This document shows, one piece after another, positions 1-64,000 of a DNA stretch of 64,000 nt (positions are counted from its first letter, which is position 1; the number at the start of each line of letters is the position of its first letter). The notes below the pieces were generated by a model. The model worked only from the letters and a program-made list of their open reading frames with translations, did not search any database and was not told where the DNA came from. Both the position numbers and the translations under genes were made by a program. This stretch comes from a virus: positions 32,001 through 96,000 of the IMG/VR virus record IMGVR_UViG_3300037478_000708. One strand, 5' to 3'.

Positions 1-90
1 CGCCACACGTCGATGAACGTCGGCGACGTCATCAAGGTCGGGGGCAAGGTGCTGTTCGTGGACCGCGTGGGCTTCAAGAAGCTGGACTAG
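1..90 (+). CDS. 3' end of a gene with a YodL-like C-terminal domain (partial)
   Basis: Frame 1 reads RHTSMNVGDVIKVGGKVLFVDRVGFKKLD*, resembling the YodL-like H-S-(M/L)-S-V-(G/S)-D-V...D-x-x-G-F pattern. Stop TAG 88-90 lies just before the ATG at 93. Confidence 0.55.
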   Translation, partial: RHTSMNVGDVIKVGGKVLFVDRVGFKKLD

Positions 91-92
91 AG

Positions 93-3000
93 ATGCCGAA
101 GAACATCCAAGGGCTGACGGGCGAGATCGTGACGTACATGATGCGGGGGCGCCGCACGCCGTCGGATCTCCGGACGCACTTTCGCCTGTCCGTCAAGACG
201 GCGCAGCACGTCTACGACCTCGAGCCCGACGCCTTCGGCCCCTCCGGTAGGGGCCGGCAGTGGTACCACACGCAGGTCGGGGCGCTCCTCAAAGCCCCGG
301 ACGCGTTCGAGGCGGAGATCCCTGCGACCCCGCACCGGTCCAGCCTGAACGAGGTCGCCGCCGGGGCGCTGCGCGCTTCCGTGAGCCCGCTGGCCGAGCA
401 CGAGCTGTCCGAAGGCATCGCGGACACGCATCAGGTCAAGATCGCCACGCGCACGCTGCAGCTCTCGGCGATGGGCGCGAAGATCATGGGTGGCATGGAC
501 CACGCGGGCGCGGTCAAGGTGCTCCGCGCGAACGGCTGGCCGGACACGAAGATCAAGGCCGCCCTCAAGAAGCACGGCCACGCGGACCCCGACGTCAAGA
601 AGTGGCTCGGCGAGTCCAGTGACACGCTGTCACTGGACGAGGCCCGTCCGGAGCCGATCAAGGTCCCCGAGACGGTCTACAAGGAGAAGCTCGCCAAGCT
701 GTCGTCGAAGGACAAGGAAGCGCTGCGCAACGTGACGATGGCGTCGCGTGGAGACCACCGGCTGTTCAAGCCGCTGGACGCGGACGGCGCCGCACTCATC
801 AAGCGGCTGTTCGGCGAGGTGACCGAGACGCACGTCGGACGCGGGCCGCAGAAGCGGGAGAGCGCCGCGGAGGGTGCCGGTGTAGGAAGTCCGTCGCGCA
901 CCGGCTCGCACGCGATCGTCGAGGGTGTGCTGCGTGTGAACGACCGCATTCGCGAGCGCGAACTGCTCGGGGAAGCCGGCGGCGCGGGTCAGGAGGCCCC
1001 GAAGGATCCGAAGTGGGGCACGCCCTACGGCTTGCCGATGCTCCACCCGAGCGGGACGGCGATTCGCATGCGCCGCAAGGGGCAGCGCGTTCGTTTCTTC
1101 GACCTGAATGGCAAGCAGGTCGGCCCCGAGCACGCCAACGTTGCGCCGGCCGTCGCGTGGGCGATGAGCAAGGGTTTCGTCACGGAGAGCGTCGACGAGG
1201 CCGGCAAGCCGCTCAAGGTGAAGTGCGGGCAGTGCGGCAACGTCTTCGCGACCAACAAGGACTACCCCAAGTGTCCGAAGTGCGGCAGCAAGGACGTCGA
1301 CCTGCCGGAGTCGGTCGACGAAGCCGCGAGCAAGACGGTGCTCGGCAAGTACAAGCAGAAGACCGTCACGCTGCGCGACTACGGCGATGGAGACGTGGAC
1401 ATCCTCGTCGGGTCGCTGGCCGTGCCTCTGGACACTGCGAAGAAGAAGGGGATCGCGCCTCCGAAGAATCCGCGTGACCTCGCTCAGGTGAGCGCGTTCT
1501 TGGACAAGGCGCTCCCGATCCTGTTCCCGGCGAAGGCGGGGTTCTCGATCGAGTCCGTGGACGAGGCGTCCGGGACCACCGTTCGCGCGGCGGTGCGGCT
1601 CGACTGGTTGAAGGGCGCGACTGCGGGCGTCACGCCGGACGAGAAGGTCGTGGTCTTCCGCTCGTCCGACTACGACAACAAGGGAACCGTCAGCGGTTCC
1701 TACGCCGTTCTCGGGCGCTCTTCGCAGCGCGACCTGTTCTCGTCGCTTCACCTCGAGTGGAACTCCGGCTTCACCCTCGACCGGGGGCAGCACGCGCAGA
1801 ACCGCAAGCGGGCGGAGCAGGCGTTCAAGAAGCTGCCGACCAGCGAAGCCAACGACGACAAGACCGACGACCTGCCCGCGAAGGCCGAAGCCGACCTCAA
1901 GGCCAAGGCGAAGGAGATGGGCGCGATCAAGGTCTCCGGCAAGGGCCCGAGCGTGAACGCGACGTTCGACGACAAGAAGAAGGCGCAGGCGTTCCTCGCG
2001 CACGCCGAGAAGGTCGGCAAGGCCGCGATGCGCCGCTCGGGCGACGAGGAGTACACGGTTCACATCGACGAGTCGGTCGAGCGGTACGCGGGCGCGAAGA
2101 TGGTGGGCGGTTCCGGGGCGGTACCGTTCAGCGCGCTCAAGGTGGGCGCTCAGTTCCGCTTCCCGAAGTCCGACGAGATCAACACGAAGACCTCGGAGGC
2201 GGGCAGCTACAAGACGGCGAACGGACGCAAGTTCAAGACGGGCAAGCACGCGGCGGTCATCCCCGCGAAGTCGGACGAGTCGCTCGACGAAGCCGCCGGA
2301 ACGATCGTGCGGACCTTCTCCTCGGGGTACGTGGCGCTCCGCCTGCCCAGCGGCATCACCGTGCTCGCGCGGGACACGGGGGATGGTGAGCCCATCGCGC
2401 ACGCGAACGTGGCGCAGGCCAAGAAGGGTCTCGCCCGGTTCCTGAGCGCGAACCCCTCGGTGAACGCTCGCGTGCGCGACGCGAAGCGGCCGTTCTACAT
2501 CCTCGTCGAGGACGTCAGCGAGAGCCTCGACGAAGCCGCTCCCAAGAAGAGCAAGGGCCACATCGCGTTCCTCGGCGACTTCGAGTACCTCATCGTCGGT
2601 ACCGACCTCGCACGCGCTCCGATCAGCAACGTCATGGACGTGCGCACGGGGAACCGCCTCGCGCGCTTCGAGGCGACCAAGGCGGCGGCCGACACCGCGA
2701 TGAAGATCGCGTTCCAGGCGTTCGGCAAGCCGGTCGACCCGAAGGCGATGCAGCGCATGCGCAAGCTCCTCGGAGAGAGCCTCGAGGAAGACATCGACGA
2801 GGATGTGCGTCCCGGGCAGATGTTCGTCGTCGTCGACGTGTCGGTGCGCGGCGGGAAGATGATCGGCGAGATCTACACCGGTGCGGCGAGGGCCGACGCG
2901 GCGGCGAGCAAGCTGAAGGCGCGTGGGCAAAACGTGCAGGTCATCGACGCGCTCTGGTACGAGCCCGCCCGTCAGAAGCTCATCAAGTCGGGGCTCGTCG

Positions 3001-6000
3001 GGGAGGACGCGGAGCCCCGCGTGCTCGCACTTGGGGACGGTCGCTATGCCGTCGATCTGGGCGAAGGCGAGGCGCTGGTCAAGATCGTGGACACGCTCGA
3101 GGAAGCGATCGACGAAGCCGGTCGTCTCGCGGTCAAGTGCATGGAGTGCGGAAAGAAGTTCAAGACCGCTTCCATGCTCCCCGACTGCCCGAAGTGCGGC
3201 GGTTCGGACATCGAGCCCGACTACGACGCGCCCTCCGCGAAGAAGAGCTACGCGGCCGGCAGGACGCGCAAGCGTTCCGTCGGACACGAGTCGATCATCG
3301 AAGGCGCCGTGCCGAAGGTGGGCGATCGCGTCGCGCTTTCTCGCGACCACCTCCGCGGCACCGGCAACCAGACGGGTACCCTGCCGCAGTTGCGGGGAAC
3401 CGTGACCGCGGTCAGCGGTGCGGGCATCGCGACCGTCGACTGGGGTCGCGGGGTGAAGTCCCCGCGCGTGAACGTGAAGAACCTCGTCGTGCTCGGCAAG
3501 GGCGACAGTCTCCCCGTGGAGTCCGCCGACGAGGGGCTCGCGCCGCTCGAGGTCACCGTCACGGACGTCTTCGACAACGGCGCGTGGTGTCACCCGCGCT
3601 ACACGGTCAACGTTCGCACGAACAACAACGAGGACTACACGTTCGGCATGTTCGAGCCCGGCACGGAGCCCGCGGCGCTCCAGACCGTCGAGGACTTCCC
3701 GAACTTCACGAACTTCATCAAGGGCGCCGCTCGCCCCGGCGAGTACATGGAGCGCGTCGAAGTCGCCGCTCTGCCCGACGTGCTGCGCACCCAGCTCCAG
3801 ACGCTTCTCGCGCGGGCCGACACCTACGACCGCACGATGGAGTTCGATGAGGCCGCCGACGAGTCGGCGATCCGCAGCTTCGACGTCATGGCGCAGATGC
3901 GCTGGGAAGAGACGCTCAAGCCCGGCGCGAAGGTGATGGTCTACTGGACCGCGGGCAGCTTCGGGCACTACCAGGGGAAGGCCACGGTCAAGTCGCTGAA
4001 CAAGTCGAGCGTGACTGTTACGCTCGACCACGATGTTCCCGATCGGAGCCGTCTCGGTGGCGCCGGTTACGCGAAGGGCAAGAAGATCAACGTGCCGCGC
4101 GTCATGGCGAACTACGGCCGCAACACGTGGTCGATGGGCTTCAACGCGGTGCACCCGCTCGGCGGGCCGCAGGCGTTCATGGAGGGCGCGGTCGACGAGT
4201 TCACGAGCGCGGCCGTGCCTTCCGTCGGCAACCTGCATCCCTGGGCGCATCCCTACGGCAGCGAGGTCGAGTTGATGGACGAGCCCGACGAACTGGACGA
4301 CGAACAGCTCGACGCGCGCGGCAACATCGAGCCGATCGACGAGGCGATTCAGCCGACGGTTGCGGGCTTCCGGATGTTCGTGGTCGGTGCGCTGACGCAG
4401 TGGGACAAGCAGCAGGAGGTGCGCGCGTCGAAGAAGCCCGGCGGCAGTCACAGCCCCTACGCGCTGTCGCTCTACCTCGAGGCGCTCCACCGCGGGGAGA
4501 AGAGCAGCACCATGCGCGGGGTGAAGCCCGACTCGATGGATCCCGAAGATCTGCGCAAGTTCGCCAAGATGCTCGGCGAGCAGTTCTTCTCCGACATGCC
4601 CCCGATCCGGAAGACGCTCAAGGCGATCGACGCGTACCTCGCGTCGGGCAAGGCGCCGAAGTACCCCGGCTCGAGCAGCCGCTCACTTCGGAGCGAATCC
4701 CGCGATGAGACTGCACGTCTCGCCAAGGGGCTCGTCTACACCGCGGTCGCCGCGGCGGAGGACGGCCGGCTGACGGAAGCCGTCGCCAAGCTCCGGGCCG
4801 CGGGCGAGACGCTCGACGAAGACGCCCTCGAGGGCCTGCTTCCCGAAGACGTCGTGGAAGCGCTCAACGAGTGGGCAGACGAGAACGACGTCGACGACGC
4901 GATCGTCGAAGGCTACGCGGTCGCGCTTCGGCTCGGCCTGGACGACCACGTGTACGGCCTCGACGAAGCCACCTCGGCGGCGAAGCTGCTCGACACGGCC
5001 GACAGCAAGCTCATCTCCGAGCTGCGCAAGGGACTCGTCAAGGTCGGCGCCGCCGCCAAGGAAGCGAAGCGCGGTCAGGCCGAGATGGAGAAGCGTCTCG
5101 GTGTGGGCAAGAGCACGGCCAAGGATCAGCTCAAGATCGTGGTCAAGGAACTGGAGGCGTACCGCACCCTGCTCGATCAGATCATCAAGCAGGCACAGGT
5201 GGCCGAGAGCGTCGACGAAGACCTCGCCGAAGCCGGGTCGCTGCACGACGCGCTCCTGAACCACTTCGTCCGCAACCGCGGGCGCTCCTACACGGCGAGC
5301 GAGATCGCGCGGCTCTTCTCCGCGTCCACCGCGGAGTCGATGAAGACGCTCTCCTCGCTCGTCAACGAGGGCACGCTCATGTTCCGGCGCGGCGAGGGCT
5401 ACTCCCTGCGCGGCAATTCGAGCGCGCTGCGCATCCCCGCCAGCCTGCACGGTTCTCGCGTGGGCAACTTCGTGAACCAACGCACGGAGGAGGCGGAGTT
5501 GGACGAGGTGCGCAACTCCGGTCGCCCGACGAACTGGCGGGGCAGCGGCGAGGCGGGTCGAGACGCTCTCCAGGCCCGCGGTTCGGCGAAGACCAAGGCC
5601 CGCTTTCAGGTCACGCAGCTCGTGGCCAAGAGCGGCACGACGCCCGCGGTGCTCGCCGACGTGTCGAAGCTCTCCACGTCGATGCCGGCGCTCAAGTACC
5701 GGGGCAAACCGGGCGAGAGCTACGACATCGTGTACAAGGGCCGGGTCATCGGCACGCTGCGCTCGTCAGGGAGCGGCTCGCTGCCCTGGACGGTCAAGCG
5801 CAAGGACGGCACCAAGCTCTCCGACGTCGGCTTCGGCTCCGTGCACCACGCCGTCACGCGCGCCCTGGCCGACGCTCTCGGCGACGCCTGGGGCAACGCG
5901 GAAGAGTCCGCGGATGGCCTTGGTGAAGGACTGGGGCGCAAGGTCTTCTACACCCGGGATGGCGTCGGTTCGTCGAAGTACACCGTCAACTACCACGATG

Positions 6001-7811
6001 GGAAGACCACGCATTCGGACGGCAGCCCGTTCTACGGGATCTTCGTTTTCCCGAACAAGGCGAAGCGCGACCAGAAGATCCGTGAGCTTTTGAAGCAGGG
6101 CTACGAAGAGGTCAGCTCTGCGGTTCACGAGACCACGACCTCCGGCACGGTCGGCGGCTACCGCCGCGGCAAGCTCGAGCAGCCCGAGAACAAGGGCCGC
6201 ACGGGCGGCATCCGCGACGACGGCCCCGGCAAGAAGGGACCGCGTTCGGTGTGGTCGCCCGACGCCATCGCCAAGGTGCTCGAGCAGATGCGCGAGGCTC
6301 TGCCCGGCCACTCCGACGAAGAGCTGCTCGAGCTGCTCGACGAGGCCCCCGAGGAAGGCGCCCGGAAGGACGTCACCGTCTTCGGGGACGGCAAGGGCAA
6401 GTGGTTCGTGGCGGATCCCTTCGGCAAGCAGGAGCGCTACGCCACGAAGACAGAGGCCGTCCAGGCTGGTCGGGATCTCGCGCAGCACGAGAACTGGGGC
6501 TTCGTGGTCAGCGACCCCGACGTCACCCTCGCGAGCGAGTCGATCGACGAGGCTCCCGAAGACCTCCGCGAGATCGATCCCGTCGACACCATCCAGCGGG
6601 GAGACAAGGTGACGATCCTGATCCCGGCCGGGCTCGGCAGGCAGGGGCAGGAGTGGAAGCCCAAGGCGGGCAAGGCCGTCATGCGCGGTCCGCACGGGTG
6701 GGTCCTCAACATGGGCGGTGCCCACGGAACGCCCGGCGTCGCCTCCTCGCGCAACATCGTGAAGGTGCAGCGCGGCGGGAAGACGCTCTACCACAACCCC
6801 CGTCCGGATGTGCTCGGCGAGTCCGTGGACGAGGCGGGTGCGGACAACCGGCGTCCGGTGAAGCTCGGGCCGATCGAGAAAGAGCTGCTCATGCAGCTCC
6901 GCGAAGAGCGCGGCAAGCACGGCATCGAAGAGCTGATCGCCGCGAGCCCGATGCTCAAGAAGCTCCCGTATCAGGACGTGCTCGTCGCCGCGCAGAATCT
7001 CGCGACGCTCGGTCTCATCGGCGGCAACGGCCGCGGGATCGTCCTGCCCTTCGGCGAGTCCGAAGACGCGGGTCTCGACGAGGCGTCCGTGCCGGTCAAG
7101 GGTCACGACACGGTGACGGAGGTCGGCTTCGCCCGCGGCACGTACTACTACGTCTCCAAGAGCGGTCTCAAGAACTCGGTCGCGGTCAAGCGCAAGGACC
7201 GTGCATCCGCCCGCGAGCGGTTCCGGCAGATGCTCCGCAACGAGGCGAACGTCAAGGACGCCGACGCGCTCATCAAGCAGATCGACGCCAAGCTCGGCGA
7301 GTCCCGCCAGTGGGCGCGCTACGAGGTGCAGCTCGACGAAGAGTTCTTCGATCGCTACGACGCGCTTGGCATCGAGCGGCCCGATCCGAAGACGATGTGC
7401 CACGGTCAGTGCGAAGGCACCGGCTGGGTGCCGATCGGGCCTCCCGAAGGCCGCGTGCCGGAAGGCCGTCTGTTCTGCCCCGCCGACAACGAGGAGCCGT
7501 GGCGTACGCTCTGGCTCGAGGCGGAAGAGAAGGATCCGACCGACGATGGGTACCACATCGTCAAGTGCCCCGACTGCGAGGGCACGGGCAAAGATCAGGG
7601 CGACGCCTCTCACGGCGAGCGCCGCCGAGCGCAGAAGACGGAACGCACCACGATCGAGTTCCCCGAGTCCGCCCTGGAGACGTACGTACTCGCCGCGCAG
7701 GCCGCGGGGCTCGCGGAGGACGATCCGTGCTTCGTCTTCGAGGACGGCCGCTTCACCGCGGAGCTGCCCGCCGACGTGGCCCCGCGCATCATGGAACTCG
7801 TCGCTCAGTGA
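93..7811 (+). CDS. Giant modular protein (2572 aa); putative capsid-packaged polyprotein with repeated ES[VLI]DEA linkers
   Basis: Long ORF with strong GC3 bias. ES[VLI]DEA at nt 1185, 1308, 1551, 2277, 2520, 6537, 6819 plus many variants separate 35-140 aa modules (Zn ribbons, wHTH-like, SH3/KOW-like, DUF2188-like). CDS is secure; function is inferred. Confidence 0.8.
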   Translation: MPKNIQGLTGEIVTYMMRGRRTPSDLRTHFRLSVKTAQHVYDLEPDAFGPSGRGRQWYHTQVGALLKAPDAFEAEIPATPHRSSLNEVAAGALRASVSPLAEHELSEGIADTHQVKIATRTLQLSAMGAKIMGGMDHAGAVKVLRANGWPDTKIKAALKKHGHADPDVKKWLGESSDTLSLDEARPEPIKVPETVYKEKLAKLSSKDKEALRNVTMASRGDHRLFKPLDADGAALIKRLFGEVTETHVGRGPQKRESAAEGAGVGSPSRTGSHAIVEGVLRVNDRIRERELLGEAGGAGQEAPKDPKWGTPYGLPMLHPSGTAIRMRRKGQRVRFFDLNGKQVGPEHANVAPAVAWAMSKGFVTESVDEAGKPLKVKCGQCGNVFATNKDYPKCPKCGSKDVDLPESVDEAASKTVLGKYKQKTVTLRDYGDGDVDILVGSLAVPLDTAKKKGIAPPKNPRDLAQVSAFLDKALPILFPAKAGFSIESVDEASGTTVRAAVRLDWLKGATAGVTPDEKVVVFRSSDYDNKGTVSGSYAVLGRSSQRDLFSSLHLEWNSGFTLDRGQHAQNRKRAEQAFKKLPTSEANDDKTDDLPAKAEADLKAKAKEMGAIKVSGKGPSVNATFDDKKKAQAFLAHAEKVGKAAMRRSGDEEYTVHIDESVERYAGAKMVGGSGAVPFSALKVGAQFRFPKSDEINTKTSEAGSYKTANGRKFKTGKHAAVIPAKSDESLDEAAGTIVRTFSSGYVALRLPSGITVLARDTGDGEPIAHANVAQAKKGLARFLSANPSVNARVRDAKRPFYILVEDVSESLDEAAPKKSKGHIAFLGDFEYLIVGTDLARAPISNVMDVRTGNRLARFEATKAAADTAMKIAFQAFGKPVDPKAMQRMRKLLGESLEEDIDEDVRPGQMFVVVDVSVRGGKMIGEIYTGAARADAAASKLKARGQNVQVIDALWYEPARQKLIKSGLVGEDAEPRVLALGDGRYAVDLGEGEALVKIVDTLEEAIDEAGRLAVKCMECGKKFKTASMLPDCPKCGGSDIEPDYDAPSAKKSYAAGRTRKRSVGHESIIEGAVPKVGDRVALSRDHLRGTGNQTGTLPQLRGTVTAVSGAGIATVDWGRGVKSPRVNVKNLVVLGKGDSLPVESADEGLAPLEVTVTDVFDNGAWCHPRYTVNVRTNNNEDYTFGMFEPGTEPAALQTVEDFPNFTNFIKGAARPGEYMERVEVAALPDVLRTQLQTLLARADTYDRTMEFDEAADESAIRSFDVMAQMRWEETLKPGAKVMVYWTAGSFGHYQGKATVKSLNKSSVTVTLDHDVPDRSRLGGAGYAKGKKINVPRVMANYGRNTWSMGFNAVHPLGGPQAFMEGAVDEFTSAAVPSVGNLHPWAHPYGSEVELMDEPDELDDEQLDARGNIEPIDEAIQPTVAGFRMFVVGALTQWDKQQEVRASKKPGGSHSPYALSLYLEALHRGEKSSTMRGVKPDSMDPEDLRKFAKMLGEQFFSDMPPIRKTLKAIDAYLASGKAPKYPGSSSRSLRSESRDETARLAKGLVYTAVAAAEDGRLTEAVAKLRAAGETLDEDALEGLLPEDVVEALNEWADENDVDDAIVEGYAVALRLGLDDHVYGLDEATSAAKLLDTADSKLISELRKGLVKVGAAAKEAKRGQAEMEKRLGVGKSTAKDQLKIVVKELEAYRTLLDQIIKQAQVAESVDEDLAEAGSLHDALLNHFVRNRGRSYTASEIARLFSASTAESMKTLSSLVNEGTLMFRRGEGYSLRGNSSALRIPASLHGSRVGNFVNQRTEEAELDEVRNSGRPTNWRGSGEAGRDALQARGSAKTKARFQVTQLVAKSGTTPAVLADVSKLSTSMPALKYRGKPGESYDIVYKGRVIGTLRSSGSGSLPWTVKRKDGTKLSDVGFGSVHHAVTRALADALGDAWGNAEESADGLGEGLGRKVFYTRDGVGSSKYTVNYHDGKTTHSDGSPFYGIFVFPNKAKRDQKIRELLKQGYEEVSSAVHETTTSGTVGGYRRGKLEQPENKGRTGGIRDDGPGKKGPRSVWSPDAIAKVLEQMREALPGHSDEELLELLDEAPEEGARKDVTVFGDGKGKWFVADPFGKQERYATKTEAVQAGRDLAQHENWGFVVSDPDVTLASESIDEAPEDLREIDPVDTIQRGDKVTILIPAGLGRQGQEWKPKAGKAVMRGPHGWVLNMGGAHGTPGVASSRNIVKVQRGGKTLYHNPRPDVLGESVDEAGADNRRPVKLGPIEKELLMQLREERGKHGIEELIAASPMLKKLPYQDVLVAAQNLATLGLIGGNGRGIVLPFGESEDAGLDEASVPVKGHDTVTEVGFARGTYYYVSKSGLKNSVAVKRKDRASARERFRQMLRNEANVKDADALIKQIDAKLGESRQWARYEVQLDEEFFDRYDALGIERPDPKTMCHGQCEGTGWVPIGPPEGRVPEGRLFCPADNEEPWRTLWLEAEEKDPTDDGYHIVKCPDCEGTGKDQGDASHGERRRAQKTERTTIEFPESALETYVLAAQAAGLAEDDPCFVFEDGRFTAELPADVAPRIMELVAQ
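614..638. repeat. Dispersed palindrome copy 1
   Basis: GTCCAGTGACA-CGC-TGTCACTGGAC, 11-bp perfect arms, inside the giant ORF. Confidence 0.9.
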
Positions 7812-7825
7812 CACGCTGTCACCGG
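7806..7825. repeat. Dispersed palindrome copy 2
   Basis: CAGTGACA-CGC-TGTCACCGG; contains the TGA stop (7809-7811) of the giant ORF. Confidence 0.85.
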
Positions 7826-7837
7826 TTGACCCGGGTG

Positions 7838-7867
7838 TAGACAGGTGCCCACGCAGGTCTTTACTAT
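7838..7867 (+). promoter_or_regulatory. Putative promoter (TAGAC class)
   Basis: TAGACA-N18-TACTAT, upstream of AGGAG and ATG 7911. Confidence 0.6.
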
Positions 7868-7910
7868 CTCCCTCGACACACGGTCCGCAGATACGCCCTA
7901 GGAGCCACGT

Positions 7911-9356
7911 ATGCCGATTCAGTTCAAGCCCAAGTCCTCCAAGCAGGAGGAGGAGCGGACCTCCGCCGAGCGGAGCCTCCTGCTCTTCACGGAGTCCGGC
8001 GAGCTGACCCTGGCGGGCCAGACGATCGCCGACTTCCTCGAGACGGTCGACTTCGAGGACGTCACCACGTCGCCGGAGGCGGAGGCGTTCCTCTTCAACC
8101 CCGACGTCACCGCAGACGATCCCTACGCCGACCTCGCGGAGGAGGGCGACGAAGAGGACGGTGACGAGGAGAAGGTCGCCGCGGACGCCGACGACGAGGA
8201 GGAAGACGACGAGGAGGAGGAAGACGACGACGAGGACGCCGACGAGAGCGCGCCGCAGGTGGTCCTGCCCGGCGAGGTCGCCGCTCGCCTGGCCGACATG
8301 GACGACCTGTCGGAGATGTTCGGCTTCTACCTCGACAAGCTCGGCGAGAAGGACGAACTCACGCTGAGCGAGAAGGCGACGCTCGCGGTCTTCGCGGACT
8401 ACCGCGACGACGAGGGCGGGCTCACCGACGAGGGCAAGCTCGCGGTCGCCAAGCACCTCGCCGCGGTGCTCTCCGAGGGCATGCTCGTCGAAGACGCCGA
8501 GTTCATCGACGAGAAGTTCCTCTCCAAGGGCCAGCGGATGAAGCGCGCGCGCATCGCGCGGAAGCCGAAGGCCGGCAAGAAGCGGATGGAGCTGAAGAAG
8601 CGCCGCAAGAAGCGCAAGCGCATGAAGGCCAAGGTGCTCCGCCAGGAGCGCAAGTTCCGCCGCAAGCGCAAGACGCGCCTCAAGATGCTCTCCCGCGAAC
8701 GCTCGTCCCACGAGGGCAGCGGCGAGAACGGCAAGGCCGAGGGTGTGATGATCTTCGGTCACGCGACCGGCATCGACGGCGCGGACTTCCGCGCGAGCCT
8801 GGCCGAGACGCCCGACCTCGAGTTCACCCGGGACGATCTCATCGCGCTCGACGCGCAGATGGGCAACGTCGTCGAGTGCCCCGAGTGCGAGGCTTCGAGC
8901 CCCTTCACGGCGCTGCTCGCCGTCGACGAGAAGAAGAAGAAGATGCCGCCGGCCTTCCTGAAGAACATCAAGGGCAAGAAGGGCAAGAAGGACGCCGACG
9001 GCGACAACGACGGCTCCGAGAAGGGCGAGAAGGACGAGGCCGCCGACGAAGCCGTCTCGCTGACGTGCCCGAAGTGCGAGCACGAGTTCCCCGTCGACGA
9101 GGCACGCGAGAAGCTCAAGGGGGCGAAGTACAACCACCCCGCGGCCAAGAGCGCGCGTGCGTCGGAGGCTCTGGCCAAGGAGACCTCCAAGGAGAAGGCC
9201 GCCGCGAAGAAGACCGGCAGCAACGAGTCCGCCGGTGGGCCGTTCTCGATCGTCTCCGGGCGCCCCGACCTCAGCGAGGGCCACAGCCTCGCGGCGCGGT
9301 CGCTCGGCGCGATGGGTCGGCTCAAGCCGAAGCCTCTCACGGAGGCCGCCGACTAG
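7911..9356 (+). CDS. Putative prohead core / scaffold-type protein
   Basis: Very acidic N-half with a D/E run, a dense K/R block (MKRARIARKPK...KKRRKKRKRMK) reminiscent of T4-like gp68 core proteins, two CxxC pairs and many [VLI]-x-E sites. Confidence 0.5.
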   Translation: MPIQFKPKSSKQEEERTSAERSLLLFTESGELTLAGQTIADFLETVDFEDVTTSPEAEAFLFNPDVTADDPYADLAEEGDEEDGDEEKVAADADDEEEDDEEEEDDDEDADESAPQVVLPGEVAARLADMDDLSEMFGFYLDKLGEKDELTLSEKATLAVFADYRDDEGGLTDEGKLAVAKHLAAVLSEGMLVEDAEFIDEKFLSKGQRMKRARIARKPKAGKKRMELKKRRKKRKRMKAKVLRQERKFRRKRKTRLKMLSRERSSHEGSGENGKAEGVMIFGHATGIDGADFRASLAETPDLEFTRDDLIALDAQMGNVVECPECEASSPFTALLAVDEKKKKMPPAFLKNIKGKKGKKDADGDNDGSEKGEKDEAADEAVSLTCPKCEHEFPVDEAREKLKGAKYNHPAAKSARASEALAKETSKEKAAAKKTGSNESAGGPFSIVSGRPDLSEGHSLAARSLGAMGRLKPKPLTEAAD

Positions 9357-9413
9357 AGCCTCACGGAAGCAAGCTGGGCTAGTTCTCTCCGAACAGTCTT
9401 GCGCGCCATGCTT

Positions 9414-9453
9414 GGGCCTCCCCGTCTCGCCAACGGGGAGGCCCCCTTCTTTT
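9414..9453 (+). terminator. Intrinsic terminator between convergent genes
   Basis: GGGCCTCCCCGT-loop-ACGGGGAGGCCC followed by CCTTCTTTT. Confidence 0.75.
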
Positions 9454-10019
9454 CAGCCGCGCGTGTCTTCCTCGTCTCGCTCCGCGTCCCGCTCCTTCTC
9501 TGCCCGCGCTATGCGGGCGCGGAGGTGGGGCTCGTGTCGCGCCACGTCCCGTTCCCGTTGGAGCTGGTCGCGCTCCACCTTGAGCTGATGGGCCTCGCGT
9601 TGGAGACTCAGGTTCGCGTCGCTGAGCCTCTGCGTGTACGTCCGCTCCGCCGCCAGAGCTTCGCGCAGTCTGACGACCTCGACGTGGACGTCCGCCGATT
9701 GGATTTCCTCCCAGAGGGAGTTCAGGGCTTCATTGGCGATGCCCGCGATGATGCGGTAGTGCGAGCGGCGCTCGTCGCCGTGGAGGGCGTGCTGAGCTAA
9801 GCCGCGGATCCGCTCCAGTGCGCCGGCCATCCGTGGCGCTCCCGCGAGCAGGCGTGCATTGGCCGCCTGTCCTGCCTCGTCGTTGTACGGATACTCGACC
9901 TTGGCGATGAGGTTAGGGGTGTCGCCGATCCGCGATCCGTCCTCGGCGTAGTGCGTTGGTCGGTCGTGGATCTCGTTCCCGTTGGCGACGACCCACTCCG
10001 CGTCCGCCTGTTGCTTCAA
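9453..10019 (-). CDS. Hypothetical phage protein with ANARL(I/L)AAAP-like motif and C-terminal coiled coil
   Basis: TTG at 10019 overlaps the upstream stop. Contains AANARLLAGAPRMAGALE, a motif common in phage proteins. Confidence 0.6.
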   Translation of the reverse strand: MKQQADAEWVVANGNEIHDRPTHYAEDGSRIGDTPNLIAKVEYPYNDEAGQAANARLLAGAPRMAGALERIRGLAQHALHGDERRSHYRIIAGIANEALNSLWEEIQSADVHVEVVRLREALAAERTYTQRLSDANLSLQREAHQLKVERDQLQRERDVARHEPHLRARIARAEKERDAERDEEDTRG

Positions 10020-10252
10020 TGCCGCGCCTCCTCCGGCTCGAACGCATACCCGCAAGCGGTGCAGAGGTAGGCGAGCCTGTTGCCCGACTGACCGTTGTCC
10101 TCGACCTCCGTGCCCGGTCCGCAGTCGGGGCACTCCGGTTCGGCGGCCAGTTGGGCGGCAGCGGAGCGCAGGAGATCCTCGCGCCCGGCAAGCAGACACT
10201 CGATCGCGTACTCGTCGGCGTACATGGCTTCCCTCTCGTTCGTCGTTGCCAT
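10016..10252 (-). CDS. Small Zn-ribbon protein
   Basis: CPDCG...CTACG; purine-rich AGGAAGAG upstream of the ATG on the minus strand. Confidence 0.65.
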   Translation of the reverse strand: MATTNEREAMYADEYAIECLLAGREDLLRSAAAQLAAEPECPDCGPGTEVEDNGQSGNRLAYLCTACGYAFEPEEARH

Positions 10253-10334
10253 GCTCTTCTCTTCGACGGAACCATATCCCGTTCTGAAGGCATTCGGGCT
10301 GGTTTTTTCAAGCGCGCGTCGGCAAGATTTTCCC

Positions 10335-10769
10335 GTGCCCGACAGCCCTCCGAATCCGCAGCTCCCGCCCGCTTCTACGACCCGGGTCGACGTGCGCGCT
10401 CAGGCGAGCGGCTTCTTCGCCCAACGCCGTCGCGGCGTCGTGCAGGAGCGCGCGCCCGGCTCGCTAAGCCGCGCGGACATCGATCGACTCATGGAGCGGG
10501 CCTACGCCGACGAAGCCTCTCCGGATCCCCCGGTCGCCCCGCAGAGGATCGAGAAGCGCCGGCCGCCGGCCGCGGAGCCCGTCGCCCGCCGCATGAGCCT
10601 TGCGCAGCTCGTTGCGCGCCTGCACGAGGCCAAGATGCGCAAGCGGACGCTTGCGGAGTCCGGCGACCCGGACGGCCCGGACGCGGCCTCCTGGGATCCG
10701 GGCGACGTCGTGCAGGGCGCACGGATCGCCGCAGGGGCGCTGGCACATCAACGCCGGAGGAACGGCTGA
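10335..10769 (+). CDS. Hypothetical protein
   Basis: GTG 10335 start is uncertain; stop overlaps the next ATG (TGATG). Confidence 0.5.
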   Translation: MPDSPPNPQLPPASTTRVDVRAQASGFFAQRRRGVVQERAPGSLSRADIDRLMERAYADEASPDPPVAPQRIEKRRPPAAEPVARRMSLAQLVARLHEAKMRKRTLAESGDPDGPDAASWDPGDVVQGARIAAGALAHQRRRNG

Positions 10770-11422
10770 TGCGGCTCCGAGACTTCCTGTTCACCGACCC
10801 CGGGCACGCTCCGCTCGCGCACCTCTACGGGCTGCCCGTGCGCTTCCAGGGGCACGACGGCACGGTCTACAACGAGCGTGAGGCCCTGCGCTACCGGCAT
10901 TTCCTTTCGGATCCGATGAACGAGGGTCTCGACGAAGGCTTCCGCGACAACCTCGGGCGGTACTTCACCGAGGAGGAGGTCGATACGATCTTCCGCGGGA
11001 AGTCGCCGGATTACGTCATCGACCACGCGACCTGGCTCGCCCGCCACTACGAAGAGGACGACACCGAGCCCGTCGACGCGGTTGCCCTCGACGAGCTGGA
11101 CGAGATCCTCAAGGGTGGGGAGAACGTCCCCTCCGGCTACGACAAGCTCGCGATCAGCCGGCTCGAGAACGGCAAGTACCCCGGTCGGGCGGAGGACGGG
11201 AAGGGCTTCTGCTTCCACTGGGCCGATGGCCGCGGTGTCTGCGGCTTCCGCTTCCGGAACGACGCGCTGCGTTGGGCGAAGGCCGAGCCGCGGGACATCG
11301 TGCGCTTCTGGTACGGCGAGCCCACGGCGCCGAGCGGCAAGTTCCGCTTCCGTGTGCGCGAGCGCTACCGCGCGGACGAGTCGATCACCACGTTCTCCGA
11401 GCTTCTGGCCCGGCGCGGGTAG
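10769..11422 (+). CDS. Hypothetical protein, possible head-associated
   Basis: GGAGG RBS and coupled start; has MNEGLDEG and ALDELDE motifs. Confidence 0.6.
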   Translation: MRLRDFLFTDPGHAPLAHLYGLPVRFQGHDGTVYNEREALRYRHFLSDPMNEGLDEGFRDNLGRYFTEEEVDTIFRGKSPDYVIDHATWLARHYEEDDTEPVDAVALDELDEILKGGENVPSGYDKLAISRLENGKYPGRAEDGKGFCFHWADGRGVCGFRFRNDALRWAKAEPRDIVRFWYGEPTAPSGKFRFRVRERYRADESITTFSELLARRG

Positions 11423-11526
11423 CGCCACGTAGACCCTCCACGCGCTGCGGGCGTTTTCAAGCGGGAAAGCTGTAGACATTGCGCTGCTACCTCTGCAAAA
11501 AGGGCATTGCGGGAGGCGAACCCCGC

Positions 11527-11646
11527 GTGACGCACAAGGCACCCGTCAACGGCCGGCTGCTGCCGAAGACATCGCATGCTGCGTGCGTCGCGGCTGCGCG
11601 GAAGCGTGGGTACGTCCGACCGCGGACGACCCGTGGCAAAAGCTAA
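11527..11646 (+). CDS. Possible small basic protein (39 aa)
   Basis: GGGAGG about 10 nt before GTG; overlaps the start of the next gene. Confidence 0.3.
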   Translation: MTHKAPVNGRLLPKTSHAACVAAARKRGYVRPRTTRGKS

Positions 11647-12859
11647 GAAGCGCAAGACCGAGAAGTACGCACGCGTGACGATCGAGCGGCACGCGCTCGA
11701 GAGCATCGTCGACGCCGGCTACAACCCCCGGCTCATCTCGCAGGAGGCGCTCGACGGCCTGTCGCAGAGCCTCGTCGACCTCGGTCTCCTGACGCACCTC
11801 GTCGTCAACCGAACGCGCGAGGGCCTCGTGCTGGTCGGGGGACATCAGCGCCGCCGGATCCTGCGCGAGTCCGGCGTGACCGAGGTCGACTGCATCGTGG
11901 TCGAGTTCGACCCCGACCGCGAGAAGCACGCGAACTACAGCCTCAACAACCGCGAGATCCAAGGCGAGTTTGTTCCGGAGCTGCTCAAGTCCGTGCTACA
12001 GCGGATCCGGGAGAGCGTCGGAGACGACCACAAGAAGCTCTTCGCGCGCCTGCGGTTCGACTCGCTCTACCGCTCCGTCCTGCGCCAGCTCGCTCACGTC
12101 GAGCCGAAGGCGAAGGGCAGCGTGACGCGCGGCAAGGTGCGCGACGACGACATCCCGAACCTGTCGCGCACGCGAGCGGTCTCCGAGGACGGGCAGCTCT
12201 ACGCGCTCGGCGACCATCGGCTCTACTGCGGCAAGGTGACGCAGCCGGGGAGCTTGACGGTGTTCGACGTCGAGCGCGCGGACATGGGCTTCCTGCGACT
12301 CTGCCAGGACGATCCTTTCACGTCCGAGTTTCTGGAGGTCGTGCTCGGGCACCAACTTCAAAACACGGAGGGGGTGGTCTACGTCGCGGGTCACTTCGAT
12401 TCGATCGCCGACGTGCAGGGTGCCTTCGAGGCGATGGGCGGGCACTGGAGCAACACGCTCATGTTCTTCCCGAAGGAGGCGAAAGGTCGACGCGACGATC
12501 CCTATCGCGACGTCGTGGTTCCGGTGCTCTACGGCTGGCGGGAAGGCTCCGATCACGGCTTCTACGGCGGGCGTCGACAGGCGAACGTGGCGCACCTCGA
12601 GGGGCTTCCACCGAAGACCGACGTCGCCGTCGAGATCGTGCAGCTCGCGATGGAGAACAGCTCGCGGCCGGGAGACGTCGTGCTCGACGCGATGCTCGCT
12701 CACGGCGCAACCCTGATTGCCGCCGAGAAGCTCGGTCGCAAGCTCATCGGCTACGTGCACTCGGCGCGCGAAATGGATCGCATCCGTCACCGGTGGACGC
12801 GGTTCGTGCACGGCCCGCGCGCTGACTGGCGCAAGAAAACCACGGAGGTACCGACTTGA
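11633..12859 (+). CDS. ParB-N domain + degenerate N6/N4 DNA methyltransferase-like domain
   Basis: YNPR, LVGGHQRRRIL, LGDHRLYCG, ENSSRPGDVVLD...TLIAAEKLGRK. Lacks DPPY and FxGxG. Confidence 0.75.
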   Translation: MAKAKKRKTEKYARVTIERHALESIVDAGYNPRLISQEALDGLSQSLVDLGLLTHLVVNRTREGLVLVGGHQRRRILRESGVTEVDCIVVEFDPDREKHANYSLNNREIQGEFVPELLKSVLQRIRESVGDDHKKLFARLRFDSLYRSVLRQLAHVEPKAKGSVTRGKVRDDDIPNLSRTRAVSEDGQLYALGDHRLYCGKVTQPGSLTVFDVERADMGFLRLCQDDPFTSEFLEVVLGHQLQNTEGVVYVAGHFDSIADVQGAFEAMGGHWSNTLMFFPKEAKGRRDDPYRDVVVPVLYGWREGSDHGFYGGRRQANVAHLEGLPPKTDVAVEIVQLAMENSSRPGDVVLDAMLAHGATLIAAEKLGRKLIGYVHSAREMDRIRHRWTRFVHGPRADWRKKTTEVPT

Positions 12860-13257
12860 ACGCGCTACGACGCCTACGTGCCCTGCTCGCAGATCTGCCC
12901 CTGAGTGACCTGCAGCTCAATCCGGTGTCAGGAGTCGTGAATCAGATCGAGTCGGAGATGCTGGAGGGTGCGGCGGCCGTGCTCGCACTCGGCTCCCTCC
13001 AGCAGATGATCGACGTGCGCTTCTTTGGGCACAGCCGGCCGTGCCCAATCTGCGCGCAGCACAAGACGCACGCGACCACGTGCTACGTGCGCAAGGCGAC
13101 GGGCTGGGATCTGCTCGACGAGACCGAGGCAACGATTCGCGAGAACGACGAGCTTCGGCGCGCGCTGGCGCGGCACCTGCCGCACAACGGCAAGACGATC
13201 CTCGCGGGGCAGCCCTACCGAAGCCTGAAGGACCGCGCTCGTCTTCACGGGGGGTAG
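12856..13257 (+). CDS. Hypothetical protein
   Basis: TTG overlaps the previous stop; CPIC...H...C motif. Confidence 0.55.
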   Translation: MNALRRLRALLADLPLSDLQLNPVSGVVNQIESEMLEGAAAVLALGSLQQMIDVRFFGHSRPCPICAQHKTHATTCYVRKATGWDLLDETEATIRENDELRRALARHLPHNGKTILAGQPYRSLKDRARLHGG

Positions 13258-13352
13258 ACGCCCGCCTCCTCGATCGAGAAGATACGCGTCCTGCCTGGAG
13301 TCCACACCTTGAACCTCCCACCCTTCCGCATGGCGCGGAACTGGAGCGCTTG

Positions 13353-15239
13353 ATGCCCGACGCAGCACACCCCGATTCCGTGAAAGAGCTGGACGAGTTC
13401 GCAGCCGGCGTGACGCTCTCCCAGCTCGCGATGTCCAAACCCGATCCGCTGACCGCGGACTACGTGGCGCAGTGGGCACGTGGGCTGGTCGAGATGACCG
13501 CGGCCGGTCGACAGCTCATCGACGCCCTGTACGCCGCGCTGGAGCCCAAGTACGTGCAGTTCGCGTATCGTGCGGGCTTCGGGGAGGTCCCGAACGCGAT
13601 GCAGAACCTCCAGATGGAGCTGGAGGACATCATCACGGAGATCTCCGTGCCGGAGGTCAACTACCCCGCGCTCTCGCACGAGTACCTCGAGGGCAAGGAC
13701 GCGGTGGGCTTCGTCGTCAAGGCGTTCACGGCCTTCTACGAGACGATCGGCAGCCCGCCCCCGAAGACGCTTCAAGCGCTGCCGGGTGGCACGGTGCTCT
13801 GGACCCTGATGCAGGGCATCGCGCAACTGAACCTCCACACGGCCGACCTCGGCTGGATGATCGACAAGTTGTGGGGTCCGGAAGAGCCGCCGGTGGATCC
13901 GCCGGCCGGAGGGGGCGGGTCGCCGTTCACCCTGCCGGGTGAGCCCTGGCACGACGAGAACCCGACCGAGCCCCTGATGGTGCCGTCGGGCTCGAACCCG
14001 CTCGTCTACGCGCTCGACGAGGCGAAGAAGGAGCACGCGGGCAAGACGTTCACCGAGGCCGACGTCATCCACGTCTACACGCAGCCCTACAACGGGCTCG
14101 GTCTCGGGATCGGTGCGACGGGCTGGACCCCGCTGATCTCCTACGCGCCGTGGTGGGGCGCTGCGCTGCTCGTGCTGCACGGGCAGGGTGCCGACCAGTC
14201 GATCATCCAGCCGAACGGTGGCGGCGGCTGGGGCTCCTCCTGGGGCTTCGAGCCGCACCCCGGCTGGACGGGTCGGATGGTGCTCGTCGGCTTCAAGCTC
14301 ATCGCCTCCGGCGGCAACGCGATCAGCGGTGGGCTCTACGGCTCGCAGACCGAGAACCCGCTGCGCGAGCTGCACATCGTCGCGAGCGAGTTCTGGGACG
14401 GCCCCGAGCGCTGCACGCGGCCGGTGTCGCTCAACCAGGCGTCGATCACGTTCCACCGCTGCAAGGCGCGGCTGCCGAAGTCGAAGGAGCACTTCTGCTA
14501 CAGCCGTAACCCCTACGGTCCGGCCGGCATGAACGACTGCGACATCGACGGTCTCGGTGCGCAGCCCTGGCAGGAGGTCGCGCGCCCGAGCGAGGGTCCG
14601 ACCTACCCCGTCGACGAGACGGTCATCACGGGGCTCGTCGCGCGGCACTACCACCAAGACGCCGGCCGCGCGGGGAGTGCCGTCACGCAGGCGGGCTCCG
14701 GGCGCATCTTCCGCGTGAAGGACTCGACGTTCGTCGACGTCGACCGCTCGGAGGAGAACCCGCCGGCTTGGGGCTCGGGCCTTCAGTCCTACGGGTGCCA
14801 CGTCACCTACACCGGTGGCATGGACAACTTCCGCCCGCTCCCCGGGGGCTTCGCCAACAAGGGCGTCTACTACGAGAACGTCGACTTCGTGCACAAGGAT
14901 CCCAACCGCACGCTCGTCACGTTCAACTCGGTCGAGACCGTGCGCATGACGGGCTGCGGGATCTGGGGCACCAAGGGTGTCGCGGTCGCGTCCGACCCGG
15001 GCGAAGGCGGCATCGTCGGCGATCTGGAGATCTCCGGCTGCAACACGCCCGAGGCCAGGGCGCGCATCCTCGCCAAGAGCGCCGAGCTGGATCTCGGCGT
15101 GACCGAGGAGCATCTGGTCGAATCGACCTTCCGCTTCGGGTCCGACAAGAACAAGGCGGAGACCGGCATCGCGATCTCCAAGGGGTTCAAGGTCAAGGAC
15201 ACCGCGATCGTCGGCGCGTTCTCCGGTACGCCCGGCTGA
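13353..15239 (+). CDS. Hypothetical protein with probable C-terminal beta-helix (pectin-lyase-like) region
   Basis: GGAG before ATG 13353. Helical N-part, Pro/Gly linker, then LHGQGADQSII and beta-strand repeats (FHRCK, VKDSTF, YENVDF, MTGCG, ISGCN). Confidence 0.55.
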   Translation: MPDAAHPDSVKELDEFAAGVTLSQLAMSKPDPLTADYVAQWARGLVEMTAAGRQLIDALYAALEPKYVQFAYRAGFGEVPNAMQNLQMELEDIITEISVPEVNYPALSHEYLEGKDAVGFVVKAFTAFYETIGSPPPKTLQALPGGTVLWTLMQGIAQLNLHTADLGWMIDKLWGPEEPPVDPPAGGGGSPFTLPGEPWHDENPTEPLMVPSGSNPLVYALDEAKKEHAGKTFTEADVIHVYTQPYNGLGLGIGATGWTPLISYAPWWGAALLVLHGQGADQSIIQPNGGGGWGSSWGFEPHPGWTGRMVLVGFKLIASGGNAISGGLYGSQTENPLRELHIVASEFWDGPERCTRPVSLNQASITFHRCKARLPKSKEHFCYSRNPYGPAGMNDCDIDGLGAQPWQEVARPSEGPTYPVDETVITGLVARHYHQDAGRAGSAVTQAGSGRIFRVKDSTFVDVDRSEENPPAWGSGLQSYGCHVTYTGGMDNFRPLPGGFANKGVYYENVDFVHKDPNRTLVTFNSVETVRMTGCGIWGTKGVAVASDPGEGGIVGDLEISGCNTPEARARILAKSAELDLGVTEEHLVESTFRFGSDKNKAETGIAISKGFKVKDTAIVGAFSGTPG

Positions 15240-15251
15240 TTCAGCACTTCG

Positions 15252-15283
15252 GCGGGGGGCGTGCTTTCGGGCGCGCTCCCCGC
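15252..15283 (+). terminator. GC-rich hairpin (TTCG loop) after gene
   Basis: GCGGGGGGCGTGCT-TTCG-GGCGCGCTCCCCGC; no U-tract. Confidence 0.45.
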
Positions 15284-15324
15284 TACGCTCTCGCGCATCT
15301 CCCTACCAACGAGGGCGTGAATCA

Positions 15325-16569
15325 ATGCCGGCGCAGATCAGGACGGAGTTGGAGGTCGCGAAGCTCGATCTCCGCAGACTTGAGTTCGCGGCCTACAACC
15401 CGCGGACCATCTCCGCCGAAGCGCGGCGGGGTCTGCACGAGTCGCTGGAGTCGCTCGGCCTGCTCGAGCTGCCCATCGTCAACGTGCGCCACGACCCTCC
15501 CAGGATCGTCAGCGGGCACCAACGGGTACGGGAGCTACTCGACGCCGGCTACACGCACTCGGACGGCGTTGTCGTGCGCATGGATGACACGGCCGAGATG
15601 GTCGCGAACGTCGCGCTCAACAACCACGCCGCGCAGGGCACGTTCGACCCGGTGCGCGCGCTCGCGAACGTCGAGAGGGTTGCGAAGACCTTGCCTCGCC
15701 CCGACTACACGCGCTTCGAGCAGCTCAGCCAGAAGCTCCGCGAGCAGGCGCGTAGGGCGCAGGCCAGCTCGAACCCGCGGGCCGAAGACGCCGTGTCCGA
15801 AGAAGCGGAGGCGGCTGACTCGGAGATCGGGCAGGTCTACTACCTCGGCGAGAGCGTGCTCTACTGCGGTGACTACCGAGACGGGCTCGCGGCCATTCTC
15901 AAGCGCAAGAAGGTCGACGTCGCGATCACCGATCCGCCGTACAACATCGCCTACACGAGCGGGAAATGGTTTCGCAACGACAAGCTGCGCGAAGAGATCG
16001 AAGGGGATGAGCAGGATCCCGCTGCTTGGACGGAGTTCGTGCGGGACTTCTGCGCGGCGCTCCTGAAAACGGTCAAGGGTGCGATCTACCTGTTCACGGC
16101 TGCGCAGGAGATGCACGAGGTTCAATCCGCCTTCGTGGAAGCCGGCGGAGACGTGCACCGCTGGATCGTGTGCGCGAAGGACGCGCATCCGCTGTCGCCG
16201 AGCGACTACCACCCGCAGTACGAACTCGTGCTCTACGGAGGTCGCGCGCGCACGGAGGTCGCCTACTTCGGGAAGGCGAAGACGAACGTCGTGCCCACGA
16301 AACGTCCGACCAAGAACGAGCTGCACCCGGCGCAGAAGCCGGTGAAGCTCATTCGCGAGTTCGTCGAAGACTGCACCGACGTCGGTGACACGATCCTCGA
16401 CCTCTTCGCGGGCTCGGGCACCGTGCTCTGCGTGGCCGCAGAGCTAGAGCGCATCTGCTACTCCTGCGAGATCGACCCGGCGAACTGCGACAAGATCCGG
16501 AGGCGCTGGACCGAGCAGGTGCACGGGAAGGGAGCGGACTGGCGAAACCTGACGCAGGTGAAAGTGTGA
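15325..16569 (+). CDS. ParB-N domain + N6/N4 DNA methyltransferase (beta class, motifs intact)
   Basis: YNPR, IVSGHQRV, TDPPYN, HPAQKPVKLI, ILDLFAGSGT, CEIDP. Confidence 0.9.
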   Translation: MPAQIRTELEVAKLDLRRLEFAAYNPRTISAEARRGLHESLESLGLLELPIVNVRHDPPRIVSGHQRVRELLDAGYTHSDGVVVRMDDTAEMVANVALNNHAAQGTFDPVRALANVERVAKTLPRPDYTRFEQLSQKLREQARRAQASSNPRAEDAVSEEAEAADSEIGQVYYLGESVLYCGDYRDGLAAILKRKKVDVAITDPPYNIAYTSGKWFRNDKLREEIEGDEQDPAAWTEFVRDFCAALLKTVKGAIYLFTAAQEMHEVQSAFVEAGGDVHRWIVCAKDAHPLSPSDYHPQYELVLYGGRARTEVAYFGKAKTNVVPTKRPTKNELHPAQKPVKLIREFVEDCTDVGDTILDLFAGSGTVLCVAAELERICYSCEIDPANCDKIRRRWTEQVHGKGADWRNLTQVKV

Positions 16570-17042
16570 TCCTCGTCAGCGGACTCCCTTCCAGCGGCAA
16601 TCGGCTGATCGCGGAGCACATCAAGCGCGGCGTTGCGGCAGCGCGCTCCGAGGAGTTCGTGCAGATCTGGCACGGGGATAACGAAGCTCCGAACGTCACG
16701 CGGCCGGAGGGAGAGCGTTTGGCCGTCGTCATGCCCGTGCGCGGTGAGTCGTTTCGGCTGCGCTCCGTCGACGAGCGCCTGCGCAGAGGTGAGGGGGTCC
16801 TGCCGAGCGACGTCGCGCAGATGCGCGCCAATCTCGTCCGGTTTCTCAGTTGGAACGACTGCCCTGTCTACGTGCTCAGCCTGGAGGGGCTCGCGCAGAG
16901 TCCGGAGGCCGAAGGGCGTCTTCTCTTCACGTATCTCCGGCTGCCTTGGGTACCCTGGCCAGCCGCGTTCTCTTCGGATCCGCGCAGGCCCGAGCTAGGG
17001 CGGGTCTACGATCCGAACCGACGCTACGGCCCCGTCCAGTGA
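16566..17042 (+). CDS. Sulfotransferase-family-like protein
   Basis: ILVSGLPSSGN resembles the 5'-PSB loop G-x-P-R-S-G-T; LSLEGLAQSPEAEGRLLFTYLRLPW resembles YEDLxxxPxxxxxxLxxFLGLxW. Confidence 0.55.
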   Translation: MILVSGLPSSGNRLIAEHIKRGVAAARSEEFVQIWHGDNEAPNVTRPEGERLAVVMPVRGESFRLRSVDERLRRGEGVLPSDVAQMRANLVRFLSWNDCPVYVLSLEGLAQSPEAEGRLLFTYLRLPWVPWPAAFSSDPRRPELGRVYDPNRRYGPVQ

Positions 17043-17058
17043 CAGCGTGTCACTGGAC
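17034..17058. repeat. Dispersed palindrome copy 3 (opposite loop orientation)
   Basis: GTCCAGTGACA-GCG-TGTCACTGGAC; contains stop 17040-17042 and abuts ATG 17059. Confidence 0.9.
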
Positions 17059-17703
17059 ATGCACCACCTCACATCGGAGGTTGCCTTGATCGACTGGAAT
17101 GACTACGCCGCGAGCGCGATGCGCACCGCGGTCGACTACCCCGGCCGGGGAATGAAGCTCGGATTGCTCTACACGACGCTCGGCCTGCGCGGAGAGAGCG
17201 GCGAGGTCGTGGAGCAGGCCAAGAAGCTCCTGCGCGACGACCACACGGCGATGACGGACGCGCGGCGACAGGGGTTTCTGGGTGAGCTGGGAGACGTGTG
17301 CTGGTACGCCGCGGCGGTGGCGAGCGAAGCGCGACTCAGCCTGGGCTACTGCCGAATCAAGTCACCGCTCGACGCGTCCGCTCTGGACTATCCCCTGCGC
17401 GGGTCGGAGATCGGGCTCTGCGCTGCGTCCGCTCGGCTGCACTCGGCGTGCGCCAAGGTCGGGGACTTTGCGTTGACGGTCATGAGCTACGCCGTAGCTG
17501 ACGGCGAGCACTGGTACGACGTCAGTCAGGGGCGCCGCGTGCGCGGGCTCGTGGCGACGGGGCTCGGTCAGGTCATGTTTTGGGTCGGAGCTGTCGCGGA
17601 AGAGGCGGGCTTCACACTCGATCTGACGCTGCGGACCAACCTCGCCAAGTTCGCGTCTCGCAAGGACCGCGGCGTTCTTCACGGCGACGGCAGCACTCGC
17701 TAA
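17059..17703 (+). CDS. MazG-like nucleotide pyrophosphohydrolase
   Basis: LGLRGESGEVVEQAKKLLRD...ELGDVCWY; C-terminal NLAKFASRKDRGVLHGDGSTR. Confidence 0.85.
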   Translation: MHHLTSEVALIDWNDYAASAMRTAVDYPGRGMKLGLLYTTLGLRGESGEVVEQAKKLLRDDHTAMTDARRQGFLGELGDVCWYAAAVASEARLSLGYCRIKSPLDASALDYPLRGSEIGLCAASARLHSACAKVGDFALTVMSYAVADGEHWYDVSQGRRVRGLVATGLGQVMFWVGAVAEEAGFTLDLTLRTNLAKFASRKDRGVLHGDGSTR

Positions 17704-17712
17704 CCTCGGCTC

Positions 17713-18819
17713 ATGTTCGTTCCCAAGGCCATCCGCGAGCAGGCCCACCGGGCGCTCGCTGCGCACAAGCAGCGTCCGATCCGCGACGTCGGCGGGGTCT
17801 CCGTGGCGGAGAAGCTCATCGCGGGTGACGTGGATCTGGAGACCGTCGCGCGGATGCGTCGGTTCTTCGAGGTCAACGGGTCGACGTTCGACGACTCGCG
17901 CTACCTGCAACACACCGAGGCGAACAGTCCGCTCGTGCGTTCGTGGATGTTGCACGGAGGGACCGCGGCTAGGACGTGGGCTGAGTCCGCCTTCGCGCAA
18001 GCGGTAGCCGAGGGCCGGGTCGAAGCAGACCAGTGGATCGAGCTGCTGCGGACGTCGCCGGACAACATCTACGAGAAGCTCAACTTCGGCGCGTGGAAGT
18101 GGGAGTACGGGATGGACGCCGGCCAGGCGGCGCGCTTCGTGGCCGAGTACACCAAGGCCCACCGAGTCGACTTCCGTTTCGATCGCGCGTTTGGTGAGAG
18201 CGCCGACGCGGTGAAGCGAGCGCTGATCCGTCGAGTCGAAGGAGAGAACCCGTTCAAGTTGCTCGCGCGGGCCGTGGGCGTTCCGCACCTGCAGGAGGCG
18301 GCGCGGCTCGACCTGCTCGAGCATCGGGGATCGCTGGGACATCCCAGTCCGAACTGGCCGGAGTTCATTGCCTTCTTCGCGCTCTCGACGCATGACTCGC
18401 AGGCGGCGAAGCAGATCGTGGAGGGCACGACCTACCCGTGGCGCGGGCGCGAGCCCCAGCCGGTGATGCGCTACGTCGAGCCCGTCGCGGACTATGTGAC
18501 CTTCTTCCATCCGCGCGGCGCCTGCTACGAGCGCAACGCTCCCCCGGGGCTCCTGTCCAAGGTGGACCGGCTCATCTGGGAGGCGTTCGAGGACGAGATC
18601 GTCAGCGAGAACACCGCGCGTAACACGCTGCACGACGCGCGTCGCTGGCTCGCGAAGCACGGGCACGCGCAGGGAGTCGCGCATACGCTGCTCGAGGCGT
18701 GGCACCGCCGGGAGTGGAGCTGGTTCTTGGATGCCCTTCCCCTGGACTCGCCGGTTCGGCCCCGCTTCGCCGCGTTCGCCGAGAAGGTGGAGGGGACCTG
18801 GCTGGCCGGGGGGTTGTAG
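17713..18819 (+). CDS. Hypothetical protein with an N-terminal domain recalled from phage head-morphogenesis proteins
   Basis: VPKAIREQAHRAL...LETVARMRRFF...WMLHGGTAARTWA, like the 'TVKRMxSFF...WxLWGG' domain. Confidence 0.55.
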   Translation: MFVPKAIREQAHRALAAHKQRPIRDVGGVSVAEKLIAGDVDLETVARMRRFFEVNGSTFDDSRYLQHTEANSPLVRSWMLHGGTAARTWAESAFAQAVAEGRVEADQWIELLRTSPDNIYEKLNFGAWKWEYGMDAGQAARFVAEYTKAHRVDFRFDRAFGESADAVKRALIRRVEGENPFKLLARAVGVPHLQEAARLDLLEHRGSLGHPSPNWPEFIAFFALSTHDSQAAKQIVEGTTYPWRGREPQPVMRYVEPVADYVTFFHPRGACYERNAPPGLLSKVDRLIWEAFEDEIVSENTARNTLHDARRWLAKHGHAQGVAHTLLEAWHRREWSWFLDALPLDSPVRPRFAAFAEKVEGTWLAGGL

Positions 18820-18845
18820 ACGCGGCGGTAGCTACGTCCTAGACT
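18817..18845 (+). promoter_or_regulatory. Putative promoter (TAGAC class)
   Basis: TAGACG-N17-TAGACT. Confidence 0.6.
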
Positions 18846-18907
18846 CCAGCTCTCCAAGGGCGCCAGCCCGCACCTTCACTCGGAAAATCCCATCGAGGAG
18901 CCCGACA

Positions 18908-19387
18908 ATGCCGTTGACCCAATCCGCCGTACGCGCCGTCTACGACTTCGGCGCCCCTAGCGCCGAAGGAATCGTGCTCGGCTTCCGCGTGCGCAACCAG
19001 ATGGGGGGCAAGCTGAACCTCATCGTGGAGAACCCGATCTCGAGTCGGCCGGCGACGCCCGGCTTCGAGAACACGGGGCTCCAACTGCCCTTCACCTACT
19101 CGATCCAAGTCGCCCCGGTCGTCGCCGCGACGGGTCTGCCCGACACGTTCGCCGACACGAGCGCGGCGGCGAACCTCGAGGCGGTCGTGGACGTCGTGGC
19201 GACCCCCGGCTGCCACAACTCGCACACGATCCTCCTGCGGCCGAACGTCGACGCCTTCGTCGCGGTCATCGCCTCCGGCGGCGCCCGCGGTCAGCTCATC
19301 GTCGACAACGACCACATCCTCGACTTGTGGCGGACCACGAACCCGGCCGGCGACGGCGGCGGCACGCCCGACCTCACCCCGGTCTAG
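18908..19387 (+). CDS. Hypothetical beta-rich virion/head decoration candidate
   Basis: GAGGAG RBS, downstream of a promoter and followed by a hairpin. Confidence 0.6.
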   Translation: MPLTQSAVRAVYDFGAPSAEGIVLGFRVRNQMGGKLNLIVENPISSRPATPGFENTGLQLPFTYSIQVAPVVAATGLPDTFADTSAAANLEAVVDVVATPGCHNSHTILLRPNVDAFVAVIASGGARGQLIVDNDHILDLWRTTNPAGDGGGTPDLTPV

Positions 19388-19415
19388 GGCTCCTAGCTGC
19401 CTGACGCTGGTGCTC

Positions 19416-19443
19416 TCCTCCCGGGGCTTCGGCTCCGGGAGGA
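19416..19443 (+). terminator. Hairpin with C(TTCG)G loop
   Basis: TCCTCCCGGGGC-TTCG-GCTCCGGGAGGA. Confidence 0.5.
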
Positions 19444-19510
19444 CCCTCTCGGGAGCGCCGGTACGGATCGGAGGTCGAGAGGGACGCTCACCTGACTTCG
19501 GAGTACGACG

Positions 19511-20032
19511 ATGCCCGCCGCCAATCCGTTCTACGCAGTGCTGCCGCGCCACACGCAGTTTCAGATCGGTCGAGATCTGCTCGCGTCGCAGGCCAACAAC
19601 CCGCTGGTCGGCATCATCAAGCGCGAGGGCGTGCTCGAGCGCGCCGCAGGCGACCCCGCAACGACCGAGCAGGCGCCCGCGCGGATCCCGCTCTTCTGCT
19701 GCGTCGCCAACCACGGAACGGCCGACTTCACGCTGGAGGTCCGCCAGTCCTCGAACAACAACTCCGACGGCGAGGACCCGGACACCGGTGGGACCGGTCC
19801 GCTGACCCCGGACGCCTACGCGGCGGCTCAGGTGCGCGTCGACGGTGCCGACGTCGCGAGCGGCGACATCACGGTCGTTCCCGGCGGGCGCGTCGTGTTC
19901 TTCATCGAGTGGGACGAGGGCTACGACGACTACCTCAAGTTCGACGTGGCGGAGGAAGTCGCCTTCGGCGAGCTGACGGTCTCTCGCTTCAACGGCTCGA
20001 TCACGATCCGTCAGCGCGAAGGGGTCATCTAG
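19511..20032 (+). CDS. Hypothetical beta-rich protein, possible distant paralog of the preceding gene
   Basis: GGAG RBS; DITVVPGGRVVF compared with DVVATPGCHNSH. Confidence 0.6.
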   Translation: MPAANPFYAVLPRHTQFQIGRDLLASQANNPLVGIIKREGVLERAAGDPATTEQAPARIPLFCCVANHGTADFTLEVRQSSNNNSDGEDPDTGGTGPLTPDAYAAAQVRVDGADVASGDITVVPGGRVVFFIEWDEGYDDYLKFDVAEEVAFGELTVSRFNGSITIRQREGVI

Positions 20033-20041
20033 GAGGACGCG

Positions 20042-20248
20042 GTGGAGGGATCAGGTCTCACGCCGGGCATCAAGAACGCGATGGCGCGCGGGGACGTGCA
20101 CTCCTTGTGCAAGTGCGGCTTCCCGCTGCCCAAGTACCCTGGTCGCTACCCGAAGAACTGTCCGCACTGCGGCGAGACGCGCGCGGTCAAAGAGGCCGCC
20201 GATCGAGAGGACGACGACGGGATCGAAGACGAGGACGAGTTCGCGTGA
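20042..20248 (+). CDS. Small Zn-ribbon protein with acidic tail
   Basis: CKCG...CPHCG; AGGAGG RBS. Confidence 0.6.
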   Translation: MEGSGLTPGIKNAMARGDVHSLCKCGFPLPKYPGRYPKNCPHCGETRAVKEAADREDDDGIEDEDEFA

Positions 20249-20667
20249 AGAACCCGCTCGGGTTCCTCGCTCCTCAACGTGGACGCGCGCCGGTGCCGTC
20301 GCAGTTGCCGGGACAGTTCTTCGTGCTGGAGTACGACCGCGAAGCGGGCGCCTTTCGCTTGCATGTAGACGACGCGGATCACAGTACCTACGATCTGCCC
20401 GACGACAGCGCCTCCCTCCAGACGCTCTTCCGAGCCCTTACGACCTCCGCAGGAGTACCTCTACAACCGACGCAGATCGACCGCACGATCGACATCGCTC
20501 GCGAGCTGGGGATGGCCCAGTACATCCCGACGCCCGGCGAGCTTGTCGAAGACCGCGTGCTCTCGATCATTCCCCGCGGCCCGTCGCAACAGGGGCTTCA
20601 GTTCGATGAAGACGAAGACCAAGAAAGCTGGCTCGCGAGCCTCCGGCCTCTCGGAAGCCGCCGCTAA
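20245..20667 (+). CDS. Hypothetical protein
   Basis: GTGA overlap with the previous stop. Confidence 0.55.
   Translation: MKNPLGFLAPQRGRAPVPSQLPGQFFVLEYDREAGAFRLHVDDADHSTYDLPDDSASLQTLFRALTTSAGVPLQPTQIDRTIDIARELGMAQYIPTPGELVEDRVLSIIPRGPSQQGLQFDEDEDQESWLASLRPLGSRR
20366..20394 (+). promoter_or_regulatory. Putative promoter for protease/capsid genes (inside upstream CDS)
   Basis: TAGACG-N17-TACGAT. Confidence 0.5.
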
Positions 20668-22222
20668 GCCCCGACTGCTCTGCGAAGGGTGGCTCGAAGA
20701 GGGCTGCGAAGGCACGGATGGCCTGGTCTTCCGTCCCGAGCGCGCCTACGTCGTTCAGCCGGCCGCCGAGGGCACCGACGCCCGTTCCCGCGTCTGGTTC
20801 GCCTACGGGAGCGATCGGCAGCTCGACGAGAGCTTCGGTCCGATGCAGGTCGTCGAGAACTACGACGAGCTGGATCTGGAGGAGCGCCAGGTCGACGGCA
20901 CGACGGTCAAGCTGCCCCGCGGTGGGCGCTGGATCGTCGAAGGGCCGGCGCAGCGCTCGGACGTCAAGAACGCGAACAAGCGGATCTACGGCCGCACGAT
21001 CTGGGAGAAGCTGATCGCCGACCCCAAGTCCTACGTGCAGGAGTCGATCCGCGAGCGGCAGATGGTCGGGCATCTCGAGCACCCGAAGGACGGCCGCACC
21101 GACCTCAACGAGACCGCGCTCCTCACCACCAAGGCCGTCCTACGCGAAGACGGCGTGGTCTGGAACCAATTCGAGCTGCTCGACACGCCGAAGGGTCTCA
21201 TTCTGCAAGAGCTGACGCGCAAGCGCGTGAAGTGGGGCGTCAGCTCGCGCGGGACCGGCACGGTCGGCGACGACGGTCACGTCAGCGAGACCGACTACGT
21301 GCTCAAGACGTGGGACGCGGTGGCGTCCCCGAGCACGCCCGGCGCGCACCCGGCGCTCGTGACGGGCAAGGGCGTGACCGAGAAGAACGCCACGGAGACC
21401 GTCTCCGTGGACGAGGGGGAACTCGAAGCTCTTCTTACCTCCCTGGACGAGCTGGCCGCGACCGACGTCGACGGCCTCTCCGACCGCGCGCGACTCCGTT
21501 CCCAGATCCTCGACACCCTCGAGTCCCTCGACGAGAACATGCTCCAAGCGGTTCTCCTCAAGGATCAGGGCTGGTCGAAGATCAAGCTCGCCCTCGAGAA
21601 GGCGCGCGAGCCGGAGGGCGGAGCGTTCGACGCGGCTATCGAAGAGGCCCTCGCAAGCGGTGAGGGTCAGGATGGTCTGGGCGAGGGGATGGAGGAAGTC
21701 TTCGATTCCCTTCAGGAGCAGGTGTCCGATCTCGTGACCGAGAACGACGACCTGCGTACGCGACTGGAAGCTGCCGAGTCCGCGCGCGAAGCGCAGGCGG
21801 AACGGCTGGCCGAAGCGGAAGGGGAGCTGACCCAACTCAGGGTCGAGCGTGACCTTGCGCGCGAGCTTCTGGCAGAGACCCCGACGCGCAACGTCGGGGA
21901 TGTGTCCGCTGCGGTGGACGAGGTAATCAGCGAAGCGCCCGAACTGGAGCGATTCCGCGATCTCATGGAAGACGCGCAGTCGCCCGAGCAGGTCCGCAAC
22001 TTCGCCGAACGCCTCGTTCCGATCGTCAAGCCGAAGCCCGCTCCGAAGGAGCCGGTGGAGGAGACGGTCAAGCCGAAGCGGCGCGAGCGGACCGCTCTCC
22101 CGGTGGGGATGGCCTTGGACGAGACCGCGAACGTGAAGCGGTCGAAGCCCAGGACCGCGATCGATGAGTCCTCGGGGGCTCGGATCGTGGCGGCCATGCC
22201 TGCCTTCAAGAAGACCTCGTGA
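20606..22222 (+). CDS. Prohead protease (T4 gp21-like) fused to acidic coiled-coil scaffold (gp22-like)
   Basis: KNANKRIY, GHLEHP, LLDTPKG, GVSSRGTG, WDAVASPSTPGA; C-terminal half is acidic coiled coil; directly upstream of the capsid gene. Confidence 0.9.
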   Translation: MKTKTKKAGSRASGLSEAAAKPRLLCEGWLEEGCEGTDGLVFRPERAYVVQPAAEGTDARSRVWFAYGSDRQLDESFGPMQVVENYDELDLEERQVDGTTVKLPRGGRWIVEGPAQRSDVKNANKRIYGRTIWEKLIADPKSYVQESIRERQMVGHLEHPKDGRTDLNETALLTTKAVLREDGVVWNQFELLDTPKGLILQELTRKRVKWGVSSRGTGTVGDDGHVSETDYVLKTWDAVASPSTPGAHPALVTGKGVTEKNATETVSVDEGELEALLTSLDELAATDVDGLSDRARLRSQILDTLESLDENMLQAVLLKDQGWSKIKLALEKAREPEGGAFDAAIEEALASGEGQDGLGEGMEEVFDSLQEQVSDLVTENDDLRTRLEAAESAREAQAERLAEAEGELTQLRVERDLARELLAETPTRNVGDVSAAVDEVISEAPELERFRDLMEDAQSPEQVRNFAERLVPIVKPKPAPKEPVEETVKPKRRERTALPVGMALDETANVKRSKPRTAIDESSGARIVAAMPAFKKTS

Positions 22223-22274
22223 TCCGAGGGCGCCCGCAAGGGCGGCCCTTCAAACGCAAGTACACACTACGACC

Positions 22275-23774
22275 ATGATTCTCTCCAATCAGGGTATCTA
22301 CGAAGGTATCCTCGAAGCAGGGGCGCGTCTCGCGGAGACGCCGGAGGCCGAGGGCGGCTGGGCGGAATACTTCGCCGAGACCGACGAGGCGGACATGCGC
22401 ATCGAGGATCCGATCCTCCGCGCGCAGACCGCCATCCTGCTCGAGAACGCCAAGCGCGAGATGGCGCAGAGCCTCCCGCGCTCCGTCGTGCAGGGGCGCG
22501 TCCGTCTCGACGAGACCACGCGCTCGGCGCTCGTCGGCGGCTTCTCCGACTACCTGTTCCCCATCATCCGCGCCGGGTTCCCCACGAACCCGGTGAACGA
22601 GCTGGTCTCCGTCCAGCCGACGACGCGGCGCACCGCCACGGTCGTCTACTGGAACTGGATCGTCGGCACCAACAAGGGCACGTTCACGCAGGGGCAGAAG
22701 CTCTTCGACGCGAACACCGGCAAGCAGACCCGGGACATCAACTTCTCGAACGAGGTCATCCAGGGTGAGCCCCTCGTCGCGCTCGGCTCGGCCGGCGCAA
22801 CCGCGAGCGGCACGCTGGCCTTCCACGACGGCGGGGGCATCCGCCCCGGCACCGTGGCGCTCTCGCTCCAGATCACGACCGGCCCGGCCACGGTCGTCTT
22901 CGTCGACAACGGCAACGGCGCGTTCATCGGTACCGGCGTGACCATCTCGGCCTCGTCGATCAACTACCAGACGGGCGCGTGGTCCATCACGCTGAACCTC
23001 GAGACGTTCACGACGTCGGCGGCGAACACCGCGACCTACCGCTACGACAGCGAGGGGTCGACGATGACGCCGCAGGTGGACGTGCAGATCGTCACGAACA
23101 CGGTGCAGACCGAGCGCCGTGCTCTGAAGATCAACTACTCGAAGGAGGCGATGCAGGACGTCATGTCCGAGTTCGGCATCTCCCTCGAGCCGAACCTCGT
23201 CGCCGGTGCGGCCGAGCAGATGAACTACGAGATCGCTCGCCAGATCCTCGCGGAGATCTGGCAGGTCGCTCCCGTGGCTTCGTCGTTCGACCTCAAGGTG
23301 CCGTCGGGCATCTCGCAGCAGGAGCACTTCCGCGACCTGATCTTCAACATCCAGACGGCCTCCAACTCCATCTGGGCCCGCACCCAGAAGGCGTACGGCA
23401 ACTGGATCACGGTCGACCAGGGCTTCGCCACGCTGATCGAGTCGCTGCCCGCGAGCCTCTTCGTGCCGGCTCCGATGCCGCCGAGCGTCCACGGCCTGCA
23501 CTTCATCGGCACGCTCCTCAACCGCTTCCGCGTCTACAAGGATCTGCACCTCGACAAGGAGCCGGGCGCCGCGGAGCTGGGCAACATGCTCATGGGCTAC
23601 AAGGGCCAGAACTTCTTCGAGGCCGGTTTCGTCTGGGCTCCGTACCAGCTCATGTACACGACGAACCCGCTCGAGACCGCCGACTTCCTCACGCAGCGCG
23701 GCCTGGCGTCGCGCTACGCGACGAAGATGGTCAACCCGGACATGTACGCCCGGATCAACCTCATCACGACCTAG
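22275..23774 (+). CDS. Major capsid protein (T4 gp23-like)
   Basis: TAILLEN, IIRAGFP...ELVSVQP, RALKINYSKEAMQD, EIARQIL, MGYKG...AGFVWAPY, RGLASRYA. Confidence 0.95.
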   Translation: MILSNQGIYEGILEAGARLAETPEAEGGWAEYFAETDEADMRIEDPILRAQTAILLENAKREMAQSLPRSVVQGRVRLDETTRSALVGGFSDYLFPIIRAGFPTNPVNELVSVQPTTRRTATVVYWNWIVGTNKGTFTQGQKLFDANTGKQTRDINFSNEVIQGEPLVALGSAGATASGTLAFHDGGGIRPGTVALSLQITTGPATVVFVDNGNGAFIGTGVTISASSINYQTGAWSITLNLETFTTSAANTATYRYDSEGSTMTPQVDVQIVTNTVQTERRALKINYSKEAMQDVMSEFGISLEPNLVAGAAEQMNYEIARQILAEIWQVAPVASSFDLKVPSGISQQEHFRDLIFNIQTASNSIWARTQKAYGNWITVDQGFATLIESLPASLFVPAPMPPSVHGLHFIGTLLNRFRVYKDLHLDKEPGAAELGNMLMGYKGQNFFEAGFVWAPYQLMYTTNPLETADFLTQRGLASRYATKMVNPDMYARINLITT

Positions 23775-23848
23775 GTCGTGATGTGACGCCCCTTCGGGGG
23801 GAGGGGTGTTTCAATGCGGGGCCGTCTTCCTTCGGGAGGGCGGCCCCG
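23762..23848 (+). terminator. Triple inverted-repeat cluster ending the capsid transcript
   Basis: 22-bp perfect palindrome (23762-23783), a second hairpin, then CGGGGCCGTCTTCC-TTCG-GGAGGGCGGCCCCG (23817-23848). Confidence 0.6.
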
Positions 23849-23855
23849 GTCGCGT

Positions 23856-24074
23856 CTAGCAGAGGTCTCGGAACGACGCGTCGCGCAGGGCCGTTACGTA
23901 CTTCGCGGTCGTCTGCCACGATCGCAGGCAGGTCAGGCAACGCACGCGCGAGCGCCGCGTCAGCGCCGTGCGGCCCTCGGGCGTGAAGCCGCGGTTCCGC
24001 TGCACGACGACCCAGCGCCGCTCTCGGACGGGTTTCTTGCGCTCGAAGCACCCGCAGTAGGTTCCACGTTTCAT
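23856..24074 (-). CDS. Small Cys-containing basic protein
   Basis: CGC...WVVVQRN...SRVRCLTCLRSWQTTAKYV; antisense singleton. Confidence 0.55.
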   Translation of the reverse strand: MKRGTYCGCFERKKPVRERRWVVVQRNRGFTPEGRTALTRRSRVRCLTCLRSWQTTAKYVTALRDASFRDLC

Positions 24075-24182
24075 TGCAGCGTCGCTTCAGCCGGATTCTA
24101 CATAGTGCACAACTCAACCGAGCGCGTGCAGGGCGGTCGGGCGAGCCTTGACGGTCTCTCCGCACCGGTCTAGCGTGGTGCG

Positions 24183-24359
24183 ATGAAGATCGAGGTGATC
24201 TTCCGCAACGAGACGTCTTGCGACGAGCATGGCTTCGCGCGTCAAGCCTTGTCGCTCCTCGAGCGCATCGCGACGGCGATCGAATCTTTGGCTCCGCCGA
24301 CGGAGCGCGTTCCCACTACGCTGGCCGTAACGTACGGCCCACCTGAACCCGAGGAGTAA
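24183..24359 (+). CDS. Hypothetical protein (58 aa)
   Basis: MKIEVIFRN...YGPPEPEE*, preceded by TTGACG-N17-TAGCGT. Confidence 0.5.
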   Translation: MKIEVIFRNETSCDEHGFARQALSLLERIATAIESLAPPTERVPTTLAVTYGPPEPEE

Positions 24360-24365
24360 CTACAC

Positions 24366-24716
24366 ATGGCCGAACCCATCACCATGACTTCCGCTCAGCG
24401 TGTCCCGGTCGGACTCACGATCTTGGACGCCGGGGGCGAGAAGTTTCAGACGAAGGCCGACCTGCCCGAGGGCACCGTCATCACGTTCGAGTCCTCGAAC
24501 CCGAACGTCGTCGGCATCGAAGAGTTGCCGAGCGGCCTGAACGCCTGGCTGACGAGCGATGACGTCGGCACGTCGAGCATCACGGTCCGCGCGCTCAAGC
24601 CGGACGGCACCGACATGCCGGGTTCCCCCGACGTGACCGAGGTCACCGTCCAGCACGCGGACCCCGACAGCCTGAACGTGACGTTCGGTGCGCCCGAGGA
24701 CGAGGTGGTCGCTTAG
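24366..24716 (+). CDS. Single Ig-like (Big_2-like) domain protein
   Basis: ITFESSNPNVVGIE...GTSSITVRA; GAGGAG RBS. Confidence 0.65.
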   Translation: MAEPITMTSAQRVPVGLTILDAGGEKFQTKADLPEGTVITFESSNPNVVGIEELPSGLNAWLTSDDVGTSSITVRALKPDGTDMPGSPDVTEVTVQHADPDSLNVTFGAPEDEVVA

Positions 24717-24810
24717 CCCGAAGCTAAGTTCGAGCACGCGTGGCGGGGCGGGCGTTCCGTGCGTCCGCCCCTCGTCTGTTTCAACCACTTTAGGAAAGCG
24801 CGGCCGTCTC

Positions 24811-24963
24811 ATGGGACTGATCCTTCTCATCCTCCTGATCGTCCTCTTGCTCGGCGCCGTCCCTCGTTGGCCTCATAGCCGGCAGTGGGGCTACGCTCCG
24901 AGCGGAGTGCTGACGCTCCTGCTCGTGATCGTCCTGATCCTGTTCCTGCTCGGGTACGTCTGA
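24811..24963 (+). CDS. DUF3309-family small membrane protein
   Basis: MGLILLILLIVLLLGAVPRWPHSRQWGYAPSGVL..., the characteristic PxWxHSxxWGYxPSG between two hydrophobic segments. Confidence 0.85.
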   Translation: MGLILLILLIVLLLGAVPRWPHSRQWGYAPSGVLTLLLVIVLILFLLGYV

Positions 24964-24975
24964 CCTTCGCGCGGA

Positions 24976-25203
24976 TCATCGCAGGTGCGGAGGGAGCCAA
25001 CGAGGGATGCCCTTCCCCTCGAGGCAGGGTGGGCAGTCCATGTGGATCCAGTACAGGTCGGGTTGGTTGAACCACTCGCCGCAGGTGAGACAGCGCCTCG
25101 GTTGCGGGCGCTCCGTGCGCGGCAGCTCAAGTGCGGGCTTGCGCTTCTTCGCGACCTTGCGAGCAGGCTTCTTGTAGGCGCTGCGCTTCTTGGCGGGGCT
25201 CAT
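24976..25203 (-). CDS. Small basic Cys-containing protein
   Basis: MSPAKKRSAYKK...CLTCG...CPPC; start lies 9 nt from palindrome copy 4. Confidence 0.5.
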   Translation of the reverse strand: MSPAKKRSAYKKPARKVAKKRKPALELPRTERPQPRRCLTCGEWFNQPDLYWIHMDCPPCLEGKGIPRWLPPHLR

Positions 25204-25211
25204 GTCGCTGT

Positions 25212-25232
25212 CCAGTGACACGCTGTCACTGG
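25212..25232. repeat. Dispersed palindrome copy 4
   Basis: CCAGTGACA-CGC-TGTCACTGG in a divergent intergenic region. Confidence 0.9.
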
Positions 25233-25276
25233 CGTTCCGAGGCCGAACCCTACCGCGCGAACGCGCGGCGGGCCTG

Positions 25277-25305
25277 TAGACCCCGCGATTTTCCGCACCT
25301 ACACT
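25277..25305 (+). promoter_or_regulatory. Putative promoter (TAGAC class)
   Basis: TAGACC-N17-TACACT. Confidence 0.65.
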
Positions 25306-25354
25306 GCTCGGGAACCGGCGTGGCAACGCACGCCCAATCCCACAGGAGCCTTCA

Positions 25355-26170
25355 ATGCCTTCTTCGACAGTCGCCGAGCGGTACGTCAACCTCGGCAAGA
25401 CGCGCACGGTCATCCAGGGTCCCGATGGGCAGACGATCGTGGTGCTGCCCTTCGACGACGTGTTCCACGAGTTCGCGCACAAGCGCAACGGCACCTACGT
25501 TCTCGAGGGGGAATTCTGGCGGCGCTACGTCTCGACGGCGGGCCCGCTGCATCCCTTTCCCCGTCCCGAGCAATTCGGCCGGACGTCATTTCCGCCTCTT
25601 GTGGCGCGGCACGCGAGCGGCGTGCTCGTGGATGTGGAGACTGGCGCGGCTGTCTCTTCGCCTGATTCGCTGGCTGCTCTCGCAGCTAGTGGAAAGATTC
25701 GTCTTGCTGGGGACGTCCTGACCCCCGAAGGCAAGATCCGCCGCACGCTCCCGAACGGGGAGATCGAGCTGGTCGACGACACCCCGGAGAACCGCACGCG
25801 TCTGTCGGAGGAATCGGGCGTCGTCAACGAGCGCAACCCGCAGATCCGTGACGGGATCACCGCCTGGCTCGAACGGATGCACGTCTCCACCGCTGAGGAG
25901 TTCGCGGCGCTGTCCGACGACGTGCTGCTCAAGATCCCCGGCGTGTCTCACGAGGCCCTGCCGCACATCCGCGCGAACATGACGGAGTACCTGCGCGCGA
26001 AGGAGCGCCTCGCCGCAGTGATTCCCACGCCGCCCGGTGAGACGGCCGCAACGGCGACGCGTTCGATCGACGACCTCTTCGACGACAGCGCGGATGCGGT
26101 CGACGCACCCGTTCCGAAGAAGAAGAAGGCCGCGAAGAAGAAGGCCACCAAGCGGAAAGCCGCGGACTGA
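25355..26170 (+). CDS. Hypothetical protein with HhH-like segment and Lys/Ala-rich tail
   Basis: LSDDVLLKIPGVS; KKKKAAKKKATKRKAAD; AGGAG RBS. Confidence 0.6.
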   Translation: MPSSTVAERYVNLGKTRTVIQGPDGQTIVVLPFDDVFHEFAHKRNGTYVLEGEFWRRYVSTAGPLHPFPRPEQFGRTSFPPLVARHASGVLVDVETGAAVSSPDSLAALAASGKIRLAGDVLTPEGKIRRTLPNGEIELVDDTPENRTRLSEESGVVNERNPQIRDGITAWLERMHVSTAEEFAALSDDVLLKIPGVSHEALPHIRANMTEYLRAKERLAAVIPTPPGETAATATRSIDDLFDDSADAVDAPVPKKKKAAKKKATKRKAAD

Positions 26171-26186
26171 TCGGGAGTAGATCGCG

Positions 26187-26966
26187 ATGCCGAACACGTC
26201 ACTGACGCTGGAGAAGATCGGGAAGCGCATTCAGACGCGCCTGGGATCGTCGAGTGTCCTCGTCGAGATGGAGGACGACGACACGAAGGAGTGCGTCGAG
26301 CAGACCTTGGAGGTCTACAACCAGATGCGTCCCGGCAAGCGCCGCGCCGGCATCGCGGTCACCGTGCAGCAGAAGCGTTACGTGCTCGTGCAGTCCGACG
26401 GCACGACGCCCTTCCCAGGCATCGCGGGTGTCGTCGACGTGCAGTTCATCACGCGGCGCACCCAGCCCGCGCAGGTCGACCCCTTCGATCCGTTCGACAC
26501 GGCGCTCGCCGGCACCACCCTGGGCTCGGGTGCCGGCGAGACCTACGGAGAGATCGCGCAGCGTCTCATCTACTCCGAAGACGCCGCGCGAGTCGTGGAC
26601 GGTGAGCCCGACTGGGAGTGCATGTGGGAGGGCCCGGAGCTTGTGCTCTACCTCGACATCCCGCGCTCGCACATGCAGGCGGCGATGGAGTACAGCGTCT
26701 ACTACTCGCCCGACAATGCGAACGACACGGGCATGCAGCTCATCCCGCAGGGCGACGTGGACTGGTTCATGCGCCACGCGACGGCCGTGGCCAAGACGAT
26801 CGTCGGCCGCATCCGCATGAAGCACGGCGGCACCGTCAACCCCGACGGAGGCGTCGACGAGATCGACGGTCAGGGTCTCCTTCAGGAGGGTGCCGAAGAG
26901 ATGAACACGCTGCGCGAGGAACTGGAGCGTCGCCGCGTGCCGCTGGCTCCGACTTCGCCCGAGTAG
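26187..26966 (+). CDS. Neck / head-tail adaptor (gp13-like)
   Basis: IQTRLGSSSVLVEM; ATAVAKTIVGRIRMKH...IDGQGLLQEG; position after the head genes. Confidence 0.8.
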   Translation: MPNTSLTLEKIGKRIQTRLGSSSVLVEMEDDDTKECVEQTLEVYNQMRPGKRRAGIAVTVQQKRYVLVQSDGTTPFPGIAGVVDVQFITRRTQPAQVDPFDPFDTALAGTTLGSGAGETYGEIAQRLIYSEDAARVVDGEPDWECMWEGPELVLYLDIPRSHMQAAMEYSVYYSPDNANDTGMQLIPQGDVDWFMRHATAVAKTIVGRIRMKHGGTVNPDGGVDEIDGQGLLQEGAEEMNTLREELERRRVPLAPTSPE

Positions 26967-26971
26967 CCCTC

Positions 26972-27583
26972 ATGGTCAAGCGCAAGCCCCGCAAGCCGCA
27001 GATCCCGAACGCCCGTGCGATCTTCGCGCGCGCGAAGCGGGTCGCGGAAGACGTCCTAGTCGAGGGGCTGGAGGACTGGGGCGACGAGATCCGCGACGAG
27101 TTCGTCGAGCGCATCGAAGAGCAGTCCTTCGCCAGCTTTCAGGAGATTCTCTATCCGGAGAGCGGGACCAACCTGTCGCCGTCCTGGCTCGATCGGAAAG
27201 AAGCCGCGGGGGCGGACCTGCGCACGATGATCGCGACGGGGCACTACATCGACTCGATTCGCGTCTTCAAGCGACACGACCGCAAGGAAAAGAAGTGGGT
27301 CATTCGCATCGGTTTCCACCACTCCGCGAAGCCGCGCGATCTCGAGGGGAGGACGGTGGACATCGAGATCCCCGGCACCGGCATCAAGGGGCTGACGGCG
27401 CTCGCGATCGTGCATGAGCTGGGCTCCATCAAGGCCAACGTGCCCGCACGGCCGCACTGGGGTCCGCATCGCGCGCTCGTGCGCAAGGATGCGCGCAAGA
27501 AGCGTCGGGAGCTGCGTCGGGAGATCTCCGAGGCGCTGCGCGGGGACGCCAAGCTGAAGGAGCTGGCCGTCGGCCGGAGATAG
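26972..27583 (+). CDS. Tail completion / virion morphogenesis protein
   Basis: LSPSWLDRK...MIATGHYIDSI...AIVHELGS...VPARPHW pattern. Confidence 0.65.
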   Translation: MVKRKPRKPQIPNARAIFARAKRVAEDVLVEGLEDWGDEIRDEFVERIEEQSFASFQEILYPESGTNLSPSWLDRKEAAGADLRTMIATGHYIDSIRVFKRHDRKEKKWVIRIGFHHSAKPRDLEGRTVDIEIPGTGIKGLTALAIVHELGSIKANVPARPHWGPHRALVRKDARKKRRELRREISEALRGDAKLKELAVGRR

Positions 27584-27588
27584 GTCTC

Positions 27589-28230
27589 ATGGCACAAACC
27601 GGTCTGCCTCCGTACGTCCCCACGAAGTTCCTGCACGAGACGACCTTCCCCAAGGCGTTCGGGCGGGATCTTCAGATGCAGATTCGTCTGATCGAGGAGC
27701 GCTGGCGGCGCTTCTACCTGCTGCTCGACTACTACCCGCTGCTCCAGATGACCGGCATCGCGTCCACGCCCGATGCCCGTACGGCCGGCATCCCCGCGCC
27801 GATCGCACCTGTCGATCCTGCCGGCGGTGGATTCGATCCTCTCTGGGGCGAGTCGGTCGATCGTGACATGGCCGACGCGGGTCAGTGGGATCAGCCGCAT
27901 CTCTCAGGCGGAGCGCTCGACGCGACGACCGAAGCGGAGGGCTTCGCGGCGCCCGTGCAGCTTCACTTTCAGGTGCAGGGTGTCGCAACGCCAGGAGACA
28001 AGAAGCGCCTCCAAGAAGCGTACGGCTTCGACGACGTGCGCGACGTCGTGCTCGTGACGCCTGCGACCTTCTTCGACGCGATCGGGTTGCGCGCGAAGGA
28101 GGGGGACAAGTTCGTCTTCGACGGCGAGGAGTACGTCGTCATCGAAGACCGCGGCGCGGGGCGCTGGAAGAACACCAACATTCGGCTCTATCGCGCGCTC
28201 AACGCGGAGCACAAGCGTCTGGGAAGCTGA
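27589..28230 (+). CDS. Neck / head-closure protein (gp14-like)
   Basis: FDPLWGES...YGFD...KEGDKFVF; synteny. Confidence 0.65.
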   Translation: MAQTGLPPYVPTKFLHETTFPKAFGRDLQMQIRLIEERWRRFYLLLDYYPLLQMTGIASTPDARTAGIPAPIAPVDPAGGGFDPLWGESVDRDMADAGQWDQPHLSGGALDATTEAEGFAAPVQLHFQVQGVATPGDKKRLQEAYGFDDVRDVVLVTPATFFDAIGLRAKEGDKFVFDGEEYVVIEDRGAGRWKNTNIRLYRALNAEHKRLGS

Positions 28231-28237
28231 AACGAAC

Positions 28238-28417
28238 ATGGCCAACCGAACCATTCGTCTGCTACAGAAGATCGCGTCGTCTACGCGCCTGACGGTCGCG
28301 TCGCTCTCGAACGAGGTGTCGTTCCTGCGCAACGAGGGCTTGTCGGCCCGCGAGATCGAAGCAGAGCTGCGCGACAAGTACCTCGACGGACCGCGCGCGA
28401 TTCACTATCGGTCGTGA
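28238..28417 (+). CDS. Hypothetical protein (59 aa)
   Basis: MANRTIRLLQKI...AIHYRS* fills the gap between neighbours. Confidence 0.5.
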   Translation: MANRTIRLLQKIASSTRLTVASLSNEVSFLRNEGLSAREIEAELRDKYLDGPRAIHYRS

Positions 28418-28421
28418 GTCC

Positions 28422-28877
28422 ATGCCTTCCACGATCAGCTCAGCGCGCCTTTTCCGAGGTCGCACGATCAAGATCCACTCGGTCAACCGGGTCGAGGTCA
28501 TGCTGGATCTCGACTTCGACACGCTGCGCAACAAGACGTTCGCGCTGCCCGAGCTGGAGTTCGACGCGGCCGAGCTGAGCGAAGATGCGCTGAGCCGCGC
28601 GCAGCACTGCCTCGTCGTGCTGCTCGGAGGCAAGCGCGTGTTGGTCGAGCCGCCGATCGCGCTTCGGGATCAGTGGGGTGCGCGGGTCGACCTCAGCGCT
28701 CGGATCTATCTTCTCGGACGCGTTCACGGTCGGCCGATCGGGTACACGGTCGGGCTGCCGGAGCACCCGGACCCCGCGCTCGAGGTGTCGCCCTTCTACA
28801 ACTGGATTGCGTCACGTGGATTCGACGTGGCCGACGTGAAGGCCGTCCTGAACGGCGGAAGGGGCCCGCGTGGCTGA
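28422..28877 (+). CDS. Thermonuclease (SNase)-like protein, apparently degenerate
   Basis: IKIHSVNRVEVMLDLDFDTLRNKTFALPEL aligns by eye with VVDGDTxDxxIDLGFxxxxxxRxRLxGI but lacks DGDT. Confidence 0.4.
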   Translation: MPSTISSARLFRGRTIKIHSVNRVEVMLDLDFDTLRNKTFALPELEFDAAELSEDALSRAQHCLVVLLGGKRVLVEPPIALRDQWGARVDLSARIYLLGRVHGRPIGYTVGLPEHPDPALEVSPFYNWIASRGFDVADVKAVLNGGRGPRG

Positions 28878-30537
28878 TCGACCCGGACACTCGTTCGAGG
28901 ACACGCTGCGCCTGCACGACGCCGCGTTCTATTCGTTCTGGGACGCGCTTCACGTGGACTACGGGAACCTGGGCCTCGGGCTCGGAGACAACCTCGAGAG
29001 TCCGTTCGCTCCGATCGACCGCAACGACTTCCCTATCCTGCGCGTCTTCGCCTCCCCTCAGCGCGCGGTTGCGCGCGTCGTGGACACGCTCATGCACACG
29101 GGCTGGCTCGCCGGTGCCGACGCCGCCGCGCAGGCCGCGAGCGCGGTGGTGCTGCGGGAGAAGGCGATGGAGGACTTCGCGATCCTCCCCCTGCCCCTGC
29201 TCACGATCTTCCGCGACGATCCGGTCGACCGGCCGGAGGACCAGGGCATCCCGAAGGTCTTCCGCAAGCAGTGCTTCGACGAGTCCACGGGCTCCTATCA
29301 GACGCAGCGTTGGCCGGGGGCGTGGGACATTCCCTACCGCGTGACGTGCTGGACGATCAAGCGCTACACGCTGGAGTTCATCCGCGAGTGGTTGATGTCG
29401 CAGATCGGCAAGCCCGGCGTCAGCGGAGGCGAGGTGCTCATCCCGGTGGACCACGGTGCTCCGTGGGGCGTCATCCGCCAGACGCTCACGCTCGACGGCA
29501 TGGGAGATCAGAGCGCTCTGGAGGGAGACGCGGACGCGCGCATGATCCGCTCGGAGTTCTCGTTTCGGCTCAAGGGCTGGCACTTCCAGCGACCGCTCCC
29601 CGTGAAGGGTGTCGATCCGTCGCTCCCGGGCGCGAGCACGGGGCAGGTGCCCGCGATCCAAGACCTGAACTTTCAGGAGACCGTCTTCCTGCCCGGTGCG
29701 GCGCTGGGTATCGAACTGGATCCGCTCGACTTCGGTGGGGACCCGGCTCTCGTCCCGCCGAAGCCCGTCGGGCTGAACATGTTCTCGTTCTTCATCGACA
29801 CCTCGCTCATCCCGACGCATTGGCCGAAGCTCGGGAACGCGAGCGTGCGCAGGGGCAACATCTCGCCGAGTGGCAAGAAGCCGGTGCCGACGCTGCGCAT
29901 CGAGGTGCAGGACCCGACGGACGAGGTGCTCGTTTCCAACCGCACCGTGCCGCTCGACGCGGACGCCTTGGCCATCCTGACGATGATCTGGGACTACAAG
30001 GCGACCGACGCGACGCAGCTTCTCGTTGCGCACAAGCCGCCGGGAAGCGGTCAGCCGTTCGCGAGCGGCTACGTGCAGGATCTTCCTGCCGCCGTTTCGT
30101 GGACGCACGGACAGGTCTTCGCGCTCATCGACGAGCCCGTCTACTCCGTCTCCGTCGCCGGCACGGGCACGGCCGCGCCGGCCAAGCTGGACCTCTCGCA
30201 GATCGATCTGCGCCACGTGCGCTCGCCCGCGACGAAGACGTTGCCGGACACCTCGGTCCCCGGGGGCGGGCAGACGGTGCACACGTTTGGAACCGGGACG
30301 CCGCTCGAGGACCGACCGCACCTCGCCGTCGTGGTGTTCACCGGCACGCCGGCCGCCGATACGATCGACGTCAACGGCGAGCTGTATGCGGTGGACCCCG
30401 CGGAGCGGACGGTGGGGCTGGTTGCGATCTTCACGCCGTCCGGCGGCGTGGCGACGGTCACGGTGCCGGACACGATCCCTGCGCTGAGCGTCTACGTGCA
30501 GCGCTACAGGGGCCCCTGGAACGGGACGGAGGTCTGA
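28870..30537 (+). CDS. Tail terminator (gp15-like) with long C-terminal beta-rich extension
   Basis: FASPQRA, LPLPLLTIFR, WDIPYRVTCWT, RSEFSFRLKGW; upstream of the sheath. Confidence 0.65.
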   Translation: MADRPGHSFEDTLRLHDAAFYSFWDALHVDYGNLGLGLGDNLESPFAPIDRNDFPILRVFASPQRAVARVVDTLMHTGWLAGADAAAQAASAVVLREKAMEDFAILPLPLLTIFRDDPVDRPEDQGIPKVFRKQCFDESTGSYQTQRWPGAWDIPYRVTCWTIKRYTLEFIREWLMSQIGKPGVSGGEVLIPVDHGAPWGVIRQTLTLDGMGDQSALEGDADARMIRSEFSFRLKGWHFQRPLPVKGVDPSLPGASTGQVPAIQDLNFQETVFLPGAALGIELDPLDFGGDPALVPPKPVGLNMFSFFIDTSLIPTHWPKLGNASVRRGNISPSGKKPVPTLRIEVQDPTDEVLVSNRTVPLDADALAILTMIWDYKATDATQLLVAHKPPGSGQPFASGYVQDLPAAVSWTHGQVFALIDEPVYSVSVAGTGTAAPAKLDLSQIDLRHVRSPATKTLPDTSVPGGGQTVHTFGTGTPLEDRPHLAVVVFTGTPAADTIDVNGELYAVDPAERTVGLVAIFTPSGGVATVTVPDTIPALSVYVQRYRGPWNGTEV

Positions 30538-30839
30538 TGACCAATCGCAAGCGCTGCATCTGCCTCGGGCGCTCGGTCAACGAGCTGCTCGCGGCCTGGT
30601 ACGGCCGCGCCCGCAAGCGCATCGCGGCCGGCGTCGTGAACGGGCAGCCCCCGCCGGACATGAACGAGCTGCGTCTGACGGTCACGCTCATCCGCGCGCT
30701 GTCGGAGGGCCGCGAGAAGGGCCCGTTCCAGGCGCGCTTCCGCAGCCTGGATCACCACCTCGTCGATTGTCCCTGCTCCCCGAGCTATCGGACGCCGACG
30801 GCGGCTGTAGACACGGCCCCATCCGGCCACCTAGACTGA
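30537..30839 (+). CDS. Hypothetical protein
   Basis: Coupled TGATG start. Confidence 0.45.
   Translation: MTNRKRCICLGRSVNELLAAWYGRARKRIAAGVVNGQPPPDMNELRLTVTLIRALSEGREKGPFQARFRSLDHHLVDCPCSPSYRTPTAAVDTAPSGHLD
30808..30837 (+). promoter_or_regulatory. Putative promoter for the sheath/tube operon
   Basis: TAGACA-N18-TAGACT. Confidence 0.6.
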
Positions 30840-30844
30840 CGCCC

Positions 30845-31177
30845 ATGACCGAGGATCAGGTCAACCCCGTCGACGAGGAGGGTGACGCGAGCCGTTCGCG
30901 CCACCGTCGCCGCCGATCAGCGCCTTCGGGACTCACGCCTTCTATGTCGCAACGACCGCAACGACCGGTTCCGCGTCCAGCCCCGACGGTTCGTACCCTT
31001 ACGCTTCGCAACCGGAGCGCGACCCTCATTCAGGTTCCCGTCCTCAACGACGACGGTTCCAAGCGGAACATCCGGCTCGGCAAGGGCCAGACCGCGCAGG
31101 TGCTTGAGGACCGGCTGACTGACCATGCCATGCGTCTCGTCAGTCTCGGTCGCATCTCCATCCGTCCGATTCGGTAA
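30845..31177 (+). CDS. Small hypothetical protein preceding the sheath
   Basis: LTLRNRSATLIQVPV...LVSLGRISI; start uncertain. Confidence 0.55.
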   Translation: MTEDQVNPVDEEGDASRSRHRRRRSAPSGLTPSMSQRPQRPVPRPAPTVRTLTLRNRSATLIQVPVLNDDGSKRNIRLGKGQTAQVLEDRLTDHAMRLVSLGRISIRPIR

Positions 31178-31195
31178 GGCCCACGAGGAAACGAC

Positions 31196-33805
31196 ATGGC
31201 ACAGAGCCCCGGAATCATCACTAGCGAACTTCAGTTCGTTCCGACGACCCCGACGCTTGGCTTGACCCTGCCCGTGATCGTCGGGGGGGCGACGAAAGGT
31301 CCGGTCGGAGTGCCGCTCTTGCTGCACAGCGAGACGGACATGATCCGGGAGTTCGGCTCGCCGCTCGCAGACGACTTCGGCCTGCTCTCCGCGGTGGAGT
31401 ACCTGAAGCAGGGGACGCAGTTCTTCTACCTGCGCGTCGCCGATCCGGACGTGGTGGAGACCGCGACCGTCAGCGTGGCGGGGCCGGAAGGTCTTGCCTC
31501 CACGGGCTCCGTGGCGCTGTCGGGTCAGCCGGACGACGGCGACAACATCGTCATCTCCGACGGCACGCTCGCGATCACGTTCGAGTTCGACATCGCGCAG
31601 GCGGCCACGGGCTCGCTCGTCTTCTCCGGCGGCGTTCCGGTGGACGCAGAAACGATCGTGCTGGAGGACGGGACCAACCCGGCCGTGACGTTCGAGTTCG
31701 ATGACGCCGCCTTCGCTACCGGTGAACTGATCCTCGCCGGTCAGCCCACCGACGGCGATACCTGGCGCATCTCCGACGGTCTGGTCATCGTCGACTTTGA
31801 GTTCGACAACGACGCGTCGGTCGTGGAGACGCCGACGCTGCGGCAGGTCGTCATCGGCGCGACGCTGAACGACACGCTCACGAACCTGCTGAACGCGATC
31901 AATGCCGGGACCTTCACGTTCGGCATTACCGCCTCGAACGTGCAGGCCGACCGCATCGATCTGACGAACGACGTGCTCGGCGTCGCCGGCAACGTGGCCA
32001 TCGTCGAGCAGGTCAACGTCTCGACCTTCCTCAGCTCGACGGGCATGGCCGGCGGCGACGATCTGGTCGCGGCTGGGTCCAACGTCGCGGTGCAGATCGG
32101 CACCACGGCCGAGGAGACCCTCGACAACTTCCTCGCGGCGCTTACCAGCCTGGGCGTCTCGACGCTGAACATCAGCGGCACCAAGGTCGGCACCGACACG
32201 ATCGACCTCGTGAACGGTTCGGTCGGCACGGCGGGCAACATCGCGATCGTGAACGGTGCGACCAACGTCGCCGAGACCGGCATGGCCGGCGGCAGCGACG
32301 CGGGCGTCACGCCCGGCGCCGTCGCCGTGGCCGTCGGCTCAACCACGGCCGTCACCGTCGAGAACCTGCGGCAGGCGATCAACAACCAGACCTTCGACGT
32401 CACCGCGCTCGCCGGTACGGGCACGATCGCGCAGCTCACGAACACCGTGGCCAACGGCGCGACCGGCAACGTGCCCATTACGGGTACCGACGGCGCCGGT
32501 GTGCAGACGCTCGCGGGCATGGCCGGAGGCACCGCTGCGGGCGTGGTCGCGGGCATGACCATCAGCGCGATCACCCCGGGCACCTGGGGCAACTCCGTGC
32601 AGGTCGTCGTGCGCCCCACGCAGATCTCGGGCGGCACGGGCTTCGACCTCGACATCATCGCCCCGGTGGGGACCTCCGGCGCGCTGCAGGTCGTCGAGAC
32701 GTTCTTCAACCTGTCCACGACGTCCACCAACGCTCGCTTCGTCGAGACCCTCGTCAACACCGGCGTCGTCAACCAGTCCAACCCGAGTCGCTACATCCGC
32801 GTGGAGGTCGTCGTCGATCAGGCGCCCGTGGCGGGCACCTACCTGCTCGGCACGACGGTCGCGGGCGTGGACGGTATCACCACCCTGGACGACGCCGACT
32901 ACATCGGGACCGCGACGGGAACGCAGGCGACCGGCCTCCAGGCGCTCCGCAACTCGGAGTCGGTGGCCTTCAACCTGCTCGCGATCCCCGGCGTCTCGAG
33001 TGCGGCCGTGATCGCCGAGGCGATCGACGTCTGCGAGTCCCGGCAGGACGCGCTCCTCATCATCGACCCGCCGGCCGACATGACCGTGCAACAGGCCGCG
33101 GACTGGCACAACGGCGTCTCCGTGCTGCCTTCCTCGCCGACCGCGCAGATCGACACGTCCTACGCCTGCGTCTACTGGAGCTGGCCGACCACCGCGAGCG
33201 AGTACCTCCAGACCGTCGTCAAGCTCCCCCCGAGCGGCTTCGTGCTGGCTCAGATGGCGCTCACCGACCGGCAGGTCGGGCACTCCTGGCGGGCCGTCGC
33301 GGGTGCGCAGCGCGGCAAGATCGACGCGCTGTCGGTCGAATACTCGCCGAACCTGGCCGAGCGCAACCTGCTTCTCGGCGGCACGAACGCGGTCAACCCG
33401 ATCGTGACGTTCATCGACTCGGGCATCCAGCTCTACGGCAACGAGACGCTCCAGCGGACGCCCGGTCCGACCGACTCGATCCACATCCGCCGCGGCGTGA
33501 TCGAGCTGAAGCGCAACGCCGTCACGGCCTGTCGGAGCATCCAGTTCGAGCCGAACGATCCGACGACCTGGCGGAACGTGGAGCTGACGGTTCAGCCGCT
33601 CCTCGACTTCCTCGTCAGCGTGCGTGGGCTCGTGCCCGGGGCCAAGGTGATCTGCAACGCGGACACGAACCCGGTCGAGCTGCAAGCGCAGAAGACGGTC
33701 AACGCGAAGATCTTCATCAAGCCGATCGGCGCCGCCGAGACGCTCGAACTCGACTTCGTGCTCGAGGCGATCGGTGCCGGCTCGCTGACCGTGGTGGCCG
33801 CGTAG
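31196..33805 (+). CDS. Contractile tail sheath protein with internal nested domains
   Basis: SPGII...GGATKGPVG...EFG, YLRV, TPGTWGN, LLAIPG, CESRQD, PPSG, AGAQRG, VNPI, IHIRR, FEPND. Confidence 0.95.
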   Translation: MAQSPGIITSELQFVPTTPTLGLTLPVIVGGATKGPVGVPLLLHSETDMIREFGSPLADDFGLLSAVEYLKQGTQFFYLRVADPDVVETATVSVAGPEGLASTGSVALSGQPDDGDNIVISDGTLAITFEFDIAQAATGSLVFSGGVPVDAETIVLEDGTNPAVTFEFDDAAFATGELILAGQPTDGDTWRISDGLVIVDFEFDNDASVVETPTLRQVVIGATLNDTLTNLLNAINAGTFTFGITASNVQADRIDLTNDVLGVAGNVAIVEQVNVSTFLSSTGMAGGDDLVAAGSNVAVQIGTTAEETLDNFLAALTSLGVSTLNISGTKVGTDTIDLVNGSVGTAGNIAIVNGATNVAETGMAGGSDAGVTPGAVAVAVGSTTAVTVENLRQAINNQTFDVTALAGTGTIAQLTNTVANGATGNVPITGTDGAGVQTLAGMAGGTAAGVVAGMTISAITPGTWGNSVQVVVRPTQISGGTGFDLDIIAPVGTSGALQVVETFFNLSTTSTNARFVETLVNTGVVNQSNPSRYIRVEVVVDQAPVAGTYLLGTTVAGVDGITTLDDADYIGTATGTQATGLQALRNSESVAFNLLAIPGVSSAAVIAEAIDVCESRQDALLIIDPPADMTVQQAADWHNGVSVLPSSPTAQIDTSYACVYWSWPTTASEYLQTVVKLPPSGFVLAQMALTDRQVGHSWRAVAGAQRGKIDALSVEYSPNLAERNLLLGGTNAVNPIVTFIDSGIQLYGNETLQRTPGPTDSIHIRRGVIELKRNAVTACRSIQFEPNDPTTWRNVELTVQPLLDFLVSVRGLVPGAKVICNADTNPVELQAQKTVNAKIFIKPIGAAETLELDFVLEAIGAGSLTVVAA

Positions 33806-33842
33806 TTCCCTCTCTGATCCAATCCACTAAGGAGCCCTTCCC

Positions 33843-34379
33843 ATGCCCCTCGACACTCTGAACGCCGACCACATCGGCCAGGTCGGAGGCGGCTTCGAGC
33901 CGCAGCGTCAGAACAACATCTTGTTCTACGTGACCGGTCTCGCCGGGAACGAGAACGACGTCATCACGCTGTCGTTCACGTCGGGTCCGCTGCCGAAGTC
34001 GACCATCACGCCCATCGAAGTCAGGTACCTGAACCAGATCCGCAAGTTCGCGGGTACCCCGACGTTCGAGGACATGCCGATGGTCTTCAACGACTACGTG
34101 GACCAGGGCACGGCGAAGGTGCTCGCGGACTGGTTCTACCTCGCGCACAACCCGCTCACGGGCAAGACCGCGCTCGCGTCGCAGTACAAGAAGAACGGGC
34201 GCATGGTCCTCTACGGTCCGAACGGCGAGTTCGACCGCGAGTGGGAGATCCAGGGCGCGTGGGTCTCCAACTACGACCCGGGCGACTCCGACCACGAGGG
34301 CGAGGACCGCGTGCGCATCAACTGCACGCTCACGATCGACAAGGCGATCTACGTGCCCTCCGGCCTGACCTCCGCCTGA
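33843..34379 (+). CDS. Tail tube protein (gp19-like)
   Basis: FEPQRQN, KFAG, YKKNG..LYGPNG...W.IQGAW; follows the sheath. Confidence 0.9.
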   Translation: MPLDTLNADHIGQVGGGFEPQRQNNILFYVTGLAGNENDVITLSFTSGPLPKSTITPIEVRYLNQIRKFAGTPTFEDMPMVFNDYVDQGTAKVLADWFYLAHNPLTGKTALASQYKKNGRMVLYGPNGEFDREWEIQGAWVSNYDPGDSDHEGEDRVRINCTLTIDKAIYVPSGLTSA

Positions 34380-34385
34380 TCTCCT

Positions 34386-34410
34386 GCCCAGTGACACGCT
34401 GTCACTGGGC
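34386..34410. repeat. Dispersed palindrome copy 5
   Basis: GCCCAGTGACA-CGC-TGTCACTGGGC just after the tube stop. Confidence 0.9.
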
Positions 34411-34462
34411 TCCGACAACTCACCCCGGGACCTCAACCTCCTGACACCGCAGGAGCCCACTC

Positions 34463-35311
34463 ATGGCCGAACTAGGTTGGATCGACTACACCCTCCCCTC
34501 TCGGGGGAGGGTCTACGGGAGCCGGCTTCCCGACGGCAAGGTGCAGATCCGCACCATGACCGCGCGCGAGCAGGCGAAGCTGAGCCAGCAAGGTGGCGGG
34601 ATCGTCGGGAAGGTGAACGCCATCGTCAACGCGTGCGTGCGTCTGCCCGAGGACTTCGGGAGCGCCAAGCAGCTCATCCTGACGGACCGCTTCTCGCTCT
34701 TGCTTGCGATCCGCACGAAGACGTTCGGGCCGGTCTACGAGTACGAGTACCGCTGCGGCGGTTGTGGCGATCAGGTCAAGTCCGTCGTCAACATCGTCGA
34801 GGACTTGGACGAGCGCACGCCCACGGACGACTTCGAGGAGCCCTTCGCAGTGCTCCTGCCCGACTCGGGGAAGACGGTGCGGCTACGCCTCCTGCGCGGC
34901 ATCGACGAGGATCAGATCGTCGCGAACGCGCGTCGGATCCAGATGCAGTCCAACGATCCCGACGATCCGTCCTACCTGATCCGGGTCGCAATGCAGCTCG
35001 TCTCCGTCGACGAGGAGGAGGAGCCGTACAAGCCGCTTCCCTTCCGTCAGCGCTTCATCGAGAACCTGTCGGCCGGAGACCTCATCGCCCTGGAGGACGC
35101 GGTGAACGACGTCGAGCCCGGGATCGACACGCGGGTCTACCCCGCGTGCCCGCGTTGCGAGTACGTCAGCGAGATCAGCATGCCCTTCGTGGCCGAGTTT
35201 TTTCGTCCGAAGCGGCGGAGTCGACCTGCCAACGCTGGAAGCGAACACGTTCTTCCTCGTGTACCACGGCAAGGGGTTCACGAAGGAGGACGTGGACAAC
35301 ATGACGATTGA
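34463..35311 (+). CDS. Baseplate hub / tail assembly chaperone (T4 gp26-like)
   Basis: LPSRGRVY, IRTMTAREQ, DRFSLLLAIR..TFG, CGGC, LPDSG, CPRC, EFFRP. Confidence 0.8.
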   Translation: MAELGWIDYTLPSRGRVYGSRLPDGKVQIRTMTAREQAKLSQQGGGIVGKVNAIVNACVRLPEDFGSAKQLILTDRFSLLLAIRTKTFGPVYEYEYRCGGCGDQVKSVVNIVEDLDERTPTDDFEEPFAVLLPDSGKTVRLRLLRGIDEDQIVANARRIQMQSNDPDDPSYLIRVAMQLVSVDEEEEPYKPLPFRQRFIENLSAGDLIALEDAVNDVEPGIDTRVYPACPRCEYVSEISMPFVAEFFRPKRRSRPANAGSEHVLPRVPRQGVHEGGRGQHDD

Positions 35312-35426
35312 TGAGCTGCTTCGCTACGCGCGGAGGCTCGCAGACCAGAAGAAGGCCGAGCAGGAAGCCTACGACGAGGCCGTGCGCAAGGCGAAGCGCA
35401 AGTCGAAGCAGCGCTCCCGCCGCTGA
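35199..35426 (+). CDS. Start-less overlapping frame; probable frameshifted extension of the chaperone
   Basis: +1 frame FFVRSGGVDLPTLEANTFFLVYHGKGFTKEDVDNMTIDE...; no ATG/GTG/TTG between the in-frame TGA 35103 and GTG 35259; overlap begins at GAG TTT TTT C. Confidence 0.6.
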   Translation, partial: FFVRSGGVDLPTLEANTFFLVYHGKGFTKEDVDNMTIDELLRYARRLADQKKAEQEAYDEAVRKAKRKSKQRSRR

Positions 35427-35436
35427 AAGCCCCGCG

Positions 35437-35465
35437 TAGACGCGTCCCTCTGGGCTTCCTACACT
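35437..35465 (+). promoter_or_regulatory. Putative promoter (TAGAC class)
   Basis: TAGACG-N17-TACACT, then GGAGGT RBS. Confidence 0.65.
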
Positions 35466-35487
35466 CGTCCCGACGCGGAGGTAACCG

Positions 35488-36744
35488 GTGGCAGCAGAGT
35501 GGAATCAAGCCTCGTTTCAGTTCGACCCGGTGGGTCTATCCCACACGTTCACGTACATCATGGACAAGATCGAGAACTTCTTGATCTTGTCCGGATGGGA
35601 ACGGCCGACCTGGGACGGCGGCGTCTTCGGCCCCGGCACCGTCGGTGCGCCCGATCCGAGTTCCACCGACGCGCGTCACTTCGTCCGTGCGGACCGGACG
35701 ACGCAGGATCGCTGGCGCTACACGGGTGACCTGCTCACGCAGCACGGCGGGATCGTGGTCTGGCACAACCCCGACCCCACGGCGGCCCCTTACGGCCCCA
35801 ACCTCGGCGGTTCCTCGAACGCGAACGAGTCGGGGGAGCAGATCGTCCTCCAGTCCTTTCTGGAGAACTCCGGCGCGACGGCAGTGCAGGTCTACACGCC
35901 GGATCATGTGGGGCTCTTCTCGACGTTCAACCGCTTCGGGTCGGTTCGCCTCGTGGTGGACAACCTCGCCGTCAACAACTACTTGCTGTACGGCGGCGAG
36001 GACGGGCTCTACATCGAGGTCGGTCGCGACAGCTCGCCGAACAACATCGGGCACGGCGCGATCATGACCTTCGGGGAGATCCCCGAGCTGCACGGCACGC
36101 GCGGCTTCGCGACGAAGTGGACGGCGCAGGGTCTCGTCTGCGACTTCCGCGGGCGCTGTCGCTTCTCGCAGAGTCGCAATGACCGCTTCGTGTCGAACGA
36201 CGGATCGAACAAGAACTTCACCGCGTCGTTGCAGCCGTACTCCCCACGCGGCACTGCGGACGTCGACTCGCTGGCTACGCTCATCGCCAACCAGCGTCCG
36301 TACTACATCGGTGCGCGCGACAACTTCTTGTCGATGGGTTACGGGAGCCCCTCGACGACGACTTCGGATTTCGGCACATCCAGCTCCGGCATCTCGTCCA
36401 AGTACGCGGCGACGCTCGGGCTCATCGACACGCCGAAGGACGATCGAATTCGGATCTCACCCCTCGTCATGATTCAGGAGGTTGCGCACGTCAACGCGGG
36501 CGTGACGAGTGCGCTCAGCTCGAACAACGTGGCTGCGGCCGGGAGTGCACTGTCGCTGATCGACATCCGCGACAAGATGCGGCAGATCTTCCGCTTCGCG
36601 GCTGCGGACCACACGCTCATCCCGTCGCTCTCCGTCGTGGACGCCGTGAGCGGCGCCACCTACCGAATCGCGCGCTTCGACGATGATGGTCGCTTCTCGC
36701 AATTCGGCGTCGAAGTTCCCACCGCCACGCTGACGCTGCCGTAG
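35488..36744 (+). CDS. Hypothetical virion protein
   Basis: GGAGGT RBS and GTG start; G/S/T-rich; in the tail module. Confidence 0.6.
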   Translation: MAAEWNQASFQFDPVGLSHTFTYIMDKIENFLILSGWERPTWDGGVFGPGTVGAPDPSSTDARHFVRADRTTQDRWRYTGDLLTQHGGIVVWHNPDPTAAPYGPNLGGSSNANESGEQIVLQSFLENSGATAVQVYTPDHVGLFSTFNRFGSVRLVVDNLAVNNYLLYGGEDGLYIEVGRDSSPNNIGHGAIMTFGEIPELHGTRGFATKWTAQGLVCDFRGRCRFSQSRNDRFVSNDGSNKNFTASLQPYSPRGTADVDSLATLIANQRPYYIGARDNFLSMGYGSPSTTTSDFGTSSSGISSKYAATLGLIDTPKDDRIRISPLVMIQEVAHVNAGVTSALSSNNVAAAGSALSLIDIRDKMRQIFRFAAADHTLIPSLSVVDAVSGATYRIARFDDDGRFSQFGVEVPTATLTLP

Positions 36745-36750
36745 GATCCC

Positions 36751-38577
36751 ATGACTGCCTTCGGTCAGAACATCATCCCCACGATCTACGAGGACAACAC
36801 CTTCCGCACCTTCTCCAAGGCCGGCATGTTGAGCCACCTCGTTCGTGCGCTCGTCACTGTCGGCATGGAGCCGCTGACCGGCCTGTGGCCGTTCGATCCG
36901 ATTGCGGAGCCGGAGTTCCCGCTTCAGCAGGGGCAGGTCTACCCCTTCGCCTTCGACTATCCCGACGACGGCGGCGTGCTGACGTTCAACGTCAACGGCA
37001 CGCTCTACCGTCCGTGTCTGCTCGTCGTCGTGGGCCACGGCAACGAGGATCTCACGACCAACCCGGGTCGCATGGAGAAGACCCTGCTCGTCGAGAACGC
37101 GATCCGCTTCGACGGGCCGCCCGTGCTCGACAACATCTACACGATGAGCCGGACGCGGGGTCAAAGTGGGCTTATCGGTCTCGGCACCCCGACGACGGCT
37201 TACGATACGGTCTACCCGGATCAGAGCGGTCAGCAGATCACGAAGGAGGACTGGCTTCCGTACCAAGGATCGGTTGCCGGCAACCAGTCGACGTTGGCGG
37301 TCGGTCACTGGTTCGTGTACCTCGGTCCGGCGGGGCTCTTCGTCTACGTCGGCGGTGGCTCGGGCCGCGTCGCCTTCGGGGACCAGATCGCGATGGGGTG
37401 CATCTTCGGCGGGGCGCGTATTCCCGGCCGGGCCAAGCCCGTGCTCGAGGACAGCAACCTCGCGAGGATCAACCCGGCCATCCCGATGTACCTCCGGGAG
37501 ACCAACACCGCGGGGACTGCCGGTTCAAACTTCTGGCACGTCGGCGGATCGAACCCGCTCTTCGATCAGACGTTCCGTCCGAAGATCCACCGCATGCAGG
37601 CGGACCTGAAGTTCACGGAGGAGATCGTGAACTCGTGGCTCTTCAACTTGGAGAACGTCGAGTATCCGATCTTCCCGCTCTACCAGCCGGACACCCGGCC
37701 CAGTCCGCGCGAGATCTCCACCGGCGGGGGTGGGCACATCCTGGCGTACGCCGTGCACGTTCCGGACGGTCTGGAGACGGACGCGACCGACAAGTACGGG
37801 CCGATCATTCCGTCCCTGCACGCCAGCGAGGTGCGCCCGCTCTACGAAGACGTCTTCACGGGACTCGGCTTCCGTTTCTGCGACATCTCCGCGCCGCTGG
37901 GCTTGCACACGGACCCGAACACGCTGCTCGATTGGTTCCTCGTCCCGACCTACAACTCGGGGCAGACGATCGGCTTGCTGCACGAGAACGGCACGACGGT
38001 CGACACGCTCGCGACGGTGACGCTCACCGCGAGCGGCAGTGACTTCTACAACATGACCACGAGCGGGTGGTCGAGCGTGTTCCCGACGCCCGTGACGATC
38101 CTCGAAACCGGCACCTCAACGGCCGTCTGGAGCGACGACCCCGGATTCGACCGACAGATCTTCGTGGTCCCCGACCAGATCTCCACGCAGACCTATCAGG
38201 TTCAGTGGAACATCGATCTGGATACCGGAGACCCGGGCGACACGCTCTATCAGGTGTCGTTCGCGGCCTTCAATCGGGACGACCCGCAGACGGGATCGAA
38301 CCCCTCCGAGGGCTTCAACCCGCTGCTCTTCCAGTACAACTTCAACGGCGTGTGGATCACGGTGCTCACGATCGAGTGCGCCGGCACCAACCCCGCGTTC
38401 GTCAACTCCGAGGGGGAGCTGAGCTACACGCCGCAGAGCTACGCGGCCTTCGTCGCCAAGGACACGAGTTTGGGGACCCCGCGACTCACCGTGCGCTGGA
38501 ACGTGCAGGGCGACACGCAGCGCGGAGCGAACGGAGAGGTCACGACGATCACGGTCAACAAGTTCCGCTATCTGTGA
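36751..38577 (+). CDS. Hypothetical virion protein
   Basis: Tail module; WFVYLGPAGLFVYVG resembles YLLYGGEDGLYIEVG of the preceding gene. Confidence 0.6.
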   Translation: MTAFGQNIIPTIYEDNTFRTFSKAGMLSHLVRALVTVGMEPLTGLWPFDPIAEPEFPLQQGQVYPFAFDYPDDGGVLTFNVNGTLYRPCLLVVVGHGNEDLTTNPGRMEKTLLVENAIRFDGPPVLDNIYTMSRTRGQSGLIGLGTPTTAYDTVYPDQSGQQITKEDWLPYQGSVAGNQSTLAVGHWFVYLGPAGLFVYVGGGSGRVAFGDQIAMGCIFGGARIPGRAKPVLEDSNLARINPAIPMYLRETNTAGTAGSNFWHVGGSNPLFDQTFRPKIHRMQADLKFTEEIVNSWLFNLENVEYPIFPLYQPDTRPSPREISTGGGGHILAYAVHVPDGLETDATDKYGPIIPSLHASEVRPLYEDVFTGLGFRFCDISAPLGLHTDPNTLLDWFLVPTYNSGQTIGLLHENGTTVDTLATVTLTASGSDFYNMTTSGWSSVFPTPVTILETGTSTAVWSDDPGFDRQIFVVPDQISTQTYQVQWNIDLDTGDPGDTLYQVSFAAFNRDDPQTGSNPSEGFNPLLFQYNFNGVWITVLTIECAGTNPAFVNSEGELSYTPQSYAAFVAKDTSLGTPRLTVRWNVQGDTQRGANGEVTTITVNKFRYL

Positions 38578-38586
38578 GCGACGCTC

Positions 38587-41500
38587 ATGGCGGATTTCAC
38601 GCTTTCAGGACAGCCCGTCGGGAACCCCGATGAGTTCCCGATCGAGCCCGTAGCGCAGATCAGCGGCGACCTCACGATCGCCGCTGTTATCGACCCGAGC
38701 CTGCTCAGCGCGAGCGCCACCGTTTCGGGCTTCGTGGTCCTCGCGCTCGTCGGCACGGTCACGGGCACGCCGAACCTCGGTGTGGGCGGGGGCCCGATCT
38801 TCGGGACCTTCGCGTCGGCCGCGTCGCTCAACCTGCCTTTCGCGCTGCTCGGCGGGGCCCTCAACGCGGACCTGGCTGCGACCGGTGTCGCGGCCGAGCT
38901 GGGCGTGCTTCCGATCTACGCCCCCGCGCAGCTCAGCGGCACGCTCTCCGTGCAGGCGTCGGTGTCCGGCCTACTCTCGGGGACGGCCGCACTCGACGGC
39001 GGCTCGAGCCACGAGGAGTTCATCGGAGCGGGCGACGTCCTCGGGAATGAGCTTCTCTCCGCGGCGGCCTCCGCGAACATGACCGGGGAGCCCGACACGC
39101 TCAAGGATGGGGGCTCCCCTCCCTTCGTCATCTTCGACGGCTCGACGCAGTACCTCTTCTACCCCGACCAGACCGACGCCGACCTGCGGGGCGGCGCCGC
39201 GTTCTCCTGCGCCGTGGTCTTCGATCCGGAGGTCGTCAACAACGGCGGCACGGGAACGCTCGTCGGCAAGCACGACCCGGGCTCGACCGAGTGGGGCTGG
39301 CGCGTTCACTGGGACGCTACGACGGGCGAGGTCACCGTCATCGTCTCCAGTGCGGCCGACGGATCGAATCGCGCGACGCGCACGACGGCCGTCGGCGGTG
39401 CCGGTATCCGCAACCGCACCGTGGTCGCGTTCACTTGGGACAGCTCCGCGCTCGAGCTGTACGTCGCCGGGTCGTCGTCTCAGGGTGCGCAGTCCGACAC
39501 GGGTACGCCTGGCGCGATGGTGGCCGGGAATGCTCAGTTCGCGATCGGTGCGGACAGTTTGGGTAGCGCGCCCGCGAACTTCTTTCAGGGTGCGATTCAC
39601 GCCGTTCACGTCTTCGACGACGTACTCAGCTCGGGTGAGGTCGCCACGATCGACGAGTCGGGCTACGTTCCCGGTCCGCTCGTCGACGCGAACCTCGTCG
39701 CCTCCTGGCGTCCGGACCGCATCGAAGGTTCGACGTCTAACATCGTCATCAAGCGCTGGCGCGATGAGGCCGGCGCGCGCGAGCTGACGATGGTGAACCA
39801 GCCGCTCTGCTTCCCCGGCATTGCCGAGCATCTGCGTTGGTTCTGCGACGAGTGGGACATGGATTTCGTGAACGCGCAGGTCGTGGGCGTTTCCCTCGAC
39901 CAGAACCTCGCCTCCAATTACCCGCTCTCGACGTCGAGCACGAACATCGTCGAGAACGGCGGTTTCCGTCGCTATCAGCCCCCGACGTTTCAGCTCGAGC
40001 CGGAGATCGTCTCCGGGTTCCGCACGGAGTTCCACGACATCACGGTCATCTGGGGTGGGCGCAAGGACAGCAACTCCGCGGCCGACGTGGTGTGGCTCGA
40101 GCTGTACGGCCTTCAGGTCTACTACGACGCGCAGACGCTCGAACTGGATGTCTATCAGGGAGCGGTCGGTACTCCCACGCGCTATCAGTTCGGCGTCTCC
40201 GTGGTGGGTATGGAGGGCACCGTTCCGAACGGTGCGGCCACGGTCTTCGCGCTGCGCTACAACAAGCAGCTCGATCAGTTCACCCTGTTCATCAATGGGG
40301 TGAAGAAGTTCGAGATCTCCACGGCCGTAACGGGCACGGCGATCTCGAACACGGGGCTGCGATTCTGTGAATCTGTGGACTGGGCCGCGATCAACCCCTT
40401 CGCTCCGCAGACCGCGCGCCGAGCCGCGAAGATCATCCCGGCGTGCCTTCCGGACCTGCTCCTCTCGCAGACGCTCAACGAGCTGCAGCCGGGCGTCTAC
40501 GGTCAGCCGGACGGCTTGGACGGTCGCATGCGCGCGGCTCTCCGCGAGGCGCCTCAGATCGGGGGCGACCTGCTCTTCGGGCAGCTCGTCGGCGTGGACT
40601 ACGACATCACGCGAGAGGTCGACGACGAGCCCCCGTCTCCGCGTGCGACCTTCGAGCCGCACCCGGAGGGCTCGGGCACGATCGAGTTCGACGGTCTGCC
40701 GCTGGACGGCGAGCAGGTCACGATCTCCGACGGCACGACCACGGTGACACTGGAGTTCGACAACAACTCCAGCGTGTCGCCGGGCACCCTTCAGGTGCCG
40801 ATCTCCGTGACGATCACGCAGACGCTCCTGAACGTCGCGAGCGTCATCTCGACGTCGGGGCTCAACCTGACCGCGGGTGCTCCGGTCGTCTTCACGCTGG
40901 ACGGCGTGAACGAGGTCGGCTACGTGCGCATCCGGCAGGACGACCTTGCCGACGGGGACCTGCCGCTCATGACGGTTCCTACGGGGCCGCTCGGCAACGT
41001 GCGCGTGACGGGGCCTTATCGGGTGCAGGGACCGCGCGGCTCGCTGGAGCTGTTCGGGCAGCCGGCGGACGGGGATCAGTTCGTGGTCAACGACCGCGTG
41101 AACCCGGTGCGCACGTTCGAGTTCGACTCCGGCGGCGGCGTCACCGCGGGTGCCGTGGCGGTCACGATCGGCGCGGACGTCGAAGAGACGATGGACAACC
41201 TCGTCGTGGCCGTGAACGCCTCTGGGCTCGCGCTCACGGCCTTCCCGACGATCGCCTTCAGCTCCTACGGGGGTGCCGTCATCGACCGGGCCTACTCGGT
41301 CGTCGAGCACGCCCGCTCCAGTGACCCGACGGACTACGCGAACCGTTTCGACGCGGCGATCACGACGCCGACGAACGTCTCTGGCAACCTGGCCGCGACG
41401 GGCATCGAACAGCCCAAGCCTTTCGAGGAAGCGCTACAGGTCCAACAGTCGTCCGTCTACGGGCAACTCAATAGCGCGATCGAGTCGCTCTACGTCGACG

Positions 41501-42387
41501 CGCCCTACGCGGTGCTGGAGCCCGAGCCGGACGAAGACGAGGGCGCAACCATTCCGCCCTTCGTCAACCCGAACCCGGTCGTCGTCTCCGTCACCGCGAA
41601 CGAGGCGAAGATCGTGACCGCGACCGCCAACGCCGGTCCGACCGATGCCGGCGACGTGCGCTCGTGGTGGGAGGTGGAGATCGTGCCGGGCGATTCGCAG
41701 TTCAACCTGCGCATCGACGAGAAGGACAACAGCTTCGCGCTGAACAAGAATCAGGTGGACACCTTCCCGGTGCCCGAGGGTCTCAACTTCGACGAGAAGC
41801 GAATCCGCTTCGTGATCCAGTCGCAGTTGGACCCCGATCAGATCTGGTTCTCCCTCTACGTGCGCATGGAGGGCGATCAGTTCGACAACTCCACGACGGA
41901 GGTCATCATCATTCCCGGCGCGGGGGCGCCGGAGCCGCCTCCGCAGATCGAGCTGGAGATCTCGCTCGCGGAGCAGCAGTTCGTCGTCGAAGAGGACATC
42001 GGTCGGCTCTTCCGGCAGCTCCGTGTCTCGAACCGCTCGCGTTACAAGCTGACGCCGCTCTTCGTGAACCACGAGACGGACCCGCGGATCGAGGGGCGCA
42101 ACGAGGACGGCCTGGAGTTCGGGCTGCTCTCGGTGCTCGACGACTTCCTCACGCTCGGCACGAACATCCGCACCTACGCGGTCTCCGCGACCGACATCGG
42201 CTTCCTCGACCGGATCGCCGCGCGCTTCTACGGCTCCGGCTTCGAGGACTTTTGGTGGGCGATCGCGTACGTCAACCGGATCGTCGACGTCGACACGGAC
42301 ATGTTCGTCGGGCAGCGGCTCGTCCTTCCCCCGCGCGAGGCGCTGACGGCGTTCCTGGCGCGCAAGCCGACGCCGACAGGGACCTAA
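38587..42387 (+). CDS. Large protein with LamG/ConA-like domains, sheath-type repeats and a C-terminal gp53/LysM-like baseplate domain
   Basis: FDGSTQY...FAIGA...FFQGAIHAVHVFDDVLS (LamG); LDRIAARFYG...WWAIAYVN...GQRLVLP (gp53/LysM-like). Confidence 0.75.
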   Translation: MADFTLSGQPVGNPDEFPIEPVAQISGDLTIAAVIDPSLLSASATVSGFVVLALVGTVTGTPNLGVGGGPIFGTFASAASLNLPFALLGGALNADLAATGVAAELGVLPIYAPAQLSGTLSVQASVSGLLSGTAALDGGSSHEEFIGAGDVLGNELLSAAASANMTGEPDTLKDGGSPPFVIFDGSTQYLFYPDQTDADLRGGAAFSCAVVFDPEVVNNGGTGTLVGKHDPGSTEWGWRVHWDATTGEVTVIVSSAADGSNRATRTTAVGGAGIRNRTVVAFTWDSSALELYVAGSSSQGAQSDTGTPGAMVAGNAQFAIGADSLGSAPANFFQGAIHAVHVFDDVLSSGEVATIDESGYVPGPLVDANLVASWRPDRIEGSTSNIVIKRWRDEAGARELTMVNQPLCFPGIAEHLRWFCDEWDMDFVNAQVVGVSLDQNLASNYPLSTSSTNIVENGGFRRYQPPTFQLEPEIVSGFRTEFHDITVIWGGRKDSNSAADVVWLELYGLQVYYDAQTLELDVYQGAVGTPTRYQFGVSVVGMEGTVPNGAATVFALRYNKQLDQFTLFINGVKKFEISTAVTGTAISNTGLRFCESVDWAAINPFAPQTARRAAKIIPACLPDLLLSQTLNELQPGVYGQPDGLDGRMRAALREAPQIGGDLLFGQLVGVDYDITREVDDEPPSPRATFEPHPEGSGTIEFDGLPLDGEQVTISDGTTTVTLEFDNNSSVSPGTLQVPISVTITQTLLNVASVISTSGLNLTAGAPVVFTLDGVNEVGYVRIRQDDLADGDLPLMTVPTGPLGNVRVTGPYRVQGPRGSLELFGQPADGDQFVVNDRVNPVRTFEFDSGGGVTAGAVAVTIGADVEETMDNLVVAVNASGLALTAFPTIAFSSYGGAVIDRAYSVVEHARSSDPTDYANRFDAAITTPTNVSGNLAATGIEQPKPFEEALQVQQSSVYGQLNSAIESLYVDAPYAVLEPEPDEDEGATIPPFVNPNPVVVSVTANEAKIVTATANAGPTDAGDVRSWWEVEIVPGDSQFNLRIDEKDNSFALNKNQVDTFPVPEGLNFDEKRIRFVIQSQLDPDQIWFSLYVRMEGDQFDNSTTEVIIIPGAGAPEPPPQIELEISLAEQQFVVEEDIGRLFRQLRVSNRSRYKLTPLFVNHETDPRIEGRNEDGLEFGLLSVLDDFLTLGTNIRTYAVSATDIGFLDRIAARFYGSGFEDFWWAIAYVNRIVDVDTDMFVGQRLVLPPREALTAFLARKPTPTGT

Positions 42388-42388
42388 G

Positions 42389-45148
42389 ATGGCACTCTCC
42401 GACAACGCCATCGGCTTCTTCCTCGAGGCGGAAGACGTCTCCCTGACGCGCACACTCGCCAGTGCGACCACCTCCTACGAGCGCTACACGAAGGCCCTGG
42501 AGAAGTACAACGAGCGGGCCTTCCAGAGCACGCAGAAGGGGCTCGGCAAGGTCACGGATCTCCTCAAGGCCGCGGAGAAGCTCCCCGATCGGGTGGCGAA
42601 GGGGATGGCGCGCGCCTCGGCCACGATCGAGAAGGGGCTCAAGCCGGTCACGCAGTCCGTCGAGATCGTGTTCACCGTCGGATCCTCGCAAAAGCTCAAG
42701 GCCGCGGTGGGCCGCGCGGTCTCCGAAGCGATGAGTGGCGCGAACGTGCGCCTGAGCGCGTCGATGCCGCAGAAGCGGATGGCTCTCTTCGACAGCTCCG
42801 TCAGCCTGCGCACGCAGTACGCGAACGTGACGCAGCCCCCGGACATGCGGGGCAAGATTCAGCCGCTCAAGAAGTTCCGCGAGGGCGGTGTCGTCGAAGG
42901 TCCGAACAAGGCGATGGACTCGGTGCTCGCCTTGCTTCAGCCCGGCGAGTTGGTCCTGCCGGTCGACGTGACGAAGCAGCTCAAGAGCCTCGGAGGACAG
43001 CTTCTCAAGACGGGTGGTCTCGACAAGGGCAAGCTCAAGGATCTCGTCGCGCTGACGGAGCTGTACGGGGATGAACTCGCCGACGTGAACAAGGCGCTCG
43101 GCACCGTTCACGACAACCTCGACAACCTGGCCGACGTCACCAAGCAGCGTCTCGGCTCGGCGATGCTCAACGCGACCAAGCGGGTCGAAGCCTTGGAGGA
43201 GGAGACGACGGGAGCCGGCACGGCGCTCAAGAAGCTGCTCGTGGACATCCTCGGTCCCGCGCGCTTCCTGGCCATCCGCGGGGCGATCGCCGACCTACAA
43301 GAAGGGCTCGGGGGACTGCGCTCCGGGTTCGGCAGCGCGTTCACGACGCTGGGAGGCGACGAGATCACCTCGGGTATCGAGGCGATCAACCAGATGAACC
43401 AGTTCCTCGGCGTTAGCCGTGCGCGGCTGCGCGAGATCAAGACGCGCGCGGGGGACATGGCCAAAGAGGTCGAGGGCATCACCTTCGACGAGCTGGGGCG
43501 CGGCCTGCTCCAGGCGGCAGAGCACGGCATCCGCGACGAGGAGACGCTCTTCCGCCTGGCGAAGGCCGGCACGCTCGCGGCGAAGGGGATGAACATCGCG
43601 CAGGAGTCGGCCATCAGCTTGGGCTTCGAGCTGACCAGTTCGCTCAACCTGAGTCAGGAAGGCTTCGAGGCGACGCTCGGCACGTTGGGGCGGCTCTCCG
43701 ACAAGACGTCCGGGTTCAACATCTCGGCCGGGAAGCTCTTCGAGCAGACGACGGCCGACGTCGCCGCGCTGAACACGACGCTGCGGCAGATGAGCGACGA
43801 AGAGTCGCAGAGGCTCATCGGGAGCTTCAACCAGATCGGCGCCGTGCTGGAGAGCCAGTTCATCGACCAGGCCGGCGACATCCGTCAGACGCTCGCGCGA
43901 GCGCTCGAGGGCGGACCGGAGAACGTGGACGCGATGCGCAAGGCGCAACTGCTCACGGGCAAGTCGGTCGAGCAGTTGCGGGCACAACTGGAGAAGGGGG
44001 ACATCGCGGGGATCTTCGACTCGATCGGCGAGCAAGCGCGTGGCATGGACACGCAGCAGCTCAACGCGCTGGCGGATACCGTGGGCCTCAGTGCGGAGAA
44101 CCTCAGCAAGCTCAGTCAGGGTCTCGGGGCCATCAATACCAACTTCGACAAAGCGAACACGCGCATCGCGGCGACGGGGACCGGTCTCGGTCTCCTCGAG
44201 GCACGTGCGCGGGCCAACCGGACGCAGTTCGAGAAGCTCCAAGAAGACGTCACGGACAACGCCGCCGCCTTCCAGATGTTCGGCATCTCCGGCGTGGAGG
44301 TGCTCGACTTCTTCAAGGAGTTCAACGCGACGTCGCTGCTCAGCCTGGCGTTCCTCAGCGGCCCGCTCTTCAAGGGCTTGACCACGGCCGCGGGTGGCTT
44401 CAAGGCGTTCGCGCTGGGGGCCGGTCAAACCGCAGTGTCGCTTTCGACCGTGAAGTCCTTCGCCGTGGGCTTGGGTCCGAAGCTGCTCAGCATCGCCAAG
44501 ATCGCCGGTCCGCTCGCACTGATCGCCGGTGCGGGTGTCGGCTTCGTGAAGTTCGCCGACAAGCTGGAGGAAATCGAGGAAGGCTCGCTGAAGGCGACGG
44601 AGGAGGCGCAGAAGTTCCTCCACATGGACCCCGCGCGCCTGAAGAAGAACATCGAGCGCGTGCAGGCGCAGATCGACATCGACGAAGCGGCCGGCAAGGT
44701 GGCCAACCCGGTCGCGGTGGCCAAGCTCGAGAGCTACAACCAGCAGCTAGCCAATCTTGAGGCGCACCTAAAGGAAACCTACGGTAGGAAGACCACGGGG
44801 ACGAGCGTCGACGCGTTGGATCCGATGGCGCAGTTGGCGGCAGCCCAGGGGCAGCTCGGCGCGCAGATGGCGGAGAACATGCGCTCTCCGACGGAGATCC
44901 CCGCCGTTTCCCCCGAGGAGATTCGGGCGCTCATCGAAGGCGACTTCCAGATGGCGACGGGTGGCACGGAAGAGCGCCTCGACAAGAACAATCAGCTCAT
45001 GGAACAGGTCGTGGAACTCCTGAAGGAACAGGTGCGTCGCTCCGGTGCGACCGCGCCGGGTCCCGTCGCGAGCGCTACGCGCACCCCGCAGGGTCCGTCG
45101 CTCGGCCTGTCTCCGTTCGGGCAGCAGGTCGCCGGAGGGGAGCTTTAG
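42389..45148 (+). CDS. Tail tape measure protein
   Basis: 919-aa helical Ala/Leu/Gly-rich protein with hydrophobic stretches, upstream of the hub and spike genes. Confidence 0.8.
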   Translation: MALSDNAIGFFLEAEDVSLTRTLASATTSYERYTKALEKYNERAFQSTQKGLGKVTDLLKAAEKLPDRVAKGMARASATIEKGLKPVTQSVEIVFTVGSSQKLKAAVGRAVSEAMSGANVRLSASMPQKRMALFDSSVSLRTQYANVTQPPDMRGKIQPLKKFREGGVVEGPNKAMDSVLALLQPGELVLPVDVTKQLKSLGGQLLKTGGLDKGKLKDLVALTELYGDELADVNKALGTVHDNLDNLADVTKQRLGSAMLNATKRVEALEEETTGAGTALKKLLVDILGPARFLAIRGAIADLQEGLGGLRSGFGSAFTTLGGDEITSGIEAINQMNQFLGVSRARLREIKTRAGDMAKEVEGITFDELGRGLLQAAEHGIRDEETLFRLAKAGTLAAKGMNIAQESAISLGFELTSSLNLSQEGFEATLGTLGRLSDKTSGFNISAGKLFEQTTADVAALNTTLRQMSDEESQRLIGSFNQIGAVLESQFIDQAGDIRQTLARALEGGPENVDAMRKAQLLTGKSVEQLRAQLEKGDIAGIFDSIGEQARGMDTQQLNALADTVGLSAENLSKLSQGLGAINTNFDKANTRIAATGTGLGLLEARARANRTQFEKLQEDVTDNAAAFQMFGISGVEVLDFFKEFNATSLLSLAFLSGPLFKGLTTAAGGFKAFALGAGQTAVSLSTVKSFAVGLGPKLLSIAKIAGPLALIAGAGVGFVKFADKLEEIEEGSLKATEEAQKFLHMDPARLKKNIERVQAQIDIDEAAGKVANPVAVAKLESYNQQLANLEAHLKETYGRKTTGTSVDALDPMAQLAAAQGQLGAQMAENMRSPTEIPAVSPEEIRALIEGDFQMATGGTEERLDKNNQLMEQVVELLKEQVRRSGATAPGPVASATRTPQGPSLGLSPFGQQVAGGEL

Positions 45149-45739
45149 ATGGTCGTCGTCGGCAACCTGGGTGACCGTCTGACGATCACGATCGACCCGT
45201 CGTGGCCGCAGATCGGCCTGTGGGCGCATCCGCTGGGCAACACCCTGCGCGTGACGTTCGTCGACTTTGCCTCGGGTGTCTCTGAGGACGCGACGCCGAA
45301 CTACGTCAACACGGAGGTCATCGGACGCGCCGAGTCGTACAAGGCGTTCCTCAACACGCAGAACCGGCAGATCCAGATCCCCTTCCGGTTCCGCGCGCAG
45401 GGGGTGACCTCTTCCGACCCGCGGACGGCCGTCGAGCAGGAGGTCATCTTGCCGGCGCGCTTCCTCGACGCGCTCAAGTACCCCGTGCACGACCCCAACC
45501 AGGGGATCTCCTACGCACCGCCTCCGGTGCTCGTGCACTTCGGGGACCTGTTCACCGCGCGCTGTATCCTGGCGAGCGGTCCGCTGAACTGGATCTTCGA
45601 TCCGATGGAGACGGACACGCTGCTTCCGCACGGCTGCGACGTGAACGTGCAGTTCGAGGTGGTCCGACGCATTCAGGCGGACCTGAGCTACTTCCCGACC
45701 GGTAGCAGCGGCGGGCCGATCTCGGGTGAGTGGCAGTGA
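45149..45739 (+). CDS. Tube-initiator / CIS-tube-like baseplate protein
   Basis: VSEDATPNY...IGRAE, YAPPPVLVHFG, LPHGCDV. Confidence 0.65.
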   Translation: MVVVGNLGDRLTITIDPSWPQIGLWAHPLGNTLRVTFVDFASGVSEDATPNYVNTEVIGRAESYKAFLNTQNRQIQIPFRFRAQGVTSSDPRTAVEQEVILPARFLDALKYPVHDPNQGISYAPPPVLVHFGDLFTARCILASGPLNWIFDPMETDTLLPHGCDVNVQFEVVRRIQADLSYFPTGSSGGPISGEWQ

Positions 45740-46971
45740 CCGGATCGACCGACAGCAACGTCTTTCCGGCAGGTAACGTCACGCTCCTGTCCGCCGGACA
45801 GACGATCGATCTGCCTTTCCATGAGTACCTCATGGACATGGACGTGGAGGTCGTCTCCAAGAGTTCGTGGACCGGTCGCCTCAAGCTCTTCGATCACCAA
45901 GGCGACCGGCTGGAGCAGATCATCATCGCGGCCGGGCACGACCGGGACATCGACGTTCAGTGGGGTTGGGCGGATCCGACCAACAACTTCCAAAGACAGT
46001 TCCACGGCTCGGTCATGGGCTATGCCCTCGAGTTCATGCCGCACGGATCGGTCGTCAACTTCGAGGTCGTATCCCGCTCGGCGTTCTCGCAGGTCATCGA
46101 CCGCCGCATTCGCTCGTTTCAGGAGGGGCAGCGCGTCTCCGACATCGTGCGAGAGATCGCGCAGTCGCGCGGCTGGACCGTGCAGATCGAAGACAGCGTG
46201 GGGTTCATCGAGCAGCCCTTCAACTCGAAGGGTGAGAGCGATCTGAACTTCATCCTCGAGCAGCTCCTTCCGCACGCGGTCAGCGAGCAGGGCTCCGACT
46301 TCCTCTGCTACTTCGACGAGGCCGACGTCTTCCACTTCCACTCGCCGTTCTTCGGAACGCCCGTCCAGCATAGCTACAACTTCACGCGGGACGCGTCTGG
46401 CGACGTCATCATGTTCTCCCCGCAGGACAACCAGCTCTTCGGGGCGTTGTTCGGTGGAGGCAACAGCCTGTACAGCTCGCCGACGAGCTTGCAGGGCGGC
46501 CAGGCTGAGCAGCAGACCGCGCAAGGCGCCGGTCTCAACGGTCAGGGTGCGCCGGCCGCGGTGGACGCCTCGGCGCAGGTCGACCTCGGTGCGGGTGTGC
46601 ACTCGTACAACAACATCGTGGCCCGGGACCCTGCGGAGGTCGAACGGCTCACGCGGGCGCGCTACGCCGAGTACCGACGCAAGGCGTTCAAGGCCAACCT
46701 CCGCGTGCACGGAACCCACCGCGTTCGCGTGAGCGACTACGTGAACGTGGACTTCACCAAGACCGACGGCACGCCGCACTACCTGTCCGGCAACTTCCTC
46801 GTGCTGAGGGTCAAGCACACGGTCGGCGTGGGCCTCGGGTGGACCACGGAGTTCGAGATGCAGCGCGAGGGTATCGAGGCGCTTCCCGGCACGGTTCCGT
46901 TGGCCGTGACGCAGACGGTCTCCCCGCAGCCGGGGGGCGACGATGACGACCTGACGCTGACCGCCACATGA
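45730..46971 (+). CDS. Baseplate hub protein (gp27 / GpD-like)
   Basis: SDIVREIA, GESDLNFI, YLSGNFLVLRVKHTV...WTTEFEM. Confidence 0.8.
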   Translation: MAVTGSTDSNVFPAGNVTLLSAGQTIDLPFHEYLMDMDVEVVSKSSWTGRLKLFDHQGDRLEQIIIAAGHDRDIDVQWGWADPTNNFQRQFHGSVMGYALEFMPHGSVVNFEVVSRSAFSQVIDRRIRSFQEGQRVSDIVREIAQSRGWTVQIEDSVGFIEQPFNSKGESDLNFILEQLLPHAVSEQGSDFLCYFDEADVFHFHSPFFGTPVQHSYNFTRDASGDVIMFSPQDNQLFGALFGGGNSLYSSPTSLQGGQAEQQTAQGAGLNGQGAPAAVDASAQVDLGAGVHSYNNIVARDPAEVERLTRARYAEYRRKAFKANLRVHGTHRVRVSDYVNVDFTKTDGTPHYLSGNFLVLRVKHTVGVGLGWTTEFEMQREGIEALPGTVPLAVTQTVSPQPGGDDDDLTLTAT

Positions 46972-48218
46972 GAACGCCCTCCGTTACCCCGGGTGACCCC
47001 CGCGAGAAGTTCCCCGGTCTCTACCGGGGCGTGGTGGAGGACGTCGCCGACCCGCAGACGCGCAAGCGCTACCGCGTGCGCGTGGTGAACGTGCACCCTC
47101 CCCAGGTCGAGACGCAGCACCTTCCGTGGGCAGAGCTTGCCGTGGGCTTCGGAGGCAGCGGTTTCGGCGACGTGCCGGCCTACGAGCCCGACGATGAGGT
47201 CTGGGTCATGTTCGAGGGAGGCAACCGGCGCTTCCCCGTCATCGTCGGCGGCATCCTCAACTACGCAGGCGGCATTCCACCGCTTCCTCCCGAGCAGACG
47301 GGCGCCGACTACGAAGAGACGCAGCGGCGCTGGACGCGGATCGATCGGGCGGGCAACAAGATCGAGATGAGCCCGGTGGAGGAGGAGCTTTGGGTTCGGC
47401 TCTCTACGCCGGACGGCTCCGAGGTACGCGTCTCCGCTGCGGACGGCTCCGTGCAGTGCATCGCATCCGGGCGGGTCATCTTGCACGCACCGAACGTGCA
47501 GATCATCGCGGCGGAGGAGATCAATGCGGAGACAGCCCGGCTGATCGCCGACGTTTCCGAAGAGGCCATCGTCCGCGGCTCCGACAAGGTGAGCATCCGC
47601 GGCGCGAACGAGATCAACATCGGCGAGTACACGCCGCCGGACACGACCGGGCTCGGCGCGACGCCGGAGACGTCGTTGGTCGTGAACATCAAGGCCGTCG
47701 ACCTCGTGAAGATCGAGTCCGCGGGCTCGATCGATATCGCCGCGGCGGACGGCATCCAGATCGCCGCCGGCTCGGACATCGTGGTGACGGGGCAGGTGAA
47801 CTCGTCGTTCGCGGTGCAGGGCAACGCCTTGCTCGACGTCGAGGGCGACGTCGAGGTGGACACCGAGGGCACGCTCACGGTCAACGCGGCGCAGAAGATC
47901 CTGATCGAGAGCCAGAGCGACATCGAGGTCAACGCGCAGGCGAACATCCTCGTTACGTCGGGTGCGAACTTCGACATCGACTGCGGTGTCAACTTCTCGC
48001 TGCATGCCGGCGCGGCGATGGCGATCGACGCCGACGCGACGCTCACGATCGAGTCGGCCGCCAACCTCGAGGTAACGTGCTCGGCCGCGCTCACGATCCA
48101 GGCCGACGCGGCGCTCACCCTGGAAGCGCCGATCATCACGATCCATGCAACCTCTCTGCTCGACATGTCGGGCGATTCGACGGCCCTGCTCGACGGAGGC
48201 GTCGTGCTGATCGCCTAG
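46968..48218 (+). CDS. Baseplate central spike (gp5/VgrG/GpV-like): OB-fold plus beta-helix
   Basis: YRGVVEDVADP...RVRV...PWA...VWVMFEGGN...P; ~8-residue beta repeats in the C-terminal half. Confidence 0.9.
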   Translation: MRTPSVTPGDPREKFPGLYRGVVEDVADPQTRKRYRVRVVNVHPPQVETQHLPWAELAVGFGGSGFGDVPAYEPDDEVWVMFEGGNRRFPVIVGGILNYAGGIPPLPPEQTGADYEETQRRWTRIDRAGNKIEMSPVEEELWVRLSTPDGSEVRVSAADGSVQCIASGRVILHAPNVQIIAAEEINAETARLIADVSEEAIVRGSDKVSIRGANEINIGEYTPPDTTGLGATPETSLVVNIKAVDLVKIESAGSIDIAAADGIQIAAGSDIVVTGQVNSSFAVQGNALLDVEGDVEVDTEGTLTVNAAQKILIESQSDIEVNAQANILVTSGANFDIDCGVNFSLHAGAAMAIDADATLTIESAANLEVTCSAALTIQADAALTLEAPIITIHATSLLDMSGDSTALLDGGVVLIA

Positions 48219-48219
48219 C

Positions 48220-48240
48220 CCAGTGACAGCGTGTCACTGG
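48220..48240. repeat. Dispersed palindrome copy 6 (opposite loop orientation)
   Basis: CCAGTGACA-GCG-TGTCACTGG immediately after the spike stop. Confidence 0.9.
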
Positions 48241-48271
48241 ACCCGAACCCCCCTACATCGAGGGAATCCCA

Positions 48272-48928
48272 ATGGCCTGCTCCAACTGCCCCGACGCGGT
48301 GGTCGCCGTGCTCCGGACCAAGGTTCGGAGCGAGCTGAACAAGCTCTCCGCGATCGTCAGCATGACGGCGTTCTTCAACGACGCGATCGGCTCCACCGCG
48401 GGTGTCGCCGTAGCCGACACGCAGAGCGCGGTCGACGCGATCCCGGTCGCCTCGGCTCTGTCCCCGCTGGACATCCTCGAGTACGTCCTCTGCCCCCTGA
48501 CGCCGTTGGCGCTCGGGCTGGACGGCATCCAAGACCTCGTGAGCGGGGACGTGAATACGCAGACCAAGAAGGTGCAGGGGCTCTCCAAGGGCAACGTGGA
48601 CCGCGCCCGCCGAGAGTACGAGAAGGCGCTCAAGAACTCGCCCAACGACAAGCTCATCCGGCAGGCGCGCAAGTACGAGCAGCGCCTCCGCCAGATCGGC
48701 TTCGATGCGAACAGCTTCGCGGAGGCCGTGGTCATTACGGCCACGGTGCAGAGCGTCTGCGACGCGGACGAGTTCGATGACGTTTTTCTCCAGTTCGCGC
48801 AGCTCGCGCAGAACTTCTCGTTCACCGGTGGCGTGCCCGCGACGCTGGACCAGAACCTCGCGGCGCTGATCCAGCGTCTCTCCCAAGGCGAAGCCAAGTT
48901 CGCGGCGCTTCGCGACGCCCTCCACTAA
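48272..48928 (+). CDS. Hypothetical helical protein
   Basis: GAGGG RBS; in the baseplate cluster. Confidence 0.6.
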   Translation: MACSNCPDAVVAVLRTKVRSELNKLSAIVSMTAFFNDAIGSTAGVAVADTQSAVDAIPVASALSPLDILEYVLCPLTPLALGLDGIQDLVSGDVNTQTKKVQGLSKGNVDRARREYEKALKNSPNDKLIRQARKYEQRLRQIGFDANSFAEAVVITATVQSVCDADEFDDVFLQFAQLAQNFSFTGGVPATLDQNLAALIQRLSQGEAKFAALRDALH

Positions 48929-48934
48929 GACGCT

Positions 48935-49237
48935 ATGGCTATCCCCGTTCTTCAGGGCGACGTCGGCGGTCCCTACACCTACCCGAGCACGCCTCCGCTC
49001 ACGGCACCGGCTACGATGCTGACGGGCTCGACCAAGGTCTTCATCGGTGGTCGTTCGGTCATGCTGGTCGGGCAGGCGAACACGACACTCGGGGCGATCG
49101 TCGCGAGCACGCTCGTCAGCCTCAAGACCTTCGTCGAGGGTGCTCCGCTTCACCTCTCCGGATCGGTGACGAACACGTCCGCTGGCTGGCTCGGCGGCGT
49201 GCTGCAAGGAACGATTCCCAACGTCCAAGTCACCTAG
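48935..49237 (+). CDS. PAAR-like spike tip protein
   Basis: GSTKVFIGGRSV...KTFVEGAPL; about 100 aa between spike and gp25. Confidence 0.6.
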   Translation: MAIPVLQGDVGGPYTYPSTPPLTAPATMLTGSTKVFIGGRSVMLVGQANTTLGAIVASTLVSLKTFVEGAPLHLSGSVTNTSAGWLGGVLQGTIPNVQVT

Positions 49238-49246
49238 CCGTCCCTG

Positions 49247-49275
49247 TAGAGAGGCGCCCGGACACCCTGTAGACT
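49247..49275 (+). promoter_or_regulatory. Putative promoter (TAGAC-class variant)
   Basis: TAGAGA-N17-TAGACT. Confidence 0.5.
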
Positions 49276-49287
49276 GCCCCCCGACCG

Positions 49288-49728
49288 ATGGTAAGCTCCG
49301 ACCTACTTTCCTCCCGCGAACTGCGCGGACTCGCGCTCCCGGCCCTCAAGGGCTCCGGGGGCTATTTCGAGTCCAAGGGTGAGGGAGACGTCGCCTGGGG
49401 CGATCTCCTGATGGCGCTGTTCGTTCCGATCGGGGGCCGCGTCATGCGGCGGTCGTTCGGCAGCTCGCTCTACGAGCTGCTCTTCGATCCCATCATCGAG
49501 GGCGAGTTCCAGCTCGTCGACGCGGCGATCAAGGACATCGCGGCACGGAACCTTCCTCACGTCACCGTGACGCGCACGCTCATCCGTACTGCGGAGAGCA
49601 ACAAGGGCATCGAGATCAAGGTCTTCTTCCGGGTCAACTCGAGCCGGGACCAAGAGCGCGCGCAGACGGTCCTGATCCCGAAGACCTACGTGCCGCCGTC
49701 GAGCGCAGCGATGAACGCGGGAGTGTAG
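49288..49728 (+). CDS. Baseplate wedge gp25-like / sheath initiator
   Basis: GGRVMRRSFGSSLYELLFDP. Confidence 0.85.
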   Translation: MVSSDLLSSRELRGLALPALKGSGGYFESKGEGDVAWGDLLMALFVPIGGRVMRRSFGSSLYELLFDPIIEGEFQLVDAAIKDIAARNLPHVTVTRTLIRTAESNKGIEIKVFFRVNSSRDQERAQTVLIPKTYVPPSSAAMNAGV

Positions 49729-49732
49729 CTAC

Positions 49733-51400
49733 ATGCCGGACGTCAGCCCGCCGCAACTCTCCTACACCGACCGGGACTTCGCGACCATCTTCGACGCGCT
49801 CGAAGGCTTCGTGCAGGCCACCCGGCCGGAGGACTTCACCGACTTCTTCACGTCCAACCTGGGCATCACGCTCATGGAGATGCTCGCCTTCGTCGGCGAT
49901 CTCCTGAGCTACGGGCAGGACGTCACCGCGCAGGAGGTCTTCCTGGCCACTGCGCGGCGCCTGGAGAGCGCCCTGCGGGCCGCGCGCTCCGTCGGCTACG
50001 TTCCCCGGTCGGCCACGGCCGCGACGGTCGTGGTGGCCTCCGGGGCCCTCCCGGCCAACGTGGTGAGCTTCGGCGCGATCGTGCCCGCCGGCAACTCCGT
50101 CCAGGGGGCCAACGGCCTTCGCTACGAGATCGTCGAGGACGTGACGATCATTCCGGGCTCGTCGACCACCTCGTTCACGCTCCGCGAGGGGCAGAGCTTC
50201 ACTGAGGCGTTCACGCCGACGAAGCAGCCGAACCAGAAGTTCACCGTTTCGCGTGGCATCGTGGAGGAAGCCTCCTGGCAGGTGTTCGTCGGCGACCCCG
50301 ACAACCCGCTCAACCAGTGGACGCAGGTGCCCAACGTGCTCTTCGAGACGTCGGACACCGAGACCTATCAGGTCTTCTTCGACGGGCAGGGTCGGCTGAC
50401 GGTCATCTTCGGCAACGGGACGGCCGGCAAGGTCCCCGACGCCACGGTCACGATCAACTACCGCACGACCAACGGGGCGGCCGGCAACGCGGGCGTCGGA
50501 ACGATTCAGGGCTCGCTCCAGGCCGAGGTGATTGGCACGTCGACCACGGCCGCGATTCCGGTCAAGAACTCGTCGCAGCCGGCGACCGGCGGCCAGGCGC
50601 GCGAGAGCGTGGCCGAGCTGCGCGTGGCGATCCCTGCCTTCATCCGCACGCTCGATAAGGTCATCACGATCGCGGACTACGAGGAGGCGGTCGCGACGCA
50701 GGCGGGCGTAGCGCTCGCGTTCGCGGACAACCCGATCGCGAGCCTGAACGGCAACGTGGTCCGCGTGCACATCTGGGCTTCCGAGCAGTTCACCTTCGTC
50801 TCGACGAGCCCGGGGCAGGGGTTCACGTCGGCGGTCAACTATCAGCGCTACGTGCAGGCACCTACGGCGCGGGTCTACACCGTGCAGCAGTACCTCCGTC
50901 CGCGCACGATCGCGACCGTGCACAACGTCGTCATCCGTCCGACCGTCGCGCAGGTTGACGTCGACCTGGGTCAGGTCAAGTACGACACGCTCAACCGGAC
51001 GGAGGACGTGCACGAGGCGATCGTCGAGGCTCTCGTCGAGCTGTTCGAGACGTCGAGCGGGTTCCTCATCCGGATCTCCGACATCTACAACGTCGTCAAC
51101 CGGGTGCCCGGCGTCATCGGTTTCACGATTCGCCAGATCACGTTCGAGCACATCGACTTCGACGATCCGAGTCTGGGAACCGTCATCGACGTCTACCGGA
51201 CCAATCAGGACATCACGGGGTCTCAGGGTGGGCCGTTCGATCCGCTTCAGGATCTCAGCATTCCCGCTGCGTCGGAGAAGAAGTTCTACGACGACGCCTT
51301 CCTGTACGACAACGAGATCCTCTTCGACTCCGAGATCGACTCAACGACGGTGCAGGCGATCAACCTGCGGTCGCTGGTCTTCACTCTCATCGCCGGCTAA
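49733..51400 (+). CDS. Baseplate wedge gp6 / BpJ-like protein
   Basis: YTDRDF, LAFVGDLLSY, FGNG..GKVP, YRTTNGAAGN, GGQARES, VITIADYE. Confidence 0.9.
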   Translation: MPDVSPPQLSYTDRDFATIFDALEGFVQATRPEDFTDFFTSNLGITLMEMLAFVGDLLSYGQDVTAQEVFLATARRLESALRAARSVGYVPRSATAATVVVASGALPANVVSFGAIVPAGNSVQGANGLRYEIVEDVTIIPGSSTTSFTLREGQSFTEAFTPTKQPNQKFTVSRGIVEEASWQVFVGDPDNPLNQWTQVPNVLFETSDTETYQVFFDGQGRLTVIFGNGTAGKVPDATVTINYRTTNGAAGNAGVGTIQGSLQAEVIGTSTTAAIPVKNSSQPATGGQARESVAELRVAIPAFIRTLDKVITIADYEEAVATQAGVALAFADNPIASLNGNVVRVHIWASEQFTFVSTSPGQGFTSAVNYQRYVQAPTARVYTVQQYLRPRTIATVHNVVIRPTVAQVDVDLGQVKYDTLNRTEDVHEAIVEALVELFETSSGFLIRISDIYNVVNRVPGVIGFTIRQITFEHIDFDDPSLGTVIDVYRTNQDITGSQGGPFDPLQDLSIPAASEKKFYDDAFLYDNEILFDSEIDSTTVQAINLRSLVFTLIAG

Positions 51401-51420
51401 CCCCTCAAGGAAAGAACCCA

Positions 51421-51876
51421 ATGCCCAGCCTGACGAACTACGGACAGCAGGTCGCCCTCTACGACGACAACCGCACCTTCCTCGCCGGTCTGACCGGTGC
51501 GACGCCCGCCCTCGTGGGCGGCATCGCGCAGATCGCCGCGGGGCTCGAGCTGTTCGCCGATACCGGCTCCGTGCTCGACAAGGACGCCTCCGTCCTGAAC
51601 CTCCCGAGCCCCGGCGGTGGCGGCTACACGGGCGTCATCGCGCTCACCAAGGGCGGCAACTGGTCCAACCCGAGCGCCAGCTCGGGCGACACGCAGATCG
51701 TGCTCACGCCGAACCAGACGTTCACGGCGACCGCCAACCCGATCAACGACATCGGCGGTGCCTACATCGAGGACGGCGACGACAACGTGCTCGCGTGGTG
51801 GGAGCGCTCGTCGCCGATCACCCTGGCGACGAACGACACCATCACGGCCGACCAGCTCACGATCCGGATCGTCTGA
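51421..51876 (+). CDS. Small virion / fibre-associated protein
   Basis: FTATANPINDIGGAYI...ITLATNDTIT. Confidence 0.55.
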   Translation: MPSLTNYGQQVALYDDNRTFLAGLTGATPALVGGIAQIAAGLELFADTGSVLDKDASVLNLPSPGGGGYTGVIALTKGGNWSNPSASSGDTQIVLTPNQTFTATANPINDIGGAYIEDGDDNVLAWWERSSPITLATNDTITADQLTIRIV

Positions 51877-51896
51877 TCGTCCTCGCGGACTGAGAC

Positions 51897-53480
51897 GTGG
51901 CGAGCTTCTTCATCGGCAACGGGGACGTTCCCGGGAACGAGCTGCTCAGTGCGAGCGGCACGTTCTTCGGGAACTTCATCCGTTCCATCACCACCGACCG
52001 ACTGCTTCAGGCCGGGACGTTCCTCGAGTGGTACTTCGAGACCTCGGGGGGCGGTGGTGAGTTCGGTGAGGGGCCCCCGCACTTTCCGCGCGTAGGCGGT
52101 CACGCCGTCCTGTCGGGCGCTCTGACGAAGGGCGGTCCCGCGGCCGATAACCCGCAGCTCACCGCTACCGCGAGCGTCACCGGGTCCCTGATCGTTTCGG
52201 CGGTCATCACCAACGCGGAGTTGTTGGCCGCGGGCAACCTCTTCGGGGGCTTGCAGATCGCGGTCTCGATCGTCGGCGAGATCACGGCCGCGTCGTTTCT
52301 CGCCGGTGACCTCATCGTGGCGCTCTTCCCGGAGCTGTCGCGAGACGCGATCGCGCAGGCGACGGGAGTGCGGCCGTGCTTCCCGTTGCTGATCTACCTC
52401 GACGACGTGAGCCACATCGGCAACCTGCATGAGCCCGACGGGGTGACGCCGAAGCTCGAACTCAACCAGGCGTTTCGCATGGCCGCGTCCTACACGGCGC
52501 CGCCGGGCGAACAGCTCGGACTCTTCGGTGCGTTGCCGAACTCCATCGGGATGCGCGTGCTCGTGGACCTCGAGGGTGACGGCATCGAAGAGGAGGCGAT
52601 TCTCTTCCGCCGGCCGGAGGAGAACGAGGTCGTGGCGCTGCTCGACGGCACCGTCGAGAAGTACGACGCGGAGAGCGGTGCTTGGGTCGCGCACACGACG
52701 CTGCCCCAGCGGGCCCTTATGGGGATGCGTGTCTTCGAGATCCTCGATCCGAACGGCATCTACGACTACTACGCGAAGCTCGTCGGGCTGAAGTACCATC
52801 AGCTCGCGTACGACACCCGGAAGATCCTCGACTTCATCGATCCGGAGCTGTGTCCGATCGAGCTGCTTCCGCTGCTCGCGTCGAACTTCGGTGCGGACAT
52901 CGACGCGGATCAGCCGGAGATCTTGCAGCGGGAGATCCTGCGGAGCTGGGTCCCGCTCATGCAGATCAAGGGGCTCGACCAGGCGGTCCGAGTTGCCTTG
53001 CGCATGCTCGGCTTCTCGGGTTACGCGACGCAGATCTGGATCAAGCCCGGCGGCTCTGCAACGGACTTCATCGAGAAGCCCTTCAACTACTCGAACGAGT
53101 TCCCGACGCCGAGCGATCCGACGGTCTACCACCCGGCCGCGCAGGTCGCCATCCACCTCAACGAGCTGGATGGCACGCCCTTCGTCGTCATCGACGATTC
53201 GACCAAGCAGAAGGTCGCCACGTTCCTCAAGATGAACGTGCTGCCTGCGCACGTGCGCATCCGGACGTTCACGACGGACATCGTGGTCGAAGCGGAGGAT
53301 GCCGTCGTGGCCTCCGATGCCGTGGTGGCCTTCGAGGCTGCGCACATTGCTCTCGTGGCCGCTGCCGCGGGCCCCGCGACGACCTCCTTCGTCGTGTCCG
53401 TGCTTCCCGTCAAAGCCACCGTCGCTGCGCAGGCGGGCGCGGCAACTACCCTGGTCGCCGTGGAGGTCATCTCGCCGTGA
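51897..53480 (+). CDS. Baseplate wedge gp7 / P2 gpI-like protein
   Basis: IDPELCPIELLPLLASNFG...REIL...IKG; VLPAHVRI. Confidence 0.75.
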   Translation: MASFFIGNGDVPGNELLSASGTFFGNFIRSITTDRLLQAGTFLEWYFETSGGGGEFGEGPPHFPRVGGHAVLSGALTKGGPAADNPQLTATASVTGSLIVSAVITNAELLAAGNLFGGLQIAVSIVGEITAASFLAGDLIVALFPELSRDAIAQATGVRPCFPLLIYLDDVSHIGNLHEPDGVTPKLELNQAFRMAASYTAPPGEQLGLFGALPNSIGMRVLVDLEGDGIEEEAILFRRPEENEVVALLDGTVEKYDAESGAWVAHTTLPQRALMGMRVFEILDPNGIYDYYAKLVGLKYHQLAYDTRKILDFIDPELCPIELLPLLASNFGADIDADQPEILQREILRSWVPLMQIKGLDQAVRVALRMLGFSGYATQIWIKPGGSATDFIEKPFNYSNEFPTPSDPTVYHPAAQVAIHLNELDGTPFVVIDDSTKQKVATFLKMNVLPAHVRIRTFTTDIVVEAEDAVVASDAVVAFEAAHIALVAAAAGPATTSFVVSVLPVKATVAAQAGAATTLVAVEVISP

Positions 53481-54049
53481 GGGTTCACGATCTGCTTCGC
53501 GTTCGCGGTTCCCTGCGCATCGTGCACATCCCGGGCGATTGCATGGGCGAGGATCCGTGCTGCCCGCTGTCGCCCGACGCCGTGGACCGTCTCTGCCACA
53601 CCGGCCGCGCGCACGCTTCCTGTCGCTACGAAAACCTCGTGGTGGATACGGGTCTCGAGATCATCCGCGCGCTCATCGGCTTCGGCCTCAACTTCCCGAC
53701 GACCGGCGCGTTCGGCGTGCAGGACACGAGCGACTTGCAGATCACGAGCATGCGCATCGGCTCCGCGCTCTCGCCTCCCGCGCCGGCTGCAGGTGACACG
53801 GACATCTCCGTCGTGCCGCCGCTCTACACGATCCTCGGCGTGACGGCCTTCTATCCGAGCGCAACGTCCGTCACGCTGGCCGGCGTCGTGCCGCAAGCGC
53901 AGTCAGCGCTCGACGGCGTGGGTCTGACCGAGGAGGGTGCATTCGCCGAGAACGGTGCCATGCTGGCCCGGGTGACGTTCCCCGCTGAGGTCAAGATCCC
54001 GACGCACGCGCTCCAGTTCGAGCACCAGATCTTCATCGGACGGCCTTAG
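53477..54049 (+). CDS. Baseplate / fibre-attachment protein
   Basis: ENLVVDTG...LTEEGAF...MLARVTF...K pattern; GTGA overlap. Confidence 0.65.
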   Translation: MRVHDLLRVRGSLRIVHIPGDCMGEDPCCPLSPDAVDRLCHTGRAHASCRYENLVVDTGLEIIRALIGFGLNFPTTGAFGVQDTSDLQITSMRIGSALSPPAPAAGDTDISVVPPLYTILGVTAFYPSATSVTLAGVVPQAQSALDGVGLTEEGAFAENGAMLARVTFPAEVKIPTHALQFEHQIFIGRP

Positions 54050-54528
54050 CGAACATCTTTCCACGATCTGAAATGCACGGCCGCACTGATAGTCCCCGGC
54101 GAGACGCCGAACGAAGCCGCGATGTTGCTCAGCGTCTCTCCTCTACCTCTTCGTTTCCGGGCTTCTCGGACGCGAGCTTCCGTCAGCCGCCTGCGGTACG
54201 TATTCCGCCGGTTCTCGCCGATAGTGACGTACCGCAGGTTGTCCTCGCAGTTCGCTTGGCGATCGTCGTTCTCGTGGTCAATTTCGTAGCCGTCGGGGCA
54301 GGGGCCGAGGAAGGCTTCGGCGACGAGCTTGTGTGTGTTGAAGCGGCGCGTCTCGCCTCGTCGGCAGAGCATGACCGACAGGTAGCCGTTGGACTTCGTG
54401 GTCTGTCGGAGAATGCGTCCTGCAACGGTGTTGCGGTCGCCGCCCCGTACGCGCTTCACGCGTCCTCGATCGGAGACTGCGTACCAGCCCTCGTAGCCGA
54501 CGACGGGCTTCCATCGTTCTCGCACCAT
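54046..54528 (-). mobile_element. Free-standing NUMOD4-HNH homing endonuclease with C-terminal HTH
   Basis: ERWKPVVGYEGWYAVSDRGRV (NUMOD4), HKLVAEAFLG...EIDHENDDRQANCEDNLRY (HNH), TLSNIAASFGVSPGTIS (HTH). Confidence 0.9.
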
Positions 54529-54559
54529 GCGGCGGTAGACTACACGAGGAGCGTTTGAC

Positions 54560-55807
54560 GTGCCTGAACTTCCCGAGATCCCGATCGACCCGATCAACCC
54601 GCCGACGTCGATCGACCTGACGGATGAGGACAATACTTATCCGCTGCTCGAGTCGATCGTCGGTCCGCCCAACCCGGACTCGGTTGGACCCGAGGCCGGC
54701 AACCGGCAGCCGCGGGCACTCGACCTGCGCACGGAGACCCTGCGCGAGGCGGTCAACAAGCTCATCGAGGTCACGAATTCGCTGAACGAGAACCTCCTGC
54801 ACCGCGACGGCGCGAGTGCGGTCGTGGACGGGTCGCTGTCGCCGAGCTACATGCGCGGTGACCTCGACATGGGGGACGATCCGCTGAGCCCCTCGTTCCA
54901 CCGGGTCATCAACATGGCCGACGGCGTGGACGACACCGATGCCGTCACCAAGCAGCAGCTCGACACGCTCTCGGCGTTCCTGAACTCGCTCCAGAATCAG
55001 CTCAACGGCGCTCTCAAGACGAACGGCACGAACCAGATGCTCGCGCCCCTCAACATGGGGGGTTTCCGCGTCGAGTTCCTGGGCGATCCGGTCAACGTCG
55101 CCGACGCCGTGAACAAGGGCACGATGGACACCGAGCTGGATCAGATCCGCGCCGACTACGTGCGCCGCGACGGCGGCAACACGATGATCGGCAATCTGGA
55201 CCTCGGCGGGTTCAAGATCGTGAACATGAACCTGGCCATCCCGTCGAACGACGGGGACGGCGTGAGTCGGGGCTACCTGTTGCAGGTGCTCTCGGATATC
55301 GCTGCGACCCCGCCGGGTGCGATCGCGGTCTGGGCAGGGTCCGAGGGCGCCGTGCCGACCGGGTGGCTTTTGTGCGCGGGGCAGACGGTTTCGCAAGCAA
55401 CCTTCGCGAACCTCTTCGCCGTGGTCGGAACCACGTACAACATCGGCGGCGAACCGGGCGGAGAGTTCCGCCTGCCCGATCTCCGCGGTCGCGTGCCGGT
55501 GGGTCTCGACAACATGGGGGGCAGCTCGGCGAACGTCCTCACGAGTGCGCAGGCCGACATCCTCGGCGGCACGCTCGGCGAGGAGTTCCACACGCTCACG
55601 CTGGACGAGATCGCGTCGCACACGCACCAATACGACGATCGCTACGTGGCCGTCGCTACCGGAGGCGCGGAGGAGGGTCCGTCCGTGGTCAACGCGACGT
55701 CCGACTTCGTGACCCTGACCGGTCAGGTCACGGATCCCCAGGGCAACGACAACCCGCACAACAACGTGCAGCCGTCGATCGCCATGAACTTCATCATCAA
55801 GATCTGA
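54560..55807 (+). CDS. Tail fibre with tail-collar domain (paralog 1)
   Basis: LNMGGF...DA.(T/N)K repeats; PPGAI...PTGWLLCAG...FRLPDLRGR; HNNVQPS. Confidence 0.85.
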   Translation: MPELPEIPIDPINPPTSIDLTDEDNTYPLLESIVGPPNPDSVGPEAGNRQPRALDLRTETLREAVNKLIEVTNSLNENLLHRDGASAVVDGSLSPSYMRGDLDMGDDPLSPSFHRVINMADGVDDTDAVTKQQLDTLSAFLNSLQNQLNGALKTNGTNQMLAPLNMGGFRVEFLGDPVNVADAVNKGTMDTELDQIRADYVRRDGGNTMIGNLDLGGFKIVNMNLAIPSNDGDGVSRGYLLQVLSDIAATPPGAIAVWAGSEGAVPTGWLLCAGQTVSQATFANLFAVVGTTYNIGGEPGGEFRLPDLRGRVPVGLDNMGGSSANVLTSAQADILGGTLGEEFHTLTLDEIASHTHQYDDRYVAVATGGAEEGPSVVNATSDFVTLTGQVTDPQGNDNPHNNVQPSIAMNFIIKI

Positions 55808-55816
55808 GGTGTTCTC

Positions 55817-56191
55817 ATGACCGCGACCCCTAACAGCCCGGTTCTCTTGGATCTCCTCTCCGCGGAGGAACGCGCCGAGATCCGCAAGGAGAGCGACGCT
55901 GAGATCGATCGTCTCCTCAACGGCCACGTCGCTCCGGTCTGCCTGCCCTCGGTGCAGGACCGCGGCGGGTCTGTGAGCGTTGCGAAGGCGTTGTATGAGG
56001 CGAGGGTGCTGCCGGGCGTCCGTCACGAGGAAGGCTGCCCTCCACTGCACGACTTCACCCAAGTCGGGTACGCGCACGAGAAGGAGAGCCGAGGTCTCCG
56101 AAACACGGAGCAGTTCGCGTGGTGCGTGGTGGCTCCGCTGGCGTTCTCTCTCGGTGTTCTCGTCGCCACGCTCTTTTTCGTCCTGTTCTGA
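55817..56191 (+). CDS. Hypothetical protein with C-terminal hydrophobic segment
   Basis: GAGGT RBS; stop overlaps the next ATG. Confidence 0.5.
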   Translation: MTATPNSPVLLDLLSAEERAEIRKESDAEIDRLLNGHVAPVCLPSVQDRGGSVSVAKALYEARVLPGVRHEEGCPPLHDFTQVGYAHEKESRGLRNTEQFAWCVVAPLAFSLGVLVATLFFVLF

Positions 56192-57411
56192 TGGCTCAGT
56201 GGCCCCCGACTCCTGTTTCTCCGCTACCCAGCACGGGTGCGACATGGCCGTCTCGTACGGAGGTCGGTCCGCTCACGCTCATCGGTCCGACTGCGGAGAA
56301 CCAGCAACCGTCGGCCCTCGACACGCGCACCGAGACGCTTCGGCAGATCACGAACGTCTTGATAGGGCTCTACAACTTCATCCAAGACTTCTTCTTGGAT
56401 CGCGACGGGGCGGACCTTCCGATCGCCGACTCGACGCAGGGCTCCTACTTCATGCGCGGCAACATGGACCTCGGCGGGTTCAAGATCGTGAACCTCGCCG
56501 ACGCGCAGGACATCCGGGACGCGATTACGATTCAACAGCTCGAGGCGGTGCAGTTCTCTGCGGAGGACGACGTGGAGCAGGTGCTCGACTCGTTCGTCGT
56601 CAAGCAGGACGGAAGCGCAGCGATGATCGCGCCTCTCAACATGGGGGGCTTCCGGATTCTCAACATGGCCGCCGCGGTCATTGACACCGACGCGATCCGT
56701 AGGGACACGCTCACGGCCGAGGAGGCGACGATCACGTCGGCCTTCCTGCGTCGGGTGGGCGTGCCGGGCATGCTGGCCAACCTGAACTTCGACGGAGACG
56801 ATCCACTCGAACCGGGGTTCATCCCGACGAATCTGGGGGACCCGACGGGCCCCGCGGACCTCGTGAACAAGCGCTACCTCGACGAGCAGGTTGCGATCTC
56901 CGCTGCCCAGGACGTCCCTGTCGGCGCCGTGGTGCCGTACGCCGGTCCGCAGGGGACGATTCCGGTCAACTTCCTCGTCTGCGACGGCCGTGAGGTGTCG
57001 CGCTTCACCTACCAGAATCTCTTCAACATCATCGGCATCGCCTACGGCAGCCCCACGAGCGCCTCGGTGTTCAAGTTGCCCGATCTCCGCGGCCGGACCG
57101 TGGTCGGCATGGACATCATGGGCGGGCAGCCTGCGGACGTGCTCACGAGTTCGTTCGCGGACCTGCTCGGGGGCAAGGGGGGCGTCGAGCGGTACGCCCT
57201 GAAGGGCGGGGAGATGCCGTCGCACACGCACACCTACGACGACGTGACCTACGCGCAGGGTGCCGGCGGAGCGGAGATCGGCGACGACAACGCCTCCGAC
57301 AACAACAACGTGGTCGGAATCAGCCCGAGCGTGATGGGGAGCGCGGGTTCGAGCACGCCGCACAACAACGTGCAGCCGTCGATCGCGCTGAACTGGCTCA
57401 TCCGCTACTAG
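56191..57411 (+). CDS. Tail fibre with tail-collar domain (paralog 2)
   Basis: Same architecture: ALDTRTETLR, PVGAVVPYAG, FKLPDLRGR, HNNVQPS. Confidence 0.85.
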   Translation: MAQWPPTPVSPLPSTGATWPSRTEVGPLTLIGPTAENQQPSALDTRTETLRQITNVLIGLYNFIQDFFLDRDGADLPIADSTQGSYFMRGNMDLGGFKIVNLADAQDIRDAITIQQLEAVQFSAEDDVEQVLDSFVVKQDGSAAMIAPLNMGGFRILNMAAAVIDTDAIRRDTLTAEEATITSAFLRRVGVPGMLANLNFDGDDPLEPGFIPTNLGDPTGPADLVNKRYLDEQVAISAAQDVPVGAVVPYAGPQGTIPVNFLVCDGREVSRFTYQNLFNIIGIAYGSPTSASVFKLPDLRGRTVVGMDIMGGQPADVLTSSFADLLGGKGGVERYALKGGEMPSHTHTYDDVTYAQGAGGAEIGDDNASDNNNVVGISPSVMGSAGSSTPHNNVQPSIALNWLIRY

Positions 57412-57450
57412 CCCGTTCCCCATCACAACGCGGGAGAACTGACACACGGC

Positions 57451-57471
57451 CCGGTGACACGCTGTCACTGG
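57451..57471. repeat. Dispersed palindrome copy 7
   Basis: CCGGTGACA-CGC-TGTCACTGG. Confidence 0.85.
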
Positions 57472-57488
57472 ACGCTCCCGGCGGGGTG

Positions 57489-57517
57489 TAGACACGCCCG
57501 GGGCGACGCGTCACCAT
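57489..57517 (+). promoter_or_regulatory. Putative promoter (TAGAC class, weaker -10)
   Basis: TAGACA-N17-CACCAT. Confidence 0.45.
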
Positions 57518-57560
57518 ACGCCCACTCGACGCTTCCCTAACCGCCCGAGAAGATCTCCTC

Positions 57561-57953
57561 ATGGCCCTGACGCACGTAACCGCCATCCGCAACGCACTCG
57601 CGGATCTCGTCGTGGACGCGATCGACGCGGGCACCGCCGACGCGGCCGGTGACACCCAGATCGGCACGGCGGGCTTCGCCGCGATCCTGGCGGAGATCGA
57701 CTTCGCCAACCCGGCCTTCGGCGCGGCTGCCGGGGGCACCGCGACCGCGCTCGGCGTGCCGTTGGAGGACTCCAACGCGGCCGGCGGCGGCACCGCGTCC
57801 GTCTTCCGCTGCCGCGACCGGGACAACGCCGAGGTCTTCCAAGGCGTCGTCACGGGCACCGGCGGAGGCGGCGACATGGAGCTGTCCTCCACGACGATCA
57901 ACCCCGGTGACGCCGTGAGGATCAACAGCTTCACCTACACGTCCTCGCCGTAA
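57561..57953 (+). CDS. Small Ala/Gly-rich virion protein
   Basis: RNALAD...FANPAFGAA...GTASVFR...G.GGGDMELSSTTI..GDAVRINSFTY. Confidence 0.65.
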   Translation: MALTHVTAIRNALADLVVDAIDAGTADAAGDTQIGTAGFAAILAEIDFANPAFGAAAGGTATALGVPLEDSNAAGGGTASVFRCRDRDNAEVFQGVVTGTGGGGDMELSSTTINPGDAVRINSFTYTSSP

Positions 57954-57977
57954 GGCTCCGCGCTCCGGGCGAATCAG

Positions 57978-59093
57978 ATGTCGGTCGTCCTCGTCAGACC
58001 CGCGCACTTCGTCCCGCTGCCCCTCGCCAGCCAGGTCTCCTACAGCCCCGGCGGCAGCATCGTCGCCACGGACGTTCAGGCCGCGATCGAGGAGCTGGAC
58101 GCCGAGAAGCTCTCGGCTGTCGTCGAAGACACGACGCCGCAGCTCGGCGGTCACCTCGACGTCAACGGACAGGTGCTCGGAGACGGCAGCGCGACGCTGC
58201 TCAGCTTCGTCGAGCAGCCCGGCGCCGTGAACAACCTCGAGGTCGAGAACAGCATCTCGTTGGGTGGTCCGACGCTGCGCGCGGTCGGTTCCGATATCGA
58301 TGTCGACCTGCACCTGCACGCGAAGGGCAACGGCACGGTGCACGTCGACACGAACCTCGAGGTCGACGGGAACATCGTCGTCTTCGGCTCGGTCGACGGT
58401 CGAGACATTGCAGCGGATGGGACGAAGCTGGATGGGATCGAAGCTGGCGCCGCAGCTCCGCCCTACGGCACGACAGACTTGTCCGACAACGCCGTCACGG
58501 ACACGAAGCTGCGCGACTCGGCTGCGCTCTCCGTAATCGGGCGCTCGGTGAACAGCGTCGGCGATCCCGCCGACATCGCTGCGCCCGCGGACGGTGCCGT
58601 GCTTCGCCGCGCCGGTACCGTCTTGGGTTTCGGGACGCTCGGAGCCAACTCGATCGCCAACAACGCGATCGTGAACACGAAGCTCGCGCAGATGTTGGAG
58701 GCCCACGTCAAGGGCCGCGCGGCGGGTGCGGGGACGGGCAACACGGTTGACCTCACCGCGGATCAGTTGCGCGCGATCGTGGCAGGATTCTCAGTGTCCT
58801 TCCCGACCGTGGTGGAGATCCCGTTCACGATCTTGTTTGACGGTGCGGGCGGTTCGACCGCGACGTTCGCGCACGGTCTCACGGACATCGACACCACGCA
58901 GCCCGTCATGGTGATCGCCTCGGTCTACAACGCGGGCCTCACGCTCAACGCCTTCGTTCCCGGCCTCGTTGTCGGCTTTGGCCCGACGATCACGCTGAGC
59001 ATCTTCCGCCTGGGCGCGAACCTTGAGTTCCGTGCGAGCCAAGACCTCAGCACGTGGAGCGCCGTGGCACTCGTCGCGTACACGCCGACCTGA
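57978..59093 (+). CDS. Fibre-like virion protein
   Basis: ATDVQAAIEEL, EDTTPQLGGHLDVNG, VDGRDIAADGTKLDGIEAGA, NAVTDTKL fibre motifs. Confidence 0.75.
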   Translation: MSVVLVRPAHFVPLPLASQVSYSPGGSIVATDVQAAIEELDAEKLSAVVEDTTPQLGGHLDVNGQVLGDGSATLLSFVEQPGAVNNLEVENSISLGGPTLRAVGSDIDVDLHLHAKGNGTVHVDTNLEVDGNIVVFGSVDGRDIAADGTKLDGIEAGAAAPPYGTTDLSDNAVTDTKLRDSAALSVIGRSVNSVGDPADIAAPADGAVLRRAGTVLGFGTLGANSIANNAIVNTKLAQMLEAHVKGRAAGAGTGNTVDLTADQLRAIVAGFSVSFPTVVEIPFTILFDGAGGSTATFAHGLTDIDTTQPVMVIASVYNAGLTLNAFVPGLVVGFGPTITLSIFRLGANLEFRASQDLSTWSAVALVAYTPT

Positions 59094-59097
59094 TCCG

Positions 59098-60639
59098 ATG
59101 CCGACCCTGAAGAGCGTCACTACGACGGCACAGCCTGCCTCGCCTAGTGTGAACGATGCGTACTTTCTGCCGATCGGTAAGACCGGTGCGGCTTGGTCGG
59201 CGTTTGCCGATCACTCGATCGCGACGTTCGCCCCCTTGTTCGGGTGGGTCAATTCCCCGACCGTTCCCGACGTGATCTACATCGTCGAGGACGAACCCAG
59301 TTCGGGCGGTGACCAGTTCTTGATCTACTCCGGCGCGGGTGTGTTTCGGCCGCTGGGGGTACTGACCGGAGACGCCTCGAGCATCTGGTACGCGGCCGAG
59401 TGGGGGGACGATGCTGCGAGCGGTCGTGACCCCAACGATCCGATGCGCTTGGTCCAGATCGCGATCGACGCTGCTGAAGCGGCCGGTCCGACGCAGGCGG
59501 GTCCGAACAGCGTGGTGGTTCTCGACGCGGAACGGCACGTAGAGGATCTGACGGTCCCGTCGTTCGTGAACGTGTTCATGCCGTTCTCGGTGCTGGCGGG
59601 TGACGTCGATCTTGAAGACCAGTCGAGCTTCAACGCGCACATCCACGAAGGCAGCATCGATCGTGTCACGGGAAGCACGGGCGAGGCTTTCTACAAGGTC
59701 GACCGGCAGATCGGCGCCGTCACGAATACGGTCTCGGGTTCGGTGCTGGTCGTTGCGATCGGTCAGGCTCAGATCATCGACACGTCCGCGATAGGGCTCT
59801 CGCTCACGACGGCCGGCGCTTCGATCCGTGGACGGATCGCGAGTCTGCGCGATCAAGGTGCCGCCACGACCACTGGCATCGTAGTCTCGAACGGTACTTG
59901 TGACCTCGCGGTCGGCGCGATCGAAGCCGACACCGCCTACAACGTGAGCGGCGGGACGCTGCGACTCTCGTGCATTTCGATCACGGGGACGCAGACGCAC
60001 TCGGGCGGAACGCTCGTGCGCGACCTCCTGACGGACGGGTCGCGGCCGATGACGGGCGACCTCGATCTCGACGGCAACGATCTCGACCTCGGAGGCGGCG
60101 GGATCCTCGAGGACGGCGCGGCTGCGGGCGACGTGATGGTCCACGACGGGACCCGGTACGTCGGGGAGACACCAACGGGCACGAGCTTCCCGGGGACGCC
60201 GCGCGAGGGTCAGAAGTTCTACCGCACCGACCTCGAGGAGGAGTTCTACTTCGACAGTTCCCGATCGAAGTGGCTCTCGGTGCGGACGCACTGCATCAAG
60301 GGATTCGCTTCGGCCAACAACACGGCACCGGTGTACCTGTTCGTGAACCCCGCGGTGCCGTACGCGGCTGCGATCGGCTGGGTCTGCCCCTGGGACTGCA
60401 TCGTGGTCGAGTTCAGTGCGCTCGTCATGGTCTCATCGACCTGCACGTTCAGCGTGCGCGATGACGGGACGGACGTGACAGGTGGTTCGCTCGCGCTCAG
60501 TAGCCAGCAGAAGCTCGCGTCCGATTCGATCAACAGCAACACGATCGCGTCGGGTAGCACCGTGTCGCTCGCGCTCACGGCGGGCAGCTTCACCGGCGGC
60601 TGCCTCGTGTACGCTACGTTCCGAAGGGTGGAGACCTGA
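59098..60639 (+). CDS. Mosaic fibre/spike protein (DUF2793-like N-terminus, beta-helix-like middle)
   Basis: YFLPIGKTGAAW..; GDDAASGR...IQIAIDAA; DGSRPMTGDLD; FPGTPREGQKFYRTD. Confidence 0.65.
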   Translation: MPTLKSVTTTAQPASPSVNDAYFLPIGKTGAAWSAFADHSIATFAPLFGWVNSPTVPDVIYIVEDEPSSGGDQFLIYSGAGVFRPLGVLTGDASSIWYAAEWGDDAASGRDPNDPMRLVQIAIDAAEAAGPTQAGPNSVVVLDAERHVEDLTVPSFVNVFMPFSVLAGDVDLEDQSSFNAHIHEGSIDRVTGSTGEAFYKVDRQIGAVTNTVSGSVLVVAIGQAQIIDTSAIGLSLTTAGASIRGRIASLRDQGAATTTGIVVSNGTCDLAVGAIEADTAYNVSGGTLRLSCISITGTQTHSGGTLVRDLLTDGSRPMTGDLDLDGNDLDLGGGGILEDGAAAGDVMVHDGTRYVGETPTGTSFPGTPREGQKFYRTDLEEEFYFDSSRSKWLSVRTHCIKGFASANNTAPVYLFVNPAVPYAAAIGWVCPWDCIVVEFSALVMVSSTCTFSVRDDGTDVTGGSLALSSQQKLASDSINSNTIASGSTVSLALTAGSFTGGCLVYATFRRVET

Positions 60640-61073
60640 TGGCCGAGATCGTCGCACACGTCACTTCGTCCGGCGTACCGCTGACGACGCCAACGACGCT
60701 GCCGCGCATCACGATCCGGCGGCTCGACACGGGTGCGGCGGTCGTGACGGCGCAGTCGATGACGGAGGTTGGGGACGGCGCGTACCGCTACACGTTCGCG
60801 CCCGACGCCGCGCTCGAGTACAGCGTGATGGTCGACGCGGACCCGCTCGCGGCTGGACAGGTCGGACCGGAGGAGCGTTACCACTTCGGTTCGTTCAGCG
60901 GCATCACGATCGCTCGCATCGAAGACGACATTCCCCGGATCAAGAAGGTGACGGCTAACCGCGTGGTGGTGAACGGCACCGACACGCAGATGGACGTGTA
61001 CGAGGACGACGACACGTCCATTGCGTTCAGCTTCTCCATCTCTGCCGATCGTCGAGACCGCACGCCGATCTAA
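60639..61073 (+). CDS. Hypothetical virion protein
   Basis: MTEVGDGAYRYTF; VYEDDDT. Confidence 0.6.
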   Translation: MAEIVAHVTSSGVPLTTPTTLPRITIRRLDTGAAVVTAQSMTEVGDGAYRYTFAPDAALEYSVMVDADPLAAGQVGPEERYHFGSFSGITIARIEDDIPRIKKVTANRVVVNGTDTQMDVYEDDDTSIAFSFSISADRRDRTPI

Positions 61074-63334
61074 TGCCGAACCCGGTCAGCGTCTTCGCCC
61101 TTGCGACGCGTGACCTGGCCTACCCGCCCGGGGTGGAGAGCCCGGTCAGCGTCTTTCCGGTTGCGGTTCGCAATCAGGCGTTCCCGCCGACGCATATCGT
61201 CACCGTCGCGGCCTCCGCGGATCCCGCCGACACGACGATCGCCGGGCAGCTCGTTCTCCAGACGGACGTCAGCGCTTCGGCCGGCGCCGTCACGCTCGTC
61301 CTCGACGTCGACAAGATCGTCCAGACCGACGTCGCCGCCTCCGCCGGAGCCGCGACCTCCGTCTCCTCCGCGCAGCTCGCCCTCCAGACCGACGCCGCCG
61401 TTCAGGCGGGTGCTGCGACTTCCGCGGTCGCCGGACAACGGGTCGTTCAGACCGCTGTCTCCGCGCAGGCCGGATCCGCCGACGTGCTCACGGACGTCGA
61501 CACGATCGTCCAGACCGACCTCGCGCTCCAGGCCGGCGCGGTCACGCTCACCCTCGACGTCGACAAGCTGAGTCAGACGGCTGTCTCCGCTCAGGCGAGC
61601 GTCGCGACGAGTGCGATCGCCGTCGACGTCGGTGCGACCATATCGGGCGATGCGCTCGTTCAGGCGAGTGCGGCGACCTCCGCGATCGCCGGGCAGCGGG
61701 TCGTTCAAACCTCCGTCGCGGCTCAAGCCGGCGCGGCTGTCGTTGCAGCGGCGTCGCAGCTCGTCCCGCAGACCGACGTCGCCGCTCAAGCGGGGTCGGC
61801 GACCTCCGCGGTTGCGGGGCAGCGCGTCGATCAGGTCGGCGTCTCCGTGCAGGCAGGCGCGGCCGACGTGCTCACCGACGTCGACGTGCTCCGGCAGACC
61901 GACCTGGCCGTCTTGGCCGCAACGGCCTCCGTCAGCCTCGACGTCGACAAGCTCAGCCAGACCGACGTCACCGTGCAGGCGGGTGCCGCGACGGTTGCCG
62001 TGGTCACGCAGCTCCCGCTCGCGGCCACGGTTGCCGCCTCCGCCGGTGCGGCCACGGTGGCCATTGCGGCGCAGCGAATCGAGCAGGTCGATCTCGCCGT
62101 CCAGGCGGACCCCGCCGCGAGCAGCGTCGCCGCTCAGCGCGTCTCGCAGGCGTCCCTCGCGCCCGCGGCCTCCGCGGCCTCCGTCAGCCTCGACGCCGAC
62201 AAGCTCAGCCAGACGGCCCCCCAGGTCGCCGCAGGGGCCGCAACGGCGCTGGTCGCCGCGGAGAAGGTCGGGGAGAAGGCTGCGGCCGTGGCAGCGGAGG
62301 CCGGCGCGGCGACCGCTGCCATATCGGCAGACCACATCGCTCAAGCCGACCTCGCCCTCCAGGCCACGGCTGCCGAGGTTGCCCTCGACGCGGATAAGGT
62401 CTCCCAGACCTCCCTGGCGCTCTCCGCAGGCGCCGCGACCGTCTCGGCGGCCGGCGACGTCTTCCAGAGCACGGGCACGGTCACCGCGGCTCAGGGGGCC
62501 TCCCAGGCCGTCGTGGCGGCCCAGCGGGTCGTCCAGACCTCCCTGGCGCTCCAGGCGGCATCTGCGACGGTCTCCGTGGACGCCGATCACGTCGGCCTCA
62601 CGAGTCTGGCGGTGGCCTCGGGCGCAGCCACGGCGCTCCTACAGGCCCAGCGGGTCGTACAGACGGACCTGGCGCTGGCGGCGGCTCCCGCGACCGCGGA
62701 CGTCGACGGCACGGTCATCCAGAGCGAGGTCACCGTCGCCGCGCAGGCCGGGGCGGCCACGGTCGCGCTCGACGCCGACAAGCTGAGCCAGACCGTCCTC
62801 GTGCTGACCGCCGACGCGGCCACGGTCACGTTCGTCATTGAGCAGGGGATCGGCATCTCGACGGTGCTCGCGCTCCAAGCCGGCGCGGCTACGACGGCCG
62901 TCCTCGCTCAGCGGGTCGTGCAAGCCGACGTCGCCGCGGTGGCCGGTCAAGCAACGGTTGCGATCGTCGCGGCTCTCAACGTGGAGGCGTCGGTCGCGCT
63001 CCAAGCCGGCGATGCTCTCGCGGAGATCTCCGCGCAGCGCATCGTGCAGACGGTCGTGACGCTCGCCGCTCGTCCTGCGAAGGCTCGCGCGCTCGACTTC
63101 GTGCTGCCGTTCCAACAGGCGGCGCCGTCGGTTGTCTTCCCGGCGGTCACCGGGCACACTGCCACGGCCGCGCCGAGAACCTCGATCCTCTTGGAGCCCG
63201 TCACCACACACGAAGCCGTGCTGTTCCACGTCCATGACCTGCTCGTCGGTGACGAGATGCCGACGGTGTTTCTCGTCGGCGTGACGCTCTCGGCTGCGCC
63301 CGCGGTCGCGTCGATTCAGGGAGTCGTCGTATGA
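61073..63334 (+). CDS. Ala/Val-rich protein with ~21-aa tandem repeats
   Basis: Units like QTDVAASAGAATSVSSAQLAL from about 61259 to 63060. Confidence 0.75.
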   Translation: MPNPVSVFALATRDLAYPPGVESPVSVFPVAVRNQAFPPTHIVTVAASADPADTTIAGQLVLQTDVSASAGAVTLVLDVDKIVQTDVAASAGAATSVSSAQLALQTDAAVQAGAATSAVAGQRVVQTAVSAQAGSADVLTDVDTIVQTDLALQAGAVTLTLDVDKLSQTAVSAQASVATSAIAVDVGATISGDALVQASAATSAIAGQRVVQTSVAAQAGAAVVAAASQLVPQTDVAAQAGSATSAVAGQRVDQVGVSVQAGAADVLTDVDVLRQTDLAVLAATASVSLDVDKLSQTDVTVQAGAATVAVVTQLPLAATVAASAGAATVAIAAQRIEQVDLAVQADPAASSVAAQRVSQASLAPAASAASVSLDADKLSQTAPQVAAGAATALVAAEKVGEKAAAVAAEAGAATAAISADHIAQADLALQATAAEVALDADKVSQTSLALSAGAATVSAAGDVFQSTGTVTAAQGASQAVVAAQRVVQTSLALQAASATVSVDADHVGLTSLAVASGAATALLQAQRVVQTDLALAAAPATADVDGTVIQSEVTVAAQAGAATVALDADKLSQTVLVLTADAATVTFVIEQGIGISTVLALQAGAATTAVLAQRVVQADVAAVAGQATVAIVAALNVEASVALQAGDALAEISAQRIVQTVVTLAARPAKARALDFVLPFQQAAPSVVFPAVTGHTATAAPRTSILLEPVTTHEAVLFHVHDLLVGDEMPTVFLVGVTLSAAPAVASIQGVVV

Positions 63335-63678
63335 GCCAAGGGATCAAGATCCCGGTGTTCGTCGGGAACACGGTCAGGCACACGATCAACCTGCGTCGGT
63401 TCGGTCAGAATGCGCCGGCCGACGTCTCCGGCGCGACGCAGATCCTCTTGGAGTGGGAGCTGCCGGACGGGACCAATCAGGCGCCGATCCCCGTGAGCGA
63501 GCTGGAGCCCGGCGCGGATTGGGCGAACGGTGCCGTGGTGGTCGTGATCGCTCCGCCCATCACGAACGCGCAGGCGGACTACCCCTTCGGGCTCACCGTC
63601 TTCATCGCGGGTGAAGAGATCACCTACGACTGCGGCGAGATCAACGTGCGCAACCGGCCGGGCTACCCGTACCCCTGA
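63331..63678 (+). CDS. BppU-N-like small protein
   Basis: VGNTVRHTI...DVSGATQI...LPDGT...GEINV. Confidence 0.45.
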   Translation: MSQGIKIPVFVGNTVRHTINLRRFGQNAPADVSGATQILLEWELPDGTNQAPIPVSELEPGADWANGAVVVVIAPPITNAQADYPFGLTVFIAGEEITYDCGEINVRNRPGYPYP

Positions 63679-63679
63679 T

Positions 63680-64000
63680 CTAGCTCGCCGCGACGACCTC
63701 GCCGAGGAACCGCAGCGGAACGCGGTACAGGCGATCGTTGTACTTGCCGAGGATGCGCCGTCCGCTCACGGACACGATCTCGACCTCCGGGATCGTCGCG
63801 CTGTCCAGCCGCACGACCTGGCCGGGCTTGAGGGAGCGGCGGAGCTTCTTCTTCTCGGCCTTGTCTTGCCAGTACGCGCGCACGCCCTCGCGCCACTCCG
63901 CGCACGCCACGGGGGCGGCGTCGAGGAAGCGCAGCGGGCAGGAGAACGTGTACGAGCCCATCGACTCCTCCATGTCCTTGTAGCCCCAGCCGTAGCCGCG
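63680..64000 (-). CDS. DUF6927-like protein (5'-truncated by the window edge)
   Basis: Frame is open to 64000: RGYGWGYKDMEESMGSYTFSCPLRFLD...EWREGVR, like GYKDMxExMGP...CP...WR. Confidence 0.55.
   Translation of the reverse strand, partial: RGYGWGYKDMEESMGSYTFSCPLRFLDAAPVACAEWREGVRAYWQDKAEKKKLRRSLKPGQVVRLDSATIPEVEIVSVSGRRILGKYNDRLYRVPLRFLGEVVAAS

Follow-up and report, generated by a model that had tools for sequence, protein, structure and literature searches.

The window analyzed here, a stretch of 64,000 nucleotides from the IMG/VR record of an uncultured T4-like phage, begins within a pair of giant genes lying end to end on the + strand. The ORF under study (P0001; positions 93..7811, + strand, GC3 0.90) encodes a protein of 2572 aa. 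Another giant ORF of 2314 aa (genome 25146–32090, + strand) ends at positions 1..90, with its stop codon 2 nt before the ATG at 93. A frameshift fusion of the two was ruled out, because the stop-2 nt-ATG junction is not conserved, the corresponding gaps in relatives being 10, 59, and ~1100 nt in different frames. The palindrome GTGACACGCTGTCAC (7809..7842, + strand) overlaps the stop codon of the 2572-aa giant and is followed by the heptamer TGTAGAC, 75 nt before the next gene; together they mark the end of the two-giant operon. TGTAGAC also occurs 95 nt upstream of the 2314-aa giant (genome 25051), upstream of the head protease ORF (20364..20370, + strand), and ahead of the operons for neck, sheath, and baseplate. 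Its 10 intergenic copies on the + strand are all confined to the first 90 kb, the half of the record in which the protease, capsid, and tail genes are found, and we take it to be a putative promoter. The giant gene itself is located in a same-strand block between the portal gene and the protease, capsid, and tail genes.

The 2572-aa protein is punctuated by a recurrent acidic linker. Seven perfect copies of ES[VLI]DEA are present (nt 1185, 1308, 1551, 2277, 2520, 6537, and 6819, + strand), compared with a mean of 0.004 and a maximum of 1 in 500 shuffles; the predicted cut in the ESVDEA at 1185..1202 falls after E369. The shorter motif [VLI]DEA occurs 13 times against 0.27 expected, and [VLI]DE 20 times (21 in a longer, 2619-aa call of the ORF), where the composition of the protein predicts 2.5 (P = 4e-13). 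Chance and composition are excluded as the source of the motif by the shuffles and by this composition-based expectation. Every one of the seven positions had been given correctly in the first-pass annotation, and the variant linkers that it placed at 612, 2064, 2775, 3096, 3288, 3519, ~4330, ~4956, 5205, and 7056 were all found. Its spacing of one motif every ~35–140 aa was roughly right, a few stretches being longer (median 89 aa, range 41–361). The motif codons differ synonymously (Ser TCG, AGC, or TCC; Val GTC or GTG; Glu GAG or GAA; Ala GCC, GCG, or GCT), pointing to selection on the peptide and ruling out a DNA repeat or recombination site. An internal Shine-Dalgarno function of the GAGG in GAC-GAG-GCN was also rejected, since 9 of 20 sites encode the P1 Glu as GAA and start codons do not follow at a fixed distance.

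Across 227 sites in 16 giants, the linker has Glu at P5 (60%), Ser at P4 (42%), Leu, Val, or Ile at P3, Asp at P2, Glu at P1, and Ala at P1' (45%). Residues that are destabilizing in the bacterial N-degron pathway are rarer at P1' than expected (18 versus 63). The Glu-Ser preference at P5-P4 distinguishes the giants from the capsid and protease sites, and could represent a second constraint. Only 3 of the ~146 genes called in the 156-kb genome are strongly enriched in [VLI]DE, namely the two giants (12 copies versus 2.3 expected in the upstream one) and the protease ORF; the same three-way pattern is present in a relative, G001. Elsewhere in the genome, [VLI]DE occurs 52 times and is not avoided across the remaining proteome, indicating that the tripeptide by itself cannot define a substrate.

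The protease is of the S77 (T4 gp21) type and is encoded at 20603..22222 on the + strand (ORF call from 20543). The earlier suggestion of a gp21-like protease near 20606 was confirmed by matches to Peptidase_S77 (PF03420, E 1.5e-14) and PHROG 207 and by alignment to T4 gp21 (5jbl), which places the His of GHLEHP and the Ser of GVSSRG at the positions of what we take to be the gp21 catalytic residues. The ORF carries a long, coiled-coil, scaffold-like C-terminal extension with 7 [VLI]DE against 0.86 expected. It is followed by a Gp23-type major capsid protein (22275–23774, + strand; Pfam Gp23 E 2.7e-45), in which L78-D79-E80 (nt 22506–22514) is indeed present as first proposed, ~8 residues before the Gp23 match begins, and is predicted to end a propeptide. 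T4 gp21 cuts after L/I-x-E (PMC9026906), and the S77 relatives studied so far all cleave after Glu (PMC9026906, PMC5694885). The linker of the giant fits the T4 rule, and its 20 [VLI]DE sites appear accessible, all lying outside confidently predicted domain cores. In a distant relative, G003, the protease is 35% identical and three motif-rich ORFs without detectable similarity to the giant lie upstream of it; the capsid site there reads TLDE↓ATR, compared with RLDE↓TTR in the phage studied (the arrow marks the predicted cut). Co-enrichment of the motif in the protease tail, the conserved capsid L-D-E, and the promoter-like element common to the structural operons strengthen the link to the head protease, which we predict to be the enzyme that processes the giants.

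Between the linkers lie ~20–25 small modules. The 25–30 small proteins first estimated were somewhat too many, as the canonical sites number ~20 and the weaker ones ~5, with two or more domains in some of the intervals. The segments are mostly basic, as had been stated (pI above 8 in 15 of 26), and BLASTP found them unrelated to each other except for two Zn-ribbon modules: a 41-residue one (residues 370–410; 1200..1322, + strand) exactly bounded by two ESVDEA linkers, and one at residues 1009–1070 (3117–3302, + strand). These two match the same segments in homologs. The N-terminal module (residues 1–183; 93..641, + strand) ends in SLDE↓A, the first [VLI]DE of the protein, and is always N-terminal in close homologs; it is a candidate prohead-targeting propeptide, although a short T4-style capsid targeting sequence is absent. 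A highly conserved alpha/beta module (residues 1148–1253; 3534..3851, + strand), running from ESADE↓G to FDE↓A and modeled as a confident domain, was found in six of six close homologs. The helical module at residues 1418–1576 (4344..4820, + strand), whose confident domain (1421–1520) begins four residues past PIDE↓A, is homologous to separate shorter proteins of 139–285 aa.

Several modules of the C-terminal part also occur elsewhere. The one at about residues 1930–2013 (5880..6131, + strand) has stand-alone homologs of 77–83 aa and is relocated in homolog P0006 to near the N-terminus (residues 255–351). A beta-barrel module (residues 2154–2247; 6552..6833, + strand; pLDDT ~97), flanked by SIDE↓A and SVDE↓A, also exists as a stand-alone protein of ~94 aa (33 homologs) and takes up other positions in P0002, P0003, P0004, and P0006. 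It is followed by a small, helical, winged-helix-like domain (residues 2256–2315; 6858..7037, + strand) with a pLDDT of 91–97 and weak fold hits. A DnaJ-type CxxCxGxG zinc-finger module (residues 2417–2510; 7341..7622, + strand) begins right after LDE↓E. Stand-alone homologs of this module, ~95 aa long, number 23 and include ones encoded early in the unrelated phage contigs L006 and L007. The C-terminal module (residues 2516–2572; 7638..7808, + strand; pLDDT ~93) is always C-terminal in P0002–P0008. Pfam searches of the giant returned only Zn-ribbon-type and weak DUF matches, with no defense-related annotation for any module and no MuF, ART, or LPD hallmark domain or embedded peptidase. The only Pfam-type domain match of the upstream giant is a Zeta-toxin/AAA_33 kinase module, which is a separate gene in another phage.

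Predicted structures place the linkers outside the folded units. In two AlphaFold models, every canonical site covered falls in a low-confidence stretch and none inside a confident core: the sites at 1147, 1253, 1417, 2084, 2153, 2247, 2330, and 2416 lie at the edges of confident domains, and those at 1369, 1397, 1576, 1625, and 1709 within low-confidence stretches, which are partly due to shallow alignments. Motifs buried in folded domains, which would have spoken against the first reading of the gene, were thus not seen in either model. Foldseek searches of PDB and BFVD with both multi-domain models gave only weak hits (winged-helix, Hfq/Tudor-like barrels). Look-alikes in the ESM Atlas scored at most 0.79 for one module, and the N-terminal module retrieved none that could be used.

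Relatives of the giant are metagenomic giants of 1583–3365 aa, which keep the linker while their modules are gained, lost, and reordered, only the N- and C-terminal modules being fixed in position. The linker is conserved even among giants without any common modules. The expected gain and loss of modules between conserved linkers was thereby borne out, together with movement of modules. Homology blocks tend to break at the motif, with 43% of HSP ends within 10 aa of a site, compared with 17% for random positions. An exhaustive homolog search returned 1222 hits, many of them stand-alone proteins of 70–135 aa that each match one module; 59 of 66 fit wholly between adjacent sites, and the strict motif is absent from all 74 small homologs (≤160 aa). 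At least four modules hit such small proteins lacking the linker, as had been anticipated. Stand-alone homologs turned up only for modules of the C-terminal half, and a word-index search, which is word-limited, returned no short homologs of residues 184–1370. Among the other large proteins containing modules of the giant, about half lack a recurrent linker motif, and no alternative motif was found in those without [VLI]DE. Sister arrays include enzyme modules (Zeta-like kinase and NUDIX). Pfam and PHROGs gave nothing useful for ten stand-alone module homologs. Megablast and tblastn searches of 50,697 GenBank phage records with the whole protein and two single modules yielded no useful homolog, and by these comparisons the giant appears to have none in any cultured phage. 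We found no published description of such a polyprotein.

We consider it on balance probable, judging from sequence, that the giant is a late-expressed, prohead-loaded polyprotein from which the head protease releases small, mostly basic proteins. Because the linker matches the phage's own head-protease site, the giant probably serves to carry many small proteins into the capsid on a single chain. According to this proposal, the polyprotein would be expressed together with the virion genes, and the whole chain would enter the prohead, probably via its position-fixed terminal modules. The T4 gp21-type serine protease would then cut after the Glu of each [VLI]-D-E linker, freeing ~20–25 small, mostly basic folded proteins, including Zn ribbons, a winged-helix-like domain, a small beta-barrel, a DnaJ-type zinc finger, and unassigned folds. 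The freed proteins would stay with the DNA and likely be delivered to the next host. The neighboring 2314-aa gene may operate likewise, and the array would evolve through gain, loss, and shuffling of cassettes, the linker being kept because it must fit the protease. The first-pass annotation had already read the gene as a candidate capsid-packaged polyprotein, and its modularity, the stand-alone homologs, and the position of sites outside domains agree with that reading; cleavage, packaging, injection, and the roles of the modules, as effectors or otherwise, are what we infer from them.

Other readings of the giants were weighed against this one. They might be virion-associated "polyvalent" proteins that stay intact or are cut once or twice, with the acidic motif serving as a flexible inter-domain linker or as a docking motif maintained for a purpose unrelated to cleavage. 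Uncut giant virion proteins are known, such as N4 vRNAP (PMC5512222), and the lack of a recurrent linker in about half of the other large module-sharing proteins, as well as the absence of Glu-Ser at P5-P4 from the capsid and protease sites, would fit such a role. However, a plain linker would need neither a match to L/I-x-E↓A, nor co-enrichment in the protease tail, nor avoidance of N-degron residues at P1', and the motif persists where no modules are shared; we regard this explanation as unlikely. A similarly unlikely reading, given slightly less credence, is that the head protease does cut the giants but that they constitute assembly or core material, scaffold-like and filling the head, the fragments leaving the capsid before or during DNA packaging, like T4 gp22. 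Multiple cutting for clearance is seen in T4 gp22 and in the long propeptides of phiKZ and SPN3US (PMC9026906, PMC5694885), and the terminal modules of the giants are strongly conserved. On the other hand, the modules are well-folded small domains that are also encoded separately by small genes of their own, in one case within the early region of unrelated phage contigs; their rapid turnover is unusual among assembly proteins, the protease already carries a fused scaffold-like coiled coil, and sister arrays hold enzyme modules.

The least probable of these explanations, in our view, is a cytoplasmic polyprotein that is never packaged, is cut by free head protease or a host protease, and supplies modules acting late in the same infection. 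T4 gp21 also cuts cytosolic proteins, cleaving CD-NTases late in infection (PMC12991175); evidence of cleavage alone would therefore leave packaging unproven. The missing recognizable capsid targeting sequence is in keeping with a cytoplasmic location. Yet the stand-alone homolog with readable context sits among small early-region genes, and late production is therefore most sensible if the products enter the next cell. In addition, the position-fixed terminal modules suggest a loading function, and packaging is the usual prediction for phage polyvalent proteins whose genes adjoin late genes (PMC5512222).

Beyond the single gene, we tentatively suggest that a clade of environmental T4-like phages with a high GC content of 61–67% has moved a whole repertoire of small "early-type" proteins into late polyproteins that are diced by the capsid protease in the prohead, such that the virion delivers a stoichiometric set of dozens of proteins with the DNA, and that the linker acts as a universal adaptor for capturing cassettes from, and releasing them to, stand-alone genes. 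The repertoire amounts to about 45 modules in two adjacent genes, or 9% of the genome. If correct, the polyprotein would give a dsDNA phage a novel route of protein packaging and delivery, in which a single targeting step and a single protease specificity suffice to load small proteins of dozens of kinds. Several large, unannotated families of small phage proteins, with more than 1000 metagenomic relatives for the modules of the C-terminal half alone, would gain a context as virion-delivered proteins acting at entry, and the array points to a naturally modular way of delivering proteins with phage capsids.

The closest functional parallel is provided by the T4 internal proteins IPI, IPII, and IPIII and by Alt, which, like the giant, pair a cognate S77 protease with an L/I-x-E site and a small P1' residue. 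They are packaged in the prohead core, cleaved during maturation, and delivered with the DNA, the route proposed here for the giant; the internal proteins are likewise small and mostly basic, as the products of the giant would be. They are, however, encoded by separate genes, each with a targeting peptide of 10–20 residues and one cut, whereas the giant strings ~20–25 modules with ~20 or more sites into one chain without a short targeting peptide. No homology to the T4 IP or Alt families was detected (Pfam, PHROG, and tblastn in 50,697 phage records). The inner-body or ejection proteins of phiKZ, 201phi2-1, and SPN3US are processed by a homologous protease (gp175 or gp245) with many cuts after Glu in a three-residue motif, and also represent a large protein mass that is packaged and ejected. 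Their motif is S/A-x-E or A-x-E, in contrast to the Leu, Val, or Ile at P3 in the giant, and repeated cleavage serves mainly to take off N-terminal propeptides, not to split strings of independent domains; these proteins are ordinary in size and come from jumbo phages unrelated to the clade of the giant, which has no PHROG or BLAST match to the gp93–97 paralogs.

In architecture, the giant resembles the polyvalent proteins (PMC5512222), which combine many unrelated domains in a huge polypeptide encoded beside virion genes and are similarly mosaic and fast-evolving. Its location and the putative TGTAGAC promoter place it, as with them, among late or virion genes. Polyvalent proteins contain 2–15 mostly enzymatic domains, with release proposed to occur via embedded zincin-like or other peptidases (PMC5512222). 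The modules of the giant are much smaller and much more numerous, and its uniform linker matches a trans-acting head protease; neither the hallmark domains of polyvalent proteins (MuF, zincin-like peptidase, ART, ParB, LPD) nor a processing peptidase was found in the giant. Iyer, Burroughs, Anand, de Souza, and Aravind (2017) likened polyvalent proteins to the polyproteins of RNA viruses (PMC5512222). The giant differs from RNA-virus and retrovirus polyproteins in its dsDNA genome, its trans-acting capsid-assembly protease, and its lack of homology, but would follow the same logic, with one translation product, a uniform protease site between units, and a fixed stoichiometry.

The giant ORF (93–7811, + strand), which encodes 2572 residues, contains seven copies of ES[VLI]DEA, at nucleotides 1185, 1308, 1551, 2277, 2520, 6537 and 6819, exactly where the first-pass annotation had placed them; shuffled sequences give an expectation of 0.004. 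Shorter forms were also in excess, with 13 [VLI]DEA (0.27 expected) and, in the longer ORF call, 21 [VLI]DE (2.5 expected from its own composition, P = 4e-13). The motif codons vary at synonymous positions, indicating that the peptide is conserved and ruling out a DNA repeat as the basis of the linker. The consensus of 227 [VLI]DE sites from 16 related giants, numbered from a predicted cut after the Glu, was P5 Glu (60%), P4 Ser (42%), P3 Leu, Val or Ile, P2 Asp, P1 Glu and P1′ Ala (45%). At P1′, the would-be new N-terminus, bacterial N-degron residues occurred 18 times compared with 63 expected (P = 1e-13), an avoidance that fits dicing of a polyprotein but may also simply mean that the protease favours small residues. 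Most fragments between sites are basic, a second feature in keeping with dicing.

The linker was present in all nine homologous metagenomic proteins (1583–2865 aa), and, in line with the cassette array proposed in the first-pass annotation, modules were gained, lost and moved between them while linkers were kept. Similarity is a patchwork of blocks, of which those at 7–177 and 2518–2570 are always N- and C-terminal, respectively, and internal ones are present or absent, and mobile. Residues 2137–2224 of the giant ORF were found at 401–478, 686–761 and 397–465 of three homologs (P0002, P0003 and P0006), residues 1930–2020 at 255–351 of P0006, and residues 2395–2500 near residues 330–520 of three others (P0008–P0010), with yet another module order on one further contig. 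Block ends lay within 10 residues of a site in 43% of cases, compared with 17% for random positions, and in P0009 a NUDIX module stands directly behind a linker. Five contigs share the gene order HNH, giant 1, giant 2, ~480-aa protein and two ParB-methyltransferase fusions; in more distant clade members, giants are found elsewhere, two or three per contig (2865 and 2319 aa in contig L009; 1583, 801 and 2317 aa in contig L010), one of which, downstream of the ParB-methyltransferase genes, has a NUDIX domain. In the studied phage, the ParB-N/N6_N4 DNA methyltransferase fusions (11576–12859 and 15325–16569) lie on either side of a 732-aa ORF (13041–15239), and this pair adjoins the giants in all related contigs.

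Modules also occur as genes of their own. Residues 1373–2572, used as the query in an exhaustive HMMER search (E ≤ 0.001), retrieved 1222 proteins, including, as anticipated from the array model, many complete proteins of 70–135 aa, each corresponding to a single module. These matched a beta-barrel module (2164–2229), a DnaJ-type zinc-finger module (2417–2506) and a module at 1945–2010, while a helical module (1414–1542) was matched by proteins of 139–285 aa. Aligned back to the giant ORF, 59 of 66 small proteins fell wholly between two adjacent sites, and the zinc-finger family starts at the residue right after the L-D-E at 2416. None of 74 small homologs contained the strict linker motif, and [VLI]DE occurred in them three times (five expected); the linker is therefore a property of the array and not of the modules. 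One stand-alone module gene was located in an unrelated phage-like contig, within the early region and among closely spaced small genes. Likewise, the upstream giant (2314 aa, genome 25146–32090, reaching into the window at 1–90), which has the same linker, contains a Zeta-toxin/AAA_33 P-loop kinase module (residues 722–874), right after LAVDE↓G (arrow, predicted cut); a different clade member (L010) encodes this module as a gene of its own (368 aa, 35% identity, E 2e-36). None of the small families was present in Pfam, PHROGs or cultured phages.

Two AlphaFold2 models built from hand-assembled alignments (residues 1706–2572, model 1; 1071–1720, model 2) placed no canonical site in a confident core, as expected if the motifs lie outside folded domains, bearing in mind that the alignments are shallow in places and that low confidence does not prove disorder. 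In model 1, confident domains were predicted at 2056–2085, 2156–2235 (a beta-barrel, pLDDT ~97), 2256–2315 (helical), 2331–2405 and 2516–2572; sites 2153, 2247, 2330 and 2416 occupy the low-confidence gaps between them, and site 2084 the end of a helix. A non-canonical I-E-E at 2280, which falls within a modelled domain, is an unlikely site. In model 2, sites 1147, 1253 and 1417 flank domains predicted confidently (1151–1250 and 1421–1520) or moderately (1267–1316), and sites 1369, 1397, 1576, 1625 and 1709 map to stretches of low confidence. Recognizable folds, by weak matches, are small nucleic-acid-binding types, namely zinc ribbons, a winged-helix-like domain and a barrel resembling Sm or Tudor domains.

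The window covers bases 32001–96000 of a 156,008-bp IMG/VR record rated complete by CheckV; GC is 67%. The phage belongs to the T4 superfamily of myoviruses, encoding an S77 prohead protease (20543/20603–22222), a Gp23-type major capsid protein (22275–23774), a head-tail adaptor (26187), a tail sheath (31196), a baseplate wedge (49733) and, near the record end, a T4-type portal. No cultured phage has a capsid protein more than ~32% identical to this one, which places the virus in a clade known from metagenomes only. T4 gp21 recognizes L/I-X-E, and the homologous phiKZ and SPN3US proteases S/A-X-E and A-X-E, all cutting behind the Glu (PMC9026906, PMC5694885); by comparison with these published sites, the linker obeys the T4 rule. 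When [VLI]DE counts in the ~146 genes called in the full genome were set against composition-based expectation, the only outliers were the giant ORF, the upstream giant (12, 2.3 expected) and the protease ORF (7, 0.86 expected), whose sites are located in the N-terminal leader and a long coiled-coil, scaffold-like C-terminal extension. In T4, the gp21-type enzyme processes itself and degrades the scaffold. The ~270-residue extension has a weak match to a kinesin coiled coil. Between the protease and capsid genes there is no separate scaffold gene, and the ORF looks like a protease-scaffold fusion. The capsid protein carries R-L-D-E↓T ~8 residues ahead of its Gp23 domain. Three further proteins with a mild excess may be additional substrates (genome 133737–136205, beyond the window, 4 and 0.37 expected; 34463–35311, 3 and 0.38; 13041–15239, 3 and 0.48).

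The same protein set carries the sites in one relative (G001). In another (G003), whose protease is 35% identical, three motif-rich ORFs upstream of the protease (1626+, 687 and 862 aa) contain 11, 7 and 9 sites, compared with 1.8, 0.6 and 1.1 expected, without detectable similarity to the giant ORF, and in its capsid protein the corresponding position reads T-L-D-E↓A-T-R. A low-GC phage whose protease is 31% identical had no comparable motif-rich proteins.

The heptamer TGTAGAC, a candidate late promoter element, has 10 intergenic + strand copies, all in the first 90 kb of the record, including those 5′ of structural operons at 7836, 11471, 20364, 25275, 30806, 49268 and 57487 and at genome 57 and 25051. 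It lies 95 nt ahead of the upstream giant, 75 nt ahead of the gene following the giant ORF, and 5′ of the protease ORF and the neck, sheath and baseplate operons. Only 2 nt separate the upstream giant's stop codon from the ATG at 93, and a palindrome, GTGACACGCTGTCAC (7809–7823), overlaps the giant ORF stop (7809–7811). On this evidence, the two giants appear to form a single operon regulated together with virion genes. The 481-aa protein that follows (7911–9356), conserved in synteny and with its own TGTAGAC element, combines an extremely acidic N-terminal half with a centre rich in Lys and Arg and a CxxC...CxxC zinc ribbon, and matched no family.

The linker-joined modular architecture is well supported. 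For the mechanism, the most economical reading is that the giant ORF product would be loaded into the prohead as a polyprotein and the chain cut at its linkers into small pieces by the head protease. It may instead fill the head in the manner of a scaffold and have its fragments expelled, or be a polyprotein processed in the cytoplasm, T4 gp21 being known to cut cytosolic targets as well (PMC12991175). It may also stay uncut, as a polyvalent protein whose linker is conserved. Such proteins, as described by Iyer et al. 2017 (PMC5512222), are likewise mosaic giants adjoining virion genes, but have 2–15 mainly enzymatic domains, embedded peptidases and hallmark domains absent from the giant ORF.

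We found no description in the literature of a phage polyprotein processed by a head protease. Besides the polyvalent proteins, the closest parallels are phiKZ and SPN3US head proteins and T4 internal proteins. In the former, multiple cuts chiefly clear propeptides. T4 internal proteins resemble the giant ORF in protease family, site type and the basic character shared with most of its fragments, but each is encoded by a gene of its own, carries one targeting peptide and is cut once.

Follow-up and report, generated by a model that had tools for sequence, protein, structure and literature searches.

A putative protease-processed polyprotein with exchangeable small-domain cassettes in an IMG/VR myovirus

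The window analyzed here, a stretch of 64,000 nucleotides, covers positions 32,001 to 96,000 of IMG/VR record IMGVR_UViG_3300037478_000708, a 156-kb myovirus of 67% GC. At window positions 93-7811 (+) a single frame encodes 2,572 aa (P0002), which we call polyprotein 2. The frame is open from genome position 31949, and the ATG at 93 is the likely start codon. Metagenomes contain eight homologs of 1,140-3,365 aa, and polyprotein 2 is therefore a real gene. A chance ORF in high-GC DNA was also considered and is ruled out by conservation of these homologs together with a GC3 of ~0.90 (0.86-0.95 across modules; gene mean, ~0.90-0.91). The antisense strand also has long ORFs (630-4490 and 5766-9284), which are chance ORFs of the high-GC kind. 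No close DNA relatives turned up when the region was compared by megablast with phage and plasmid collections. A tblastn search with the full-length protein yielded a single match in phage records, to module M12 in a 485-kb uncultured phage, and three in plasmids, two to the KYTV unit and one to the zinc unit, both described below; with all modules as queries, tblastn found no free paralogs within the phage's own genome.

Polyprotein 2 is encoded beside methylase genes rather than within the head module, at a position 13 kb upstream of the head genes. The order polyprotein 1, polyprotein 2, ParB-methylase is conserved in seven relatives. The gene immediately upstream is itself a polyprotein (polyprotein 1) that ends at window position 87; no upstream gene within the window shares the frame of polyprotein 2. 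An earlier note on this DNA had the upstream gene end in a YodL-like domain, a claim that found no support: YodL (PF14191) has no match at E<=1 anywhere in the genome, and the last 139 aa of the upstream protein have no Pfam match at E<=0.1.

Polyprotein 2 is built of ~21-24 small domains of 41-280 aa, which we number as ~21 linker-delimited modules, M00 to M20. Between them are about 20 linkers with the consensus E-S-[VLI]-D-E-[AG]. The core pattern [VIL]DE[AG] occurs 13 times, against a mean of 0.5 (maximum 5) in 2000 shuffles, and at 17 times the rate in the remaining proteome; the longer ES[VIL]DE occurs 8 times, with 0.01 expected by shuffling. Twenty [VILFA]-D-E sites fall at module borders, and about a third of the borders carry degenerate linkers such as ADEG, VDEF, or LDEV. 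The linker serine is encoded by both AGC and TCN codons, so the linker is conserved at the protein level, and the six-residue motif (V/L/I at P3, Glu at P1) is kept across eight diverged phages. The linker between M00 and M01 (609-644, +) carries a 15-nt in-frame insert of a palindrome found genome-wide, GTGACACGCTGTCAC.

The protein opens with M00 (93-641, +), 40-54% identical in P0003, P0005, P0006, P0007, and P0008 and N-terminal in every one of these relatives. M00 has no Pfam match, and we infer that it may serve as a capsid-targeting or anchor part. In M04 (1566-2291, +) it is the core, roughly module residues 85-170, that every relative conserves, at 64-82% identity, and M09 (3534-3851, +), the FDNG..RYTV unit, is found in all of them at 48-56% identity with 41 invariant columns. 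At the other end, a tail of ~55 aa (7644-7808, +) is 64-72% identical in all relatives and always C-terminal.

Two zinc ribbons interrupt this series, and the four-Cys motif is directly visible in both. The first, subtype A, is the 41-aa module M02 (1200-1322, +), flanked by two ESVDE-A linkers; its ribbon proper spans aa 408-427 of P0001 (nt about 1224-1283). The second, subtype B, forms the N-terminal 42 aa of M08 (3117-3533, +), with the ribbon at aa 1046-1065 (nt about 3138-3197), and is followed by the PKVGDRV unit, whose relatives occur in other multimodule proteins (P0035, P0078, and P0118). Family assignment is loose: the ribbons contain HypA and DUF7130 stretches, HypA (PF01155) being reached only by summing both ribbons (30.2 bits against a cut-off of 28.9), with DUF7130 at 29.2 bits (cut-off 35) and DUF7129 at 20 bits (cut-off 30). 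The ribbons are paralogous, as had been proposed (50% identity over 30 aa; E 3.5e-8), and each begins 5-8 residues past an xDE-A linker, in line with the observation that they directly follow a DEA. The suggestion of an internal duplication fares less well. Each ribbon is nearer to the single copy of another phage than to its partner, subtype A at 60% identity to that of P0004 and subtype B at 71% to that of P0003, and the pair looks like two old subtypes exchanged between polyproteins, not a recent duplication.

Every unit listed by the earlier note was located where it had been placed, including the three SH3/KOW-like ones, PKVGDRV at ~3309 in M08, LKPGAKV at ~3915 in M10 (3852-4199, +), and IQRGDKV at ~6591 in M18 (6552-6833, +). 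A model was predicted for M18, which folds alone with a pLDDT of 87.5 and six strands, with low-confidence ends where the linkers lie; on this model we confidently regard M18 as independently folded, probably as a small beta-barrel of Tudor/KOW/SH3-like type. Its best VIA match is the Tip60 chromo-barrel (Z 6.2, rmsd 2.8, 64 residues aligned), followed by Tudor domains (5-6), Spt5 KOW (5.3), YorP (5.1), and NusG (4.7), all of them Z values in a range that the tool calls common. Foldseek with the model returned nothing at E<=1e-3, and a BFVD search gave weak matches only (E 4e-3 or worse), to uncharacterized small phage proteins. The three units are not detectably related to one another: against the M18 profile, the C-terminal part of M08 and M10 reach an hhalign probability of ~1%. 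M10 is shared only with P0006 and has only weak Pfam hints of beta-barrel type (CusF, Tudor).

Of the remaining units, M12 (4344-4820, +) matches, over its first ~125 aa, whole free proteins of 118-139 aa. M15 (5220-5507, +) is a probable winged helix-turn-helix: Rrf2 is matched in four of four orthologs at E 2e-5 to 0.1, every one of them short of the cut-off (at most 25 bits, with 30 required), and EutK_C is matched below threshold as well. M19 (6834-7082, +), 38-78% identical in all relatives, is a possible winged helix, with Penicillinase_R at 15-16 bits (cut-off 22.6) in two of four orthologs. The KYTVNYHDG unit, or KYTV unit (M16b; 5898-6137, +), consists of three strands and a helix; Foldseek found nothing for its fold, and a likeness to the C-terminal halves of PH domains (best VIA Z 5.6) was too weak to use. 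M17 (6345-6551, +) is DUF2188-like, as had been noticed, with the match at 6390-6488: 22.5 bits against a cut-off of 22 when scanned alone, over profile positions 7-41 of 62, and 21.7 bits (E 3.7e-5) when searched for within the phage's own genome. DUF2188 (PF09954) is otherwise a family of small proteins, whereas M17 is a partial profile match embedded between two linkers. The anticipated C-terminal zinc unit lies at 7350-7643 (+), with CxxxCxGxG and CxxCxGxG motifs. It shares only CxxCxGxG with the DnaJ zinc domain (PF00684), at 15.4 bits against a cut-off of 32.7, and had no such match in the own-genome search. Profile searches of PDB sequences with M18, the KYTV unit, and M12 gave nothing below E 0.07.

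Scanned against Pfam as a whole and module by module, the protein gave only the zinc ribbon, DUF2188, and subthreshold winged-helix matches. The scans found no catalytic domain, consistent with the earlier view that the modules bind rather than catalyze, and no peptidase family within polyprotein 2. A protease is encoded as a separate gene at 20543-22222 (+; start codon uncertain), a prohead serine protease of the T4 gp21 type (Peptidase_S77, E 1.5e-14, 54.4 bits against a cut-off of 27; PHROG head maturation protease, E 2e-31). It is fused to an acidic, scaffold-like C-terminal half with ~10 xDE sites. The Gp23-type major capsid protein (22164-23774, +; Gp23, E 2.7e-45) has a single RLDE-TT site in its N-terminal region. 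T4 gp21 cleaves after L/I-X-E, Glu-Ala bonds included (PMC9026906), and the linker motif fits this specificity of the phage's own protease family.

These features bear on whether the protein is cut at all. It might instead act as one giant uncleaved chain of the polyvalent type, in the virion or the cytoplasm, with ESxDEA as flexible acidic spacers. Phage polyvalent proteins of up to 15 domains are known (PMC5512222), polyprotein 2 has no embedded peptidase, and the adjacent ParB-methylase genes are typical neighbors of such proteins. A mere spacer, however, need not keep a six-residue motif across eight diverged phages. The motif also suits the protease family encoded by this phage, and it appears again in the scaffold and in the propeptide region of the capsid protein; we regard an uncleaved chain as unlikely. 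From motif and context only, we infer that polyprotein 2 is processed and packaged.

Comparison within a family of at least eight related uncultured phages separates a backbone that keeps its order (M00, the M04 core, M09, M11, M15, M16c, M17, M19, and the C-terminal tail) from exchangeable cassettes set amid it (the zinc ribbon, the M18 barrel, the KYTV unit, M12, and the zinc unit), whose presence and position vary from phage to phage. The place of M18 shifts from near the C terminus here to the N-terminal third in P0003, P0005, and P0007, and in P0004 it follows M04; the KYTV unit is at aa 255-351 in P0007; and the zinc ribbon occupies three different sites among the related polyproteins. 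In the limited searches made, the backbone modules M09, M15, and M19 had relatives only in related polyproteins. The suggestion that the FDNG unit (M09) is a small free phage protein was not upheld, as no free homolog appeared in the searches run; an ESM Atlas search with M09 and the KYTV unit gave no usable match, and a single-sequence pattern scan of IMG/VR with M09-M12 gave nothing. The sensitive exhaustive profile search covered aa 1075-2274 only.

Hundreds of further phage contigs carry the cassettes too, either as small genes complete in themselves or as parts of other multidomain proteins. Free-standing relatives were found for M18, the KYTV unit, M12, the C-terminal zinc unit, and, as a DUF2188 member, M17. 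Among the 150 best representative clusters, 84 contain M18, with 53 measuring <=160 aa; of its 52 IMG/VR loci, 29 lie in closed ORFs of <=140 aa. Among the matches listed, the KYTV unit accounts for 47 clusters (21 short) and M12 for 16 (4 short). The KYTV unit also has a match in an annotated gene of 62 aa carried by an Alteromonas plasmid, and the zinc unit is 48% identical (E 8e-23) to a free 133-aa Streptomyces plasmid protein, BCK74020.1. A word-indexed search for shorter proteins returned nothing, a blank that carries no weight because relatives of M18 and of the KYTV unit, later recovered by the exhaustive search, had escaped it. Small free members of the M18, KYTV, and M12 families have no Pfam matches, and Pfam gave no informative partner domains in ten larger KYTV-containing phage ORFs.

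Thus far the earlier proposal that modules are captured stand-alone genes holds in part: several correspond as entire modules to small free proteins and M18 has a confident independent fold, but a direction, capture rather than release, is suggested for M18 only. The copy in this phage is 68-75% identical to P0011, P0012, P0013, and P0015, all outside the polyprotein family, and only 50-59% identical to those in sister polyproteins; in the M18 tree, built on few columns, it falls outside the clade of sister-polyprotein copies (SH-aLRT 99). The tree is poorly resolved, and its strongly supported branches taken alone would be compatible with a single origin. That lack of resolution, with the 13 large ORFs among the IMG/VR loci of M18 and the predominance of the KYTV unit in ORFs of >=300 aa (52 of its best 80 IMG/VR loci, with 11 free), could suggest that free genes were released from polyproteins, or that both come from one shared pool of promiscuous domains, with no capture involved. 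Either seems improbable to us: the cassettes in free form and in other architectures range over GC 0.24-0.62 and over many more lineages than the eight-member family does, the M18 of this phage groups with nonfamily sequences, and the KYTV unit has a GC3 of 0.80, the lowest in the gene (mean, 0.91).

Taken together, we think it rather probable that polyprotein 2, a modular polyprotein with swappable cassettes, is built into the prohead, cut there by the protease, and delivered as injected cargo. The polyprotein would be incorporated into the prohead, and the phage's own T4 gp21-type protease would cut after the Glu of each linker inside the capsid. The products, putative binding proteins of 5-30 kDa (zinc ribbons and winged-helix-like, Tudor/KOW-like, and DUF2188 domains), would be retained in the head and enter the host with the DNA, acting before phage gene expression. 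New cargo may arrive when small genes recombine in frame into linkers. Alternatively, a cut polyprotein might be mainly disposable core or scaffold filler, its fragments leaving the head with no role in the next host: T4 gp22, gp67, and gp68 are cut to many fragments that leave the head (PMC9026906), and SPN3US propeptides are likewise cut at multiple sites (PMC10052503). We give this reading little credence, since the modules appear to be folded domains with conserved surfaces (M18 by its predicted model), free-standing relatives occur in many other kinds of phage, where a scaffold role is impossible, and a scaffold-like region is already present, fused to the protease.

The proposed cargo arrangement has partial counterparts in known systems. 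T4 packs small injected proteins, such as the anti-restriction protein IPI (PMC9026906), and its internal head proteins (IPI, IPII, IPIII, and Alt) and gp21-processed core likewise involve an S77 prohead protease, an L/I-X-E site, and Glu-Ala bonds. Small head-packed, injected proteins are a feature of T4 and are proposed here for the polyprotein 2 modules. In T4, however, every cargo protein is encoded separately and brings an N-terminal targeting peptide of its own, whereas polyprotein 2 would carry about two dozen candidate cargo units in one chain with one N-terminal module and one C-terminal tail. Small cleavage products might exit the prohead, as T4 scaffold fragments do. In phiKZ-like giants, ejection and inner-body proteins (SPN3US gp53/gp54 and the phiKZ inner body) are cut by gp245/gp175 (PMC10052503). 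They share with our proposal a gp21-related protease, multiple cuts per substrate, and a large internal head protein mass entering the host; unlike polyprotein 2, their motif is A/S/G-X-E and cuts mostly remove N-terminal propeptides, and a string of independent cassettes with free-standing homologs is not described there.

Polyvalent proteins, for which delivery with DNA and proteolytic release have been proposed (Iyer, Burroughs, Anand, de Souza, Aravind 2017, PMC5512222), are also related in concept. Both are very long mobile-element polypeptides with many unrelated domains also found solo, both have ParB-methyltransferases as genomic neighbors, and for both co-delivery and release by proteolysis are proposed. 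Unlike them, polyprotein 2 yielded no MPTase, ArdC-N, ParB, methylase, ART, or primase domain in Pfam scans (LPD models lay outside the scan), and in place of an embedded peptidase it has a repeated linker that fits a separately encoded head maturation protease. Its modules are also more numerous (~21-24), smaller, and mostly nonenzymatic.

If the proposal is true, a double-stranded DNA phage can bring dozens of small proteins, already made, into the cell as infection begins, and it has a simple genetic route to renew the injected set. The M18 barrel, the KYTV unit, and M12 represent three widespread small phage protein families that match no Pfam model, and their presence in a candidate injected polyprotein suggests that they act very early, for instance against host defenses. 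In related uncultured phages, the linker rule could serve to predict where modules begin and end and which proteins the protease cuts. More tentatively, and with somewhat less than even confidence, a lineage of T4-headed phages may use the capsid maturation protease as RNA viruses use their polyprotein proteases, with two adjacent polyproteins (~4,900 aa) packed and cut to 40-50 injected proteins and with linkers as docking sites that capture and swap the small early genes of other phages. If linkers do serve as such sites, the cargo set would evolve like a cassette array.

The source of the polyprotein is an IMG/VR virus record of 156,008 bp, rated complete, of which the window spans bases 32001-96000 (GC 65-71%). 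This phage, a myovirus whose head is of T4 type, carries a Peptidase_S77 prohead protease (20543-22222), a Gp23-type capsid protein (22164-23774) and a tail sheath (31196-33805). The reading frame (frame 3) stays open until 7811 from a point shortly before the window begins; the likely start, an ATG at 93, gives 2,572 aa. As third-position GC is high in every part of this open reading frame (ORF; GC3 0.86-0.95) and full-length homologues exist, we regard it as a gene. Two long antisense ORFs, at 630-4490 (-; 1,286 aa) and 5766-9284 (-; 1,172 aa), were rejected as genes, being an expected artefact of high coding-strand GC3.

The polyprotein is split by 20 [VILFA]-D-E-x sites, most commonly of the form E-S-[VLI]-D-E-[AG]. 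The strict motif [VIL]DE[AG] occurs 13 times, compared with 0.5 in shuffled sequences, and ES[VIL]DE 8 times, compared with 0.01; the density amounts to 17 times the level in the remaining proteome. Linker serines are encoded by AGC as well as TCN, and codons at the remaining positions vary synonymously, arguing for selection on the linker peptide. All homologous polyproteins are punctuated by the same linker. Cutting after the linker Glu yields modules M00 to M20, of 41-279 aa each; because M16 and M20 have weaker internal borders, the actual count of units is nearer 24. Every unit listed in the earlier note was found in its place.

When aa 1075-2274 were searched exhaustively with phmmer against 1.84 billion representatives, 1,014 hits at E<=1e-3 were obtained. 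Among the best 150 of these, 84 match M18, the IQRGDKV unit (aa 2193-2261), 47 the KYTVNYHDG unit, here KYTV (aa 1974-2040), and 16 M12 (aa 1447-1572), with 53, 21 and 4 of them, respectively, being short proteins (<=160 aa for M18). Alignments show that the small relatives span the module end to end, at 40-75% identity, and three checked on their contigs (P0017, P0055 and P0073) are complete small genes within arrays of small phage-like genes. The M18 pattern marks 52 IMG/VR loci; the ORFs holding them are closed and no longer than 140 aa in 29 cases, 160-260 aa long in 10 and 383 to >1,340 aa long in 13. The KYTV pattern marks 205 loci; the best 80 include 11 free copies and 52 within ORFs of >=300 aa, in phages of GC 0.24-0.62. 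In the set L070-L149, KYTV mostly forms part of ORFs (300-1,340 aa) that bear no other annotation and come from low-GC phages (median GC 0.33), and Pfam found almost nothing in the partner regions. Two free genes are annotated, both on plasmids: an Alteromonas megaplasmid encodes a 62-aa KYTV protein, and plasmid pSP90 of Streptomyces a 133-aa protein matching the zinc unit (48% identity, E 8e-23). Cellular genomes rarely carry M18 (5 loci in 185,579 species genomes); two of the five (L150 and L153) are Acidobacteriota MAGs, from Solibacteraceae and Bryobacterales, a weak hint of the host range of M18-carrying phages. The evidence supports reading modules as counterparts of stand-alone genes in the case of five units and, more generally, of the mobile class, but not in that of the FDNG unit, M09, which had been taken for a free phage protein. 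For M09, as for M15 and M19, searches found relatives only in a related polyprotein; these were limited by pattern or word, so the negative is a weak one.

Mapping the modules onto the metagenomic relatives P0003-P0010 and P0024 reveals a backbone in fixed order (M00, the M04 core, M09, M11, M15, M16c, M17, M19 and the C-terminal 55 aa), with variable pieces between. In this mapping M01, M03, M05, M07 and M13 occur in this phage only, M10 is common only to it and P0006, and M12 and M14 are common to some relatives. M18, near the C terminus in our polyprotein, lies within the first third of P0003, P0005 and P0007 and follows M04 in P0004; KYTV occupies aa 255-351 of P0007; and the Zn ribbon takes three different sites in three proteins. 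The mobile units are therefore those with abundant free relatives. In the M18 phylogeny, a clade with SH-aLRT 99 unites the copies of P0003, P0004, P0005 and P0007, with that of our phage falling outside it, among proteins, free and otherwise, that share 68-75% identity with it. This grouping of our copy with non-family proteins has no more than moderate support, and a single origin is the alternative. KYTV has the lowest GC3 in the gene (0.80; mean 0.91), a mild hint that it arrived later, from the mostly low-GC phages carrying it. Four further metagenomic proteins, P0054 (227 aa), P0035 (346 aa), P0078 (721 aa) and P0118 (708 aa), hold the same cassettes reordered, in the combinations M18 with M12, M08C with M18, and M08C with M16a. 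The cassettes seem to form a shared pool. An ORF of 1,345 aa or more that looks unrelated (73-4107 of L033, IMGVR_UViG_3300020576_004945) places M18 immediately behind GGSVDEA, with SESVDEA later in the sequence, so linker-punctuated polyproteins may exist outside this family.

The two Zn ribbons, at M02 and the start of M08, each directly follow a linker and are paralogous (E 3.5e-8), as proposed earlier. Recent duplication in place is another matter: identity is 60% between M02 and the only copy in P0004 and 71% between M08N and the only copy in P0003, compared with 38% between M02 and M08N in the four-way alignment (50% over a 30-aa core). As each ribbon is closer to another phage's copy, cassette exchange between polyproteins is favored. 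The ribbons are two subtypes, and Pfam places them near or under cut-offs as HypA/DUF7130/DUF7129-type.

Single modules could be assigned with differing success. Scanned alone, M17 attains the DUF2188 cut-off (22.5 bits; cut-off 22), in line with the DUF2188-like call, with E 3.7e-5 in the own-genome search. M15 is a likely winged helix and M19 only a possible one, as sub-threshold matches to Rrf2 winged-helix and Penicillinase_R models were obtained in four of four and two of four orthologues, respectively. The C-terminal zinc unit scores 15 bits against the DnaJ model (cut-off 32.7), sharing only the CxxCxGxG motif, and does not match that model in the own-genome search. A model of M18 built from 56 sequences is a six-stranded barrel (pLDDT 87.5), of low confidence only at its two ends, which are linker positions. 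Its closest structural neighbors are chromo-barrel, Tudor, KOW and SH3-like domains (Z 5-6.2), and Foldseek against PDB and BFVD gave no significant match. The SH3/KOW-like class proposed for three units is reasonable for modeled M18, as a fold class without a family, but profile comparison detected no similarity of the other two, M08C (PKVGDRV) and M10 (LKPGAKV), to M18. The KYTV model, three strands and a helix, is of medium quality (pLDDT 75), and structural comparison returned no usable match.

The gene upstream, ending at window 87, encodes a second polyprotein of up to 2,325 aa (genome 25113-32087; L009:113-7087), in which the xDE/xEE linkers recur and aa 733-885 form an AAA_33/Zeta_toxin-like kinase module. 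Both polyprotein genes are kept together in seven related contigs. A YodL-like end had been suggested for this gene, but neither its last module nor the rest of the genome matches YodL. Downstream lie two genes joining ParB_N to an N6_N4 methyltransferase (11576-12859 and 15325-16569), the first weak against the methylase model (28 bits versus 86), and a MazG-like gene (17047-17703), in an order kept in relatives. The palindrome GTGACACGCTGTCAC, often inside CCA...TGG, has at least 10 genome copies (window 619-633 and 7808-7822; genome 32, 7335, 19612, 57215, 66391, 89454, 96299 and 121494). One copy adds 15 nt in frame to the M00/M01 linker (GES-SDTLS-LDEA), and another overlaps the polyprotein stop codon, followed by TTGACC and TAGACA promoter-like hexamers; the palindrome is probably an operator or promoter-associated site.

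T4 gp21 cleaves after L/I-X-E, as was originally observed for a Glu-Ala bond, and T4 heads contain small packed proteins that are later injected, including the anti-restriction protein IPI (PMC9026906). Related proteases of giant phages cleave ejection proteins at several sites (PMC10052503). The linker fits the gp21-type rule, including the Ala or Gly after Glu, and the phage encodes a protease of this family; xDE also occurs once in the N-terminal region of the capsid protein and about 10 times in the protease-scaffold protein, within its acidic half. The polyprotein is like the internal proteins of T4 as regards protease and motif, but strings many candidate cargo units together in a single chain. 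In concept it is also like the polyvalent proteins of Iyer et al. (PMC5512222), but since it lacks their signature domains and embedded peptidase, it may work like them without being a strict member. Most economically, the polyprotein would enter the prohead and be cut there at its linkers, leaving binding proteins of 5-30 kDa to travel with the DNA; the conserved M00 and C-terminal tail may serve targeting.

Follow-up and report, generated by a model that had tools for sequence, protein, structure and literature searches.

The window, the whole 64-kb stretch analysed here (G000:C1:32001-96000 of a 156,008-bp virus record from a T4-like, uncultured phage), carries seven identical copies of the palindrome GTGACA-CGC/GCG-TGTCAC in an exact search, with none expected. 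The search reproduced all seven centres of the original prediction (626, 7815, 17046, 25222, 34398, 48230, and 57461), with GTGACASSSTGTCAC cores at 619-633, 7808-7822, 17039-17053, 25215-25229, 34391-34405, 48223-48237, and 57454-57468. The palindrome was absent from 100 dinucleotide-preserving shuffles of the window, and allowing up to two mismatches left the number of copies at seven. Since this relaxed search yields nothing extra, the family is sharply defined. On the + strand, the centre reads CGC in five copies and GCG in two, and the CCA...TGG flanks, earlier described as usual, accompany five of the seven.

Copy 1 (614..638; this and the following copies carry no strand assignment), with its core at 619-633, has a CGC centre and 11-bp arms (GTCCAGTGACA) and lies inside a 2572-aa ORF at 93-7811. 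The stop codon of this ORF is the TGA at 7809-7811 of copy 2 (7808..7822), which consists of the 15-bp core only, and copy 3 (17034..17058; GCG centre, 11-bp arms) overlaps the stop of the ORF 16566-17042. The context first described is therefore right for these copies: 626 is within a coding sequence, and 7815 and 17046 are on TGA stops supplied by GTGACA. Copy 4 (25212..25232; CGC centre) abuts the start of a small minus-strand ORF, copy 5 (34386..34410; CGC centre, arms GCCCAGTGACA) lies between a tail-tube-like gene and the next gene, and copy 6 (48220..48240; GCG centre) lies 4 nt past the stop of the ORF 46968-48218. Copy 7 (57454..57468) again has a CGC centre.

As had been noticed from the window, three copies are near promoters: those centred at 7815, 25222, and 57461 lie 21-53 nt upstream of TGTAGAC-type promoters. 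Copy 2 lies 16 nt before the promoter at 7838-7867, which is listed as TGTAGACA-N18-TACTAT (7836..7867, + strand) and belongs to a set of ten + strand TGTAGAC-N16-18-TANNNT sites; copy 4 is followed after 53 nt by TGTAGAC-N18-TACACT (25275..25305, + strand), and copy 7 after 26 nt by another TGTAGAC promoter. The copy-2 promoter is associated with the palindrome yet not part of it. Genome-wide, 5/17 sites are 18-65 nt from TGTAGAC promoters and the rest are far from any, which is a KorB-OB-like layout. In the relative G004, a TTGACA-N17-TATACT promoter is repeated, and five sites constitute its -35 box together with the spacer.

A scan of the whole 156,008-bp genome (G000) returned 17 exact copies, all identical. 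Both orientations are represented, and nearly all transcription of the genome is from one strand; 15 of the copies are intergenic or on stop codons. The gaps listed for the window (7189, 9231, 8176, 9176, 13832, and 9231 bp) are correct, and the spacing they suggested, called “quasi-regular”, proves statistically real over the whole genome (P about 1e-4 against random placement). Specifically, the circular gap CV of the 17 copies is 0.415, more even than chance, with P(CV<=observed) equal to 8e-5 for uniform placement and 2e-5 for random gene boundaries. The gap CV was below 1 in 8/8 genomes tested (P = 1e-4 for G000, 0.004 for G006, and 0.003 for G007). The exact tie of two 9231-bp gaps has a P of about 0.007 under random placement; duplication as its source is ruled out by blastn and tblastx, which gave 0 matches between the two segments.

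Most copies lie just 3' of stop codons, including that of the tail-tube gene, and folding energies of -14 to -24 kcal/mol (z as low as -5) were obtained for their 9-11-bp arms. Both could be expected of RNA-level hairpins that terminate or process transcripts, or stabilise mRNA, where one cistron meets the next. We regard such a role as very improbable. No copy is followed by the T-run of an intrinsic terminator, and a terminator scan of window positions 1-20000 flags none of 626, 7815, and 17046; a conventional terminator was detected elsewhere in the window, at 9414-9444. In addition, an Rfam search of the window at the gathering threshold gave no match, the coding strand carries both loop orientations, one copy (genome position 25116) separates a promoter from the beginning of a 2314-aa gene, and another is inside a coding sequence.

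The relatives argue in the same direction. Every relative in the clade has its own dyad type with the geometry of the palindrome described above, including TTGAC-N5-GTCAA, CTGGAC-N5-GTCCAG, ATTTACGC-N-GCGTAAAT, and others, and the sole invariant across these types is AC at -4/-3 (GT in the mirrored arm). The asymmetric CGC centre is constant in G000, as first observed, but it is not a family-wide recognition feature, since relatives vary the centre freely. Where the arms are short (4-5 bp around unpaired 5-nt centres), most dyad copies are intragenic and none is followed by a T-run, so these dyads are not terminators but probably dsDNA sites for a genome-specific dimer. Sites inside coding sequences make up 8/10 in G005 and 10/15 in G007.

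Dyads often occupy syntenic junctions, at which the site is kept while both arms change together. The junction of copy 3 is syntenic with sites in G002 (25612) and G003 (14960) that read TGGAC-N5-GTCCA, that of copy 5 also holds sites in G002 (42691), G003 (32145), and G004 (63577, TTGACA-CAA-TGTCAA), and that of copy 7 a site in G002 (66300). The most striking swap is between L013 and G008, which are 95.3% identical over 13.3 kb and have different palindromes at both shared sites, the substitutions (-2, -6, and -7) being symmetric and alike at the two sites; no parB gene is present on the available contigs of either. RNA structure alone needs neither one sequence per genome nor such concerted switching. 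Altogether, the palindromes are most likely dsDNA sites recognised by a genome-specific dimer, and the preference of the original prediction for a protein-recognised site over a hairpin or terminator is supported by the lack of T-runs, the two orientations, and the intragenic copies in relatives.

That the copies are perfectly identical in both orientations, down to the non-palindromic centre, would also fit copy-and-paste spread. The sites could accordingly be REP/MITE-like mobile palindromes, targets of a phage nuclease, nickase, or recombinase, cruciform replication or packaging signals, or, given half-sites equal to those of matS, sites for a MatP-like host factor. Taken together, these possibilities seem highly unlikely. 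The syntenic junctions are occupied across relatives with 50-85% MCP identity, which disfavours recent insertion, and target-site duplications and larger element bodies are absent around the copies. Host-factor sites would not differ between 95%-identical phages, and a MatP (PF06303) search of the G000 genome found no match. The suggested packaging or injection-pause role likewise found no support.

In E. coli, multiple dispersed copies of matS, a 13-bp site (GTGACRNYGTCAC) with an N3 spacer, organise a chromosome domain. The matS resemblance pointed out earlier holds for the half-sites only, GTGAC/GTCAC being identical, and both systems have multiple dispersed copies; it fails in the spacer (5 nt versus 3) and in the missing MatP, and the relatives of G000 use other half-sites.

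Polyprotein wHTH modules and the ParB-N proteins of the window had been proposed as readers. A canonical ParB/Noc/KorB-type protein with an HTH, encoded 36 kb past the window end (genome 132092-133399, 435 aa), is a better candidate. It matches Pfam ParB_N at 1.1e-14, its translation displays the motifs GERRLEAA and AENSEDGR (the third Arg of GERRxR is Glu here and Arg or Lys in orthologues), and phmmer aligns it through the HTH to 1vz0, 7ng0, and 6t1f (Spo0J, Noc, and Caulobacter ParB); HTH_ParB Pfam matches occur among orthologues. Its N-terminal CTPase-type domain is followed by the HTH and, at residues 346-434, by a predicted helical C-terminal domain (pLDDT about 88) that has no Pfam match; the protein also has a Lys-rich disordered tail. 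A fold search with the structure model places ParB, Noc, and KorB on top, and the best Foldseek matches are CDP/CTPgammaS-bound ParB. The complete G000 genome gave no match to AAA_31 (ParA) and no integrase, and none of the 15 ParB orthologues has the N-terminal, ParA-stimulating motif [LFI]G[KR]G[LFI] to which ParA would bind. This partner-less ParB is the best candidate for the reader of the palindromes.

The link between this ParB and the sites can be followed across loci. Full-length orthologues occur in four unrelated genomic contexts, all accompanied by NNNAC-N5-GTNNN dyads: T4-like replication modules (L235-L241, G006, L077, L155/156), the unrelated 41%-GC phage L242 (14 TAACA-N3-TGTTA in 21 kb versus 0.05 expected), a locus beside an integrase (L245, with three GGGACA-N3-TGTCCC), and an ICE-like element (L246). 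ParB is the only gene common to all four. A perfect dyad lies within 350 bp of a parB end at 8/15 loci versus 4.5% expected (P = 8e-8), and dyads are 4-fold enriched near parB ends (P = 7e-4, 15 loci), P values that overstate independence because the 15 loci are phylogenetically related. The nearest site is ~1.5 kb from parB in G006 and L240, and one orthologue locus, L075 (20 kb), shows no dyad family. As a positive control, the dyad scan recovers the canonical TTTCAC|GTGAAA parS beside canonical parB genes.

Across contexts, the distribution of dyad types mirrors the ParB tree; for example, the ParBs of the phage L237 and the integrase-bearing element L245 are sisters, and both loci carry GGGAC. 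ParB/Noc specificity has been assigned by experiment to four positions, including 179 and 201 (PMC7383237), and these two are among only 17/322 columns that separate the site classes perfectly. A two-residue recognition code derived post hoc failed one prospective test, predicting TTGAC for P0008 where GGGAC was found, and was half right for P0041.

The failure of this simple code would suit a reading in which the ParB link is indirect and the sites are operators of a different dimeric phage regulator (a global repressor, activator, or roadblock, as with the stoperators of Cluster A mycobacteriophages or the phiC31 CIR sites) or of a ParB_N-methyltransferase fusion. The gene-junction position of 15/17 sites, the five promoter-proximal sites, and the -35 arrangement in G004 would be natural for operators, most G000 proteins lack Pfam annotation, so that an unseen HTH protein is possible, and the ParB-N proteins of the window are ParB_N-DNA-methylase fusions adjoining copy 3. 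These fusions could be the reader instead of the ParB. Nevertheless, we consider this reading rather unlikely: operators are not expected to be evenly spaced, short-site relatives have most copies inside genes and far from promoters, only ParB is shared by the four contexts with same-geometry dyads, and the dyad type tracks its tree.

KorB of the IncP plasmid RK2 is a ParB-family CTPase-fold protein with an HTH that binds OB, core TTTAGC-G/C-GCTAAA (PMC11790492). The phage system resembles it in the protein type, in the odd-centred palindromic site, and in sites distributed across the replicon, which may be within a few bp of a promoter or distant from one; the model of the G000 ParB resembles structure 8qa9 of KorB (TM 0.70 on the target), and the sliding of the KorB clamp from its site is, by analogy, what we propose for the phage protein. 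In contrast, KorB has as partners ParA (IncC) and KorA, which locks the clamp, whereas G000 has no ParA match, RK2 is a 60-kb plasmid and not a 156-kb, apparently lytic T4-like phage, the phage spacing is significantly even, and the C-terminal domain of the phage ParB is unrelated by sequence. Noc of Bacillus is likewise an orphan ParB paralogue without ParA, with a CTP switch and many palindromic NBS sites dispersed over the chromosome (PMC7383237, PMC8429893), and the phage ParB aligns to Noc structures (E = 1e-12). However, the 16-bp NBS is even, the N-terminus of Noc carries a helix for membrane targeting whereas the phage protein has its Lys-rich disordered tail, and Noc controls the division site in a cell, not a virus.

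With canonical ParABS (Spo0J/ParB, parS TGTTTCAC-GTGAAACA), the phage system shares the N-domain, HTH, and C-terminal domain, the GERR and ENxxR motifs, a site adjoining the parB gene, and a half-site, AGTGACAC, that resembles TGTTTCAC (GT..CAC). It differs in lacking ParA and the ParA-binding motif, in having 17 sites genome-wide and not a cluster near the origin, and in one extra central base pair. Two observations count against a ParB reading: canonical parS is an even 16-bp palindrome and the G000-type sites are odd-centred, and a symmetric dimer does not explain the invariant asymmetric CGC centre of G000.

Among actinobacteriophages, tens of near-identical short regulatory sites, mostly intergenic, are known as Cluster A stoperators, Cluster O 17-bp dyads, and phiC31 CIR sites. 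Their sequence is lineage-specific and co-evolves with a phage protein. Their known or presumed readers are the immunity repressors of temperate phages, and stoperators lack symmetry and depend on orientation. The likeness lies in the many near-identical short sites through a phage genome and their lineage-specific sequence, but G000 has no repressor or integrase and its relatives have sites inside genes.

Given that this ParB subfamily and dyads of the same geometry occur together, we think it probable that the palindromes are genome-wide parS-like binding and loading sites of the phage's own orphan ParB. This agrees with the earlier “parS-like” suggestion; the sites are also genome-wide and evenly spaced, 17 over 156,008 bp. 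We infer physical binding, clamp behaviour, and biological role as follows. The two half-sites, xxxAC(A)...(T)GTxxx, would be read in double-stranded DNA by a dimer of the protein. On the model of ParB, Noc, and KorB, this dimer would form a clamp in a nucleotide-dependent way and slide onto the DNA beside the site. With 17 sites at roughly 9-kb intervals, ParB could mark or coat the entire phage chromosome, and the promoter-proximal sites (16-65 nt), or those on the -35 box in a relative, may allow KorB-like control of transcription.

A more speculative version, which we hold doubtful, treats the palindromes as a lattice of self-identity. Here, ParB-CTP clamps loaded every ~9 kb would slide over the whole chromosome as a mobile platform, recruiting other phage proteins, such as the DNA methyltransferases fused to ParB_N, by engaging their N-domains, or replication and recombination proteins with Lys tails. 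The resulting phage-specific chromatin or condensate would set phage DNA apart from that of the host and of co-infecting relatives, and the rapid, concerted palindrome switch between 95%-identical phages would reflect selection for private barcodes, through incompatibility or exclusion among competing phages.

Phages and other mobile elements commonly encode partner-less ParBs, whose functions are for the most part unknown (PMC12704722). We found no published description of a ParB-plus-palindrome lattice in phage genomes; whole-genome docking on palindromes would be a use of ParB not yet described for this T4-like type of phage. The pairing of a canonical ParB with 17 identical sites at even spacing, in a complete T4-like genome lacking ParA and integrase, is concrete and testable. 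If it holds, the sliding-clamp principle that ParB, Noc, and KorB follow on chromosomes and plasmids would extend to the marking of an entire lytic-type virus genome. The clade also offers natural experiments in the evolution of DNA recognition, with a private half-site in each lineage and near-identical genomes that have switched all sites together.

An exact search of the window for GTGACA-SSS-TGTCAC returned seven palindromes, with the same centres (626, 7815, 17046, 25222, 34398, 48230 and 57461) as in the original prediction. Read on the + strand, the central triplet is CGC in five of the seven and GCG in the other two; CCA...TGG flanks accompany five of them, and several extend to 25 bp (GTCCAGTGACA-CGC-TGTCACTGGAC). 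No copy appeared in 100 dinucleotide-preserving shuffles of the window. Since allowing up to two mismatches added no further window copies, the palindromes form a family without degenerate members. The quasi-regular spacing first noticed in the window held up genome-wide: the copies are not confined to the window, the whole genome (G000; 156,008 bp) carries 17 exact copies, and their gaps are more even than chance. Specifically, the 17 circular gaps have a CV of 0.415, an evenness reached in 8e-5 of uniform random placements and in 2e-5 of random placements at gene boundaries. A codon-usage gene caller predicted 184 genes, which occupy 94% of the genome and of which 172 are on the + strand. 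By this annotation, 15 of the 17 copies are intergenic or lie on a stop or start codon; of the remaining two, one has a gene end 38 nt away and the other lies deep within a 2572-aa ORF. Two gaps measure exactly 9231 bp (window 7815-17046 and 48230-57461), and the probability of any exact tie by chance is ~0.007. Duplication was ruled out as the origin of this tie, the two segments being without similarity, and the 218-aa genes that follow the bounding sites are mutually unrelated.

The G000 record, an IMG/VR virus of 66.7% G+C with a completeness rating of 100%, contains the window as bases 32001-96000. Genes in the window for a Gp23-type major capsid protein, a tail sheath and baseplate wedge proteins identify G000 as a T4-like myovirus. 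It has no close cultured relative (capsid identity ≤32%), and 12 kb of its sequence had no megablast match among GenBank phages; the capsids of uncultured IMG/VR relatives are 50-85% identical. Outside G000, the exact 19-mer was found only as a single copy in one unrelated viral contig, and none of the relatives contains the exact motif. In a de novo dyad-symmetry scan, every relative proved to have an over-represented dyad of its own with the geometry of the G000 site: GTGAC-N5-GTCAC in G005 (10 copies), TTGAC-N5-GTCAA in G004 (20), CTGGAC-N5-GTCCAG in G002 and G003 (7 and 3), ATTTACGC-N-GCGTAAAT in G006 and G009 (17 and 6), CCAACAA-W-TTGTTGG in G008 (5), ATTAACGA-W-TCGTTAAT in contig L013 (2) and TGAC-N5-GTCA in G007 (15). 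When these dyads are aligned by their centres, the only invariant positions are A at -4 and C at -3 (with G and T at +3 and +4). The asymmetric CGC centre is invariant in G000 alone, where the half-sites differ at the centre, one ending in ...ACAC like the TTGACAC-type relatives and the other in ...ACAG.

At syntenic junctions, the site persists while both arms change. This is seen at window 17046 (G002 25612, G003 14960), at window 34398 (G002 42691, G003 32145, G004 63577) and at window 57461 (G002 66300). L013 and G008 are 95.3% identical over 13.3 kb, and the symmetric changes between them, at -2, -6 and -7, are identical at both shared sites; the contigs that show this swap carry no parB. 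Regular spacing is seen again in the comparison, with a gap CV below 1 in all eight genomes tested and significant evenness in G006 (P 0.004, tandem pairs collapsed) and G007 (P 0.003). Many G006 palindromes are arranged in tandem, in twos or threes spaced by 27-49 bp (8330/8358, 17454/17481, 37936/37985/38030), unlike the G000 copies, which are single. In L013, a 34-bp G+C-rich hairpin (1880-1913) directly precedes a palindrome and is missing at the corresponding place in the 95%-identical G008 (L065, ~1420).

The long G000 palindromes are able to fold (-14 to -24 kcal/mol), as RNA hairpins or terminators would. However, no copy is followed by a T-run, Rfam gives no match, and a terminator scan of window 1-20000, which detects a conventional terminator at 9414-9444, flags none of the palindromes there (626, 7815 and 17046). 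Moreover, the loop is found in either orientation on the coding strand, one copy separates a promoter from the start of a 2314-aa gene, and the short-armed sites of the relatives sit within genes (8 of 10 in G005, 10 of 15 in G007). Nor does structure alone demand one shared sequence per genome that is switched jointly. The palindromes are thus not RNA hairpins or terminators, in agreement with the original prediction of a protein-recognised DNA site. Because of these missing RNA signals, the two orientations, the intragenic short arms and the joint switching of sequence, the sites themselves point to double-stranded DNA elements recognised by a protein that is genome-specific and has two-fold symmetry.

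A candidate reader is encoded beyond the window's end, at genome 132092-133399. This 435-aa protein has a ParB_N match (1e-14) and the motifs GERRLEAA and AENSEDGR, and its HTH aligns with those of Spo0J (1vz0, 2e-13), Noc and Caulobacter ParB. Its AlphaFold model comprises a Lys-rich disordered tail (residues 1-85) together with an N-domain, an HTH and a helical C-terminal domain that are all predicted with confidence; structurally, it is matched best by ParB, Noc, Spo0J and KorB. One palindrome copy (133474) is located 67 nt past the parB stop. Neither a ParA nor an integrase was found in the G000 genome, and none of the ParB orthologues has a ParA-binding motif. In tblastn searches of cultured phages, plasmids and GTDB genomes, we found no full-length orthologue; since the similarity is limited to the N-domain and HTH, no characterised relative can be named. 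The ParB-N proteins within the window, originally proposed as binders, proved to be methyltransferase fusions and not HTH proteins. These two paralogous ParB_N-DNA methyltransferase fusions (window 11606-12859, with a weak methylase match only, and 15325-16569) may serve as alternative readers of the palindromes or as their clients. Both are conserved in G002, G003 and G008, as is a third methylase, of the N6/N4 type (genome 21031-22323).

We gathered full-length ParB orthologues and examined their flanking DNA for dyads. In the T4-like clade, parB belongs to a conserved run of RecA, ParB and a 5'-3' exonuclease, and a dyad of the local type immediately follows parB in L235 (TGGAC-GCTGG-GTCCA) and L236 (TGGACA-CTG-TGTCCA); in L077, L156 and L238 (TTGACA types), it immediately precedes the gene. 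Beyond this clade, orthologues were found in three further contexts. L242, an unrelated 41%-GC phage, has 14 copies of TAACA-N3-TGTTA in 21 kb, where 0.05 would be expected, and one copy sits on the parB stop codon; in L245, parB adjoins an integrase and is accompanied by three (CCCG)GGGACA-N3-TGTCCC(CGGG) dyads; and L246, an ICE-like element, has two KTGACA-N3-TGTCAA dyads, one of which is 61 nt upstream of parB. All four contexts have just one gene in common, ParB. Overall, a perfect NNNAC-N5-GTNNN dyad lies within 350 bp of a parB end at 8 of 15 phylogenetically non-independent loci, against a chance of 4.5% per locus (binomial 8e-8), and dyads are four-fold enriched near parB ends (P 7e-4). 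Applied to ordinary parB genes as a positive control, the scan recovers the canonical TTTCAC|GTGAAA parS beside them. In the non-phage mobile elements, a conserved ~405-aa protein follows parB (L245 3334-4551 and L246 4169-5392; 27% identity, E 1e-17), with no homologue in the phage. The RecA homologues of some relatives carry inteins (Intein_splicing), and a Hint/LAGLIDADG insertion lies within the PDDEXK nuclease gene; these features were noted at L235 8020-9915 and 18694-20328 and on the P0005 contig.

In the ParB tree, site type tracks ParB and not genomic context: the sisters L237 (phage) and L245 (integrase element) both have GGGAC, and the sisters L235 and L236 both have CTGGAC. The specificity residues of ParB/Noc have been defined experimentally as 173, 179, 184 and 201 (PMC7383237), and we mapped them onto the orthologues through the 6t1f alignment. 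A perfect separation of the GTGAC, TTGAC and TGGAC classes is achieved by only 17 of 322 columns, which include positions 179 and 201; of the 17, these two show the chemically most coherent changes (A/V vs C vs S at 179, N/T vs I/V vs K/R at 201). A two-residue code (179eq S for G at -6; 201eq N/T for G at -7), with its predictions fixed beforehand, was rejected as stated: for the orthologue P0008 it predicted TTGAC and GGGAC was found, and for P0041 it was half right. The ParB-orthologue locus L075 has no convincing dyad family, its GCGTG-N5-CACGC (three copies) and TCGAC-N6-GTCGA (three copies) looking like chance.

From these sequence comparisons, we infer that a ParB dimer would bind each palindrome. 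By analogy with ParB, Noc and KorB, bound ParB might then close into a nucleotide-dependent clamp and slide outward, a behaviour and biological role deduced from its family. Clamps loaded at regular sites, every ~9 kb in G000 and every 1.5-5 kb in the relatives, would cover the whole genome, and we propose that the sites are evenly spaced for this reason. Sites adjoining promoters would additionally allow KorB-like repression (PMC11790492). Among known systems, KorB-OB on RK2, Noc-NBS and canonical ParB-parS come closest. In contrast to these, G000 is a T4-like, apparently lytic virus in which no ParA or KorA partner was found; its lattice is genome-wide and significantly even, its site has an odd centre, and the C-terminal domain of its ParB has no relative in cultured phages, plasmids or GTDB genomes. 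Surveys record many orphan ParBs on phages (PMC12704722), and our literature searches found no published description of a ParB-plus-palindrome lattice like this one.

The promoter-like motif TGTAGAC-N16-18-TANNNT occurs 10 times on the + strand, eight times between genes and five times at 18-65 nt from a palindrome; an independent scan recovers the promoter at 7838-7867. In G004, a repeated TTGACA-N17-TATACT promoter has its -35 hexamer and spacer formed by a palindrome at five sites. Some sites, though not the majority, are thus positioned to influence transcription. The G004 promoter belongs to a repeated ~60-bp cassette on the gene strand (L030-L034; 5390, 28391, 28812, 31798 and 41591), in which it follows an A/T-rich UP-like tract; the arrangement resembles the mobile early-promoter cassettes known from T4-type phages. 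Promoters of the TGTAGAC class precede virion gene blocks (window 7836, 11471, 18815, 20364, 25275, 30806, 49268 and 57487, +), and the GGTGTAGA promoter element is present in G002 too. The minus-strand neighbours of sites 25222 and 96306, considered as regulators, have no Pfam domain except an SNF2 helicase. A small ORF (window 24976-25221, -) starts 8 nt from the fourth window copy and has a Lys-rich N-terminus (MSPAKKRSAYKK...) and no Pfam match. Two adjacent giant ORFs, of 2572 aa (window 93-7811) and 2314 aa (genome 25146-32090), are conserved in G002 and G003, their only Pfam matches being small and of Zn-ribbon type (HypA-like, DUF7130/7129). Finally, palindromes are closely followed by a leader motif (CCCCTACATCGAGGGA / CACATCGGAGG; window 48241-48270 and 17059-17085, G002 25627-25655 and G003 14975-15000), whose sequence is retained across genomes though the adjoining palindrome changes.
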